Positions 1 through 32,933 of a stretch of DNA of 32,933 nt are shown one piece after another. The position numbers were made by a program, and so were the translations under genes. Location: positions 1 to 32,933 of the forward strand of contig JABJFP010000114.1 of the NCBI GenBank assembly GCA_018662715.1, in the 5' to 3' direction. The first letter of the stretch is position 1; the number at the start of each line of letters is the position of its first letter. Source of the stretch: Methanobacteriota archaeon (GTDB taxonomy: Archaea; Thermoplasmatota; Poseidoniia; Poseidoniales; Poseidoniaceae). A model generated the notes under the pieces. That model did no database searches and was not told the DNA's origin. It saw only the letters and a program-made list of their open reading frames with translations.

Positions 1-138
1 GGAGGTTCTCTCCCACGGGTCTGGATAGATGTCATACGGAGCTTCCAAGCCACCATCATCTATTTTTTGATCTCCAAAACAACCTGCGAGCATGCTCGTT
101 GTAAAGAGCAACATCACGAGCCATGGCTTAACGTCCAT
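1..138 (-). CDS. Secreted lipoprotein-like protein, N-terminal fragment; the gene runs off the left edge of the window
   Basis: The minus strand has no stop codon from 198 down to base 1. The ORF track omits this frame because it is open-ended. Hand translation: MSPKTQASDWFKKVRLTGGN-MDVKPWLVMLLFTTSMLAGCFGDQKIDDGGLEAPYDIYPDPWERTS... The ATG at 138 gives a clean signal peptide: short charged n-region, hydrophobic core, lipobox-like LAGC. The alternative ATG at 198 would overlap the thioredoxin stop by 11 nt. Function unknown. Confidence 0.4.
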   Translation of the reverse strand, partial: MDVKPWLVMLLFTTSMLAGCFGDQKIDDGGLEAPYDIYPDPWERTS

Positions 139-187
139 GTTACCACCGGTGAGGCGAACTTTCTTGAACCAATCGGATGCTTGGGTC

Positions 188-574
188 TTAGGACTCATTG
201 CCTTCTTTTTCAGCCATTTCGGCTCGTACTTCGTCCATGTCAATTTCCTTGATTTTGAGGACAAGGTCTCTAAGGGCGTCTTCGGGGAGGGCTCCGGGCT
301 GCATGAAAACACCAATTCCTTCCTTGAATACAATCGTGGTTGGGATTGACCGAATTCCAAACATTCCAGCAAGTTGTTGCTGGTCTTCTGTGTCAATTTT
401 TCCAAAAACTACGTCGGGAAAATCCTCGGAAACACGCTCGTATACGGGACCATATGCCTTACATGGGCCACACCATTCGGCCCAAAAGTCCAAAATAACG
501 ATATCGTTGTTTTCAATGGTTTCAGCAAATATAGGTTCGGTAAGGTCTTGGGTGGCCATAGCAACTGGTAGCAT
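188..574 (-). CDS. trxA: Thioredoxin
   Basis: Canonical active site WCGPC within DFWAEWCGPCKAYGPV. The downstream thioredoxin-fold motifs are present (GIRSIPTTIVFKEG). An acidic C-terminal extension of about 20 aa follows. Alternative ATG at 559 (MATQD...). Confidence 0.9.
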   Translation of the reverse strand: MLPVAMATQDLTEPIFAETIENNDIVILDFWAEWCGPCKAYGPVYERVSEDFPDVVFGKIDTEDQQQLAGMFGIRSIPTTIVFKEGIGVFMQPGALPEDALRDLVLKIKEIDMDEVRAEMAEKEGNES

Positions 575-653
575 TGGGGCCTTTTGAACTCATGTCCTAC
601 AATCAAAGACAACAAGGGATTGCTTGATGTGCTGAATCGTTCTCCGACCATAC

Positions 654-3230
654 ATGCGAAACGGCACAACACTCGCCATCCTTCTATCCGCCTTGTTCCT
701 AATGTCCACCCTTGGGACTGCAATCACAATGGAAGAGGACACTGAAATCATGCCCGCCGCAGGGCGAGACTCAAGTGATATCCGAATCAGTGAAATCCTC
801 GTTTCTGCCTCCTCTGAAGATTACAACGGAACCGATTGGAACAACGATGGATACACAGGTTCATCCTCTGACCAGTTTATCGAACTCTGGAACAGTGGTT
901 CAGAGCCGATTGATGTCTCAAACTGGCTCCTTGACGATTCACCAGAAGAAGGTTCAGCCCCATGCCGCCTTGCTTGGAACACAACCATTGAGGCTGATGG
1001 CTACATTGTGATTTTCAGAGACAGTTCCCGAATTGAGTTGGATTATTTCGACCCTGACTCAGCCAGCATATCTGATGCTAACGGGAACCTCATCGACTCG
1101 CTCTCATACCCTGCTGAAGACTCATGGTGGGACACATCCTACGTCAAGGACCTTTCAGGAACCGTCACCAAGGTGTCACCTCCGACTCCAGGATGGGAAG
1201 GCTCGGCAACCTACATCGTCGCACAAAACATGGTCCGATGCTACGGACTTAGTGATAATTCACATGACGGTGCATACATTCTGAAAGGAAGAGTCGTCCC
1301 CATGACCGGTGAAGCGCACGTCATCAATGAAGGCCATATTCTGGTTCAAGATGGAATGATAGAGGCTGTTTGGGGAGACAACATTCCCTCAAACATTCAA
1401 CTCTCCAACGTTCCTGTGATTGAAACTGACGGAACCATCTATCCTGGTTTGATCGACCTTCACAATCACCTTCACTACAACCAAGCACCATTATGGAACA
1501 TGGATACGCATCTTTCTCAGAACAGCCAAAACGAATGGGGCGGCTACAATAACCGCTATGAATGGAAAAATCATCCAGATTACAGCGAACAAGTAACCAA
1601 GCCGAAAATGTTGGTTCATTCCGGACCTTATTGGAACATGGAATCAGAAGCGATGAAGTACATCGAAATGAAGTCAATCGTTGGGGGTACAACCGCTGCA
1701 CAGGGAAGCCCCATGAACCCGAATGACAGCTATGGAACCATCCTTTCACGAAACATTGAAGACTACAATTTCGGAAGAGATGAAATCCATACCAAGGTCA
1801 CTGAACTTACCTCCGATTACGTCGGGAACCACATAAAGACAGGAAATGCTAGTGGAGAACTGGATGCTTGGTTCGTCCACATAGCGGAAGGCGTTGACGA
1901 ACGCAGTCGAGCCGAATTCGACATCCTTGTACAAAACAATTTGTTGGTTGGAGAGCTTGTTCTCATTCACGGTGTAGCGCTTGGAGAAAATGAGTTCACT
2001 CAGATGGCAGCAGCAGGCTCAACCTTAGTTTGGTCTCCTTTGTCCAATCTTCTGTTGTATGGAAATACTGCTGATGTCGCTGCAGCAAAGGCTGCTGGAG
2101 TTCACATCACACTCGCACCAGACTGGGCACCATCTGGCTCAAAATCACCTCTGCATGAACTCAAAGTCGCTGATTTGTGGGATGATGAAATGCTCGGAGA
2201 TATCTTCACTGATTATGAAATGGTTGAGATGGTCACATCCGGTGCAGCACTTGCCACAAACTGGCAGAATGAAGTCGGCACCATCACAGCCGGAACTGCT
2301 GCTGACCTCGTGGTTGTAGACAACATTCACACCAACCCATATCGCAATCTCATCAACGCAGTTGACCCTGACATTCGACTATCAATCGTCGGCGGCCTCG
2401 CCATATACGGCGATACTGACCTCATGACCTCGCTCAAAGGAACCGACCACGAACCTGCTGGAGCCTTTGGAAAATCCTTGGACATCACATACCTTGCTGC
2501 ACCAGAGGGTGCTCAAACATGGGCGAGCATCACTGAGAATCTCACCATGGCTATGCGATTTGACCCTGACGAAATGTCCGCAGCCTTTGGCGATGCATCT
2601 GACTTTAGCAGCGTTACTTCCGGCATGACAAATGTTGGACTAGACCCTTGGTATACCTACGGTGATGAGCGCTATTTCAACGTCATAAACGGCTCTGGAA
2701 ACGCTAACGCCCAAATCAGCATGTCCCTCTTGTATGATCGCTATTATGACCGTGCAGAGAACTTGCCTGTCGTAACAGACTTCGAAGTTATTGAGGGACC
2801 AACCGTTGTGCCTTGTGATGACGGAACAAATCCACCATGCGATACCGGAGGAACCGATAACGGAGGAACTGACAATGGAGGTACCGATAACGGAGGAACT
2901 GACAATGGAGGTACCGATAACGGAGGAACTGACAATGGTGGAACCGATAACGGAGGAACTGATAATGACGGAACCGATATCCCAAATAATCCACTTGATG
3001 ACCAACAATCAAGCGAGGACGAAGCCAAGGACAAAGCCTTGTTGTTGTTCCTAGGCCTGGTTGCTGTCATGCTGGTTGCTTTGTTCTTCGTATCACGAGG
3101 AGGAGAGGACGCCCTAGCAGCAGAGGTTCGCATTGAGAAGATGTGGGAGGAAGGAAATGCAGAGGTCTTGGAAGACGTTGCTTTTGTCCCGTCCATGCCT
3201 CCGATGGAGCCTCCAAAAGAAGAAGAATGA
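654..3230 (+). CDS. Membrane-anchored extracellular amidohydrolase-superfamily enzyme with an N-terminal lamin-tail domain (LTD)
   Basis: Signal peptide MRNGTTLAILLSALFLMSTLGTA. LTD signature at about nt 780-1150 (ISEIL...DQFIELWNSGSEPIDVSNWLLDD...ANGNLIDSLSY). TIM-barrel metal-hydrolase motifs appear in order: GLIDLHNHLH (HxH, nt 1461-1469), VHIAEG, LIHGVAL, LAPDWAPSG. A (GGTDN)n stalk follows, then a TM helix ALLLFLGLVAVMLVALFFV (nt 3036-3092) and a 45-aa acidic/proline-rich tail. Substrate unknown. Confidence 0.8.
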   Translation: MRNGTTLAILLSALFLMSTLGTAITMEEDTEIMPAAGRDSSDIRISEILVSASSEDYNGTDWNNDGYTGSSSDQFIELWNSGSEPIDVSNWLLDDSPEEGSAPCRLAWNTTIEADGYIVIFRDSSRIELDYFDPDSASISDANGNLIDSLSYPAEDSWWDTSYVKDLSGTVTKVSPPTPGWEGSATYIVAQNMVRCYGLSDNSHDGAYILKGRVVPMTGEAHVINEGHILVQDGMIEAVWGDNIPSNIQLSNVPVIETDGTIYPGLIDLHNHLHYNQAPLWNMDTHLSQNSQNEWGGYNNRYEWKNHPDYSEQVTKPKMLVHSGPYWNMESEAMKYIEMKSIVGGTTAAQGSPMNPNDSYGTILSRNIEDYNFGRDEIHTKVTELTSDYVGNHIKTGNASGELDAWFVHIAEGVDERSRAEFDILVQNNLLVGELVLIHGVALGENEFTQMAAAGSTLVWSPLSNLLLYGNTADVAAAKAAGVHITLAPDWAPSGSKSPLHELKVADLWDDEMLGDIFTDYEMVEMVTSGAALATNWQNEVGTITAGTAADLVVVDNIHTNPYRNLINAVDPDIRLSIVGGLAIYGDTDLMTSLKGTDHEPAGAFGKSLDITYLAAPEGAQTWASITENLTMAMRFDPDEMSAAFGDASDFSSVTSGMTNVGLDPWYTYGDERYFNVINGSGNANAQISMSLLYDRYYDRAENLPVVTDFEVIEGPTVVPCDDGTNPPCDTGGTDNGGTDNGGTDNGGTDNGGTDNGGTDNGGTDNGGTDNDGTDIPNNPLDDQQSSEDEAKDKALLLFLGLVAVMLVALFFVSRGGEDALAAEVRIEKMWEEGNAEVLEDVAFVPSMPPMEPPKEEE
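2841..2977 (+). repeat. In-frame tandem repeat encoding (GGTDN)n; nucleotide period 30 (two pentapeptides per unit)
   Basis: Four nearly identical 30-nt units, g[at]accgataacggaggaactga[ct]aatg..., lie between 2851 and 2970, flanked by degenerate copies. They translate to DTGGTDNGGTDN...GGTDNDGTD immediately outside the TM anchor. Confidence 0.9.
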
Positions 3231-4727
3231 TCAGGCGAGGTCCCAAGTTGGGCCTTCTGAACTATCTACTACGATAACGCCAAGTTCATTGAGTTCGTCT
3301 CGAATAGCATCTGCACGTGGCCAGTCTTTGTTGGCTCTTGCTTCACCTCGTTGTAAGAGCAATGCTTCCACTTCGTCAGCAATCTCTGCTCGTCGTGGAT
3401 CATCTTCGGGTTCTGCAAGCGCCATCTCACGGCTCGGTAGAACACCAAGCACTTTTCCTGCAGTCTCTTCAAGAAGTTGAACTGCATAGTTACCAAACGC
3501 ATTCTTATCGGCGTCATCAAGTCCAGATTGAAGCATTTTCCCAATTTCGCGAGCCATGCCGAGAACTTTGGCAACGGCCTCTCTTGAATTGAAATCATCA
3601 TCCATAGCTCGGGCGAAACCTTCAGCCATCTTTTCGAGTAAGCCAAGCGCTTTGACGAGGGGTTGCTCAGAGGTCAAATCAGGCTTTGGAAGGCTTACAG
3701 GTGAATCATCTGTGCATGCCTTCAAAGCAGAAACATAAGATTCTAAAACCCGATTATAGTTGCGGTCTGCGTCTTTCAGAAGCGTCTCATTCATGTCAAT
3801 TGGTGAACGATAATGAGCATTGATGAGGGCGAACCGTAGAACCATTGCGTCAACATGCTGAAGAATGTCACGGATGGCCCAAAAATTCCCGAGGGATTTA
3901 CTCATCTTTTCTCCATCAATGTTCACAAACCCGTTGTGTAGCCAATGATGAACAACTGGCGAATGACCTGTATGGCACTCTCCTTGGAAAATTTCTGCTT
4001 CATGGTGTGGGAAGCGTAGGTCGTGGCCTCCTCCGTGAATATCGAATTCTTTGTCAAAGTGATCTAGAGACATAGCTGTACACTCAATGTGCCATCCCGG
4101 TCGACCCGGGCCCCAGGGAGATTCCCATGTGGGTTCGTTTGGTTTTGCTGCTTTCCATAAAGCGAAATCCTTGTGGTCTCGCTTGGTAGAAGCAGTTCCA
4201 TCAACTCGACCACCTGCTCCTGAACGAACCGCATCAATGGACTGACCGGTGAGTATTCCATACTTATCTGGGGCTGAATCGACATGAAAGTAAACGCCGT
4301 CATCCGTCACATAGGCATGTTTCTTGTTGATGAGGTCCTCGGTGATTGAAATCATTTGGTCCACATAATCTGTACATCGGGGGTAGGTATCTGCTCTGAG
4401 AATATTGAGTGCATCCATGTCTTCGTAGTAAGCCTCAATATTTTGGTCAACCAATGCCTTCCAGTCCCCGTCCAATTCATTGGCTCTCGCAATGATTTTA
4501 TCATCAATATCTGTGAAATTCTGCACATAATTAACGTCAAATCCACTTGCTTCAAGCCATCGGTGAATCAAATCAAACGCAAGGTAACATCTTGCATGGC
4601 CAAGGTGACAACGGTCGTAAACTGTCACCCCACAAACATACATCGATACTTTGCCCGGTTCGAGGGTCGTAAAGTCCACTTTTTCTCGTCGCTTCGTGTC
4701 GTGAACGCGAATGGGCATGGGTCTCAT
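3231..4727 (-). CDS. cysS: Cysteine--tRNA ligase (class I aaRS)
   Basis: HIGH-type motif HLGHARCY, KMSKS motif (GEKMSKSLGNF), and WHIEC. Length of about 495 aa fits. The start could be the second or third Met (MPIRVHD...). Confidence 0.95.
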   Translation of the reverse strand: MRPMPIRVHDTKRREKVDFTTLEPGKVSMYVCGVTVYDRCHLGHARCYLAFDLIHRWLEASGFDVNYVQNFTDIDDKIIARANELDGDWKALVDQNIEAYYEDMDALNILRADTYPRCTDYVDQMISITEDLINKKHAYVTDDGVYFHVDSAPDKYGILTGQSIDAVRSGAGGRVDGTASTKRDHKDFALWKAAKPNEPTWESPWGPGRPGWHIECTAMSLDHFDKEFDIHGGGHDLRFPHHEAEIFQGECHTGHSPVVHHWLHNGFVNIDGEKMSKSLGNFWAIRDILQHVDAMVLRFALINAHYRSPIDMNETLLKDADRNYNRVLESYVSALKACTDDSPVSLPKPDLTSEQPLVKALGLLEKMAEGFARAMDDDFNSREAVAKVLGMAREIGKMLQSGLDDADKNAFGNYAVQLLEETAGKVLGVLPSREMALAEPEDDPRRAEIADEVEALLLQRGEARANKDWPRADAIRDELNELGVIVVDSSEGPTWDLA

Positions 4728-4786
4728 GTCGCGGTGTATGCAGACACACTTGAAGGTTCATACGAGACCCGTGGCTGGGCGGGTGT

Positions 4787-5806
4787 ATGGAGGAGTCTTC
4801 TTCACAGCGTATTTTCGTGACTGGAGTGAACGGCCACATTGGGAATCATATTGTTCGGGACCTGCTTGAACATGGTTACTGCGTGAAAGGTTCGGTTCGT
4901 TCACTCACTGACCCATCAAAAGTTGACCATGTATTGCAGCATGCCAAGGACTTGGGGGTAGAAGACCGATTGGAACTTGTCGAAGGAGATGTTTTGGATG
5001 CTGATGGTTGGACAGAACACCTGACTGGCTGTGATGGACTGTTTCATACAGCAACCATTTACAGCACTCAAGGCGATACACAAGCCATCCTTGACACCGC
5101 AAACAAAGGCACTATGCATCTGTTTCATGCTGCTGCAAACGCCCAAATTCCGAGAGTCATCTACACCTCAAGCACAGCAGCAGTTGGAACCAAACCCAAA
5201 GGTCAACTGAAAGATGAATCAAACTGGCAGACCGACACAAATCTACCTTATACAACTGCAAAAACCCAAGCAGAGCACTTGGCGTGGGAACTCGCGGCAC
5301 AACTCGAGTTGGATGTCCGTATCATCAACCCAACCGCAGTACTTGGAGGCGGTTTCGTTCGCCCCACTCCGAGCGTTGATTTTTTCCAAGATGCGCTGAA
5401 AGGAGCATTTCCAGTAGCACCAAAGTTTCCAATGGCGGTCGTCCACGTTCGTGATGTAGCACGTGCGCACAGACGTGCGTTTGAGGTTGATAACGCCGAG
5501 GGAAGGTTCATTCTGGCCCCGCACACTAATCTTACCCTGTCAACCATTTGCCGAAAGATACGGGAATTGTATCCTGAATCAAAATCACCCAAACTTGCTT
5601 TGCCCAACATACTGCTACCCTTAGCAGTGTTCCAGGATTGGCTGGGGGGATTGTTCGGCAAACAACGCTATTTAACCCGTTCAGTGGCCAAATCCTTAGG
5701 AAAGGGAGATACGAATTATTCAAGTGAGAAGGCTGAACGAGTCCTTGGCATGACATGGGAGGGTTTTGACACGTGCATCAGAGATACGGTCGACGCTTAC
5801 CGTTGA
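4787..5806 (+). CDS. NAD(P)-dependent extended short-chain dehydrogenase/reductase (epimerase/dehydratase fold; aldehyde- or dihydroflavonol-reductase-like)
   Basis: Rossmann motif VTGVNGHIGNHIV near the N-terminus. Catalytic YxxxK is present (YTTAKTQAE). Length is 339 aa. Substrate cannot be assigned. Confidence 0.85.
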   Translation: MEESSSQRIFVTGVNGHIGNHIVRDLLEHGYCVKGSVRSLTDPSKVDHVLQHAKDLGVEDRLELVEGDVLDADGWTEHLTGCDGLFHTATIYSTQGDTQAILDTANKGTMHLFHAAANAQIPRVIYTSSTAAVGTKPKGQLKDESNWQTDTNLPYTTAKTQAEHLAWELAAQLELDVRIINPTAVLGGGFVRPTPSVDFFQDALKGAFPVAPKFPMAVVHVRDVARAHRRAFEVDNAEGRFILAPHTNLTLSTICRKIRELYPESKSPKLALPNILLPLAVFQDWLGGLFGKQRYLTRSVAKSLGKGDTNYSSEKAERVLGMTWEGFDTCIRDTVDAYR

Positions 5807-5835
5807 CCCGCAGGCAAGGAAACTTCCTTGCGGTC

Positions 5836-6510
5836 ATGAGTTGGTTTGTTCCCACAATGACTGTGATTACAGCGATGACCATTCATTTTGCAAGCGGAGC
5901 CCGAGCCTTTCCAATCTTCATATCTGAAGCGGATTATCCAGGGCTCCAACGAACTGTTTTCACGTATGGGCTTGTTCTCACCGGCTTCTTGCAGATGATG
6001 TTTGCTTGGCATCTGTACCACGGATTAACTCCAAAGAACCACCGCCTGTGGAATGCATCTTGTCTTGCGGGCATCATCGTTGGGTTCCATGTCATCTTGG
6101 TGGCGTATTATGACATGTACGACCACATTGACCCGCACATCTATGCCTCAATGGTAGCCTTTGGAGGTGGCATTGTTTGGGCGACATTGGGCCACTTCGC
6201 ACTGGATCCATCAACAAGTCCAGGTTCAAAAATGAGGAAAACCGGTATTACAGCCTCCCTCTTGTCACTCGTAGTCATGATTGTGTCGTTCCAGTACGCC
6301 GTGAGCACCTTTGACACCGAGGGATTAAACACTGAAGAATTCCTTAACAAGGCTCAATTTGGAATTAATTTTGCTGGGCCAGCAGAATACTTGGTCGTGG
6401 GTGGACTCATGATGGCGCTAGCGTCCTTCGGAATCGATTTGAACCAAGCACAAGAACAACAGCCAGCCAGTGAAACCAATACCCAAGAAATCAAACAAAA
6501 TGATATCTGA
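5836..6510 (+). CDS. Six-TM membrane protein of unknown function (motif-level resemblance to the Frag1/DRAM/Sfk1 family)
   Basis: The ATG at 5836 (MSWFVPTM...) avoids overlap with the SDR gene; the track ORF start at 5773 lies inside that gene. Six hydrophobic segments are present. FPIFISEADYPGLQRTVF after TM1 and PHIYASMVAFGGG at TM4 resemble the P-x-ISD...P...F and H..GA..AF signatures of Frag1/DRAM-type proteins. Confidence 0.6.
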   Translation: MSWFVPTMTVITAMTIHFASGARAFPIFISEADYPGLQRTVFTYGLVLTGFLQMMFAWHLYHGLTPKNHRLWNASCLAGIIVGFHVILVAYYDMYDHIDPHIYASMVAFGGGIVWATLGHFALDPSTSPGSKMRKTGITASLLSLVVMIVSFQYAVSTFDTEGLNTEEFLNKAQFGINFAGPAEYLVVGGLMMALASFGIDLNQAQEQQPASETNTQEIKQNDI

Positions 6511-7129
6511 GCAACATCAACGTGCTCAAAATCAACAAAAGAACTCCTAAAGCCAAAATTACAATCCGTGCAAATTTGGGATTTGATATTCGTTGCTGAA
6601 CACGATCACCGACATTCGTCCAAACTCCCATTGATAGAAATCCGAAGGAAGTATTGACGGTCGCTATGAAGAATGTACCCGGAACTCCGCCAGGAATTCC
6701 TCCCGGTTCGGATTCAAAGGATGTTAGCATCACCGTGAGCAATGAAAAAATAACCATCCATTGCTTTGTATTGACAATTTGCATGGCTATGCCCGTCTTC
6801 AATCCCAATTTGGGAATTGAAGTTGCAACATTAACTGTACGCTTTGAAGTTCCGATAAAGATGAGCCCAAGTCCGAAAAGTATCATCAATAAGGAGCCAA
6901 GGTAATGGAGAATTTTTCCTAAAAAACTGTCTGCATCAAACGCATTTACTGCTAGCCCACAGATAACGTTCACACCAAAAAAACCAATTCCAAGTCCGAT
7001 AATCAACGGAATATTTGAGCGACGCCCGTGAATTGATGCATGGGCAGCACAGGTAGAATTGTTCGGCCCCGGGACGGCCATCCCGAGAGCGAGAAGAGTG
7101 AGCAACGCTGCAAGAGTAGCCCATTCCAT
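6491..7129 (-). CDS. LysE/RhtB-family amino-acid exporter
   Basis: The ATG at 7129 (MEWATLAALLTLLALGMAVPGPNN...) carries the LysE-type PGPN motif in TM1. The protein is about 212 aa with about 6 TM segments. The longer track ORF (to 7297) would overlap the mutY 3' end and adds non-membrane sequence. The 3' end overlaps the convergent gene by 20 nt. Confidence 0.75.
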   Translation of the reverse strand: MEWATLAALLTLLALGMAVPGPNNSTCAAHASIHGRRSNIPLIIGLGIGFFGVNVICGLAVNAFDADSFLGKILHYLGSLLMILFGLGLIFIGTSKRTVNVATSIPKLGLKTGIAMQIVNTKQWMVIFSLLTVMLTSFESEPGGIPGGVPGTFFIATVNTSFGFLSMGVWTNVGDRVQQRISNPKFARIVILALGVLLLILSTLMLLRYHFV

Positions 7130-7154
7130 GACCCGAACAACGAGAGAGGTGATA

Positions 7155-8171
7155 TCAACTCTTCGTATCAGGAGTGTATCCTTTACCTGATTCCCTAACG
7201 AGTCCGAGGATTTTCTGATCCAATACAGACAGAGCGAGGTTTGATGGATTGCGTCCTGTTTTCTGACTCTGTTCAGTTGATACAAATACGTGGACATTCA
7301 TTGCTCTATGGCTCAATTTGTGGGAAACTATACCAACAAAATCGTCGTCTCCGTTTTTGCCAGGTTTTTGTCCTTCAATGAGTTGCGGCCCCCACAATCC
7401 CCCAAATAGACCGTCCTGTTTTCGCTGATGTATGACAGGATTACCATCAGCGTCAAATTCAACGCATGTCCAAAGTGTGATTTCTTTGACTTTGGTCTTC
7501 TTTGGCTTTGGATAGTTCGTAGCCGTTTCTCTTCCAAGACATGAGGAGTTGACTGGGCAGAGATGACATTGAGGTTTTTTGGGCGTACATATCGTTGCCC
7601 CGAGTTCCATTAAGGCCTGATTCCAGTCACCGGGACGTTGCCGAACGAGTTGTTCGTCAGCCCATGATTGAACCTCTTTATTCGAGGGTTCGGTCATCTG
7701 ATGTTGCCTTGCCATCACGCGCCTAATGTTGCCGTCAACACAGGCAAATGGTTGACCAAAGGCGATGCTCGAGACCGCTGCGGCCGTGTAAGGGCCGATT
7801 CCGGGGAGTGACAAAAGAGCATCACGAGATGATGGAAGTGAGCCGTCAAAGCCTTCTTTTGACGACGGCAGCATGACGAGTTGACTCAAGGCGTGAAGAC
7901 GACGCGCTCTGCTGTAATATCCGGCACCCTCCCACGCTTTGAGCACCTTGTCAACAGAGGATTCAGCCATGGATTGAATCGTTGGAAATGTATCCATCAT
8001 TCGTTTCCAATAGATCAGTCCCCGGCTCACTTGGGTCTGTTGTAACAAAATCTCACTCAGCAAAATAGCCCAAGGGTCGTCGGTTTTACGCCAAGGTAAG
8101 TCCCGTTGATGCTCGTCGTACCACTCAAGCAATTTTTCTTGTGAAAGGCCACTCAAGGCAACCACACTCAC
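7155..8171 (-). CDS. mutY: A/G-specific adenine DNA glycosylase (MutY)
   Basis: HhH-GPD signature (LPWRKTDDPWAILLSEILLQQTQV; PGIGPYTAAAV). A 4Fe-4S cluster loop is present: C-x6-C-x2-C-x5-C (CTPKKPQCHLCPVNSSC). The C-terminus has a Nudix-like domain. The GTG start overlaps the upstream gene's TGA stop (GTGA). Confidence 0.9.
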   Translation of the reverse strand: MSVVALSGLSQEKLLEWYDEHQRDLPWRKTDDPWAILLSEILLQQTQVSRGLIYWKRMMDTFPTIQSMAESSVDKVLKAWEGAGYYSRARRLHALSQLVMLPSSKEGFDGSLPSSRDALLSLPGIGPYTAAAVSSIAFGQPFACVDGNIRRVMARQHQMTEPSNKEVQSWADEQLVRQRPGDWNQALMELGATICTPKKPQCHLCPVNSSCLGRETATNYPKPKKTKVKEITLWTCVEFDADGNPVIHQRKQDGLFGGLWGPQLIEGQKPGKNGDDDFVGIVSHKLSHRAMNVHVFVSTEQSQKTGRNPSNLALSVLDQKILGLVRESGKGYTPDTKS

Positions 8172-10228
8172 GCTTCAGCGGTTTCAGCCTTCTTTGCTTC
8201 GATTTTGGCATCGTTTGCTTTGATTTGCTCCCAAACCAATTCAGCAACGTCCTTGACTTCCATATCCGAACCAATGGCATTGAGCCCGTCGGTGACCATG
8301 GTTGAGCAGAACGGACATCCGACGGCTACGGTTTCAGCTCCTGTGGCGGCGAGTTCCTTTGAGCGGATGACGTTAACACGGTCGTAGCCGTCATCAACAT
8401 GCTCTTCCATCCACATTTGAGCGCCACCTGCGCCACAGCAGAACGAATCTCGTCCATGGCGTTCAGCCTCTACATCAACTCCGCCAATGGCATCCCGAGG
8501 AGCGTCTAATTCGCCACCAATGCGGCCAAGATAGCACGGGTCGTGATAGGTCACGGTTCCATCATGCTTCGGTTCTGGAAGCTTTCCTTCCTTTTGGAGA
8601 TGGTTAATGAGTTGGGAGTGGTGCATGACTTCAATATCTTCCCCTCCATAGTCCTTGTATTCTTTTCCGAGAGTATGGAAACAATGCGGGCATGAGGCTA
8701 CGACCTTTTTCACACCGATTTCCTCAAAGGTAGCGAGATTCGTTTCGGCCAGCATTTGGAAGAGGTATTCGTTTCCAGCACGGCGTGCAGCATCTCCGCT
8801 ACATCCTTCTTGCATACCAAGAATTCCAACATCCAGGCCTGCTTCCTTCATGATGCTGATCGTATCGCGAGCGACCTTCTTGTTGCGTTCGTCAAAGGAT
8901 GCCGCACATCCTGCGAAGTAAATGTATTCGGCTGGTTCTGCGACTTTGACATCCAACCCTTCAGCCCAGTCTCCTCGTTCGTGGGATGGGAGTCCGTATG
9001 GGTTTGAGTCCGATTCCAAGTTTTCAATGGTCGCCATCAAAGGCATGACGGTGTCTTCGACCTTTTCGTCAAATTCCATTCGCTCCATCATCAAGTGGCG
9101 ACGAGCATCGGTAAGTTTTGGCACGTGGTCAATGTAAATGGGACATGCTTCAACACATGCGTGGCAGGTTGTACAAGCCCAAATGGCGTCTTCACCAAAG
9201 CGAGCGATGATGTCTTCTTCTGGAGTCTCACCAGCAAGGAGTGTTCCAGAATGGTCGTTAGCATAGTGGCGGACATCATGAATGATTTCCATTGGGTTGA
9301 GAGCCTTTCCGCTCGCATATGCAGGACATACATCTTGACATCTGGCACATGAGGTACACGCCCATCCATCGATGAGGTCTCGCCATGTAAAGTCGGTATA
9401 GTTCACAGCGCCAAAAGATTCCAAATCGAGGTCATCAAGCAGAACGGCCTTGCCGTCTTCACCACGGGCTAGAGGTTCCATCGTAGCCATAGGGCGCAAG
9501 TCATGGAAGAACACGTTTGGGAAGGCCATGACTAAATGCATGTGCTTTGAGAGTGGAATCAAAAACAAGAACACACAGATAGCGACCATGTGAGCCCAAT
9601 AGGCTGCAATCACCAAGCTGGTACTCGGTACTATGGTTGTAGCGACCCACCATCCGATGGGTTCCCATGTTTTGGAGATGGTAGATTCGCCGGCTTCCAC
9701 CACAAAGGATGTGGTTGTGATGGTCATGATGAGAAGAAGGATTGCGTTGCCTTCAAGCTGAGACTTCCCCTTGAGTTTCTCAGGAGTAAAGGCAACCCTA
9801 CGAATCAAAGCAGCCACGCAGCCAATGAAAGCGATGGTGTATCCGGTTTCAACCACCATATTCCAAGGGCCTCGAAGCAGTTCAGGAAGTACCTTTTGAG
9901 AGAATTGATTGCCCGTTGCGAGATCGAACATATCGGTTGAGAGCATCAAGAAACCCCAAAACATGAGGACGTGAATGCCTCCAGCAACTCGGTCTTTCAG
10001 AACTTTCTTTTGTCCAAGCCAACCTGTGGCGACCTCTTTGATTCGGGTTCCCCAATTATCAAACCGGTTTTCCGGCTTTCCTTTGAGAACCAATCGTGAG
10101 GCCTTCTGAACTTGATAGAGGAAAAACCCTCCAGATACTCCAAAGAGCATCAACAAAATTACCCATCCAGGAATGGGTCCATAGTCCAAAAACAGGGGAT
10201 GTTCCATGCTGCTCACCGCCAAAGACAT
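8168..10228 (-). CDS. Membrane-bound Fe-S oxidoreductase: N-terminal multi-TM (His-containing, NarI/DsrM-like) domain fused to a 2x[4Fe-4S] ferredoxin domain and two CCG cysteine-rich domains (HdrD/DsrK/GlpC/EtfD-like)
   Basis: TM segments contain conserved His residues (GGIHVLMFWGF, AYWAHMV...KHMHLV). Ferredoxin motifs: CTSCARCQDVCP and CTTCHACVEACP. CCG-type domains: ...CSG...CPHC and ...FCCGAGG...CPFC. Candidate starts are ATG 10228, ATG 10207 (MEHPLF...) and the track's TTG 10276. Confidence 0.85.
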   Translation of the reverse strand: MSLAVSSMEHPLFLDYGPIPGWVILLMLFGVSGGFFLYQVQKASRLVLKGKPENRFDNWGTRIKEVATGWLGQKKVLKDRVAGGIHVLMFWGFLMLSTDMFDLATGNQFSQKVLPELLRGPWNMVVETGYTIAFIGCVAALIRRVAFTPEKLKGKSQLEGNAILLLIMTITTTSFVVEAGESTISKTWEPIGWWVATTIVPSTSLVIAAYWAHMVAICVFLFLIPLSKHMHLVMAFPNVFFHDLRPMATMEPLARGEDGKAVLLDDLDLESFGAVNYTDFTWRDLIDGWACTSCARCQDVCPAYASGKALNPMEIIHDVRHYANDHSGTLLAGETPEEDIIARFGEDAIWACTTCHACVEACPIYIDHVPKLTDARRHLMMERMEFDEKVEDTVMPLMATIENLESDSNPYGLPSHERGDWAEGLDVKVAEPAEYIYFAGCAASFDERNKKVARDTISIMKEAGLDVGILGMQEGCSGDAARRAGNEYLFQMLAETNLATFEEIGVKKVVASCPHCFHTLGKEYKDYGGEDIEVMHHSQLINHLQKEGKLPEPKHDGTVTYHDPCYLGRIGGELDAPRDAIGGVDVEAERHGRDSFCCGAGGAQMWMEEHVDDGYDRVNVIRSKELAATGAETVAVGCPFCSTMVTDGLNAIGSDMEVKDVAELVWEQIKANDAKIEAKKAETAEA

Positions 10229-10338
10229 GCTCGGGCAGGTCTCCGAGAGGGAGACGCACTTTGAAACCACCGTCAAAAATCAACGAGATGACTCGTGGTT
10301 GTGAGAAGGAATATGAAGGCCGACCGCTTCTAGTGACC

Positions 10339-11361
10339 ATGGGCCTTGACGGAGACGCTACGACGGCGAGCGCTCCGGCCAAATGTATCCTCTTCGGAGA
10401 ACATGCAGTTGTTTACGGCGAACCAGCGGTTGCAGTGGCCCTTGAACAGCGTCTACATGTACGCATCTCTCCTGCTAAATCATGGAGCATTGACGGCAGT
10501 TCCCTTACCGCAAAACGCCACCCACACATCCATCATCTCGTCCATGCTCTGTGGACCAATACAAGCGAGCCAAAGCCCCTCTCCGTCCATGTAACCGGCG
10601 ACATTCCACGTGCTTCTGGACTTGGCTCAAGTGCCGCGCTTAGTGTTGCGCTGTGTGCTGCTTTAGATACGAGCCGCATGAATTCAGGAAACGGCCTTAA
10701 TCACGATGAAATGAGCCATCTCGCCCACATGGCAGAAGCAACTGCCCAATCCGGACGAGCATCCCCCATGGATACATCGACAAGCACTCTTGGAGGAGTT
10801 GTTGTCCTATCCGATAAGAAAGAAGACGGGTGTGAATGGGCGTTTACCCGACAACTCGAGACACCTGAGGGGATGCGAACTTGGGAGATTCATACAATGA
10901 CCCCACCACAAGATGATGTTTACCTCGTCTTGGGGAACACTGGTGTTCACGCTCCAACATCTCACCAAGTCGCACTCGTCGCTGCTGCTCTCGAAGCCAA
11001 TCCGAAGCGGATCAACGAGATACGAGCCATCGGAAGTATATCTCGGCGTGGATTAAAAGCCCTCCAAGAAGGAAATTACGATGCTGTTGGCCATGCAATG
11101 AGCGAAAACCACCTCATTTTACGAAACCTTGGTGTTTCATCGGAAGAGCTTGAAACCCTAATTTCGGCAGCCTTGCCAACTGCACTCGGAGCGAAACTAA
11201 CCGGTGCAGGAGGCGGTGGATGTATGGTGGCGTTAACGCGACAGCCCAAGGCAACAAGCGAAGCGATTGAGCTTGCCGGTGGACGGACGCTTATCTCGCG
11301 GCTTGGAAATCCCGGCGCAACCCTCATTGAAGGGCCTAAAGAGACTTTTTGGCGTGACTGA
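10339..11361 (+). CDS. mvk: Mevalonate kinase (GHMP kinase)
   Basis: N-terminal motif APAKCILFGEHAVVYGEPAVAVA. GHMP motif PRASGLGSSAALSVA. C-terminal motif KLTGAGGGGC. ATG 10339 places the N-terminal motif at the usual distance. The track ORF start at 10096 is antisense to the neighbouring gene; ATG 10288 is also possible. Confidence 0.9.
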   Translation: MGLDGDATTASAPAKCILFGEHAVVYGEPAVAVALEQRLHVRISPAKSWSIDGSSLTAKRHPHIHHLVHALWTNTSEPKPLSVHVTGDIPRASGLGSSAALSVALCAALDTSRMNSGNGLNHDEMSHLAHMAEATAQSGRASPMDTSTSTLGGVVVLSDKKEDGCEWAFTRQLETPEGMRTWEIHTMTPPQDDVYLVLGNTGVHAPTSHQVALVAAALEANPKRINEIRAIGSISRRGLKALQEGNYDAVGHAMSENHLILRNLGVSSEELETLISAALPTALGAKLTGAGGGGCMVALTRQPKATSEAIELAGGRTLISRLGNPGATLIEGPKETFWRD

Positions 11362-11371
11362 GCACCTTGTT

Positions 11372-11398
11372 GGCCCCCTTGCAGAATCGTGAGGGGCC
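11372..11398 (+). terminator. GC-rich hairpin downstream of mvk
   Basis: GGCCCC...15-nt loop...GGGGCC forms a 6-bp G/C stem 11 nt after the mvk stop. Its function as a terminator or RNA stabiliser is not established in archaea. Confidence 0.3.
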
Positions 11399-11415
11399 GA
11401 AATTCCTTTTATATA
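11398..11415 (+). promoter_or_regulatory. Archaeal BRE/TATA promoter of the TBP gene
   Basis: TTTATATA at 11408-11415 is preceded by purine-rich CGAAA. The TATA centre lies about 26-27 nt upstream of the ATG at 11438. That is the spacing expected for a leaderless transcript. Confidence 0.65.
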
Positions 11416-11437
11416 CTAAAGGTCATTGGGGTTATAT

Positions 11438-12052
11438 ATGACCACCGATGAAGAACGCCTAACTGTCGTAAACGTAGTTGCAAGCACCCGTGTTGCTGAA
11501 GAACTTGACCTTCCAGACATCGCTATTCAACTCAACTGCGAGTATGAGCCCGAACAATTTCCTGGTGTCGTTTACCGAGTCACCGAACCAAAACTTGCAA
11601 TCCTCATGTTCCGCTCCGGACGTGCTGTGTGCACTGGCGGAAAGGACGAAGACAACATCCACACAGGTATTGACCGAATGATCAAGGACCTGCGCGCTGC
11701 TGGAATTGAAACCTGGGACCTCAAGGACGTCACCATCGAAGTCCAAAACATGGTCGCTACATATGCACTCCACTACCCCGAAGATTACGACGGTGTTGAC
11801 AAGTTCACAGGCGAGCCTCAAGCAGGAGTCCCTCGCAAACTCAACCTCAACCACTTGACCTTCCACTTGCCCTTTGACAAAGTGGAATACGAGCCAGAAC
11901 AATTCCCAGGACTCATCTACCGACTTGACGACCCTAAGGTCGTATGTCTCATCTTCGGATCAGGTAAGATGGTCATCACCGGCGCCCGTCACAAAGACGA
12001 GATTCTTGAAGCCGTTGAAATCATCAAGGACGAACTTGCTGACCTTCTCTGA
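11438..12052 (+). CDS. tbp: TATA-box binding protein (TBP), two direct repeats, with an insertion of about 20 aa in repeat 2
   Basis: Both repeats are recognisable: VVNVVAS...CEYEPEQFPGVVYRV...FRSGRAVCTGGK and VQNMVAT...VEYEPEQFPGLIYRL...FGSGKMVITGARH. The ATG at 11438 is preferred over the track's TTG at 11426. Confidence 0.95.
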   Translation: MTTDEERLTVVNVVASTRVAEELDLPDIAIQLNCEYEPEQFPGVVYRVTEPKLAILMFRSGRAVCTGGKDEDNIHTGIDRMIKDLRAAGIETWDLKDVTIEVQNMVATYALHYPEDYDGVDKFTGEPQAGVPRKLNLNHLTFHLPFDKVEYEPEQFPGLIYRLDDPKVVCLIFGSGKMVITGARHKDEILEAVEIIKDELADLL

Positions 12053-12069
12053 GAGGAGGATGCAGGTCG

Positions 12070-12089
12070 ACGCTTCTGAAGAGAAGCGT
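12070..12089 (+). terminator. Perfect 8-bp hairpin downstream of tbp
   Basis: ACGCTTCT-GAAG-AGAAGCGT begins 18 nt after the tbp stop and ends immediately before the TGATG at 12090-12094. Confidence 0.4.
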
Positions 12090-12091
12090 TG

Positions 12092-15000
12092 ATGGTCTCT
12101 TTCTCACCTGCGTTCAGCATGGGAAGCAGTAGACGGTCCGTCTTCGTGCCCGGCTTGATGGCCGCATTGCTCCTCGTCACGATGATTCCATTGGAACATC
12201 CAGTGCTTGAAGAATCGTCTACGGTGCTGCATTCAGGAGGATACGACCCCGGCGTCTCTGATGTCCCAACATGGAGAATCGGTGACCGCTGGATATACTC
12301 TGGGACCTTTGATCCAACAATTCTTGTTACCGACACGGGAGTTGACGCCACCGTTGGTGAAATTCAAGGCGACACGACTTCTGAAGTGACTGCAATTTCA
12401 ATGCAAAATGTCGACAACATGTCTGTTCTTGCCTATACCCTACGCTCAAGCGCAAACTTCGATAAATCGGGTGTTTCCCTTGAAGGATTCTCCGGAAACG
12501 TATACATTGAGTACACCCAAACTGAATACCTTCGTGTAAGTGATTTATCCCCAATCCGAAGTGACCTCGACATGTACATACGGTTCGTTCCAAGCGGAAT
12601 TTCGTTCTTGGAACAAATCCTTGGAGACATTACGATCTCGACGACCTATTCTCCAGTCAACGAGAATTATGATTTTCCATTACGAGCCAATGAACGTTGG
12701 ACTACGATGACAACGTCCTATGTCCAATGGTCGGGTCAAAGCGATTACATTACGCCCTTCCCGCCTCCAGTAACTGAAACCAATACCACAACCTGGGTTG
12801 TGTCTGATGTGGGGAGACCTACCAATTCCTTTGGTCAATCGACCGACTATGGTGGTTGCAATGGTTCGTATGAGATGGTGTCGTACAACAGCGAAGGTGA
12901 TTCAGAAGGTTACAGATGGTATTGTCCTGAAGTTGGAAACTATGCTTGGTTACACACCGAAGACGATATTGGACTCACCATTGACTTCCGGCTTAAGCGG
13001 TACGACCCTGTAGGAGCATCAGGAGTTGACCCGTATTCAAATCCAGGCTCAAGAGACTCGTGTCTAGAAGTCAATCCCGAACGAAGCATCACCGCTCTCA
13101 ACACACCAATGCAGGTTTGGGTCAATGCATCCTCAAGTTGCTTTACCAATCCTTCTGGAGTCAATCTTGAACTTCATCATGAACACGAAGGGATTGTCAA
13201 ATCCCTGACAACCGCTGCAAACGGAAGCGCATGGACAACCATTGACATCGGGGATGCACGTGATTCATCCGACAGCCAAACGGACTATGCAAGCCACGGT
13301 TTAGTCGCCAAATCTGGTTCCTTTGTGGGAGCGAGCACCGTCACACTGGACCAATATTTGGTAGGGCTGGATGTGTTCGCTGACGCTGAAGCTGCACAAA
13401 TTCTTAGAAACCGAAGCGGTGTAATCACTCCGCTTAATGCCCTATCAGGTTACAATGTCCTTCCTGGTGATGATTTGGAAATTGAAGTCTCGTTTAACAA
13501 TCGGGGGATCACCGCATCCACCGCAACTGAAGCAGTCATCACCTTACCTGGTGGACTCACCAACAAAGTGCCGCTGCCAGCCCTTGAAACCTATCAGGTG
13601 CACAAGGTGGCTCTCAATTGGACCGTACCGATTACCGCGGAAATCGGCACGCAGAGTTTGATGTGGGAAGCAGACCCTGACGGAATCAATTCTGCTGATG
13701 CTAACCCTTCCAACAATCTTGCTATAATCGACCTCTTTGTTGGACGGGTCCCAACTCCCGTTGTCAACGGCTCATCAGGGCTAACCAACGAATATATCCT
13801 CCTTGACGCCTCGGAAAGTTTCGATGAAGATGGAGGCAATGTCTCCTGCAAATTCAACGTGCCATTTGACGATGGGAGCCGCACTTGGTCCACTCTGAAA
13901 GTGCTATCACCAGATTGCATACTCAACTATTCGTGGATTGATGACGGTTCTTATCCTGTAGAAATCACCGTTATCGACGAAGAACGGGATGAAGTGAATC
14001 TCACCGTTATGGTCGACGTCTTGAACCGTGCACCGTTATTAGAGGTCAGAAGTGCACGAACTGAGGCAATGGTAGAGTATCCCATCACACTCTACGCCTA
14101 TGCAAACGATTCGGATTCAGAAGACGTATGGCCTGGCGTGGTTGATATCTATTGGCCTGGTGCAAACTGTAAGGAAGGATACTACACACGAACATGCACG
14201 ACCACATCAACAAAGGAAGGATGGAACACGTTTACTGCCGTGGGGTTGGATGACGATAGCACCATGGCAACGGCAACGATAGACATCCGGTTTACCAATA
14301 TCAAACCGCACAGCGTGAACATACAACTGGTCGACCAAAATGGGCCGATCCTCATGGACGCCCAGAATACATGGCACGTTACCGAAGACCAACTGGTCCT
14401 GGTGAAAGGGCAAGCACAAGACTCCATTGACGACATTGATGAACTCACCCACACGTGGTGGCCCGATGATGCCCAACCCTCACTCATACGCACATTTGAC
14501 GGGCGCACATCCGAATTTGACATGATCTGGCACGAAGCGGGTTTGCACAAAATGAGGCTTGAAATCACGGACTCCGAAGGTGAATCAAGCGGTGTTGAAG
14601 AACGGTGGATTAGTGTAGCAAACATAGCACCCAGCATAGAGCCACTGGCCCAAATTCTACCTATTGCTGAAGGGCAAAGCATTAGCGTGTCGGGAACTTC
14701 TTCCGATTCAAGTTCCGACCAAGAAACACTGATCCGTTGTTGGGACATTGACCCGAGCATGGACTCCAATGATATCGGCAGCGCAGATGACGATTGTGAC
14801 GTCATTGGCGACAATCTTACTATTTCTTGGAACCGAAGTGGAACCCATAAGTTGGTGTACCACGTGACTGATAATGACGGAGCGCACACGAGTGAAGTTC
14901 TGACGGTTGAAGTATTGAACACACCACCTCTCATTCGTACTGCGAACGTAGCATGTGTAGCCTATGAGCCGTGTACGCTCGATGCGCAATCAACGATTGA

Positions 15001-15628
15001 TGCACTCAATGATTTGGAGGGATTAACCATCGTCTGGGACGTTGATATTGAATTTGATAGTAATGAAGATGGTATTCTCGACAACGACGCTGACATCATC
15101 GGTAAGACCGTCACCTATACGTTCCGTAAAGCAGGAACTCAATCCATCAAAGTGATGGCATGGGATGAGGACCCACAGCGACCGGGAACCAAAGTCATCA
15201 CGTTCGCTGTAGCTCCTGCCGATCGTACAGCATTGGAAAATATCGGGGCTTCGTTGGCTGGAGAAGATGCAAATCCAATGATGCAAGGAGGATTGCTCGT
15301 AGTACTGCTTGGACTTTTGTTGATGTTCTCACGACGAAAATCAAAATCCGGAGAAGAAGAGATGTGGGGTGATGTATCTCAGAGCTTGATGGTTGAAAAT
15401 AATGAATCCCGCGAGGATGCACTTGCTGAAAAGCGTCCAAATTCTCCACCGCCAGAATATCTATTCCAAGTAGCCCTAGAAAATGCGCCGAAGACCATTG
15501 GGGTACACGCTTCACCTCCTGCTGATGGAAACGGCCCTCCGTTACCTGAGACTGGACTTCCCGAAGGGTGGACCGCCGAACAATGGTCTTACTACGGCCA
15601 ACAGTGGCTGGAATCGCAGAATCCGTGA
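12092..15628 (+). CDS. Giant type-I surface protein A: novel N-terminal domain, CARDB domain, multiple PKD-like Ig domains, TM anchor, cytoplasmic tail
   Basis: Signal peptide with an RR (SSRRSVFVPGLMAALLLVTMIP). CARDB-like segment (LEIEVSFNNRG...ADPDGINSADANPSNN). Repeated PKD-type endings (GTHKLVYHVTDNDGAHTSEVLTVEVLN and others). TM helix GGLLVVLLGLLLMF (about 15278-15328). The 99-aa tail contains PPPEY, GPPLPE and GLPEGWTAEQWSYYGQQWL. Alternative start ATG 12119; the track start 12089 is a TTG. Confidence 0.85.
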   Translation: MVSFSPAFSMGSSRRSVFVPGLMAALLLVTMIPLEHPVLEESSTVLHSGGYDPGVSDVPTWRIGDRWIYSGTFDPTILVTDTGVDATVGEIQGDTTSEVTAISMQNVDNMSVLAYTLRSSANFDKSGVSLEGFSGNVYIEYTQTEYLRVSDLSPIRSDLDMYIRFVPSGISFLEQILGDITISTTYSPVNENYDFPLRANERWTTMTTSYVQWSGQSDYITPFPPPVTETNTTTWVVSDVGRPTNSFGQSTDYGGCNGSYEMVSYNSEGDSEGYRWYCPEVGNYAWLHTEDDIGLTIDFRLKRYDPVGASGVDPYSNPGSRDSCLEVNPERSITALNTPMQVWVNASSSCFTNPSGVNLELHHEHEGIVKSLTTAANGSAWTTIDIGDARDSSDSQTDYASHGLVAKSGSFVGASTVTLDQYLVGLDVFADAEAAQILRNRSGVITPLNALSGYNVLPGDDLEIEVSFNNRGITASTATEAVITLPGGLTNKVPLPALETYQVHKVALNWTVPITAEIGTQSLMWEADPDGINSADANPSNNLAIIDLFVGRVPTPVVNGSSGLTNEYILLDASESFDEDGGNVSCKFNVPFDDGSRTWSTLKVLSPDCILNYSWIDDGSYPVEITVIDEERDEVNLTVMVDVLNRAPLLEVRSARTEAMVEYPITLYAYANDSDSEDVWPGVVDIYWPGANCKEGYYTRTCTTTSTKEGWNTFTAVGLDDDSTMATATIDIRFTNIKPHSVNIQLVDQNGPILMDAQNTWHVTEDQLVLVKGQAQDSIDDIDELTHTWWPDDAQPSLIRTFDGRTSEFDMIWHEAGLHKMRLEITDSEGESSGVEERWISVANIAPSIEPLAQILPIAEGQSISVSGTSSDSSSDQETLIRCWDIDPSMDSNDIGSADDDCDVIGDNLTISWNRSGTHKLVYHVTDNDGAHTSEVLTVEVLNTPPLIRTANVACVAYEPCTLDAQSTIDALNDLEGLTIVWDVDIEFDSNEDGILDNDADIIGKTVTYTFRKAGTQSIKVMAWDEDPQRPGTKVITFAVAPADRTALENIGASLAGEDANPMMQGGLLVVLLGLLLMFSRRKSKSGEEEMWGDVSQSLMVENNESREDALAEKRPNSPPPEYLFQVALENAPKTIGVHASPPADGNGPPLPETGLPEGWTAEQWSYYGQQWLESQNP
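15554..15610 (+). other. Conserved W/Y-rich cytoplasmic tail motif, copy in protein A
   Basis: GLPEGWTAEQWSYYGQQWL, 7 residues from the C-terminus. It matches the protein B copy at 15 of 19 positions. Confidence 0.8.
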
Positions 15629-15675
15629 AGCGGCAGGGGACACTTCCTAAAGTATGAGAACACCCACGACGATGC

Positions 15676-18600
15676 ATGAACCGAGATATGTGGAAGGCTG
15701 CCTTCGTCGCCGTTTTGTTTCTTCTCACTCCGATGCTAAACCATGTCGGCCCTGCAACCATCCTCTCCGAGGATAACACTCCCGATAACAGTTCGACTGG
15801 AAACCTCTCAGTGGTTGATGTCCCCAATTACAGAATTGGTGATAAGTGGGTGTATGAGACGAAATTTGACGTCGCACAACTGATCGCCCAAGCCAATGTC
15901 TCTGCATCCCTCAACACACTGACAGGAGATACGGTCAACACGGTCACTGACATCCTCTATGAAACCGACGAAAACGGCAAGTCTGTTCTTGTGTACGAAA
16001 TCACCATTGACGGCTCGTTTAGTTCCGGTAATAGTGGGGCGACTCTTGAAGGAACGAGTGGACGGTTGGAAATTGATTACGATGGAACCGACATCATCCG
16101 AGCAAGAGACCTGGCGACGAGGGAATCCAATTTCAATTTGGATGTTACATTTGCTCCTTTTAACCTCGGGTTTTTGAGCTTCACATTGGCTGATATCAAC
16201 TTTGATAACAGTTACACCCCAGCCAAAGAAACCCATGATTTCCCACTTCGAAACGGCGACCAGTGGTACATGCCCTTCCGCGCAGACACAGTGGTAACAG
16301 GTACGTCTGATTATTTTGACCCGTCGGAATTTGATGGAGGTGGACCCGAAAACTATTCATGGCAGGTCATCAAGAATGATGCCCCCAGTGAAGATGGAGA
16401 CACACCGCAATATTTGGGCTGCGACAATTCATACAAAATCTCAGAATGGAATGAATCAGGAGTCAATACCGGATTCAACTGGTACTGCCCCGATGCCCGA
16501 GGAAGCGCCTGGAACCGAATCATCAATCCAGCAGGATTTACCATTGATTGGATTTTGAAAACGTACAACCCAAGTGATTCAAACAGTGTCATTCCAGCCT
16601 CTTCGCCGGGTGGGCGAAACACCAACCTCAATGTAGCAACGGCCTACTCCGCAACCCTTCCGGACTCCACTGAAACCATTACCGTTGATTACAACGTTGC
16701 AGGCTCACCACCAAATCCGATAGCGAATACGAACCTGCAATTGCGCTATGAAATCGCTGAAACGATCCTTAACCCAACGACGGACCAGAATGGAGTAGCT
16801 CAAATTTCACTAAATGTATCCAACATGACCGACACAACGCCAAGTAGCGACGACCATACCAGCAACGGAGTTGTTGTTTACGACCCGGCTGCAAAAATCG
16901 TCGGAGCCGCTACTGTTGTTCAAGACCTCAGCGTTGTAGGAATTGACCTCATTGCCCAGCCCTCATCAGTCATCGTGGAACGCACAAGAGGGGGTGTCAC
17001 GACAACGCTAGGGGCATCGATTGGCTACAACGCATTACCTGGAGACATGATGATGTTCTCATTGCCCGCTCAAAACCGAGGTGTACTCACATCTCCAGCA
17101 ACCTACATGGAAATTGAGACTCCTGATGGAGTCACATACCGAGAGCCATTAACAGCCATTGGACCGTACTCAGAAGAGCGAGTCATCGTCAACTGGGCAG
17201 TCCCTGAGGAACTAGCAGTGGGAGTTAAGAATCTCAAATTCACTGTGGACCCAGACATGAACGTGACCGCCGATACCAACAAGACGAACAATGATGCTAC
17301 CATTGGAATTTTCATTGGTCGCGCCCCAACCGCTCTTTTTGAGGCAAGTGAAGGAAATTACACTTTTGAAAATGTCACCCTCAACGCTACAGGTAGTTAT
17401 GACGAAGATGGCGGAGAAGTCGATTGTGTCTTTGAGATTGAGTCTCGTGTTGGGCTCATCGATGTTATTGAGGCACCTGATTGCTCCACTCATTGGAACT
17501 GGTCAAACAGCGGCACATGGTCTGTCACGGTCATCGTCATCGACGGTGAATTGGACATTGATGAACTTCAAATTGATGTTGTCATCTTGAACCGGGCACC
17601 TAAATTCAACCTTTCCCATGATGCGACTGTCCCCGTGGAGCAATCCATTACCATCAGTGCAATTGACATTCAAGATATCGACACATCGTCCCCAACTGGG
17701 CAGCAGGTAACCATCTCATGGCCAGGATTGGAATGTACGGAAGGGTTGACCCAGCCCACATGCACGTTCATTCCCACAAGCGAAGGGCCCATGAATATCA
17801 CAGCCATTGCAACCGATGACGATGGTGCCACAACAACGGTAACCAGCCCATTGGACGTGTTGAACATCCCACCAACAATTGGTTTCCCAGAATTATGGAC
17901 CGGTGGGGAACAACTGTTGCAGGACGCAAATGGTACCTGGCACCTTGACGAAGACGAAATCGCATTGCTCCGAATCGTAGCCGACGATACGAGCAATGAC
18001 CAAGGCACGCTCATTGTAGAATGGCTTCCCTCTCTTGCCGATGAAAACTGGACCGTCACCAGCGTTGGAATCTCCTCATCTGAAGCCGTTGCATGGACAA
18101 CATCTGGAATCCATACGTTAAACGTCCGAGCAATTGACAGCGACGGTGCAACATCGGCAACTCAAACTGGCGAGGTTTTGATTCACAACGTCGCTCCCAC
18201 CGTCACAGGATTGCCTGGAAATACTCCGGTGTTTGAAGAGGACAACCTCTCTTTAGAAGTCGTTGCAAGCGATACGGCCTCTGACATTGACACCTTGGAG
18301 ATTTGCTGGGACTTTGACGCCACGGCTGACTTGGATAATGACGGAACTAAGGATAACGATTGTGAACTTACAGGAGCATCAATTTCCAAGTCATGGTCAA
18401 CAACTGGTGTCCGTTGGATCACCGTCACTGTCACCGATGACGATGGAGCAACTGCAACTCAATCGATGAATGTCAGCGTACTCAATCTGCCACCAACTGC
18501 AGTCATCACGCTCGGCACCCTTGCTGATAATCTCATGGAGGGAGATAACCTGACCTTGGACGGAACTCAATCTGTTGAGACAGCGGGTGACAAAACGACT

Positions 18601-19272
18601 CTTATCTACCAGTGGGATGCTTCTTTCTTGGACACCGATTTGGATGGTAACAAGGTCGGAGATGTTGACCACCTCGGCGGAACATGGACCATTGAAGACC
18701 TTCCTGCAGGAACATGGAACATCATACTGACCGTTACCGACGATGATGGTGAATTTCAAACAACAGAACTCTCATTCGTGGTATCAGAAGCGCCTTCTGA
18801 AGGATTGTTTGAGAGTATATCCGACACCGTAGGGACGACCATGACATATGTCATCTTTATATTGGGAATCGTGATTGTTGGGCTTGTTGCCTTCTTGCTG
18901 TTTACAAGAAAGCGGCCCAGTGACGAACTCAAGGGATTCTCTGCCTTCGAACAGCCCTTTGAAGCACCACCAGTCGCTGCAGCCCCGGCCCCGGTAGAAG
19001 CCGCACCACAACCAACATCGTACGCACCGCAACCCGCTGCCGCTGTTGCTGAGCCAATCTATCAAGCCCCAGAACCGGTTAACACCGGCCCACCGATTCC
19101 AGCAACCGGACTTCCTGAAGGATGGAACATGGAACAGTGGAATTACTACGGAGAACAATGGCTAGCAGCAAATGCTGCACCAGCACCGGTCCAACAACCC
19201 ATAGTTTCTAACCCTGCACCAGCACCTGCCTCAACGGAGCTACAATCGTTGTTGGACGATCTCGACTTTTGA
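15676..19272 (+). CDS. Giant type-I surface protein B (paralog of A): same N-terminal domain, CARDB, PKD-like repeats, TM anchor, P/A-rich cytoplasmic tail
   Basis: Signal peptide MNRDMWKAAFVAVLFLLTPML. Blocks colinear with A: DVPNYRIGDKWVY, ATLEGTSGRLEIDY, HDFPLRNGDQW, GCDNSYKISEWNESG...WYCPDARGSAW, TIDWILKTYNP. CARDB segment (...DPDMNVTADTNKTNN). PKD-type units (TGVRWITVTVTDDDGATATQSMNVSVLN and others). TM helix TYVIFILGIVIVGLVAFLLF (about 18835-18903). The 122-aa tail contains GLPEGWNMEQWNYYGEQWL and ends in LLDDLDF. Confidence 0.85.
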   Translation: MNRDMWKAAFVAVLFLLTPMLNHVGPATILSEDNTPDNSSTGNLSVVDVPNYRIGDKWVYETKFDVAQLIAQANVSASLNTLTGDTVNTVTDILYETDENGKSVLVYEITIDGSFSSGNSGATLEGTSGRLEIDYDGTDIIRARDLATRESNFNLDVTFAPFNLGFLSFTLADINFDNSYTPAKETHDFPLRNGDQWYMPFRADTVVTGTSDYFDPSEFDGGGPENYSWQVIKNDAPSEDGDTPQYLGCDNSYKISEWNESGVNTGFNWYCPDARGSAWNRIINPAGFTIDWILKTYNPSDSNSVIPASSPGGRNTNLNVATAYSATLPDSTETITVDYNVAGSPPNPIANTNLQLRYEIAETILNPTTDQNGVAQISLNVSNMTDTTPSSDDHTSNGVVVYDPAAKIVGAATVVQDLSVVGIDLIAQPSSVIVERTRGGVTTTLGASIGYNALPGDMMMFSLPAQNRGVLTSPATYMEIETPDGVTYREPLTAIGPYSEERVIVNWAVPEELAVGVKNLKFTVDPDMNVTADTNKTNNDATIGIFIGRAPTALFEASEGNYTFENVTLNATGSYDEDGGEVDCVFEIESRVGLIDVIEAPDCSTHWNWSNSGTWSVTVIVIDGELDIDELQIDVVILNRAPKFNLSHDATVPVEQSITISAIDIQDIDTSSPTGQQVTISWPGLECTEGLTQPTCTFIPTSEGPMNITAIATDDDGATTTVTSPLDVLNIPPTIGFPELWTGGEQLLQDANGTWHLDEDEIALLRIVADDTSNDQGTLIVEWLPSLADENWTVTSVGISSSEAVAWTTSGIHTLNVRAIDSDGATSATQTGEVLIHNVAPTVTGLPGNTPVFEEDNLSLEVVASDTASDIDTLEICWDFDATADLDNDGTKDNDCELTGASISKSWSTTGVRWITVTVTDDDGATATQSMNVSVLNLPPTAVITLGTLADNLMEGDNLTLDGTQSVETAGDKTTLIYQWDASFLDTDLDGNKVGDVDHLGGTWTIEDLPAGTWNIILTVTDDDGEFQTTELSFVVSEAPSEGLFESISDTVGTTMTYVIFILGIVIVGLVAFLLFTRKRPSDELKGFSAFEQPFEAPPVAAAPAPVEAAPQPTSYAPQPAAAVAEPIYQAPEPVNTGPPIPATGLPEGWNMEQWNYYGEQWLAANAAPAPVQQPIVSNPAPAPASTELQSLLDDLDF
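19108..19164 (+). other. Conserved W/Y-rich cytoplasmic tail motif, copy in protein B
   Basis: GLPEGWNMEQWNYYGEQWL, preceded by GPPIPAT (A has GPPLPET). Confidence 0.8.
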
Positions 19273-19281
19273 GGACATAGT

Positions 19282-19854
19282 ATGGCGAATCTGTGGCAAT
19301 TCTTTGGATTACCTGACCCCGAAGGGAGTACAAGCCGAGAGGCAGCCCCTGCAACGACGCTTACACCGGCCCCAACACCTGTTCATGTTGAACAAACCAC
19401 GCTTGAATCAATTGAGCCTGCGCCCGTGTTGGCCAGCAATGCCCCAACTTCTTCACAGCCATCTCTAGAACGGCTCCAGCCTCCATTGAATTGGACTGGC
19501 CCTGTCACGCCCGATGGAGAACCGTTCCACGACCTTGGACTTCATACTGGACGCCCACAAGCACTTCCATCCAAGGCCCTGAGATATGTGGCCCCTGATG
19601 CCATGAAACGCATTCATTCCCAAGCCATACTCCAACGAGTCCTTCAAGGAGATACCGTCATCGTGGATTTACGACCATTGGTCCATATGGAAAGCCACCA
19701 GATGGCCTGCAGAAGAGAATTGAAGCACATGGGAGATGAGGCAGGAGTCAACATCTTCTCCCTTGACCAAGAAGATAAATTACTCATGATACCTGGAATC
19801 AACGTTGTTGTTGACATGGAGAAACATGAACTTGGGCTTACGCCGCTAATGTGA
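19282..19854 (+). CDS. sepF: SepF-like cell-division protein (FtsZ membrane anchor) with an unusually long P/T/A-rich linker
   Basis: The C-terminal core GDTVIVDLRPLVHMESHQMACRRELKHMGDEAGVNIFSLDQEDKLLMIPGINVVVD follows the archaeal SepF pattern: G-x-hIhhDh..., then an acidic helix, then G-x-I, then ll-h-P-x-v-I. The N-terminus MANLWQFFGL could form an amphipathic membrane-targeting helix. A GAGGA Shine-Dalgarno motif overlaps the upstream stop codon. Confidence 0.6.
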   Translation: MANLWQFFGLPDPEGSTSREAAPATTLTPAPTPVHVEQTTLESIEPAPVLASNAPTSSQPSLERLQPPLNWTGPVTPDGEPFHDLGLHTGRPQALPSKALRYVAPDAMKRIHSQAILQRVLQGDTVIVDLRPLVHMESHQMACRRELKHMGDEAGVNIFSLDQEDKLLMIPGINVVVDMEKHELGLTPLM

Positions 19855-19856
19855 AA

Positions 19857-20468
19857 TCAACCGATGTTGGACAGTTGTTCGAGCATATCCATTGCCGATT
19901 GAGCAATCCCCAAAACCACCGATTCGCTACCGTCTACTAAACGAGCATGCTCACCCATCGCACCGTGAAGGTCGTATCCTCCTGCCTTGCCTTTCCAAGA
20001 GTTAGACCGGATTAAGTCCATCAGAACCTCATCACCGAAGTTTGGAAATTCAACCAGAGCAAACTCACAGAAAAACGTCCACTTCCCCATGAAATGAATC
20101 CCGGTAGCGCTCCAAACCTGATGTCGGCGTCCGGAGAGCCGGTGAAGCATCACAGCGGCTTCCGCTGCGTCACCTGGTTTCCCCATACTGAGCGAATGGT
20201 CGTCAGGGTCACTGATCATGGTATCTGAGACAATGGTCACCTGAGCGCCAGTGAAGTCTGATATCCCTTCGGCTTTCCGTTTGCATATCGTCAACACCTG
20301 ATGGTCAACACTCCCAATTGGTGGGGTTTCATCGACGCCGGGCACCCCCGATTGATGGAGATCAGGGAATAAAAGGTCTAACATCACCTTTCGGCGCTCT
20401 GAATTCGATGCCAGCCAAACCTTCACACTTTGTCCAAGAAGAGGTACAATTTGGTAGTTGCGATTCAT
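19857..20468 (-). CDS. maf: Maf-like nucleoside-triphosphate pyrophosphatase
   Basis: VWLASNSERRKVMLDLL matches the Maf N-terminal ASxSPRR..LL motif. Also present: SDTMIS...SMGKPGDAAEAAVMLHRLSGRRHQVWS, KGKAGGYDLHG and VDGSESVVLGI. The true start is ATG 20468. The track ORF extends to 20717, antisense into the neighbouring gene. Confidence 0.8.
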   Translation of the reverse strand: MNRNYQIVPLLGQSVKVWLASNSERRKVMLDLLFPDLHQSGVPGVDETPPIGSVDHQVLTICKRKAEGISDFTGAQVTIVSDTMISDPDDHSLSMGKPGDAAEAAVMLHRLSGRRHQVWSATGIHFMGKWTFFCEFALVEFPNFGDEVLMDLIRSNSWKGKAGGYDLHGAMGEHARLVDGSESVVLGIAQSAMDMLEQLSNIG

Positions 20469-20516
20469 GAATCCGAAGGGAGAGGTTGAAGAATTGGAAG
20501 GTGTACCGCAGCGTGA

Positions 20517-21245
20517 GTGAGCCGTATGAGTGCAATGGAACGAATCCCTACACATATCGAAGGTCTGGATGAAAAAATGCAAGGTGGTATCCCGCAGGGG
20601 CACATTTGCATCGTCGCAGGGGCATCGGGTGCAATGAAATCCAGCCTTACCTTTTCGATGCTCTACAACGCTGTTCTCTACGGGGAAACAAGTGGAATCT
20701 ATGTTACCCTTGAACAAGGGAAAGAATCGCTACGTTCTCACATGGCAAACATGGGAATGAATGTGGACGACCCTCGTGTCCGAAATCGAATCGCCATTAT
20801 TGACCTCGCTGACCTTCGCGTCAAACTTGACGAACAGGGTATGAGCAACCGTGTTGATTGGATGGGGCAGCTCATCAAGCAACTGACCTCATACCGAGAA
20901 TCAATCGGATTTGAACTCCTTGTTTTCGACTCACTAGGAGCCTTTTTCACCCTTACCAAAATGGAAAACCCTCGTGATGAAATTTTCCGCCTCTTTGAAG
21001 CAACCCGCCGTTTAGGACTGACCTCATTCTTCATCTGTGAAATGACTGGAGATGACCACAAACAGTTTGGTGAATATGGAGTGGAAGATTATCTCTCAGA
21101 TGGAGTAGTCCACCTGGTCATGGAGCGTCATGGAGACGATGTCATGCGGAAAATCGGGGTAGTCAAAATGCGCCACACCAACCACTTGTTAGGTTACAAA
21201 CCGTTCAACTGGAAAGAAGAAGAGCAGCGATTCACAATTTTGTGA
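20517..21245 (+). CDS. Single-domain RecA-superfamily ATPase of the KaiC/GvpD/RAD55 type, with a deviant P-loop
   Basis: ERIPTHIEGLDEKMQGGIPQGHICIVAGASGAMKSSLTF follows the KaiC-like pattern RI.TGI.GLD..L.GGIP.G....I.G.PGTGKT. Walker B is ELLVFDSL. Length of about 240 aa fits. GTG at 20517; ATG alternatives at 20526 and 20535. Confidence 0.75.
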   Translation: MSRMSAMERIPTHIEGLDEKMQGGIPQGHICIVAGASGAMKSSLTFSMLYNAVLYGETSGIYVTLEQGKESLRSHMANMGMNVDDPRVRNRIAIIDLADLRVKLDEQGMSNRVDWMGQLIKQLTSYRESIGFELLVFDSLGAFFTLTKMENPRDEIFRLFEATRRLGLTSFFICEMTGDDHKQFGEYGVEDYLSDGVVHLVMERHGDDVMRKIGVVKMRHTNHLLGYKPFNWKEEEQRFTIL

Positions 21246-21248
21246 AGT

Positions 21249-23072
21249 TCATTCAACGGTGACCGACTTGGCCAGATTCCTGGGCCTATCGACATCCTTG
21301 CCAAGACGTACAGCTGTCCTGTACGCCATCAATTGAAGAGGAAGTACCGTAAGTAATGGAGTCAACCAAGGATGAATTTTGGGGATTGCAATTGAAATAT
21401 CGCCTTCCTCAGCAATCGCGTCTCCTTTTTCATGGATCAGGATTATCTTCGCACCTCGGGCCTTGCATTCATGTATTGCGAGGAGGGTTTTTTCCTTCAA
21501 ATGGTCACTGGGTGCAACAACAACAACCGGACTACCATCTTCGAGAAGAGCCATGGGTCCATGTTTCATTTCGCCCGCTGGATATGCAAGGCAGGGAATG
21601 TAGGCCAGTTCCATCAGTTTCAATGCGCCTTCCTTGGCTACGGGGGCTGAAAGGCCACGACCCAAATACAGCACTGACTTTGCTTGAGCGAGAAGGTCTA
21701 CGGCCTCATCAATCGGGCCGACATCTTCGAAGTAGGCCTCCATAAGATGTGGGGCCTGTTGGAGTTGTTGAATCAATTCACGGCCTTGTTCTTTGGACAT
21801 ATTGCGGCTACGCCCAAGTTGCATTGAAAACACGGTTAACGCTCCAACCATGTTTGTGAAGGCTTTTGTTGAGGCTACCGATTGTTCAGGCCCCGAGTGG
21901 ATGTAAACGCCTTGACCGCAAAGGCGAGCAATTGTTGAACCGACGACATTGACGACTCCAAAGACTTGCCCTCCCTTCAATTTTATTTCTTTGATTGCGG
22001 AAATCGTATCGGCCGTTTCTCCTGATTGAGAAACAGCGAGATAGATCGCTTTTGTATTGATGATGGGGTCGTTATTCCTGTATTCGCTCGCGATGTGGGT
22101 TACTGCTGGTATACGAGCCATTTTTTCGATGAGCATTTGACCGATCTCTGCAGCAAATGCAGCGGTTCCACATCCAAGCAATCGGACGTGAGGTGCTTGG
22201 ACAAGAGTAGAGTGAGGTAAACGCATACCACCCAGCCTCCCAGTGCCCATTTCTCGATCGACCCTGCCGGTGATGCAATGCCTGAGCGCATCGGGTTGTT
22301 CGTAAATTTCCTTGTACATGTAGTGGGGAGCATCACCAAGCTCGGATTCAGCCCATGAATCTTCAAGTGTCTGAACATTCGTTTGGATGGAGCGGCCCTG
22401 TTTTGAAGCAACTTTGATGGAATCTCTTGTGATTGTCGCCATGTCTCCATCCTCAAGGTAAACCACATGTTGGGTGTGCGAGGTCAGTGGATGAGGGTCA
22501 CTAGAAACAAACATCTCACCTTTTCCTTGCCCTATGATGAGAGGGGACCCGTTACGTGCACAGACCAAGAGGTCATGGTCATGGAACATAACACAGATGC
22601 CCCAAGTGCCTCGGACACGTTTAAGCATTCTACGGACCGAATCCTGAGGGGTTGCGCCAGCCTCCAATTCAAGCCCGACCATATGGGCAAGGACCTCTGA
22701 ATCTGTTTCACTCTTGAGTTCAATTCCCTTGGCGATAAGTTTCGCCCGAAGTAAACGAAAATTTTCAATGATGCCGTTGTGTACGAGGAGGACCTTGCCA
22801 TCGTACGAAGCATGTGGATGTGTGTTCTCCTGTGTCACTCCTCCGTGAGTAGCCCAGCGTGTGTGAGCAATACCCATCGTTGAATTTGCTTCAGCGGGCA
22901 ATACCTGCTTCAAATCATTGACCTTTCCAACAGTCTTGTGAACGCTAATGGATTCTCCATCATGGAGTCCCACTCCAGTAGAATCGTATCCTCGGTACTC
23001 CAAGCGCCTTAATCCCTCAACCAATATGGGCAGCGAACGTTGATGACCAATATATCCAAAAATACCGCACAT
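21249..23072 (-). CDS. glmS: Glutamine--fructose-6-phosphate aminotransferase (isomerizing)
   Basis: N-terminal nucleophile MCGIFGYIG. Two SIS domains (SQSGETADT). C-terminal ...LAKSVTVE. Length 607 aa. A GAGGA motif overlaps the upstream stop codon, 6 nt before the ATG. Confidence 0.97.
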   Translation of the reverse strand: MCGIFGYIGHQRSLPILVEGLRRLEYRGYDSTGVGLHDGESISVHKTVGKVNDLKQVLPAEANSTMGIAHTRWATHGGVTQENTHPHASYDGKVLLVHNGIIENFRLLRAKLIAKGIELKSETDSEVLAHMVGLELEAGATPQDSVRRMLKRVRGTWGICVMFHDHDLLVCARNGSPLIIGQGKGEMFVSSDPHPLTSHTQHVVYLEDGDMATITRDSIKVASKQGRSIQTNVQTLEDSWAESELGDAPHYMYKEIYEQPDALRHCITGRVDREMGTGRLGGMRLPHSTLVQAPHVRLLGCGTAAFAAEIGQMLIEKMARIPAVTHIASEYRNNDPIINTKAIYLAVSQSGETADTISAIKEIKLKGGQVFGVVNVVGSTIARLCGQGVYIHSGPEQSVASTKAFTNMVGALTVFSMQLGRSRNMSKEQGRELIQQLQQAPHLMEAYFEDVGPIDEAVDLLAQAKSVLYLGRGLSAPVAKEGALKLMELAYIPCLAYPAGEMKHGPMALLEDGSPVVVVAPSDHLKEKTLLAIHECKARGAKIILIHEKGDAIAEEGDISIAIPKIHPWLTPLLTVLPLQLMAYRTAVRLGKDVDRPRNLAKSVTVE

Positions 23073-23081
23073 TGAAATTCC

Positions 23082-26000
23082 TCATAGGTCAAATGCAGTC
23101 GAGCAGATTGGACACTTGATTCGTTTTAACATCAAATCTTTGACGGTAAACGCCGCATTACATTCTGGACATTGGGCATCCCGCTTTAGTTCAGGTAGAG
23201 GCATACCACCTGGAAGAGGGAGTTCACCGGGTAAGGGGAGTGGTGGGAGTTGTCCCGGAAGCGGAAGTTCGCCAGGCAAGGGCAGCGGAGGTAATTCGCC
23301 CGGAAGTGGGAGTTCGCCAGGCAAGGGCAGCGCTGGAAGTTGGCCGGGGAGCGGCATGGTTGCTACCATCTCTTGCACTTCTCGCCGTTGTTTCCTCTCC
23401 ATACGGCGTTGAAGACGAGCATTTCCTTCACCGTCTTGCACTTTACGTTCCAACTCTTGAGAAAGAGTTGGGTCTTCAATAACAAGTTCATCCTCCATGA
23501 CCGCACTCATTGAATCACCTACAACAAGGACTGAATCTTCACTGTCTACCGAGAGGAGCGGCCCATCATCGTGTTCGGGCTGAATCATGAGTTCAATAGC
23601 GTCTTGGTGGCCTTCCGATACAAGTACAGCGTCGTTTTCTTTGGAATGCGAACGTCTTACTGCAACAATAACACCAACCAAGAAGAGGCTGATGGTGAGG
23701 ATTGCCCCTGCAAGAATGAGACGTTTTGTTGCATCCGTCCCGGGTAGTGGCCCAAGGAGTAAATCAAGTATTGTGCTTGATTCAATCGAGTCTTGGTTTC
23801 CGGCAAGAGACGCTTGCTTGTAGAGCGAGAACACTCCGTTTGTGGAACTCGAACACAGTAATGTGTCCTCTTCCATGGAGCCTATACCGAACAGAATACC
23901 GTCAACGAGTAGATTCGATAGGCCCTTTACGGCTTGCCCATCCTCGTCAGCCACGAGGCCCCAGCGCACAACTGGGCCGTAATAATTGGTTTCGTCATGG
24001 TAAAGATAAACTCCTTCAGAACGCACTTGAAGATGAACTGAAGTTGCACCAGGCGAGAGGAGGTGGTTCGGTTCATTGATCGACCATACCGAATCGGTCA
24101 CCGCAGAGACGACCCTGGCCGTCCTTCCCATGCCCTCAATCCAAGCCCCAACCAATCGGTCTTCTCCATCAACAACAATGACTTCTAACGCAGCTTCGCC
24201 TACATGATCTCCGACAGATGACTGGAACGTCCACGAAGATTCTGTAAATTCGCCATGCGTATACATCAATCCAGCTCGTTTTATGCCGGTAACATCTTCT
24301 CTGTATTCGTGGTAGAGAATGTGAAGGTATTCGTTACCTAAAGCCACGCTAAGTGCGCTTGAATCGGCGTTGCTAATGTCCACATTTGCAAGGACCGTGA
24401 CGGCATTACCCCATGAAGTACCTCGGTCCGGAGTTGATGATGATAGAACAAAAATCGATGTAATGTCTTGCCATGAGCCACCTGTTGAAAGGTCTCGATG
24501 ATATCCAGCCAGAACCATCGTCCCATCGTATTCATCAAACGTAAAGCCATGATACGTGCCTTCTGTGAGTTTCAAAGGTTGCATGTGATAGTGCTTAGCG
24601 GTTGTTTTTCCAGCGGCAGAGATTGACGTCATGGCAATATCTGTCAGCGTGTAACCTTCTGCATTGATGCTACGACGGCTCCATGCCGCTTGGACCAAAC
24701 CATCATCCCGTTGGTAAACGGCTAACTCTCCACCCCAATCGTTTTCGAGCAGAATATCGCCTGGCATTGCAAGGGATGAAGAGATTGTACGGACATGAAG
24801 TTCTCCGTCCCGAGTTGTAAAGAGCAATCCTCCGTCAGGGAGTCCCACGAATTCAAGTGGTGTTTCTTTTGTAGCCAATGAAAGTGGGGATTTTGATCCC
24901 CCTAGATCGAAGTACCCAACTGTGACATTGAAATACAGTTTACTATGCTCAAATTCAACTCCTGAACCCGTGAGGGTTGCTCGGTATGAAACCACTCCTG
25001 GCTCGGAGACCATATCGGCAAACCGAGCGATGCTAGACCCGGAACCTGTTTCCGAACCCGGTACAAGGGTTAGGGTTACATCATTAGGAGAATCAATAGC
25101 AACATAGAGTCCGGTTTCATAATCTTGCTTCGCAAGACTTACTTTGAGGTTGGTTGCTTGTGTTTCACCAAGGTTATCCACTCGGATGTTGATATCAAAA
25201 GGAGCATCAGGGGTTGGGATCACAGGATTTAATCGGGCAGAACCAGGCAAAAAGCGGAGCATAGGTTCAACCGGACGTTCATCGATTTGGAAGGAAAACG
25301 TGTAGGTGTTATCTTCAGGTTTGGGATCGTTTTGTGCATCGGAGGGGTCAATTAGGACACTAACCTCATGGGAGCCCGCTTCAGTAGCCCACCAATACAG
25401 GGTGGTCTGAACCGATTCCCCTTTGGCAAGGCTGGTGATGTCATCAAAAGATGGGTATGTGGCCGAGTCCTCCCCTGGCCCGTCTAATCGGACATAAATG
25501 TCGTTTGCATCCAAATCTCCGCTGTTGCGGATTTCGAAACGAATTTCAAGAATTGAACCTTCCAAAGCAGAATTCACCTGAAGGCCATCGTCAAAAACCA
25601 CCGGTGCTCCCGTAAAGGAGAAGTCTGGGGATGGAGGGATATTGTCTACGATATACGAACGCATGGAAATGTTGCTTTTGAGCCCAGAGGCATTGAGTGC
25701 CCGGATCTTGATGTCCACTTGTCCATCATCAGAAGCGGTTGAGTCCCAATTGAAGTACCAGTTTACGCTTTTTCCGTCTTCATTGGCAACATCAGTTCCA
25801 AATGTCCAATCTCCACGATCAATTTTGAACTCAATGCGCTCTGCCTCAGTTCCCTCAACCATGCCTGTAAATTCAACAAGTCCTGATAATTTCGTCCCTA
25901 ATGAGGGGCCTGTGAAGTTAATGCCCATGTCTACAATAAGATTCTCATCTGTCACTTCCCCTCCACATTCATCGGCACCTAAAACAAAATCAAGGGCGCA

Positions 26001-27731
26001 AGCAGCATCTACAAGTCCAAAGCCCCATTTGTCATTCCAACGGTCAGAAACAGATGGCTCAGATGCAATTGGTTCACCTGGCTGACTCCTTGACTCGGAT
26101 GAATTTCGTAGAATGTCTTTTATTTCCTCGGGGGTGAGTTCACTATCTGCTTGAAGCATTGCGGCAACGATTCCGGAAACAACTGGCGTAGCCATACTGG
26201 TTCCGCTCTTTGAGTCGTATTCATTATCTGCAAGTGGCCTGTCTGGCTGGCCGGGAATACTTGTACCAATTGCTGCTGAGGCAGAAATAATGTTGCTACC
26301 AAAGGCCGTGATGTCAGGTTTTAATTCATCCCAATCATCATCGTCTCCATCATCCAAACGAGGACCATAATTACTGTAATCTGCGAGGACATCATTCGTT
26401 CTGTTGACTGAATTTCGGTCATCTACGGAACCTATTGAAATCGCCCCATCAGCACTGGCTGGAGATGGTACCCGTTGATTTCCGTCATTCCCCATGGCTA
26501 CGATGCATGCGATTCCGTTCGTAGTTGCAGTATTAACGAGACGAGCCTCAGCCCCTGAACCATTATCTCCATCATCATCTGGATTGAGAGGCGAGGAGAC
26601 TGAACCAAACGACATTGAGGCGACATCAATACCCTTTGCAGAACCGTTACCCGGCCAATCTGTGTCCTTATTGTTAATCATCCATTGCATTCCGCTAATG
26701 GATGCTTGTGAGTTTGTGCCGCCGGAATCAGTGAGGACCTTGATATCAACAAGATAGGCTCCCATTCCGGTTCCGGTGTGTTCGCGATTAGAACCGCCTG
26801 TCCCAATCGCAGTTGCTGCGACGTGAGTGCCGTGGCCTTGCCCGTCATCTGGGTCATCCGTCCCATCGTTGTTTGAACTTGCAGATGTCGCATCGAATCC
26901 AGCGACCCATTTTTGATCATCATAGCTGGTGGCATCACCATCGGGTTCATCGCCCAAATCATCAAAATCGTTGAGAGCACGGTGTTCGTTATCTACGCCG
27001 GTATCCAAGACAGCCACAACGACTCCCACACCGTTATAGCCACGCTCATATGTGCTGTTAGAGTAAGTGTCAGAGGGCATCGACTTTGCTGCTTTGGATG
27101 CGACTCCATTGAAGGGAACCATCACGTTTTGCATTTCGATGACGACAACCCCTTGGAGGTGGTAGATATCCATGAGTGCACTCACAGGAACCTTGTCCAG
27201 AACCACCGCATCGAGGGAATCCAAGACCTGATACCAAGCACCTCGGTCTTCTCCAATCCAGCCATGACTCTCAAGAACTCGTTCTAAATCCTCAAGTTCC
27301 TCGGCTTGTGGCCTCCAAGCATAATCAACGACAATGGCCACAGTCTTTCTCCCATCATCACCGATGATGGACGTTGGAGAGATGGACTCTTGGCCGCTAA
27401 TGACACGCTGTAGGCGGTCATCCATTCCGTTCCAATCCAAATCGGGACCGTAAGCAAGCCACCACATCGAGTCTTCTGATGATGCACGGTCACCTCGGTC
27501 AATCATGCGTGTTGGACGCAAGCAGAGTTCTTCGTCGCACATCAATGGAGGAAGAGAATCAATCAGAATTGGGTCTGTAAAACCGACCTCTTCATCCGCC
27601 GCAGGTTCTTGAGCAAGGGCCATCCCGCTAACATCAGCAATTAAGACGATGAGAGCAAACAAATATGCGGCTCTGCGGTGCGAATTTGTTGCAGAAGATG
27701 TTCTCTCCATTCGCCTCACTATTTCTTGCAT
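23082..27731 (-). CDS. Giant membrane-anchored subtilisin-like (S8) serine protease with CARDB-like domains, C-terminal TM anchor, and a cytoplasmic proline-repeat tail ending in a zinc ribbon
   Basis: The catalytic triad sits in the canonical context: VAVLDTGVD (Asp), GHGTHVAATAIG (His), SGTSMATPVVSGIVAAM (Ser). Signal peptide with an RR (SHRRAAYLFALIVLIADVSGMALA). CARDB-like segments are present (EIRNSGDLDANDIYV...IDPSDAQNDPKPEDN). There is one Asp-box-like TPDRGTSW. TM helix LILAGAILTISLFLVGVIVAV (23658-23720). The tail is 191 aa. ATG 27731 is preceded by a G7 tract 5 nt upstream; the track start GTG 27758 is less likely. Confidence 0.9.
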   Translation of the reverse strand: MQEIVRRMERTSSATNSHRRAAYLFALIVLIADVSGMALAQEPAADEEVGFTDPILIDSLPPLMCDEELCLRPTRMIDRGDRASSEDSMWWLAYGPDLDWNGMDDRLQRVISGQESISPTSIIGDDGRKTVAIVVDYAWRPQAEELEDLERVLESHGWIGEDRGAWYQVLDSLDAVVLDKVPVSALMDIYHLQGVVVIEMQNVMVPFNGVASKAAKSMPSDTYSNSTYERGYNGVGVVVAVLDTGVDNEHRALNDFDDLGDEPDGDATSYDDQKWVAGFDATSASSNNDGTDDPDDGQGHGTHVAATAIGTGGSNREHTGTGMGAYLVDIKVLTDSGGTNSQASISGMQWMINNKDTDWPGNGSAKGIDVASMSFGSVSSPLNPDDDGDNGSGAEARLVNTATTNGIACIVAMGNDGNQRVPSPASADGAISIGSVDDRNSVNRTNDVLADYSNYGPRLDDGDDDDWDELKPDITAFGSNIISASAAIGTSIPGQPDRPLADNEYDSKSGTSMATPVVSGIVAAMLQADSELTPEEIKDILRNSSESRSQPGEPIASEPSVSDRWNDKWGFGLVDAACALDFVLGADECGGEVTDENLIVDMGINFTGPSLGTKLSGLVEFTGMVEGTEAERIEFKIDRGDWTFGTDVANEDGKSVNWYFNWDSTASDDGQVDIKIRALNASGLKSNISMRSYIVDNIPPSPDFSFTGAPVVFDDGLQVNSALEGSILEIRFEIRNSGDLDANDIYVRLDGPGEDSATYPSFDDITSLAKGESVQTTLYWWATEAGSHEVSVLIDPSDAQNDPKPEDNTYTFSFQIDERPVEPMLRFLPGSARLNPVIPTPDAPFDINIRVDNLGETQATNLKVSLAKQDYETGLYVAIDSPNDVTLTLVPGSETGSGSSIARFADMVSEPGVVSYRATLTGSGVEFEHSKLYFNVTVGYFDLGGSKSPLSLATKETPLEFVGLPDGGLLFTTRDGELHVRTISSSLAMPGDILLENDWGGELAVYQRDDGLVQAAWSRRSINAEGYTLTDIAMTSISAAGKTTAKHYHMQPLKLTEGTYHGFTFDEYDGTMVLAGYHRDLSTGGSWQDITSIFVLSSSTPDRGTSWGNAVTVLANVDISNADSSALSVALGNEYLHILYHEYREDVTGIKRAGLMYTHGEFTESSWTFQSSVGDHVGEAALEVIVVDGEDRLVGAWIEGMGRTARVVSAVTDSVWSINEPNHLLSPGATSVHLQVRSEGVYLYHDETNYYGPVVRWGLVADEDGQAVKGLSNLLVDGILFGIGSMEEDTLLCSSSTNGVFSLYKQASLAGNQDSIESSTILDLLLGPLPGTDATKRLILAGAILTISLFLVGVIVAVRRSHSKENDAVLVSEGHQDAIELMIQPEHDDGPLLSVDSEDSVLVVGDSMSAVMEDELVIEDPTLSQELERKVQDGEGNARLQRRMERKQRREVQEMVATMPLPGQLPALPLPGELPLPGELPPLPLPGELPLPGQLPPLPLPGELPLPGGMPLPELKRDAQCPECNAAFTVKDLMLKRIKCPICSTAFDL
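23103..23171 (-). other. C-terminal zinc-ribbon motif of the S8 protease
   Basis: CPECNAAFTVKDLMLKRIKCPIC (CxxC-x15-CxxC), 6 residues from the C-terminus and on the cytoplasmic side of the TM anchor. Confidence 0.7.
23190..23357 (-). repeat. In-frame proline-rich tandem repeat (PLPGELP units; 45-nt / 15-aa super-period)
   Basis: Encodes MPLPGQLPALPLPGELPLPGELPPLPLPGELPLPGQLPPLPLPGELPLPGGMPLPE. The 22-nt string agttcgccaggcaagggcagcg occurs twice on the plus strand (23266-23287 and 23311-23332). Confidence 0.9.
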
Positions 27732-27827
27732 GACAACCCCCCCTTTGAGCCTATCCACTTTTGGGGCTTTGATGATATGGTATCAAGTCACCGGAAAAGC
27801 CATCCAAAAAGGAGCGGAATTCCATCC

Positions 27828-28916
27828 TCAAGACGGAGGCCATTCAAAATGTGAACTTGATGCAGAACACTGCAACCGAGGACCTGATTGTCGCTCTACT
27901 AATCCCAAGGCGCCGTTGCATGTTGGACATGACCCTGCATCAGCAATGTGCTCCATCCAAGCCATCCGTGTTTCGGGTTCGTCGCCAGCTTGAAGTAAAT
28001 TTTTGAAAGGCTCCCGCAGGTGTTTTGGAATGGCGATTCCACGTTCAGTCCACGGGTCTGTGAGTTCATCAAGAGCGATCATTGTGGCTTTCATCTTGCG
28101 AAGCCTTGCCGAGACTGCATCTTGGCCACTCGGACCTCCATCAATCACTCCGAGTTCAACGGGACCTCCGCGAGCAATGAATGGCAAACAGGCATAAGCA
28201 GCAACAAAGCCACCAATGTGTGCCATGTGTGCGATGCCGCTGGATTGCCCTGAATCCATTGTTGAAAGTGCGCGAATGAGTTCCATTCCAAAGTACAGTA
28301 ATGCAATAAAAACAACTGGCCAAGGCCGAATCAAAAGGAGAGGGAATGGAATTTCATCCTTTGGCCAACCTGAAAGGTAAGCCCCTAGGAGGCCAAATGC
28401 GGCCCCTGATGCACCGAGAGCCATGGTGGTTGAACCTGCATTAAACACCGTCCAGCACAACGAGCCGCCGAGGAGGCCAACAAGGTAAACACAGGCAAAT
28501 CGGCCCCTCCCCAAACGCTGCTCCAGTGGAACTCCAACCAAGGCAAGAATAATGACATTGCCAAGAACGTGGGTAAGGTCACCTTGGCTGTGAAGAAATC
28601 CTGCTGAAATTAAGGTGTGCCAAAAGTTTGGAGTTCCTGTCGTTCGTGCAGGAACGAGGACAAAATCTGACCAAACCCAATAATAAACAATATCCCATGA
28701 AGCGAGAAGAGCCCATAATACCTGAACTATCGAGCCAAGGAGAACGCTGACCGTGATTCCCATTGCCAACGAAGTATCGGTCCTGAATGCATATACAATC
28801 GGAATCGTAATGGCCATCATCCACAGAACCAAAACGGACAATTCCGCTGGACTGAAGACGCTCACGGCAAAGGCCATGGCTACCGCTTGAGGTGGTCCTC
28901 TTTGGAGTTGATGCAT
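27828..28916 (-). CDS. Rhomboid-family intramembrane serine protease with a C-terminal soluble extension of about 110 aa ending in a zinc-ribbon-like motif
   Basis: Rhomboid signatures appear in order: FLHSQGDLTHVLGNVII (H-x4-H-x3-N, TM2), ALGASGAAFGLLGAY (GxSG catalytic Ser, TM4), HMAHIGGFVAAY (catalytic His, TM6). One extra N-terminal TM is present. ATG 28916 is preferred because the track's TTG 28961 lies 5 nt from the divergent gene. ATG 28877 is also possible. Confidence 0.85.
   Translation of the reverse strand: MHQLQRGPPQAVAMAFAVSVFSPAELSVLVLWMMAITIPIVYAFRTDTSLAMGITVSVLLGSIVQVLWALLASWDIVYYWVWSDFVLVPARTTGTPNFWHTLISAGFLHSQGDLTHVLGNVIILALVGVPLEQRLGRGRFACVYLVGLLGGSLCWTVFNAGSTTMALGASGAAFGLLGAYLSGWPKDEIPFPLLLIRPWPVVFIALLYFGMELIRALSTMDSGQSSGIAHMAHIGGFVAAYACLPFIARGGPVELGVIDGGPSGQDAVSARLRKMKATMIALDELTDPWTERGIAIPKHLREPFKNLLQAGDEPETRMAWMEHIADAGSCPTCNGALGLVERQSGPRLQCSASSSHFEWPPS
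27849..27929 (-). other. C-terminal zinc-ribbon-like motif of the rhomboid protease
   Basis: CPTCNGALGLVERQSGPRLQCSASSSH (CxxC-x16-C-x5-H). Its first knuckle, CPxCN[AG]A, is the same as in the adjacent S8 protease. Confidence 0.5.
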
Positions 28917-28966
28917 GATTCCAAGCGAATAGGAGGGTTCATCCTTGACCCCCAAGTGCAAGAGCC

Positions 28967-30190
28967 ATGGCGAGGACCCTTGTTGAAGCGGTCGGTATCG
29001 AAGTTCGTCGCGGCATGGGTGTTGTGTTATCCAATCACCACCTTGAATTGAATCAGGGCGACATCATGGTCTTAGAAGGGGCAAACGGTTCGGGAAAATC
29101 TACCCTCATCGAGGCCGTAGCGAGACTTCTCCCTCTGGAAAAAGGGCATATCTCCCACGGTGAACATCTGGTTGTAGACCACGAAGGGCGCCGAAAACCC
29201 TCGCCGTTAAATGTCTCACTCGTCCTTCAAAAAAACGGATTGCTCGGCTGTGAGCGAGTTCAAGAACATCTCGATATCGCCATGAGAATGACCGGCTCAA
29301 CGATTGATTCAACACACTTTCTTGAGGCCTTTTCCCTCACCCATCGTGCCAGTGACAACATCTCGAACTTATCCCAGGGTCAGGCAAGAAAGGTCGCTGT
29401 ACTTTCAGCACTCCTTCCCGCATTTGCAAGTTCTGAACCCTGTATTGTCCTCATGGATGAGCCCGATGCCGGTTTAGATGACCGTTCTATGGACGCTTTA
29501 TGTGGCTGGATTACCGAGTTGAATCATCTCGGACACGGCCTCATCATCAGTACGCATGATGAGCGAATAAAGTCACTAGCTACGGTCCGACATCACCTCC
29601 CGGATGGAACCACTACTGCCGTTCAAAATGAGAACCATGAAACCAAGTTATCTCCTCAACGACCGAATTCCCAACAAACACAAATTACACCGGGGCAATT
29701 CGGCTGGAACATGCAATGGCGGACTTTAGCATGGTTGAACCAAAATGCAATGGCTGCCCTACTGACTTTGGGAATTCTTCTTTCTTTAGGGGAACTAAGC
29801 GATAACCTCACTGAAATGCAGCAACTTGGCTTCATTTTAGCCCCAGCCTTGGCCGCTGGATTATGTGGTGATGCCATGGTGGCCATGTGTCGCGAGGAAC
29901 GAACTGCATCTTGGTGGTACTGCGTAGGTACTGGAACTCCTCACTCGGGAATGTTGCCTTTCCTCCTGGGTGGAGGCATTACGCTCCTGTCAAGTATCGC
30001 TCACACTGGCAGCATTGAATTGAACACAATGGTGATTGGAGCCATATTGACCGGATGTGTCGCTCACCTACTTAGATTCGCACAACAAAGTACAGAACGC
30101 CTTGCCCGCCCGCAGGCTGTATTCATTGGCCTGCTCACACCTGTTCTGATTTTGCCATATGCATTGTTATTGGATCTGTTGACCCGTTAA
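28967..30190 (+). CDS. ccmA: ABC-transporter ATPase (CcmA-like heme exporter subunit) fused to a C-terminal multi-TM domain
   Basis: Walker A GANGSGKST. Signature LSQGQARKVAV. Walker B IVLMDEPDAGLD. H-loop ISTHD. Residues from about 245 to 407 contain 4-5 hydrophobic helices. The CcmA assignment rests mainly on ccmC and ccmD following directly downstream. Confidence 0.7.
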   Translation: MARTLVEAVGIEVRRGMGVVLSNHHLELNQGDIMVLEGANGSGKSTLIEAVARLLPLEKGHISHGEHLVVDHEGRRKPSPLNVSLVLQKNGLLGCERVQEHLDIAMRMTGSTIDSTHFLEAFSLTHRASDNISNLSQGQARKVAVLSALLPAFASSEPCIVLMDEPDAGLDDRSMDALCGWITELNHLGHGLIISTHDERIKSLATVRHHLPDGTTTAVQNENHETKLSPQRPNSQQTQITPGQFGWNMQWRTLAWLNQNAMAALLTLGILLSLGELSDNLTEMQQLGFILAPALAAGLCGDAMVAMCREERTASWWYCVGTGTPHSGMLPFLLGGGITLLSSIAHTGSIELNTMVIGAILTGCVAHLLRFAQQSTERLARPQAVFIGLLTPVLILPYALLLDLLTR

Positions 30191-30230
30191 CACAACCACC
30201 TTCAAGAAGGGCGGCCATCCCCATTAAACC

Positions 30231-30932
30231 ATGAAGATGAAGGTCGGAGAGGCTCTCCTACTCTTCGGATTCATCGGCATTGCTACAACGATGTTGCTTG
30301 CATTTTTGTGGGCTCCAAGCGTATCCATCAACGCCTTTGAGTCACCAGCCGCACAGCGAATTTTTTACTGGCACGTCCCATCAGCATGGGCTGCATTTAT
30401 CGCATTTGGAGCCCTTTTTGTTGGTTCAGTAGGATGGATGTTCAAGCGTTCAGAACTGATGTGGAGGATTCACATCGCAGGAAGCGAAGCTGGCTTAGCC
30501 ACCGGCCTGATGACCGTCTGGTCGGGTTGTGTCTGGGGGGCTGCAGAATGGGGGACTCCTTGGGATTGGAGTGATGTAAGATTGAACACTTTTGGCCTAC
30601 TTACGCTTCTTGCTATCTATCTCGTATTGGGGCGAAACAGTCAACCGGATGGGGTTGAAACTCGAGATACATTTGCTGCATTCGGACTCTATGGATTCAT
30701 CTTAGTTCCATTCACTTATGTCGCCACTCGGATATGGTCCATCCGCCACCCGGGACCGGTCATCGGTACTGATGACGGAGGTTCACTCAACGCGGACATG
30801 GGGCTCATCTTGCTGTTTGGGACCCTTTCATTCACATTGCTCATCTTCGGGCATATGCTCACATCAATGCGAATAACTTCGTTTGAACAACGCATTGAAG
30901 CACTTCAAATTCAATTGGATGGAGGAAAATAA
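30231..30932 (+). CDS. ccmC: Heme exporter / cytochrome c maturation protein CcmC
   Basis: Trp-rich WWD motif WGAAEWGTPWDWSDVRLNT. Conserved His context YWHVPSAW. Six TM segments, 233 aa. Confidence 0.9.
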   Translation: MKMKVGEALLLFGFIGIATTMLLAFLWAPSVSINAFESPAAQRIFYWHVPSAWAAFIAFGALFVGSVGWMFKRSELMWRIHIAGSEAGLATGLMTVWSGCVWGAAEWGTPWDWSDVRLNTFGLLTLLAIYLVLGRNSQPDGVETRDTFAAFGLYGFILVPFTYVATRIWSIRHPGPVIGTDDGGSLNADMGLILLFGTLSFTLLIFGHMLTSMRITSFEQRIEALQIQLDGGK

Positions 30933-30933
30933 G

Positions 30934-31095
30934 ATGGAAGGAATGACCTATCTCGCAGTCGCATATTTTGGAATGATCATCGCCGTAGGTTTGTGGACTT
31001 ATACCGTAGTTCAACGAAGCCGTCATCTCTCGGAACGTATGGATGCACTTGAAGCAGCAGTCAAAGCGACATCCTCCGAAGTTGTTGAGGAATGA
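30934..31095 (+). CDS. ccmD: CcmD-like small single-TM protein
   Basis: The ATG at 30934 lies 1 nt after the ccmC stop, with GGAGGA 7 nt upstream. The 53-aa product is MEGMTYLAVAYFGMIIAVGLWTY followed by a charged tail. Size, position and topology are typical of CcmD. The track ORF start at 30883 lies inside ccmC. Confidence 0.5.
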   Translation: MEGMTYLAVAYFGMIIAVGLWTYTVVQRSRHLSERMDALEAAVKATSSEVVEE

Positions 31096-31169
31096 AATCT
31101 AATGCTCAGGCCAATAATTGGGCCACAATTTGAAAGGGCAAAGGACAAGCCGAGGAACGAGGGAGAGAG

Positions 31170-32267
31170 ATGACCAGTCGGCTCGGGGGTGAATTTTGTT
31201 TGGTTTGTGGGGCCGAACCGCCACTCTATGGAGACCGAATGTGTGAGCCTTGCCTACGGACACGCACCCAACTTGCAAAAGTCCCACAGAACATACCTTG
31301 GGTCCGATGTGCACGATGTGGAATTGTTGAGATTCAAGGCAAATGGGAGAACATTACCGACGATGAAGTCTGGGATGAACTCCTTCATCGTCATTTGAAA
31401 ATACACCCCAAGGCAGAGGACATCAACCTTGGAATGGAAACGGTAACGGTTTCGGACCGACATACGCTCTTGCACGTTCAAGTTGAAGGGTCTATTGAAA
31501 ATTTAATTTTCAAAGAAGAACACACCATGCGGGCTCGCATGGCGAACGGTGTTTGCCTTACCTGCACCCGTAGGGCTGGAAATTATTTCGAAGCAACGGT
31601 ACAACTTCGGTCGAGTGGCCGACGCCTTACGGACCAAGAACTTACAAGTTTGCGAGGGACGTTGGATGACGTTTTAGAAAAACTTTCAGATGACCCGATG
31701 TTCTTCATTACAAGCGAAGGGCCGGTCACAGGTGGGTTTGATGTTGTCCTGGGTAGCAAGGGCTTGGCAAGGACTTGGGGCAGGCACATGGTAACTGAAT
31801 ACGGAGGAATGATTGTTGAAACAAATTCTACCGTGGGTCGGAAAGATGGAATAGATGTTACACGATTAACACTCCTCTACCGAAAGCCCGGATACGAAAT
31901 CGGAGATGTTGTGATTTGGCGTGACAACATGTGGAGACCTTCGTCGTGGACAAAAGAGGGAGCTCTCATGGAACGAGTAGACCGACAGGAACGCACCGGA
32001 GCATCTTGGAGGGACCTTGAAAGCGCTCGTGTAATTGCTCAACGTCACGAATTCATCACCGTTGATTTCATCAATGAAGATGCCTCAGTTGGAGAATTCT
32101 TGGACCCCAACGTTTGGACCATGCAGTCGGTTCGGCTTCCATTTGACCATACGCCAGGAAGAAAAGGCATTCTCATCCGACTTGATGGAGAGTGGGTTGC
32201 ATTGCATCACATGGGACTAGACGCTGGATCCATTGAACCAGAGATCGGAGGTAAAGCAAATGGATGA
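31170..32267 (+). CDS. nmd3: NMD3-family protein (archaeal homolog of the 60S export adaptor)
   Basis: N-terminal Cys clusters CLVCG...MCEPCL...RCARCG, then C-x2-C again (CLTCTRR), the YFEATVQLR motif, and a length of 365 aa. A purine-rich GAGGGAGAGAG lies directly upstream of the ATG. Confidence 0.85.
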   Translation: MTSRLGGEFCLVCGAEPPLYGDRMCEPCLRTRTQLAKVPQNIPWVRCARCGIVEIQGKWENITDDEVWDELLHRHLKIHPKAEDINLGMETVTVSDRHTLLHVQVEGSIENLIFKEEHTMRARMANGVCLTCTRRAGNYFEATVQLRSSGRRLTDQELTSLRGTLDDVLEKLSDDPMFFITSEGPVTGGFDVVLGSKGLARTWGRHMVTEYGGMIVETNSTVGRKDGIDVTRLTLLYRKPGYEIGDVVIWRDNMWRPSSWTKEGALMERVDRQERTGASWRDLESARVIAQRHEFITVDFINEDASVGEFLDPNVWTMQSVRLPFDHTPGRKGILIRLDGEWVALHHMGLDAGSIEPEIGGKANG

Positions 32268-32933
32268 GCCACCTTCGCAAGAGAAAAACCTCGTTGACCT
32301 TGCCCAGCAACTTGACCTCGGGAACATGTTTGGCTATTTGCAATCCTTTGTCAACGACCTTCGAGGTGGGTTCACTGCGGTAAACAACAAACAATTTGAC
32401 TGGCTGGATAAACTCCGCTCCTATCCATGGACCGGCGTTTTATGCCTTGGCATGGGTGGAAGCGCTGCTGGAGGAGAATTCCTCTCAACCCTTGCATCTC
32501 ACCACGGGAATCGACCGATTATTGTTCAACGCGACTACACACTACCGTCGTGGTTTGATGCCACATGGCTCGTTTTAGCAACCAGCCACAGTGGAAACAC
32601 TGAAGAAACTGTCCAGGCGGCTGAATCTGCCTTGAAAAAAGAGGCAACTGTCATCGTTATCGCCACCGGGGGAATACTTGCTGGTCTTGCTGAAACTTCT
32701 CCAAACTGCTACTTAATTCCGAGTATTGGCGGCCAACCCCCAAGAACTGCATTTGGCCATATTTTCAGCCGCCAACTCGCCTGCATGGAAGCTCTTGACA
32801 TACTTCCTAAGCAGAGCCATGAACAACGGCAAGCCATGCTTCAACGGCTGACTCAAATCAACGAGCAGTTTGATGTATTGGGAGACCCAGAAGGAGACAT
32901 TGCTTTGCTCGCATCGACCATGATGGACCATCC
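32260..32933 (+). CDS. Bifunctional phosphoglucose/phosphomannose isomerase (SIS-domain PGI/PMI family), 5' part; the gene runs off the right edge
   Basis: Absent from the ORF track because it is open-ended. I translated it by hand from ATG 32260 with no stop through 32933: MDEPPSQEKNLVDLAQQLD...VLCLGMGGSAAGGEFL...LVLATSHSGNTEETV...VIVIATGG...GGQPPRTAFGHIF. These match the GMGGS, SxSGNTxET and PR.A motifs of archaeal PGI/PMI. GGAGGT lies 7 nt upstream. The gene overlaps the NMD3 3' end by 8 nt. Confidence 0.75.
   Translation, partial: MDEPPSQEKNLVDLAQQLDLGNMFGYLQSFVNDLRGGFTAVNNKQFDWLDKLRSYPWTGVLCLGMGGSAAGGEFLSTLASHHGNRPIIVQRDYTLPSWFDATWLVLATSHSGNTEETVQAAESALKKEATVIVIATGGILAGLAETSPNCYLIPSIGGQPPRTAFGHIFSRQLACMEALDILPKQSHEQRQAMLQRLTQINEQFDVLGDPEGDIALLASTMMDH

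Follow-up and report, generated by a model that had tools for sequence, protein, structure and literature searches.

The cytoplasmic tails of giant type-I surface proteins in Poseidoniaceae (Marine Group IIa) carry motifs that are real and previously undescribed. We examined them in a region (positions 12092–28916) of the window, the whole 32,933-nt stretch of DNA analysed, which comes from a Poseidoniaceae archaeon; Poseidoniales are marine archaea that are abundant and uncultured. Across about 50–60 species or orthologs, the tail motifs form conserved islands that exceed the ectodomains in conservation, and, judged from the alignments, strong purifying selection acts on short islands in the tails of giant proteins A and B and of an S8 protease. 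The preliminary description had assigned the region to one envelope module. All of the features it described are found at the coordinates it gave, and the observation as a whole is confirmed; its interpretation is partly supported, though not for a single integrated module. With moderate confidence, we read the region as a slowly rearranging piece of the Poseidoniales core genome made up of several independent transcription units, not as one system.

Two paralogous giant surface proteins

Giant surface protein A (12092–15628, + strand) begins with a signal/anchor segment and a unique N-terminal domain of ~330 aa. These are followed by CARDB and PKD-like Ig repeats, one TM helix (15275–15331, +) and a cytoplasmic tail of 98 aa (15332–15625, +). 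Its paralog B (15676–19272, +; PKD/CARDB matches) has its TM helix at 18850–18906 (+) and a tail of 121 aa (18907–19269, +). The two are collinear, with 33% identity over 1182 columns. The shared topology that had been proposed, an N-terminal hydrophobic segment and one C-terminal TM helix, was recovered by the Kyte-Doolittle scan for A, B, the S8 protease (tail of 193 aa) and the LTD + amidohydrolase type-I protein (654–3230, +; domain matches), which lies outside the region but was cited together with it. The 45-aa tail of the latter (3093–3227, +) has the pattern WEE...PPxxPPK, also present in one distant ortholog.

A and B occupy a single conserved locus in every genome sampled, the length of the pair is constant at ~7.2 kb, and the A ectodomains of 47 Poseidoniaceae orthologs show a mean identity of 70% to the window copy. 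Both proteins are acidic (D+E 15%, K+R 4–5%) and contain 14–20 N-x-S/T sequons. A PDB sequence search with A returned no relative, and no NCBIfam match to a PGF-CTERM/archaeosortase signal was obtained for A or B. They are type-I surface proteins with Ig repeats, paralogous to each other and conserved at a single locus, and their composition and conservation suggest core envelope (S-layer-like) glycoproteins, not variable adhesins. Archaeal S-layer glycoproteins, e.g. the H. volcanii SLG, have Ig-like domains and a C-terminal anchor. A and B resemble this type in their large arrays of Ig-like (PKD/CARDB) domains, acidic and rich in sequons, and in their N-terminal signal, C-terminal membrane anchor and location in the conserved core genome. 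They differ from it in being two paralogs instead of one protein, and in being anchored by a TM helix with a cytoplasmic tail of 100–120 aa that carries conserved motifs, not through PGF-CTERM/archaeosortase.

A portable module in the cytoplasmic tails

The tail motifs PPPEY, GPPLPE and GPPIPA and a W/Y module had all been reported for A and B, and within the window they were indeed limited to these two proteins, in which GPPLPE or GPPIPA is followed by GLPEGW..EQW.YYG.QWL. The W/Y module (consensus GLPxGWTxEQWxxYGxQWL) reads GPPLPETGLPEGWTAEQWSYYGQQWL in A (15533–15610, +), where it ends six residues before the C-terminus, and GPPIPATGLPEGWNMEQWNYYGEQWL in B (19087–19164, +), where it was located by motif search and ortholog conservation. 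Its mean identity among orthologs is 0.76–0.83, compared to 0.65–0.70 for the ectodomains and 0.19–0.42 for the linkers. The segment EQWNYYGEQWLAAN of the B tail was predicted as a helix by AF2 (pLDDT ~76).

Two further elements were found in these tails. PPPEY (15449–15460, +; motif scan) is part of a conserved RPxGPPPxYLF element of A with a mean identity of 0.64, which decays to PPPGF or DPPVERAF in distant Poseidoniaceae. B ends with an acidic/hydrophobic peptide, LLDDLDF-COOH (19249–19269, +), that is at least 90% conserved in 73 orthologs; the last 10 residues of B have a mean identity of 0.86, and the terminal variants in distant lineages are DDLDL, LDFDL and DDLDF. Every lineage has at least one giant protein combining the W/Y module with an acidic terminal D-x-L-D-[FLI] peptide. 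Ortholog-conserved motifs, together with synteny beyond this genome, support the earlier proposal that the tails work as modules in the cytoplasm and are not random linkers.

Searching 1.84 billion representatives with a W/Y profile yielded 592 protein clusters at E ≤ 1e-3, and the strict motif was present in 141 of the top 150 profile matches. Wherever a TM was detectable, the motif followed it in all matches but one, which carries the motif at its N-terminus, before the TM. The carriers have at least five further ectodomain types encoded at unlinked loci and include cadherin-like, CARDB/Ig-like and SAP-domain proteins as well as proteins with no domain match. All named members belong to Poseidoniales or to unclassified Euryarchaeota. 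The W/Y island is a portable cytoplasmic module placed on many different surface or membrane proteins and, as far as named members go, is specific to Poseidoniales. None of SepF, rhomboid, KaiC and S8 was found at the examined unlinked loci of the other W/Y-tail proteins. The search for the S8 tail on other architectures found none.

As in the eukaryotic WW/PPxY system, the W/Y module opens with GLPEGW, the same six residues with which the Itch and YAP WW domains begin, and PPPEY is present in the A tail. WW domains were also the sole PDB matches of the module, at a non-significant E of 0.5–1. Unlike in WW domains, its tryptophans are spaced by 5 and 7 residues rather than 20–22, the segment after GW is predicted by AF2 to be helical instead of forming a three-stranded sheet, and the PPxY of the A tail is not strictly conserved.

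Gene order and its breakpoints

Gene order did not vary among 80 Poseidoniaceae loci and was largely kept in more distant lineages, so the synteny is not confined to this genome. The invariant order also takes in mevalonate kinase (MVK), Maf, GlmS and the TATA-box-binding protein (TBP; 11426–12052, +), a housekeeping synteny control that stays next to the giant genes more persistently than any other gene. The synteny of TBP and MVK equals that of any gene of the proposed module, and, by gene orientation, the conserved block splits into four or more transcription units that converge or diverge. As these four genes lie equally inside the block and its units point in different directions, general collinearity explains the adjacency.

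The block has nevertheless changed farther out. In Thalassarchaeaceae (Marine Group IIb), the retained part is TBP-giant-giant-SepF only, and the Maf-KaiC-GlmS-S8-rhomboid half was not found within 10 kb of giant-giant-SepF. Breakpoints fall inside the proposed module in L087–L090, L096 and L098, and L088 has insertions inside it: a pair of unrelated genes lies between the giant gene and SepF, and GlmU separates GlmS from the S8-like gene. In L086, with a SepF identity of just 37%, the TBP-giant-SepF-Maf-KaiC-GlmS-S8-rhomboid order still holds, with the orientation of KaiC flipped. Two smaller co-directional units survive: A-B-SepF and rhomboid-S8-GlmS.

The KaiC-like ATPase (20517–21245, +) is a single-domain member of the RecA superfamily (KaiC E 4.6e-45); its gene diverges from Maf and runs towards GlmS. 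The protein resembles the single-domain archaeal KaiC-like ATPases PH0186, PH0284 and ArlH in having one RecA/KaiC domain of ~240 aa (E 1e-19 to 1e-23 against PH0186/PH0284, 1e-33 against KaiC CI domains) and differs from the double-domain clock KaiC. Nor is it ArlH; L086 has a separate ArlH-like gene in its archaellum operon. In the same lineages, the ATPase is 77–87% identical and SepF 37–40%; conservation of this kind, while tails and SepF diverge, is what a housekeeping gene with an unrelated role typically shows. The Maf-family nucleotide pyrophosphatase (19857–20435, −; family match) is convergent with SepF; its listed ORF reaches upstream to 20717, and the family match begins near residue 100. 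GlmS, glutamine-fructose-6-phosphate aminotransferase (21249–23072, −), follows S8 on the same strand after a gap of 9 nt.

These data bear on the proposal in which three neighbours acting together, the rhomboid, SepF and the KaiC-like ATPase, would read or process the A, B and S8 tails and so link surface adhesion and proteolysis with the cytoplasm. Its parts are all real, its tails are conserved, its candidate reader domains are all cytoplasmic or intramembrane, and the order is invariant in Poseidoniaceae and intact in L086. The interleaving of TBP, Maf and GlmS, the mixed orientations, the split in Thalassarchaeaceae, the flipped and slowly diverging KaiC, the W/Y tails at loci without these genes, the search that found the S8 tail on no other architecture and an AF2 fusion in which the B tail did not dock on SepF all stand against it, and we regard it as very unlikely.

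A divergent SepF behind the giant genes

The 190-aa protein encoded directly after B (19282–19854, +) had been labelled SepF, an assignment that holds at the level of fold but not of sequence. It had no Pfam, NCBIfam or PDB sequence match, and the best Pfam SepF score, reached by 1 of 34 members, was 15 bits with a cut-off of 27 bits. Its C-terminal domain was modelled by AF2 with pLDDT ~90, SepF accounted for all top 9 Foldseek PDB matches to the core (TMt, the target-normalised TM-score, ≤0.81), and the IMG name of the Marine Group IIb ortholog is 'SepF-like (DUF552)'. The predicted structure identifies the gene as a divergent SepF.

Archaeal SepF, the FtsZ membrane anchor of M. smithii and H. 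volcanii (PMC8178401, PMC8187382), is built of a membrane helix at the N-terminus, then a linker and a core (PMC8178401). The protein described here follows this plan, with a short conserved hydrophobic N-terminus (MANLWQFFGLPDP; 19282–19320, +), a disordered linker with the conserved motif PPLNWTGPVTPDGEPFHDLG (19480–19539, +) and an alpha/beta core of ~90 aa (about 19567–19839, +) that can be superposed on SepF-like structures from P. furiosus and A. fulgidus. It is set apart by a sequence too divergent for Pfam SepF and by an unusually long linker of ~80 aa with an extra invariant PPLGWxGPxTPDGEPFHDLG. The genomic context of sepF was variable in a published survey, whereas here the gene comes right after those of giant surface proteins.

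In Marine Group IIa and L086, the stop codon of B lies 5–10 nt from the SepF start, inside an SD-like TGAGG, and SepF is predicted to be translationally coupled to B in Marine Group IIa. Giant-SepF adjacency spans both families of the order, at ~35% SepF identity and despite rearrangements on either side. The order-wide adjacency and the very tight junction hint at more than drift. One explanation would be that a B-type tail (LLDDLDF-COOH and/or W/Y) binds SepF, possibly in the groove for the FtsZ C-terminal peptide. The ligand of archaeal SepF is an acidic/hydrophobic C-terminal peptide, which in M. smithii FtsZ is NEDQLDDFIDGIF and binds via Asp-Arg/Lys ion pairs (PMC8178401), the basic residues R144, R145 and K148 on predicted helix alpha2 of our SepF are invariant or near-invariant, and the W/Y plus D-x-L-D-[FLI] combination recurs in each lineage. 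However, LLDDLDF lacks the GID motif that is near-invariant in archaeal FtsZ C-terminal peptides (PMC8178401), the giant gene directly upstream of SepF in Marine Group IIb encodes a plain acidic tail and is separated by a spacer of ~95 nt, the two genes intervene in L088, and TBP adjacency is equally persistent. An AF2 fusion of SepF and the B tail gave no confident docking (terminal peptide undocked, pLDDT ~50), a result that barely constrains the interaction because SepF was modelled as a monomer in a single chain and the tail had no alignment depth. We consider such envelope-divisome coupling between A/B and SepF improbable.

The S8 protease and the rhomboid

The identities proposed for the KaiC-like ATPase, the S8 protease and the rhomboid were all borne out by family matches. 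The membrane-anchored S8 subtilase with CARDB (23082–27758, −; Peptidase_S8 E 1.9e-46) is listed from a GTG, but its true start is probably an ATG a few codons further in. Its TM helix (23664–23720, −) is followed by the cytoplasmic tail (23085–23663, −), which comprises a conserved basic element, GEGNARLQRRMERKQRRE (23379–23432, −; mean identity 0.81 versus 0.35–0.38 in the flanking tail), LPxLP/PLPG repeats (23172–23378, −) and a C-terminal CPxC...CPxC zinc-ribbon-like element (23085–23171, −). The Asp/His/Asn/Ser catalytic motifs are present in 55 of 55 orthologs, which marks the protein as a predicted active membrane-anchored subtilase.

The rhomboid intramembrane serine protease (27828–28961, −; Rhomboid E 2.6e-23; HVLGN, GASGA, AHIGG), with a probable start near 28877, ends in a cytoplasmic C-terminal domain (27831–28169, −) with the conserved pattern DPW...EPETRxAW...CPxC...QC...H..WP. 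The HxxxN, GASGA and AHIGG motifs were intact in 37 of 37 orthologs. Zinc ribbons had been proposed for both proteases. The cysteine patterns are well kept, in 54 of 55 orthologs for S8 and in 37 of 37 for the CxxC...C...H of the rhomboid, but the S8 element matches Pfam Zn_ribbon_4 below the family cut-off (E 1.9e-4) and the rhomboid domain has no Pfam match.

Rhomboid systems of the cell envelope include bacterial rhombosortase/GlyGly-CTERM and the apicomplexan ROM/SUB2 adhesin sheddases, and the usual rhomboid substrates are single-pass type-I proteins, the class to which S8, A and B belong. The rhomboid could cleave the TM anchor of S8, or of A and B. Rhomboid, S8 and GlmS run in one direction, separated by short gaps, and are adjacent in L086 and in all Poseidoniaceae loci of sufficient length; the matches of the linkage search all had at least 54% identity, short of Marine Group IIb. 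As in envelope rhomboids, including H. volcanii RhoII, which affects S-layer glycosylation, adhesion and motility (PMC9263693), the motifs are intact, an extra cytoplasmic domain of putative metal-binding type is present, and the gene has type-I surface proteins as well as a membrane-anchored subtilase for neighbours. The extra domain here differs in being C-terminal, CCCH-like and without a family match. No rhombosortase-type model matched the rhomboid; the tails run 100–190 aa past the basic cluster, unlike GlyGly-CTERM signals, and Gly-Gly ahead of the TM is not conserved. The TMs themselves are poorly conserved (identity 0.45 in A, 0.37 in S8), including the QGG motif of the A TM, which is not conserved among orthologs. 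What joins the pair is adjacency, in a string that also contains the metabolic GlmS and that GlmU interrupts in L088, and we judge such cleavage unlikely.

Implications for the Poseidoniales envelope

Under the core-genome reading, the W/Y module and the terminal LLDDLDF would serve to dock a cytoplasmic partner, encoded in the cluster or elsewhere, by which surface proteins are anchored, sorted or positioned. SepF would keep its ordinary role as the FtsZ membrane anchor, and rhomboid-S8-GlmS may form a separate envelope-maintenance unit. A link between the giant proteins and SepF, or between the rhomboid and S8, is possible. In the former case, the main surface proteins would have their insertion or anchoring tied to the division ring; in the latter, the ectodomain would be shed, or the basic zinc-ribbon tail would be released to the cytoplasm by regulated intramembrane proteolysis.

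Gene organization and transcription units

We derived the gene order of the window from an ORF listing combined with family scans. The left part holds an LTD-amidohydrolase (654-3230, +), CysRS (3231-4727, -), an epimerase (4787-5806, +), two membrane proteins (5773-7297, +/-), a MutY-like gene (7155-8171, -), an Fe-S oxidoreductase (8168-10276, -), mevalonate kinase (MVK; about 10330-11361, +) and the TATA-box-binding protein (TBP; 11426-12052, +). These are followed by the giant surface proteins A (12092-15628, +) and B (15676-19272, +), a 190-aa SepF-like protein (19282-19854, +), Maf (19857 to about 20435, -), a KaiC-like ATPase (20517-21245, +), GlmS (21249-23072, -), the membrane-anchored S8 protease (23082-27758, -), a rhomboid protease (27828-28961, -) and ABC/Ccm-like and NMD3-like genes (28967-32267, +). 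Close relatives of the 190-aa ORF, with identities of up to 97%, are named Candidatus Poseidonia or Poseidoniaceae, which places the window in Marine Group IIa.

By orientation, at least four transcription units can be distinguished: (TBP)-A-B-SepF, Maf, KaiC-like, and rhomboid-S8-GlmS. At the junctions of the comparison loci, the stop codon of B and the ATG of the SepF-like gene are separated by 5-10 nt in Marine Group IIa (MGIIa, Poseidoniaceae) and in locus L086, which leaves no room for a promoter; the TGA mostly lies within a Shine-Dalgarno-like TGAGG placed 8-10 nt before the ATG (19270-19284 in the window, about 9985-10003 in L001-L080, and also in L086). The spacer is ~95 nt in Marine Group IIb (MGIIb, Thalassarchaeaceae). 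In the window, B and the SepF-like gene are in one reading frame (..DDLDF-stop-GHSMANLW..), an arrangement not kept across species in the comparison loci. On the opposite strand, GlmS starts 9 nt beyond the S8 stop.

The mechanical Maf ORF (19857-20717, 286 aa) runs ~94 codons further upstream than its family match, into the start of the KaiC-like gene; the true start is probably near 20435, giving a divergent intergenic region of ~80 nt. Between TBP and A, a perfect 8-bp inverted repeat, ACGCTTCT-GAAG-AGAAGCGT (12070-12089), ends 2 nt before the ATG of A (12092) and could fold into an RNA hairpin that acts on the translation of A or on the 3' end of TBP. The sole strict TATA-box consensus in 11.3-29.2 kb, TTTATATA at 11408-11415, is located just 5' of the TBP gene, with no similar box before A, B or SepF in that interval.

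Conservation of the gene order

The preliminary description proposed a single envelope module at 12092-28916, in which the tails of giant proteins would be read or processed by the rhomboid, SepF and the KaiC-like ATPase. Gene order was indeed constant beyond this genome: every sufficiently long Poseidoniaceae locus reads Fe-S oxidoreductase (-), MVK (+), TBP (+), A (+), B (+), SepF (+), Maf (-), KaiC-like (+), GlmS (-), S8 (-), rhomboid (-), ABC (+), with a single B-like giant gene in two species. Since this invariant order takes in housekeeping genes, function and collinearity are inseparable within the family.

The orders in more distant lineages split the proposed module. Locus L086, whose SepF is 37% identical to that of the window, has an archaellum operon upstream, followed by TBP, one giant gene, SepF, Maf, KaiC (inverted), GlmS, S8, rhomboid and ABC. 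In L088, two unrelated genes separate the giant gene from SepF, and GlmU lies between GlmS and an S8-like gene. The Thalassarchaeaceae loci (L087, L089, L090, L096 and L098) read Fe-S oxidoreductase/MVK-TBP-giant1-giant2-SepF where they reach upstream and then continue into unrelated genes, with Maf, the KaiC-like ATPase, GlmS, S8 and rhomboid not found within 10 kb. The left part (TBP-giants-SepF) is order-wide, with TBP its most faithful member; the right part has no fixed association with it.

Giant surface proteins and their cytoplasmic tails

Hydropathy scans bore out the type-I topology first read from the sequence: A, B, S8 and the amidohydrolase each have an N-terminal hydrophobic segment and one C-terminal TM helix, followed by tails of 98, 121, 193 and 45 aa, respectively. 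A and B are paralogs, collinear over their full length (33% identity) and both matching PKD/CARDB, and within the window the motif GLPEGW..EQW.YYG.QWL (hereafter the W/Y module) is confined to their tails.

In 80 genome loci of Poseidoniaceae we then collected the orthologs of A, B, S8 and the rhomboid and calculated mean identities to the window copy. The tails proved to be fast-evolving linkers broken up by conserved islands. In A, the W/Y module (0.76) and RPxGPPPxYLF (0.64) stand out from flanking linkers of 0.19-0.27, with the ectodomain at 0.70. The corresponding values in B are 0.83 for the W/Y module and 0.86 for the last ten residues (..LLDDLDF), with linkers of 0.31-0.42 and an ectodomain of 0.65. 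In S8, GEGNARLERRMKRKQQRE (0.81) and the putative zinc ribbon (0.65) are set in linkers of 0.35-0.38, the catalytic domain being at 0.75. The claim that the tails are not random linkers is therefore borne out among Poseidoniaceae orthologs; judged from these alignments, the islands have the behaviour of mini-domains or of motifs for binding. In Thalassarchaeaceae, giant1 carries the W/Y module and ends in ..GLDFDL, the tail of giant2 being plain and acidic.

Two Poseidoniaceae species (L036 and L045, about 6230-9988) have one giant gene in place of the A+B pair, with a hybrid tail: an A-like QQWLDSQ module precedes a B-like extension ending LLDDLEF. The amidohydrolase tail (3093-3227) and that of one distant ortholog (L088 2-397), in this single comparison, have a common W-E-E ... 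PPxxPPK pattern (KMWEEGN..MPPMEPPKEEE in the window, EFNEWEENSN..LPPLKPPKK in L088).

The archaeal S-layer glycoprotein is the most abundant protein of the envelope and makes a two-dimensional lattice. Traits of A and B that bear indirectly on such an assignment are an array of Ig-like domains, an acidic composition, 14-20 sequons and a core locus that is conserved. A candidate twin-arginine signal in A (SRRSVF) was ruled out, being found in 1/52 orthologs only. Substrates of archaeosortases have a C-terminal signature motif, a TM helix and a short basic end; unlike these, A, B and S8 have long structured tails after the TM helix, and no NCBIfam sorting signal (archaeosortase substrates, PGF-CTERM and relatives) matched them. 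The QGG before the TM helix of A is not conserved, with AQ[LI][GS]LL found in other species.

Distribution and nature of the W/Y module

To list the proteins that carry the module (GLPxGWTxEQWxxYGxQWL), a two-sequence profile was searched against 1.84 billion cluster representatives, which gave 592 clusters with E<=1e-3, 88 of them with E<=1e-10. The strict motif is present in 141 of the best 150 of the 592 clusters; three repeat proteins among the others (P0155, P0197, P0252) were discarded as spurious low-complexity matches. The motif follows the TM helix in all matches with a detectable one except a SAP-domain protein, where it is N-terminal to the TM helix. It is found at the terminus (A type) or ahead of an extension whose last residues are D-[DG]-L-[DE]-[FLI] (B type). 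The carriers include several ectodomain types: A/B-like proteins, cadherin-like proteins (P0164), CARDB/Ig-like proteins (P0228, P0261, P0245) and proteins without a domain match (P0256, P0222). Those members that bear a name all fall in Poseidoniales or in unclassified Euryarchaeota, and as far as these show, the W/Y tail motif is specific to Poseidoniales.

Four other W/Y genes could be placed on contigs, next to AspRS, GCD14, LonB, ribosomal proteins and RimK; SepF, rhomboid, KaiC-like and S8 genes were not found near these four. In two genomes (L081 7957-13586, L082 10001-15351), GCD14 and the membrane protease LonB flank a different family of W/Y-tail surface proteins (P0164/P0310), the L081 copy being split (687 + 499 aa), apparently by a frameshift or assembly error. 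P0225 (L084 4046-6373) is a type-II membrane protein with an N-terminal SAP domain, W/Y module, TM helix and ectodomain in that order; it is near a phage-type integrase gene and may thus belong to a mobile element.

The module has no Pfam relative and no significant relative in the PDB. We considered whether it and a conserved motif in the SepF-like linker might be WW domains, and rejected this identity: the PDB matches to YAP/Itch WW domains (E 0.5-1) cover only the LPxGW start, and the tails gave no Pfam match at E<=10. The Trp spacing of the module is 5 and 7, in contrast to 20-22 in a WW domain, and the segment past GW is an AF2-predicted helix, whereas the WW domain is a three-stranded sheet of about 35 aa. 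The A tail has a PPxY-like PPPEY alongside the WW-like match of the SepF linker, which could be coincidence. Also rejected was an in-plane amphipathic membrane helix, given a hydrophobic moment of 0.10-0.21 and aromatics dispersed round the helical wheel.

A divergent SepF behind the giant genes

SepF is characterized by an N-terminal membrane-targeting amphipathic helix and a flexible linker, and binds the FtsZ C-terminal peptide; it occurs as one copy per genome together with FtsZ. No FtsZ gene was found in the compared loci (1.6 Mb). The 190-aa protein does not match SepF (PF04472 / DUF552) even at E<=10, and only 1/34 relatives does so (E 0.025), while the MGIIb ortholog reaches 15.1 bits against a cut-off of 27. 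Since a SepF was recognized by none of Pfam, NCBIfam, PDB phmmer and a 34-sequence profile, a fold search was needed.

The AF2 model built from the 34-sequence alignment has a core at residues 100-180 with a beta-alpha-beta-alpha-beta-beta arrangement (pLDDT about 90). Its best 9 Foldseek matches in the PDB are all SepF or SepF-like (3zig, 3zie, 6scp, 8hzt, 3zii), with an E of 4e-4 and a target-normalised TM-score of up to 0.81. The Thalassarchaeaceae ortholog, 34% identical to the window protein, bears the IMG name 'SepF-like (DUF552)'. Outside the core, the N-terminus M-x-[NS]-L-W-x-F-F-G-L-P-D-P is invariant in the relatives, with a predicted short helix at residues 4-7 of modest hydrophobic moment (0.25), and the linker is variable and disordered (pLDDT below 50). 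Archaeal SepF has the same three-part plan of hydrophobic N-terminus, disordered linker and core (PMC8178401). We accept the protein as a divergent SepF with a predicted SepF core fold; the label it was first given is upheld by the fold but not by the sequence models.

In contrast to canonical SepF, the linker includes an invariant motif, PPLGWxGPxTPDGEPFHDLG (19480-19539, residues 67-86). AF2 gives it a low-confidence beta-hairpin, and its sole similarity, a non-significant one (E=1), is to the YAP1 WW domain, strands 1-2.

S8 protease, rhomboid and KaiC-like ATPase

The S8 protease matches the subtilase family (PF00082) with 159 bits and has LDTGV, HGTHVA, GNDG and GTSMATP; its triad is kept in 55/55 orthologs. 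The tail ends in CPxC...CPxC, and CxxC...CxxC is kept in 54/55 orthologs. The cysteine pattern makes the tail zinc-ribbon-like, but the tail alone scores 21.7 bits (E 1.9e-4) against PF13717 Zn_ribbon_4 (MJ0042-type), below the cut-off of 30.3. A search for other carriers of this tail returned 18 matches, all short gene fragments, and no other architecture.

The rhomboid (S54, PF01694; 83.3 bits, cut-off 22.6) contains HVLGN, GASGA and AHIGG. Both GxSG and AHxGG are retained by 37/37 orthologs, and HxxxN and the TM6 His are present, in agreement with an intact protease. Its C-terminal domain has a conserved CxxC...C...H pattern without a family match. NCBIfam, searched for rhombosortase, assigned the rhomboid to no family at E<=0.01, and whereas rhombosortase/GlyGly-CTERM substrates have Gly-Gly, a TM helix and a basic cluster at their extreme C-terminus, the tails here run 98-193 aa past the basic cluster. 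In a search for MGIIb copies, the 120 matches listed all had at least 54% identity, the named ones being Poseidoniaceae, Poseidonia or unclassified. In H. volcanii, RhoII influences S-layer glycosylation and adhesion (PMC9263693).

Family scans and alignment confirmed the KaiC-like ATPase as a single 242-aa domain, which aligns to one KaiC domain only and resembles PH0186 and PH0284. Circadian KaiC differs in having two tandem domains (about 500 aa), of which CII bears the phosphorylation sites. Between lineages (window versus L086 and L088) the ATPase is 77-87% identical, near the conservation of TBP, compared with 37-40% for SepF and 31-40% for the giant proteins. This level of conservation suggests an important function; set against the diverging SepF, the ATPase acts like an unrelated housekeeping gene.

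A possible link between the giant proteins and SepF

One could imagine that the tails physically join the surface-protein layer to the FtsZ-SepF ring, with the W/Y module and/or the B-type LLDDLDF binding the co-transcribed SepF (in its FtsZ-peptide groove or on its lineage-specific linker hairpin) and directing envelope insertion or anchoring to the division site; we regard this as improbable. If true, it would amount to an integrin-like outside-in connection, of which we know of no example described in archaea. Archaeal SepF binds the acidic/hydrophobic FtsZ C-terminal peptide (NEDQLDDFIDGIF) by Asp-Arg/Lys pairs, and a GID motif is central to the tails of archaeal FtsZ (PMC8178401). LLDDLDF is alike in its acidic/hydrophobic flavour but lacks GID. 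In an AF2 model of a SepF+B-tail fusion, with alignment depth for SepF only, the terminal peptide had a pLDDT of about 50 and the tail was undocked, which we took as uninformative. Coupling of the giant proteins to SepF is accordingly given a low probability.

Discussion

Poseidoniales (Marine Group II) are uncultured and among the most abundant archaea of the surface ocean, and to our knowledge nothing is known of their envelope and division machinery. Here, we infer from their conserved locus and constant size, the good conservation of their ectodomain, their acidity and their sequons that A and B belong to the core envelope as S-layer-like glycoproteins, which supplies a candidate pair of such proteins. 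Their tails, like those of other surface proteins, would bear a docking module, restricted to Poseidoniales, to which a cytoplasmic partner binds. SepF would serve as the FtsZ anchor, co-expressed with B in MGIIa. Rhomboid-S8-GlmS may form a separate envelope-maintenance unit, consistent with the RhoII influence in H. volcanii (PMC9263693), and the KaiC-like ATPase would stand apart as a housekeeping-like gene. The S-layer assignment, the tail partner and any proteolytic relationship are our inferences.

All genes belong to known families. What is new is a portable module of cytoplasmic tails (W/Y), a terminal peptide conserved in the B type, a subtilase tail with conserved basic and zinc-ribbon-like elements, and a SepF divergent enough to evade family models that is located behind giant surface-protein genes order-wide. 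A phylogenomic survey of the order makes no mention of SepF, FtsZ, rhomboid or subtilisin (PMC6461757). Because standard sequence models miss the MGIIa SepF, genome surveys could wrongly call SepF absent.

The tail motif is common to many otherwise unrelated surface proteins. We know of few prokaryotic surface proteins with conserved cytoplasmic tail motifs, and such motifs imply a cytoplasmic partner for sorting, anchoring or signalling; the motif profile is a direct way to list the client proteins and to seek this partner. Should the link between the giant proteins and SepF prove true, it would have implications for the way in which archaea coordinate the growth of their S-layer with division.

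What the first reader, a model, noticed from the sequence alone, without database searches (positions are those of the whole stretch)
15554..15610. Nearly identical W/Y-rich 19-residue module in the cytoplasmic tails of both giant paralogs
A has GPPLPET-GLPEGWTAEQWSYYGQQWL (nt 15554-15610). B has GPPIPAT-GLPEGWNMEQWNYYGEQWL (nt 19108-19164). The two copies match at 15 of 19 positions, yet the surrounding tails are otherwise unalignable and the ectodomains are strongly diverged. This is therefore by far the most constrained part of the tails. The LPxGW...YY...W pattern superficially recalls a WW domain, but the first and last Trp are about 11 residues apart rather than about 21. It is more likely a distinct mini-module or a helical docking peptide. 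It sits on the cytoplasmic side of a single-pass anchor, which points to a binding partner inside the cell.
Basis: seen in the sequence. Interest (0 to 1): 0.75.

Follow-up and report, generated by a model that had tools for sequence, protein, structure and literature searches.

The report
Trp-rich cytoplasmic tail tag, Poseidoniales
A 26-residue proline- and tryptophan-rich peptide sits on the cytoplasmic side of the membrane anchors of both giant surface proteins in this window, and of at least four other kinds of surface protein across the abundant ocean archaea Poseidoniales; it matches no described family and is most likely a docking handle that ties surface proteins to something inside the cell.

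Summary
Proteins A (12089-15628) and B (15676-19272) are 33% identical type I surface proteins. Their tails share GPP[LI]PxTGLPEGWxxEQWxYYGxQWL: 15/19 identities, against at most 10 in 1000 shuffles. Nine synonymous codon differences point to protein-level selection, not gene conversion.

A profile search of 1.84 billion proteins found 634 clusters with the module. All but one of the top 150 carry it near a C-terminus, where visible 23-140 residues after a transmembrane helix. All 80 best genome loci carry Poseidoniales-type or unresolved archaeal labels, except one apparently misbinned contig.

The module is not limited to the A/B family. It also ends proteins with unrelated ectodomains: two Ig-like-rich families, an arylsulfotransferase and a subtilase. 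Within the tails it is an island of about 0.83 pairwise identity after a linker at 0.24-0.31.

Basic residues flank only the C-terminal side of the anchor (3.45 versus 0.15 K+R), so the tail is cytoplasmic. AlphaFold predicts a non-helical proline stretch followed by an aromatic helix. It is not a WW domain, and Pfam, NCBIfam, PDB and literature searches found nothing.

Best reading: a lineage-wide docking peptide on a flexible linker. The partner is unknown. The only candidate is a divergent SepF-like gene 9 nt downstream of B.

The parts
12089..15628 (+). Protein A, 1179 aa: N-terminal signal-like hydrophobic segment, PKD/CARDB-containing ectodomain, one C-terminal transmembrane helix, 99-aa cytoplasmic tail
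   Evidence: ORF list and translation; Pfam PKD_4, PKD and weak CARDB; 33% identical to B; orthologues found in 46 ORFs of the related loci
15269..15328 (+). Transmembrane anchor of A (about residues 1061-1080), followed by SRRKSKS
   Evidence: Hydropathy scan; coordinates; positive-inside statistics
15329..15532 (+). Poorly conserved linker of A's tail. It contains a second short conserved motif, RPxxPPxxxF, at 15434-15466
   Evidence: Mean pairwise identity 0.31 over 28 orthologues, with R, P, PP and F nearly invariant. Pooled linker composition is P/A/E/S/Q-rich
15533..15610 (+). W-module of A: GPPLPETGLPEGWTAEQWSYYGQQWL (the finding covers 15554-15610). Five residues (ESQNP) follow before the stop
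   Evidence: conservation 0.83; AlphaFold gives helix AEQWSYYGQQWLESQ preceded by a non-helical stretch at pLDDT about 82
15676..19272 (+). Protein B, 1198 aa, same architecture as A, 122-aa cytoplasmic tail
   Evidence: orthologues found in 50 ORFs
18841..18903 (+). Transmembrane anchor of B (MTYVIFILGIVIVGLVAFLLF), followed by TRKRPS
18904..19086 (+). Pro/Ala-rich, poorly conserved linker of B's tail
   Evidence: Mean pairwise identity 0.24 over 47 orthologues
19087..19164 (+). W-module of B: GPPIPATGLPEGWNMEQWNYYGEQWL
   Evidence: best-conserved 25-residue window of the whole protein
19237..19269 (+). C-terminal peptide of B, ELQSLLDDLDF. It is conserved in B-type tails and absent from A
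   Evidence: L, LL, DD, L and D nearly invariant over 47 orthologues. Present in fragments P0002-P0004 and in divergent B-like genes
19282..19854 (+). 190-aa cytoplasmic protein starting 9 nt after B's stop codon: a divergent SepF-like protein. It is the only candidate partner, on weak evidence
   Evidence: Syntenic in every A/B locus whose held DNA extends past B. No Pfam match and no PDB sequence match. AlphaFold core residues 100-170 at pLDDT about 88. The top eight Foldseek PDB hits are all SepF (3zie TM 0.74-0.79, rmsd 2.2 A, prob 1.0, E 2.7e-3)

Best explanation
The W-module is a short cytoplasmic docking element. Its consensus is G-P-P-[LIV]-P-[EA]-[TS]-G-L-P-E-G-W-T-M-E-Q-W-x-[HY]-Y-G-[QE]-Q-[WY]-L.

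It hangs at or near the C-terminus of single-pass (type I) surface proteins of Poseidoniales, after a flexible, fast-evolving linker of 36-129 residues. It consists of a proline-rich stretch, a GLPxGW turn and a 13-15-residue helix. One face of the helix carries W, W, Y/H, M and L around an invariant Gly.

Proposed mechanism: the module works like a grappling hook. The linker lets it search the space beneath the membrane. The aromatic face, alone or packed against its own proline stretch, binds a shared cytoplasmic partner. In this way many otherwise unrelated surface proteins are tethered, positioned or clustered by one intracellular system.

Shown: the module is real, is cytoplasmic, is under strong purifying selection, was found in the Poseidoniales group, and is shared by at least six ectodomain architectures.

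Inferred: it binds a separate partner. The partner's identity is open. The SepF-like protein encoded 9 nt downstream of B is the only candidate, and the evidence for it is weak.
For: Breadth:
- 634 clusters at E<=1e-3, 254 at E<=1e-10, among 1.84e9 representatives.
- At least 443 confirmed places in GTDB species genomes. All 80 best loci carry Poseidoniales-type or unresolved archaeal labels, apart from one apparently misbinned contig.

Position:
- The module always lies after the last transmembrane helix, 23-140 residues downstream.
- It starts 22-32, 54 or 75-97 residues from the C-terminus in nearly all carriers.

Topology:
- K+R 0.15 before versus 3.45 after the anchor.
- Sequons are enriched in the N-terminal part.

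Selection:
- Module 0.83-0.84 pairwise identity versus linker 0.24-0.31.
- Synonymous codon differences between A and B.
- 256 distinct instances show near-invariant P, P, G, L, P, G, W, E, Q, W, Y, G, L.

Modularity:
- 28 of 124 carriers have no BLAST similarity to A or B outside the module.
- They fall into two Ig-like-rich families, an arylsulfotransferase with TSP3 repeats, and a subtilase.
- They sit in different conserved gene neighbourhoods.

Shape:
- The AlphaFold model has mean pLDDT 76, with a helix over AEQWSYYGQQWLESQ and an ordered non-helical N-terminal half.
- The helix is amphipathic but acidic, with no Lys or Arg. That suits protein binding better than lipid binding.

Architecture:
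- A disordered P/A/E/Q-rich linker followed by a short conserved terminal peptide is the layout FtsZ uses to reach SepF (my own knowledge for the linker; PMC8178401, for the peptide).
- A SepF-fold protein is encoded immediately after B.
Against: - No partner was identified, and no interaction was modelled or measured.
- The SepF-like gene is linked only to the A/B locus. It is not next to the other carrier families.
- The AlphaFold model comes from a shallow 12-sequence alignment (pTM 0.47). I could not inspect its contacts.
- An invariant Gly in the middle of the predicted helix is unusual for a stable helix.
- The same data fit a self-association module equally well in most respects.
- I did not count how many carriers one genome has.
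Confidence: 0.5

Rival explanations
1. Self-association module. The proline stretch folds back on the aromatic helix to form a miniature domain, laid out like the pancreatic-polypeptide fold (polyproline helix, turn, amphipathic helix). This domain would dimerise or oligomerise, pairing A with B or clustering all carriers into a coat from the inside, with no separate partner.
For: - AlphaFold gives the non-helical N-terminal half pLDDT about 82, as though it packs on the helix.
- The helix has a W/W/Y/M/L face around an invariant Gly.
- A and B are always adjacent, and both carry the module.
- Many different carriers share one nearly identical sequence, as expected if they bind each other.
Against: - No oligomer was modelled.
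- I could not read contacts from the model.
- Foldseek found no similar small fold, though the query is probably too short for the method.
- B's W-to-Y change at module position 18 does not track A's residue in the same genome: for example L009 and L012 have A with QQWL and B with EQYL.
Confidence: 0.2
2. Biogenesis or turnover signal. A cytoplasmic factor (targeting factor, chaperone, protease or vesicle-sorting machinery) reads the module to control insertion, quality control, shedding or export of large surface proteins, rather than to anchor them.
For: - It is a lineage-wide tag on diverse secreted-domain proteins, as sorting signals are.
- It sits at or near the C-terminus.
- A rhomboid protease and a membrane-anchored subtilase lie nearby in the window.
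Against: - All carriers with a complete N-terminus have a hydrophobic N-terminal segment, so they need no C-terminal export signal.
- Other anchored exoproteins in the same window lack the module: the subtilase at 23082-27758 and the amidohydrolase at 654-3230.
- No processing enzyme is consistently linked to the carrier families.
Confidence: 0.12
3. Interfacial membrane-binding helix. The Trp/Tyr-rich helix lies in the inner-leaflet interface as a second, reversible anchor or a curvature or lipid sensor.
For: - There are four aromatic residues per 13 residues, and Trp and Tyr favour membrane interfaces (general knowledge).
- The helix is amphipathic.
Against: - Mean hydrophobicity is about 0, hydrophobic moment is only 0.17-0.33, net charge is -2 to -3, and there are no Lys or Arg.
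- The polar face is E/Q/N/D.
- The module lies 36-129 residues from the anchor, not next to it.
- The invariant PPxP and GLPxG half has no role in this model.
Confidence: 0.08
4. A degenerate or shortened WW domain.
For: The LPxGW start and a YY pair resemble WW strands 1 and 2. The best PDB profile hit is the Itch WW segment SGLPEGWEM.
Against: - That hit covers nine residues at E=0.14.
- Pfam WW does not match even at E<=10.
- Trp spacings are 5, 7 and 12, not 20-22.
- The predicted structure is helical.
Confidence: 0.01

Closest known systems
FtsZ C-terminal linker plus conserved C-terminal peptide, which docks on SepF, FtsA or ZipA
   Same: Both have a long, poorly conserved, disordered P/A/E/Q-rich linker ending in a short, highly conserved peptide that is the docking site. 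B in addition ends in LLDDLDF, which resembles the LDDFI core of the M. smithii FtsZ peptide NEDQLDDFIDGIF (PMC8178401). A SepF-fold protein is encoded next to B.
   Different: The W-module is attached to membrane-anchored surface proteins, not to a polymerising GTPase. Its sequence is unrelated to any FtsZ tail. No binding was shown. I did not retrieve the Poseidoniales FtsZ tails.
WW domain (Pfam PF00397)
   Same: LPxGW opening, a YY pair and a later Trp.
   Different: The module is 19-26 residues, not about 35. The Trp spacing is wrong, it is predicted helical, and there is no profile match.
C-terminal sorting tags of prokaryotic surface proteins (PGF-CTERM/archaeosortase, LPXTG/sortase, PEP-CTERM)
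   Same: A lineage-restricted C-terminal tag shared by many otherwise unrelated surface proteins.
   Different: Those tags have the order motif, then hydrophobic helix, then basic cluster at the very end; the motif faces outward and is cleaved (my own knowledge). Here the order is helix, basic cluster, long linker, then the motif on the cytoplasmic side. The only NCBIfam LPXTG match is below threshold and covers just the B anchor.
Cytoplasmic tails of apicomplexan TRAP/MIC2-family adhesins (from my own knowledge, not tested here)
   Same: Type I adhesins with an acidic cytoplasmic tail. A conserved Trp near the C-terminus links them to the intracellular motility machinery, and their anchors are cut by rhomboid proteases. 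A rhomboid gene is present in this window.
   Different: They are eukaryotic, have a single Trp and share no sequence similarity. This is an analogy of logic only.
Pancreatic-polypeptide fold and Trp-cage miniproteins (from my own knowledge)
   Same: A polyproline stretch, a turn and an amphipathic aromatic helix, with a key Gly that allows Pro-aromatic packing.
   Different: Those are secreted hormones or designed peptides. The packing could not be checked because model coordinates are not exposed. Foldseek found nothing.

Membership tests
WW domain | Match to the family profile (PF00397) | tested here: not met
   No Pfam family at E<=10 for either tail. The PDB profile search gives only nine residues of an Itch WW domain at E=0.14.
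WW domain | Two signature Trp residues about 20-22 residues apart in a module of about 35 residues | tested here: not met
   Trp residues are at module positions 6, 11 and 18, and the whole conserved block is 26 residues.
WW domain | Three-stranded antiparallel beta-sheet | tested here: not met
   AlphaFold gives one helix (residues 22-36 of the 38-mer) and no strands. This is a prediction from a shallow alignment.
Sortase- or archaeosortase-type C-terminal sorting signal | Tripartite signal at the extreme C-terminus: signature motif, then hydrophobic helix, then basic cluster | tested here: not met
   The order here is helix, basic cluster, 36-129-residue linker, then the module.
Sortase- or archaeosortase-type C-terminal sorting signal | A cognate sorting enzyme that co-occurs with the tag | not tested
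   No whole-genome census was possible with the sequence held. None is visible in the conserved neighbourhoods.
SepF (applied to the neighbouring 190-aa protein, not to the module) | SepF core fold (beta-alpha-beta-alpha-beta-beta) | tested here: met
   AlphaFold core at pLDDT about 88 with that order of elements. The top eight Foldseek PDB hits are all SepF: TM 0.66-0.79 normalised to the target, prob 1.0, but E only 2.7e-3 to 3.3e-2.
SepF (neighbouring protein) | Match to the SepF sequence profile | tested here: not met
   No SepF Pfam hit at E<=1 for 15 orthologues. No PDB SepF match by sequence profile.
SepF (neighbouring protein) | N-terminal membrane-targeting helix followed by a flexible linker | tested here: inconclusive
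   The conserved N-terminus MxxLWQFFGLPDPEG has a short predicted helix (residues 4-7) and is followed by a region at pLDDT below 50. Its hydrophobic moment is low, at 0.19.
SepF (neighbouring protein) | Binds the FtsZ C-terminal peptide | not testable with these tools
   This needs binding assays or complex modelling.

The most novel reading that the evidence does not exclude
Poseidoniales, which are uncultured and whose envelope is undescribed, couple their surface coat to the FtsZ/SepF system through the cytoplasmic tails of their main surface proteins. In this reading the W-module, and in B-type proteins the FtsZ-tail-like LLDDLDF end, are ligands for the divergent SepF-like protein encoded right after B, or for the cytoskeletal polymer it organises. 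Envelope proteins would then be positioned or inserted by the division machinery. That would be a direct transmembrane link between surface proteins and a tubulin-family cytoskeleton in an archaeon.
Probability: 0.15. Interest if true: 0.85.

Novelty: new variant of a known kind. Interest (0 to 1): 0.6.

Why it matters
Poseidoniales (Marine Group II) are among the most abundant archaea in the surface ocean. None has been cultured, and nothing is known about how their envelope is organised.

A single, almost invariant cytoplasmic peptide shared by at least six kinds of large surface protein implies that one intracellular system handles them all. The peptide is short enough to synthesise, so it offers a practical route to finding that system without a culture: pull-downs with recombinant proteins, or complex prediction against a MAG proteome.

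It is also a clean sequence marker. It could be used to list the anchored surface proteome of any Poseidoniales genome, and it could seed a new family model in the domain databases.

Tried and rejected
- **Chance or gene conversion:** rejected by the shuffle test, the synonymous codon differences and conservation in hundreds of clusters.
- **WW domain:** rejected.
- **Known family:** no match to the tails in Pfam or to the tail peptide in NCBIfam. PDB by sequence profile found nothing significant. The NDUFB5 segment IPEGYVPEHWEYYKH matched only at E about 1, which I treat as chance.
- **Foldseek with the 38-residue model:** one meaningless hit. The query is probably too short for the method.
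- **Literature:** no paper contains the motif strings. The LPEGW and LPEGWT strings occur in the text of a WW-domain review and a methyl-CpG-binding-protein (MBD) paper. Searches on Poseidoniales with tails, S-layers or SepF gave nothing relevant.
- **Viral mimicry:** no copy in IMG/VR contigs.
- **Word-index protein search with the module:** returned only 11 short fragments. The exhaustive profile search was needed to see the full spread.
- **P0081 (5298 aa, 16 stretches):** a spurious proline-rich bacterial repeat protein with no LPxGW.
- **A shared neighbouring gene across all carrier families:** none found.
- **Poseidoniales FtsZ tails:** no ftsZ in the window or in the 80 loci, so the comparison with LLDDLDF could not be made.
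- **Protein B against the PDB by sequence:** no hit.
Full report
**1. The observation**

The two long + strand ORFs, 12089-15628 (A, 1179 aa) and 15676-19272 (B, 1198 aa), translate without interruption. Nucleotides 15554-15610 encode GLPEGWTAEQWSYYGQQWL. Nucleotides 19108-19164 encode GLPEGWNMEQWNYYGEQWL.

The conserved block extends upstream through GPP[LI]Px(T). The full module is therefore 26 residues: A 15533-15610 and B 19087-19164.

A six-frame pattern scan finds these two copies and no others in the window.

A and B are 33% identical over their whole length. The linkers between the membrane anchor and the module share only 9 identities in a global alignment. In 1000 shuffles of the two tails, no 19-mer exceeded 10 identities.

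The two DNA copies are 73% identical. Nine conserved residues use different synonymous codons. The similarity is therefore held by selection on the peptide, not by recent gene conversion.

**2. Host proteins and topology**

The window is archaeal: a TATA-binding protein gene lies just upstream of A. A and B each have:
- a hydrophobic N-terminal segment;
- an ectodomain with PKD and, in A, weak CARDB matches;
- one strongly hydrophobic helix near the C-terminus, followed by SRRKSKS in A or TRKRPS in B.

I pooled 119 carrier proteins from this window and related loci. The 15 residues before the anchor hold 0.15 Lys+Arg on average, and the 15 after it hold 3.45. N-glycosylation sequons are 1.41 per 100 aa before the anchor and 0.38 after it.

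By the positive-inside rule, which is established knowledge, the tail and the module are cytoplasmic.

**3. How widespread the module is**

A word-index search with the module returned only 11 short fragments, but all of them carried the motif.

I then searched a 12-sequence profile (A3) exhaustively against 1.84 billion cluster representatives. It found 634 clusters at E<=1e-3 and 254 at E<=1e-10.

Of the 150 listed, all but one spurious repeat protein (P0081) carry PP[LIV]PxxGLPxGW[TS]MEQWx[HY]YGx[QE][WY]L. In nearly all of them the module starts 22-32, 54 or 75-97 residues from the C-terminus. Where the fragment is long enough to show it, the last hydrophobic helix ends 23-140 residues upstream.

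The best 80 loci have these labels:
- About half are named Poseidoniales, Poseidoniaceae, Poseidonia, Thalassarchaeaceae or Marine Group II.
- The rest carry unresolved labels (Methanobacteriota, Thermoplasmatota, Euryarchaeota archaeon).
- One is labelled Verrucomicrobiales. It has the same gene order as the others, so it is probably misbinned.

No copy was found in viral contigs.

**4. The module is a shared tag, not only a paralogue feature**

The 80 loci hold 124 carrier ORFs:
- 46 are A orthologues.
- 50 are B orthologues.
- 28 have no BLAST similarity to A or B outside the module.

Those 28 fall into the following groups:

| Group | Size / example | Ectodomain |
|---|---|---|
| Ig-like-rich family | 18 ORFs, 1100-1200 aa | No firm Pfam match |
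| Related family | 6 ORFs | CARDB, NEW3, FixG_C |
| Arylsulfotransferase | L075, L026 | With thrombospondin-type-3 repeats |
| Subtilase | L066, 1649 aa | Peptidase S8 |

A BLAST clustering with a coverage filter split off a further pair (L046/L055) from the first family.

Each family sits in its own conserved housekeeping neighbourhood. No neighbouring gene is common to all of them.

In MGIIa-type loci, the gene order Fe-S protein, GHMP kinase, TBP, A, B, 190-aa protein, Maf, GlmS, subtilase is conserved.

**5. Conservation pattern**

Mean pairwise identity across orthologues:

| Region | A (n=28) | B (n=47) |
|---|---|---|
| Ectodomain | 0.69 | 0.59 |
| Anchor | 0.58 | 0.48 |
| Linker | 0.31 | 0.24 |
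| Module | 0.83 | 0.84 |

In B the module is the best-conserved 25-residue window of the entire protein. In A it is the sixth-best non-overlapping window.

From 256 distinct instances, the consensus is G-P-P-[LIV]-P-[EA]-[TS]-G-L-P-E-G-W-T-M-E-Q-W-x-[HY]-Y-G-[QE]-Q-[WY]-L-[DAE]-x-[QN]. Some of these positions were fixed by the regular expression used to collect the instances. The profile hits show the same residues.

The linkers are 36-129 residues long (median 59) and are rich in P, A, E, S and Q.

**6. Shape**

AlphaFold2 on the 38-residue A segment, using the 12-sequence alignment, gives mean pLDDT 76 and pTM 0.47. It predicts one helix over AEQWSYYGQQWLESQ. The preceding LPETGLPEGW is non-helical yet scores about 82.

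On a helical wheel, W, W, Y, M and L together with the invariant Gly lie on one side, and E, Q, N and D on the other. The hydrophobic moment is 0.17-0.33, mean hydrophobicity is about 0, net charge is -2 to -3, and there is no Lys or Arg.

This fits a protein-binding or self-packing surface better than a lipid-binding helix. My suggestion that the proline stretch packs on the aromatic face, as in the pancreatic-polypeptide fold or the Trp-cage, is an inference from my own knowledge. I could not inspect the model's contacts, and Foldseek returned nothing useful for so short a query.

**7. Comparison with known families**

- Pfam gives no family for either tail, even at E<=10.
- NCBIfam gives none for the tail peptide. 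Its only relevant match is a sub-threshold LPXTG hit over B's anchor.
- A PDB profile search gives only SGLPEGWEM of an Itch WW domain (nine residues, E=0.14) and an NDUFB5 segment at E about 1.
- No paper in the library contains the motif strings.

The WW resemblance is limited to the LPxGW opening. Three WW features were tested and not met: profile match, Trp spacing and beta-sheet.

Sortase-type C-terminal signals have the opposite order of elements, so the module is not one of those either.

In functional terms, the nearest analogue is the FtsZ tail: a long disordered linker ending in a short conserved docking peptide.

**8. Surroundings that bear on a partner**

A 190-aa ORF starts 9 nt after B's stop codon (19282-19854). 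It is present in every A/B locus whose held DNA extends past B, and also after the single A/B-like gene of the divergent locus L064.

Sequence methods do not classify it:
- no SepF Pfam match at E<=1 for 15 orthologues;
- no SepF match in the PDB by sequence profile;
- sources call it hypothetical.

Structure prediction does classify it. AlphaFold2 with 25 homologues gives a confident C-terminal beta-alpha-beta-alpha-beta-beta core at pLDDT about 88. The top eight Foldseek PDB hits are all SepF:
- Archaeoglobus 3zie, TM 0.74-0.79, rmsd about 2.2 A;
- Pyrococcus 3zig;
- Bacillus 3zih.

All have prob 1.0, but E-values are only 2.7e-3 to 3.3e-2.

It also has a conserved hydrophobic N-terminus, MxxLWQFFGLPDPEG, followed by a disordered linker. 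That is the layout of SepF.

B-type tails end in a conserved LxxLLDDLD[F/I/L]. The FtsZ peptide that M. smithii SepF binds is NEDQLDDFIDGIF, with LDDFI in the conserved groove (PMC8178401).

This makes the SepF-like protein a candidate partner for B's terminal peptide, and by extension a candidate for the W-module. The link is weak for four reasons:
- It rests on synteny and a resemblance of four or five residues.
- The other carrier families are not next to this gene.
- I could not retrieve the Poseidoniales FtsZ tails.
- Pende et al. list one SepF per Poseidoniales MAG, and I could not check whether it is this protein.

**9. Verdict**

The module is real, cytoplasmic and strongly constrained. 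Every resolved label among the 80 best loci is Poseidoniales-type, and the module matches no described family.

My ranking of explanations:

| Explanation | Confidence |
|---|---|
| Docking peptide on a flexible linker that ties many surface proteins to one intracellular partner | 0.5 |
| Self-association miniature domain | 0.2 |
| Biogenesis or turnover signal | 0.12 |
| Interfacial membrane helix | 0.08 |
| WW domain | 0.01 |

I file it as a new variant of a known kind: a conserved cytoplasmic-tail motif or C-terminal tag on surface proteins. Its sequence, its placement after a long linker on the inner side, and its host lineage have no described counterpart.

Noticed in passing
window 19282-19854 (+): A 190-aa protein starts 9 nt after B. 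Sequence methods find no family for it, but its predicted core matches SepF structures (top eight Foldseek hits). It has a conserved N-terminus MxxLWQFFGLPDPEG and an extra invariant motif W.GP.TPDGEPFHDLG. It is probably a very divergent SepF of Poseidoniales.
   Followed up: yes
window 19237-19269 (+): B-type tails end in the conserved peptide ELQSLLDDLDF. It resembles the LDDFI core of the archaeal FtsZ C-terminal peptide that SepF binds. I could not retrieve the Poseidoniales FtsZ tails for comparison.
   Followed up: partly
window 15434-15466 (+): A-type tails carry a second conserved short motif, RPxxPPxxxF, inside the otherwise variable linker. R, P, PP and F are nearly invariant in 28 orthologues.
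   Followed up: no
window about 23085-23645 (-), C-terminal tail of the subtilase at 23082-27758: The 1558-aa S8 protease also has a C-terminal anchor and a long cytoplasmic tail. The tail has an acidic stretch, EGEGNARLERRMKRKQQREM, LPLPGELP-type proline repeats and a terminal CPxC...CPxC zinc ribbon. This layout is conserved in 11 related loci. Elaborate cytoplasmic tails seem to be a general habit of Poseidoniales exoproteins.
   Followed up: partly
window 27828-28961 (-): A rhomboid intramembrane protease gene lies next to the subtilase. Rhomboids cleave single-pass anchors, so it could shed proteins such as A and B. I did not examine this.
   Followed up: no
window 20517-21245 (+) versus 19857-20717 (-): A KaiC-like ATPase ORF (Pfam E 4.6e-45) overlaps the 5' end of the long Maf ORF. 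The Maf domain starts only at residue 100, so the real Maf start is probably further downstream than the longest ORF suggests.
   Followed up: no
L061, L006, L013, L030, L051, L052, L073 (tails of the Ig-like-rich carrier family): These tails carry an additional conserved motif upstream of the W-module: LPSADE[VI]ANSMYGG..[LI]F.QPPPP. The CARDB/NEW3 family tails (L067, L071, L079) carry SGPPISGPP[IV]S.
   Followed up: no
L064:2548-6264: In this divergent lineage, a single A/B-like gene (30% identical to both) sits between the TBP gene and the SepF-like gene. It carries both the W-module and a terminal ...EDDDLDF. This suggests the B-type tail is the older state and A arose by duplication.
   Followed up: partly
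L058 (NZEQ01000049.1, labelled Verrucomicrobiales bacterium ARS100): This contig has the full Poseidoniales gene order (A, B, SepF-like, Maf, GlmS) at 60-84% identity to the window. It is almost certainly an archaeal contig misbinned into a bacterial MAG.
   Followed up: partly
window 654-3230 (+): An 858-aa protein with a lamin-tail domain and an amidohydrolase domain has eight GGTDN repeats followed by one GGTDND unit, a C-terminal anchor and a short acidic tail without the W-module. So not every anchored exoprotein of this organism carries the tag.
   Followed up: no

Follow-up and report, generated by a model that had tools for sequence, protein, structure and literature searches.

An order-wide rhomboid–S8 subtilase gene pair in Marine Group II archaea as a candidate protease–substrate pair

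A rhomboid intramembrane protease and a giant, membrane-anchored S8 subtilase, encoded by neighboring genes throughout the archaeal order Poseidoniales, may form a dedicated protease–substrate pair, with a logic like that of single-target rhombosortase systems. We assign this reading, for now inferential, a probability of roughly 45%. Because the adjacency is conserved across Marine Group II (MGII) and outgroup rhomboids sit beside a different anchored enzyme, the subtilase is a reasonable candidate for a natural substrate, which would be the first confirmed one for any rhomboid from archaea. Its order-wide conservation, together with an independent parallel among sister lineages, makes the pair a specific and testable case. 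MGII archaea count among the most abundant archaea of the plankton, and their S8 subtilases are taken to be the enzymes with which they degrade protein outside the cell (PMC6864105). Who profits from the hydrolysis products, and how 'free' and 'cell-bound' exoenzyme activities in seawater should be interpreted, both depend on whether such an enzyme is held at the cell or shed.

Gene organization and putative transcription signals

The window, the whole stretch of 32,933 nt that was analyzed, comes from a Poseidonia-like MGIIa archaeon. Three co-directional genes on its minus strand encode the rhomboid, the S8 subtilase, and GlmS, in that order (Table 1). The glmS product is a full-length equivalog match to TIGR01135 (671.7 bits, cut-off 418). 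On re-reading, all sequence-level statements of the original prediction (gene order, strands, gaps, the GASGAAF motif, and the anchor) were borne out, including gap lengths of 96 nt between rhomboid and S8 and of 9 nt between S8 and glmS (23073..23081). The shorter spacer reads ..CTATGAGGAATTTCAATG.., with GAGGA preceding glmS. The rhomboid start needed correction: the mechanical open reading frame covers 27828..28961 on the minus strand, with its TGA at 27830..27828, and the start had been placed at 28916, but M29 at 28877 is more likely, as it is the start conserved in homologues. The S8 start is ambiguous between 27731 and 27710: an SD-like GTGAGG stands ahead of 27710, and the first ATG is missing from locus L003. 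Starting at 27710 would widen the rhomboid–S8 gap to 117 nt.

Table 1. Features of the rhomboid–S8–glmS locus (positions in the window)
Feature	Position	Strand	Remarks
Rhomboid intramembrane serine protease gene	27828..28877	-	Likely product 349 aa
Catalytic Ser codon in GASGA (GASGAAF)	28407..28409	-	Read from sequence
Catalytic His codon in AHIGG	28218..28220	-	Read from sequence
Rhomboid C-terminal Zn-ribbon-like module, DEPETRxAWMEH...CPxC...C...H	27831..27983	-	Alignment and AF2 model
Rhomboid–S8 intergenic region	27732..27827	-	T5 run 27806..27810; conserved element GGATAGGCTCAAAGG 27742..27756
Giant type-I membrane-anchored S8 subtilase, 1,549 aa	23082..27731	-	ATG at 27731; alternative start 27710
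S8 catalytic domain, aa 235-551	26079..27029	-	Pfam coordinates
CARDB domain of S8, aa 716-811	25299..25586	-	Profile match
Single TM anchor of S8 LILAGAILTISLFLVGVIVAV, aa 1338-1358, proposed rhomboid target	23658..23720	-	KD scan
Conserved cytoplasmic tail motif of S8 ELERKVQDGEGNARLQRRMERKQRR, aa 1426-1450	23382..23456	-	Conservation peak 0.78
PLPGELP proline-rich repeats in S8 tail	23190..23360	-	Low conservation, 0.37-0.5
Terminal Zn ribbon of S8 CPECNAAFTVKDLMLKRIKCPICSTAFDL	23085..23171	-	Sub-threshold profile matches
glmS (glutamine--fructose-6-phosphate transaminase)	21249..23072	-	TIGR01135, E 1e-201

Signals in the rhomboid–S8 gap were assessed by comparative alignment. The element GATAnnnT[CG]AAA lies within 200 nt downstream of the rhomboid stop in 78 of 79 MGIIa loci and in 0 of 5 MGIIb loci, against a background rate of 0.0014 per 200 nt, and one clade carries a strong GC-rich hairpin in place of the T-run. 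A scan of 27600..29100 for sigma-70 promoters and intrinsic terminators, a method ill-suited to archaea, found nothing above shuffle expectation. A reading of the conserved GGATAG..TCAAAGG element as a general promoter consensus was rejected, since the 33-kb window contains it only once. Since the gap combines terminator-like features with a strongly conserved cis element, expression of the two genes is probably uncoupled: S8 probably has its own promoter element, and rhomboid and S8 are probably transcribed separately rather than as one operon. For S8 and glmS, in contrast, a common transcript is probable in MGIIa.

The rhomboid protease

The rhomboid matches the Pfam family Rhomboid (PF01694; E 2.6e-23, 83.3 bits, cut-off 22.6). 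The Ser of GASGA (TM4), the His of AHIGG (TM6), and the upstream H..HVLGN (the HxxxN motif, in TM2) are invariant across alignments A1, A2, and A4, and the enzyme is, as read from these residues, catalytically intact. The predicted architecture is of seven transmembrane helices (1+6) followed by a cytoplasmic C-terminal domain. The AF2 model, of moderate quality (mean pLDDT 70), places helices at residues 23-45, 50-73, 114-135, 137-159, 168-181, 199-222, and 225-248 and contains the six-helix GlpG-like core fold. In Foldseek searches of the PDB, its top 23 matches were all GlpG or iRhom (probability 0.99-1.0, TM-score ~0.6 on the target), with E. coli GlpG the best among them (probability 1.0). 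The C-terminal module is modeled at pLDDT 82-88 and contains a beta hairpin, its putative zinc ligands C330, C333, C350, and H356 are invariant in A1, and the same module recurs in distant Thermoplasmatota rhomboids. The most plausible location of this Zn-ribbon domain is the cytoplasm, and the predicted active site should open to the outside.

The giant S8 subtilase

The subtilase matches Peptidase_S8 (PF00082; E 1.9e-46, 159.1 bits), CARDB (E 8.9e-11), and, weakly, Zn_ribbon_4, and its translation contains the triad motifs VLDTGVD, GHGTHVA, and SGTSMATP. Conservation peaks in the catalytic domain, where columns reach 0.8-0.9; for residues 611-1337, a PDB sequence search gave no relatives. 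A KD hydrophobicity scan found just two segments, one N-terminal (aa 21-39) and one at aa 1338-1356, the single transmembrane helix, which is followed by RRSHSK. From these features and the positive-inside rule we infer a signal peptide, one Nout-Cin helix, and a cytoplasmic C-terminus. A helix occupies the equivalent position in every orthologue checked (56 from MGIIa, 5 from MGIIb), and the type-I architecture is kept in all 61.

The anchor had been singled out for a small-residue patch, LAGA, as a candidate cleavage site. The anchor sequence KRLILAGAILTISLFLVGVIVAV and its patch are present as described, but the patch is not conserved as a sequence: few parts of the protein are less conserved than the helix and juxtamembrane region (only ~0.5 for the helix), and what persists is a general enrichment of Gly, Ala, and Ser in the outer half of the helix. 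Across 56 distinct helices, not corrected for phylogeny, the outer half holds 2.9 such residues and the inner half 2.0 (Wilcoxon p 1.4e-4). The enrichment also fits GxxxG dimerization or helix packing.

Beyond the helix, the window protein continues for 191 aa, a tail in which PLPGELP repeats precede a CPEC..CPIC ribbon at the end. Tails of 125-195 aa are conserved order-wide: GEGNARLxRRMxRKQQRE is near-invariant across MGIIa while the remainder of the tail varies, and wherever the C-terminus is intact, in MGIIa as in MGIIb, the orthologue closes with CxxC..CPxC. Zn_ribbon_4 (E 0.004-0.008) and MJ0042_CXXC (E 0.0025) match the ribbon below threshold, and profile searches of the tail found no DNA- or RNA-binding family. 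The order-wide conservation of the tail speaks for a function of S8 in its anchored state.

Conservation of the adjacency across Poseidoniales

The original prediction proposed conserved rhomboid–subtilase adjacency as a check on itself, and the adjacency holds across the order Poseidoniales: the rhomboid precedes S8 in 74 of 74 MGIIa species loci and in 5 of 5 MGIIb loci, where rhomboid identity falls to ~37-44%, and likewise in two further MGIIa lineages. The MGIIa block NMD3-CcmC-ABC/rhomboid-S8-glmS-KaiC-Maf is itself 100% syntenic. Since synteny is complete for all neighbors there, adjacency within MGIIa is non-specific, and discrimination rests on the five MGIIb loci. In these, both flanks rearrange. 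The upstream ABC/CcmC genes are missing from one (L172), and glmS, which follows S8 in all 57 MGIIa loci scored, is directly downstream in only two, being absent there from L085 and L087 and displaced behind a glmU-like gene in L172. Of all links in the block, only that between rhomboid and S8 stays intact in each of the five. A scan of IMG/VR for additional MGIIb loci returned none. The proposal that glmS belongs to the unit does not survive this comparison, as the gene is not a constant neighbor.

Rhomboids of other Thermoplasmatota

In the other Thermoplasmatota examined, rhomboids of the same subfamily (1+6 helices with a C-terminal Zn ribbon) have no S8 neighbor. In a metagenome scan with A4 (generic GASG motif), ~10 of 80 loci among the matches listed were of the right subfamily, and the others were left aside. 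At 7 of 10 informative non-MGII loci, the rhomboid gene starts 4-20 nt inside the end of a gene for a secreted LTD/CARDB/PLD enzyme, which terminates in a conserved YKN-TM-(R/L)DWR(K/R)R anchor; at one more locus, the neighbor is another protein with a terminal transmembrane helix. On this gene layout, the outgroup orthologues are translationally coupled to a different C-terminally anchored exoenzyme. For locus L088, the partner was analyzed as the open reading frame 6601..8010; a PGF-CTERM protein is encoded near this locus.

The resulting cluster (LTD-CARDB-PLD exoenzyme, rhomboid, and a convergent signal peptide peptidase gene downstream) shares with the window the rhomboid subfamily, and its exoenzyme, like the window S8, is a large hydrolase that is secreted, contains a CARDB domain, and has a Nout-Cin anchor. 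It differs in several respects. The partner lies upstream, overlaps the rhomboid start, and is of PLD type rather than S8, none of which applies in the window; its anchor is at the extreme C-terminus with a YKN..TM..RDWRKRQW signature that has no counterpart in the window; and the signal peptide peptidase (SPP) gene is absent from the window. The PLD-type partners have no tail beyond the anchor. The idea that the rhomboid and S8 Zn ribbons form a required matched pair was rejected on this ground, as the rhomboid's ribbon cannot depend on a tailed partner. The PLD–rhomboid–SPP cluster suggests that a rhombosortase logic evolved, or persisted, outside bacteria.

A proposed model for S8 release and its alternatives

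In the proposed mechanism, S8 would be exported by its signal peptide and held by its one Nout-Cin helix, with Gly, Ala, and Ser abundant in the outer half. The rhomboid would then cut within or just outside this helix, releasing an ectodomain of ~1,300 aa (the S8 domain, CARDB, and the uncharacterized C-terminal region) and leaving behind a membrane stub with the conserved basic motif and the Zn-ribbon tail. For this pair, glmS would be functionally dispensable. The central claim of the original prediction, that the rhomboid processes the anchor of its neighbor, thus keeps the support of the adjacency, the compatible topologies, and the outgroup parallel, and it loses the conservation of LAGA, the membership of glmS, and the single operon. 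Its extension to the anchors of the proteins A, B, and the amidohydrolase finds no support; their common feature is only a hydrophobic stretch followed by basic residues, and nothing links the rhomboid to them.

The adjacency could instead be inherited synteny, an account that we hold possible but would not favor, in which the rhomboid has different substrates or targets orphan or misfolded membrane proteins, and S8 either stays anchored, with its tail working in the cytoplasm, or is freed by autoproteolysis or another protease. Bacterial GlpG-type rhomboids have quality-control roles, and subtilases can shed themselves autocatalytically. The nine-gene MGIIa block is syntenic as a whole, unrelated housekeeping genes included, the gap probably carries separate transcription signals, and the S8 helix is poorly conserved while its tail is strongly conserved; all of this suits inherited synteny. 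It sits less easily with the rhomboid–S8 link being the only one intact when both MGIIb flanks rearrange, and the coupling of outgroup orthologues to another anchored exoenzyme is hard to explain without a neighbor relation. Shared function of all three genes in one operon, for example in glycosylation-linked maturation of surface proteins, is highly improbable. The 9-nt spacer with its GAGGA, the constancy of glmS in MGIIa, and the glmU-like gene between S8 and glmS in L172 would fit it, and deletion of a Haloferax rhomboid reportedly alters S-layer glycosylation. Yet GlmS is a universal housekeeping enzyme, rhomboid and S8 genes are normal in the MGII lineages that have glmS elsewhere (L085 and L087 lack it at this position), and the T5 run or hairpin and the cis element of the 96-nt gap speak against a single transcript.

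A functional link other than simple shedding is also rather unlikely: turnover of the anchor or stub, or regulated intramembrane proteolysis that frees or degrades the S8 tail as a signal, which could couple extracellular proteolysis to cytoplasmic regulation. The near-invariant GEGNARLxRRMxRKQQRE and the terminal Zn ribbon of all S8 orthologues point in this direction, and the rhomboid's own conserved cytoplasmic Zn-ribbon domain could dock cytoplasmic partners. However, a rhomboid cut near the outer leaflet leaves most of a type-I helix on the tail fragment, and freeing the tail from the membrane would then take another step; the outgroup partners are tail-less, and the S8 tail matches no nucleic-acid-binding family. 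Returning to a dedicated pair in which S8 is shed, a broader version can be formulated, although we consider it speculative and improbable. Zn-ribbon rhomboids of Thermoplasmatota would be an unrecognized archaeal counterpart of sortase-like systems, each dedicated to an adjoining anchored exoenzyme (mostly PLD-type; the giant S8 in Marine Group II), and in MGII the cut would determine whether S8, in this reading the principal extracellular subtilase of the cell, stays bound or enters the seawater, while the leftover Zn-ribbon tail reports the cut inside the cell.

Comparison with known systems

The window rhomboid has the fold, Ser-His dyad, HxxxN motif, and outer-leaflet-facing active site of E. 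coli GlpG and other six-helix bacterial rhomboids (MEROPS S54). Unlike these, to which it is only ~20% identical, it has 1+6 helices, a cytoplasmic domain that is C-terminal and predicted to bind zinc rather than N-terminal, and a gene that adjoins that of a candidate substrate. Among archaea, Rho1 and Rho2 of Haloferax volcanii (HVO_1474 and HVO_0727) are likewise rhomboids implicated in cell-surface biology, but they belong to a different lineage and have no reported conserved candidate-substrate neighbor. A 2025 Haloferax study leaves the identification of natural substrates to future work (PMC11985538). The archaeosortase A/PGF-CTERM system also processes C-terminal transmembrane anchors of archaeal surface proteins; its enzyme family, however, is unrelated, and the PGF motif abuts a helix at the extreme C-terminus, whereas in S8 an LPG lies ~8 residues before the helix and a long tail follows. 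Neither the S8 tail nor the outgroup PLD proteins matched NCBIfam models of C-terminal sorting signals.

The closest parallel is rhombosortase (RrtA) with its GlyGly-CTERM targets. Here too, a protease of the rhomboid family has as its partners secreted hydrolases (subtilases, trypsin-like proteases, and nucleases) that carry a C-proximal Nout-Cin helix. S8 subtilases and nucleases are among the GlyGly-CTERM targets, and of 21 genomes in which a rhombosortase has a single target, 16 encode protease and target side by side (Haft & Varghese 2011, PMC3237569), much as MGIIa and MGIIb do for the rhomboid and S8. Rhombosortase cleavage has been demonstrated for the protease VesB (PMC6219818). The differences are also clear. 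The window host is an archaeon, and its rhomboid has an extra N-terminal helix and a C-terminal Zn ribbon; this rhomboid gives no match to the rhombosortase model TIGR03902 at E<=1, and the outgroup orthologue at L090 reaches 43.9 bits, where the cut-off is 84. On the substrate side, S8 does not carry the tripartite GlyGly-CTERM signature at its extreme C-terminus and matches no NCBIfam CTERM model; its anchor lacks a Gly-Gly motif and is followed by the conserved tail instead of a few basic residues. This long tail is a substrate geometry unlike the extreme C-terminal anchors of both the outgroup partners and the GlyGly-CTERM proteins. The rhomboid and S8 are not members of the rhombosortase system by family, and what they resemble is a dedicated pair of the rhombosortase type.

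Gene layout and the rhomboid protein

Open reading frames, profile matches and direct reading of the sequence confirm the minus-strand rhomboid, S8 subtilase and glmS layout of the original prediction, with its gaps of 96 nt (rhomboid–S8) and 9 nt (S8–glmS, reading CTATGAGGAATTTCAATG) and its S8 anchor. The boundaries stand less completely: the gaps and reading frames hold, the rhomboid start probably moves to 28877, the conserved Met of the homologues, giving 349 aa, and the S8 start may lie at 27710 instead of 27731.

Features of the window and their positions
Feature	Position	Strand	Detail
Rhomboid ORF	27828..28961	-	Pfam Rhomboid, E 2.6e-23
S8 subtilase ORF	23082..27731	-	Peptidase_S8, E 1.9e-46; CARDB; weak terminal Zn-ribbon
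glmS	21249..23072	-	full-length GlmS; TIGR01135, E 1e-201
T5 run	27806..27810		18 nt past rhomboid stop, in 96-nt gap
Element GGATAGGCTCAAAGG	27742..27756	-	conserved; between rhomboid and S8
S8 tail basic motif	23382..23456	-	GEGNARLxRRMxRKQQRE, near-invariant, cytoplasmic
S8 terminal Zn ribbon	23085..23171	-	CxxC-17-CPxC
ABC and CcmC-like genes	28967..30932	+	ABC ATPase fused to membrane domain; Cytochrom_C_asm protein; divergent from rhomboid
Proteins A and B	12089..15628 and 15676..19272	+	pair of giant PKD/CARDB surface proteins, paralogues in tandem; C-proximal TM in both
LTD-amidohydrolase	654..3230	+	lamin-tail domain, amidohydrolase, eight-fold GGTDN repeat linker, C-terminal TM anchor

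The closest relatives of the rhomboid are annotated Poseidonia or Poseidoniaceae, that is, Marine Group II-a (MGIIa) archaea. The Ser of GASGA, the His of AHIGG and the TM2 H..HxxxN are invariant in alignments down to ~26-31% identity. In the C-terminal domain CPxC...C...H is invariant. The AlphaFold model (mean pLDDT 70) has seven membrane helices, one of them an extra helix before the six-helix core, and a confidently modelled C-terminal domain; its top Foldseek matches are E. coli GlpG (probability 1.0). From the GlpG homology and the basic loop following TM2, the C-terminus is predicted to be cytoplasmic and the active site to face outside, the orientation that an Nout-Cin substrate requires. 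A 2025 Haloferax study names the search for natural substrates of its rhomboids as a task for the future (PMC11985538). A literature search returned no paper on a connection between rhomboids and either Marine Group II or Poseidoniales.

Adjacency within Poseidoniales

The original prediction proposed conserved rhomboid–subtilase adjacency as its own test, and the adjacency is conserved. Among the 80 of 322 GTDB species-genome matches listed (rhomboid identity 99% to 55%), S8 follows the rhomboid on the same strand in all 74 MGIIa loci with room, glmS follows S8 in 57/57, and in 73/73 the gene before the rhomboid is an ABC gene in divergent orientation. The MGIIa block is fully syntenic (NMD3, CcmC-like, ABC / rhomboid, S8, glmS / KaiC-like, Maf), so that MGIIa by itself is uninformative on the pair.

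An exhaustive search of representatives placed the full-length orthologues of 37-44% identity in Thalassarchaeaceae (MGIIb), where the rhomboid-to-S8 order is retained in 5/5 contexts read and the S8 neighbours, which have both TM and ribbon, are genuine orthologues. Here glmS lies directly 3' of S8 in only two of the five loci (L086, L171), is absent after S8 in L085 and L087, and in L172 the upstream ABC/CcmC genes are missing; rhomboid–S8 is thus the sole unbroken link of the block across this small sample of five loci. In L172 a glmU-like gene (14985..16199; nucleotidyltransferase plus hexapeptide repeats) sits between S8 and glmS, and the S8-glmU-glmS run hints at a link of this surface protein to UDP-GlcNAc supply. 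The ABC/CcmC-like genes, which adjoin the rhomboid in all MGIIa and 4/5 MGIIb loci and are followed in related loci (L081-L087, L171) by a small ORF of 49-80 aa, resemble a heme-export module.

Outgroup Thermoplasmatota loci

Distant rhomboids sharing a 1+6 TM plan and a C-terminal ED.PEVR.AWLE.F....CP.C....C.C come from other Thermoplasmatota, and none of the outgroup loci examined has an S8 neighbour. Seven of them (L088, L089, L090, L092, L094, L173, L174) carry an alternative partner; L173 encodes P0140, the nearest non-MGII relative of the window rhomboid. In all seven the rhomboid starts 4-20 nt within the 3' end of the partner gene (at ~8001 in most), and the partners are secreted LTD/(CARDB)/PLDc_2 enzymes of 469-1,285 aa, every one of which ends in YKN..hydrophobic helix..(R/L)DWR(K/R)R... 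A partner that is non-homologous to S8, of the same topology and in another position, is the strongest comparative argument for a rhomboid acting on its neighbour. L098 has a different protein, ending in a TM helix and RREEE, 98 nt upstream of the rhomboid, and L091 and L096 have no TM-ended partner beside it.

No NCBIfam sorting-signal model matches the YKN-TM-(R/L)DWR(K/R)R ends, which may represent an undescribed C-terminal sorting signal. A small L088 protein (9719..10216, minus strand) has a PGF-CTERM-like archaeosortase signal, ..GIPGFELIPLFIATLIVIFYLRRKRSR, at its end, which indicates that these genomes have, besides the rhomboid, a distinct system for processing anchors. Most outgroup loci also have a convergent signal peptide peptidase gene downstream of the rhomboid.

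The S8 anchor and tail

S8 begins with a signal-like segment (aa 21-39, ..ALA/QEP), retains intact D/H/S motifs and a CARDB domain, and continues for ~500 aa that have no relative by Pfam or PDB search. The single TM spans aa 1338-1358 of 1,549, is followed directly by RRSHSK, and leads into a tail of 191 aa that contains PLPGELP repeats and a CPEC..CPIC ribbon. This plan, including TM, tail and terminal CxxC..CPxC ribbon, is kept in 56/56 complete MGIIa and 5 MGIIb orthologues. By column, conservation peaks in the catalytic domain (0.8-0.9), is low around the TM (~0.5), and climbs again to 0.78 at ELERKVQDGEGNARLQRRMERKQRR and 0.66 at the ribbon. What the orthologues conserve is the presence of an anchor and not its sequence; the alignment clearly points to selection on the tail, whose basic motif and Zn ribbon are far better conserved than the TM.

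Glycine, serine and alanine number 2.9 in the outer half of the TM vs 2.0 in the inner half (56 distinct TMs; Wilcoxon p 1.4e-4, phylogeny ignored), a richness that would fit GxxxG helix packing equally well. MGIIa orthologues almost invariably carry an LPG ~8 residues ahead of the TM, which does not hold for MGIIb.

Three further proteins proposed as rhomboid substrates, A (PKD/CARDB), B (PKD) and the LTD-amidohydrolase, each end in a TM and basic residues; no juxtamembrane/TM motif is common to the three and S8, or to the three themselves. That proposal is unsupported, with nothing for it and nothing against it. The cytoplasmic tails of A and B have the motif TGLPEGWxxEQWxYYGxQWL in common, and the LTD-plus-anchor layout of the amidohydrolase recurs in the outgroup PLD partners.

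Probable transcription signals around S8

The gap motif GATAnnnT[CG]AAA occurs in 78/79 MGIIa rhomboid–S8 gaps and 0/5 MGIIb gaps (background 0.0014 per 200 nt). The GGATAGGCTCAAAGG element is unique in the window, and its type lies ~45-55 nt upstream of the S8 start in most lineages. This element probably serves S8 specifically, as a promoter or as a site for a regulator, in which case rhomboid and S8 would be neighbours and not one operon. In one MGIIa clade (L062, L064, L066, L071-L076, L079-L081), the T5 run is replaced by a strong GC-rich hairpin (z -3 to -6), CTCCCCAAGCCCCTAAAGGGGCTGGGGAG, within 60 nt of the rhomboid stop. The 9-nt spacer with GAGGA fits putative co-transcription of S8 and glmS in MGIIa.

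Weighing the readings

We favour, tentatively and with a probability of about 0.45, a dedicated protease–substrate pair in which the rhomboid would cleave the S8 anchor and shed the ectodomain. The outgroup loci support this reading; it is weakened by the complete MGIIa background synteny, by the variable TM sequence, by the probably separate promoters and by the conserved S8 tail, which implies a functional anchored state. Plain inherited synteny, which the intact MGIIa block would suit and the persistence of rhomboid–S8 alone across MGIIb would not, is a somewhat less likely explanation of the adjacency.

A linkage of the two genes in a non-shedding role would draw on the conserved S8 tail; we consider it unlikely. 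The original prediction of one rhomboid–S8–glmS unit does not survive: the tight S8–glmS spacing speaks for a three-gene functional unit, but with glmS gone from two MGIIb loci and displaced in L172, and with probable separate promoters, such a unit is highly improbable.

Comparison with rhombosortase

Membership of the window rhomboid in the rhombosortase family was rejected: a TIGR03902 search gave it no match, an outgroup rhomboid scored 43.9 bits, below the cut-off of 84, and the NCBIfam CTERM models matched neither S8 nor the outgroup partner. In the rhombosortase system, single-target GlyGly-CTERM genes adjoin rhombosortase in 16/21 genomes, with S8 subtilases and nucleases counted among the targets (Haft and Varghese, PMC3237569); experiments have demonstrated that VesB is cleaved (PMC6219818). 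The logic is the same as that of the MGII pair, with the gene of a rhomboid-family protease beside that of its target or, in MGII, its candidate target.
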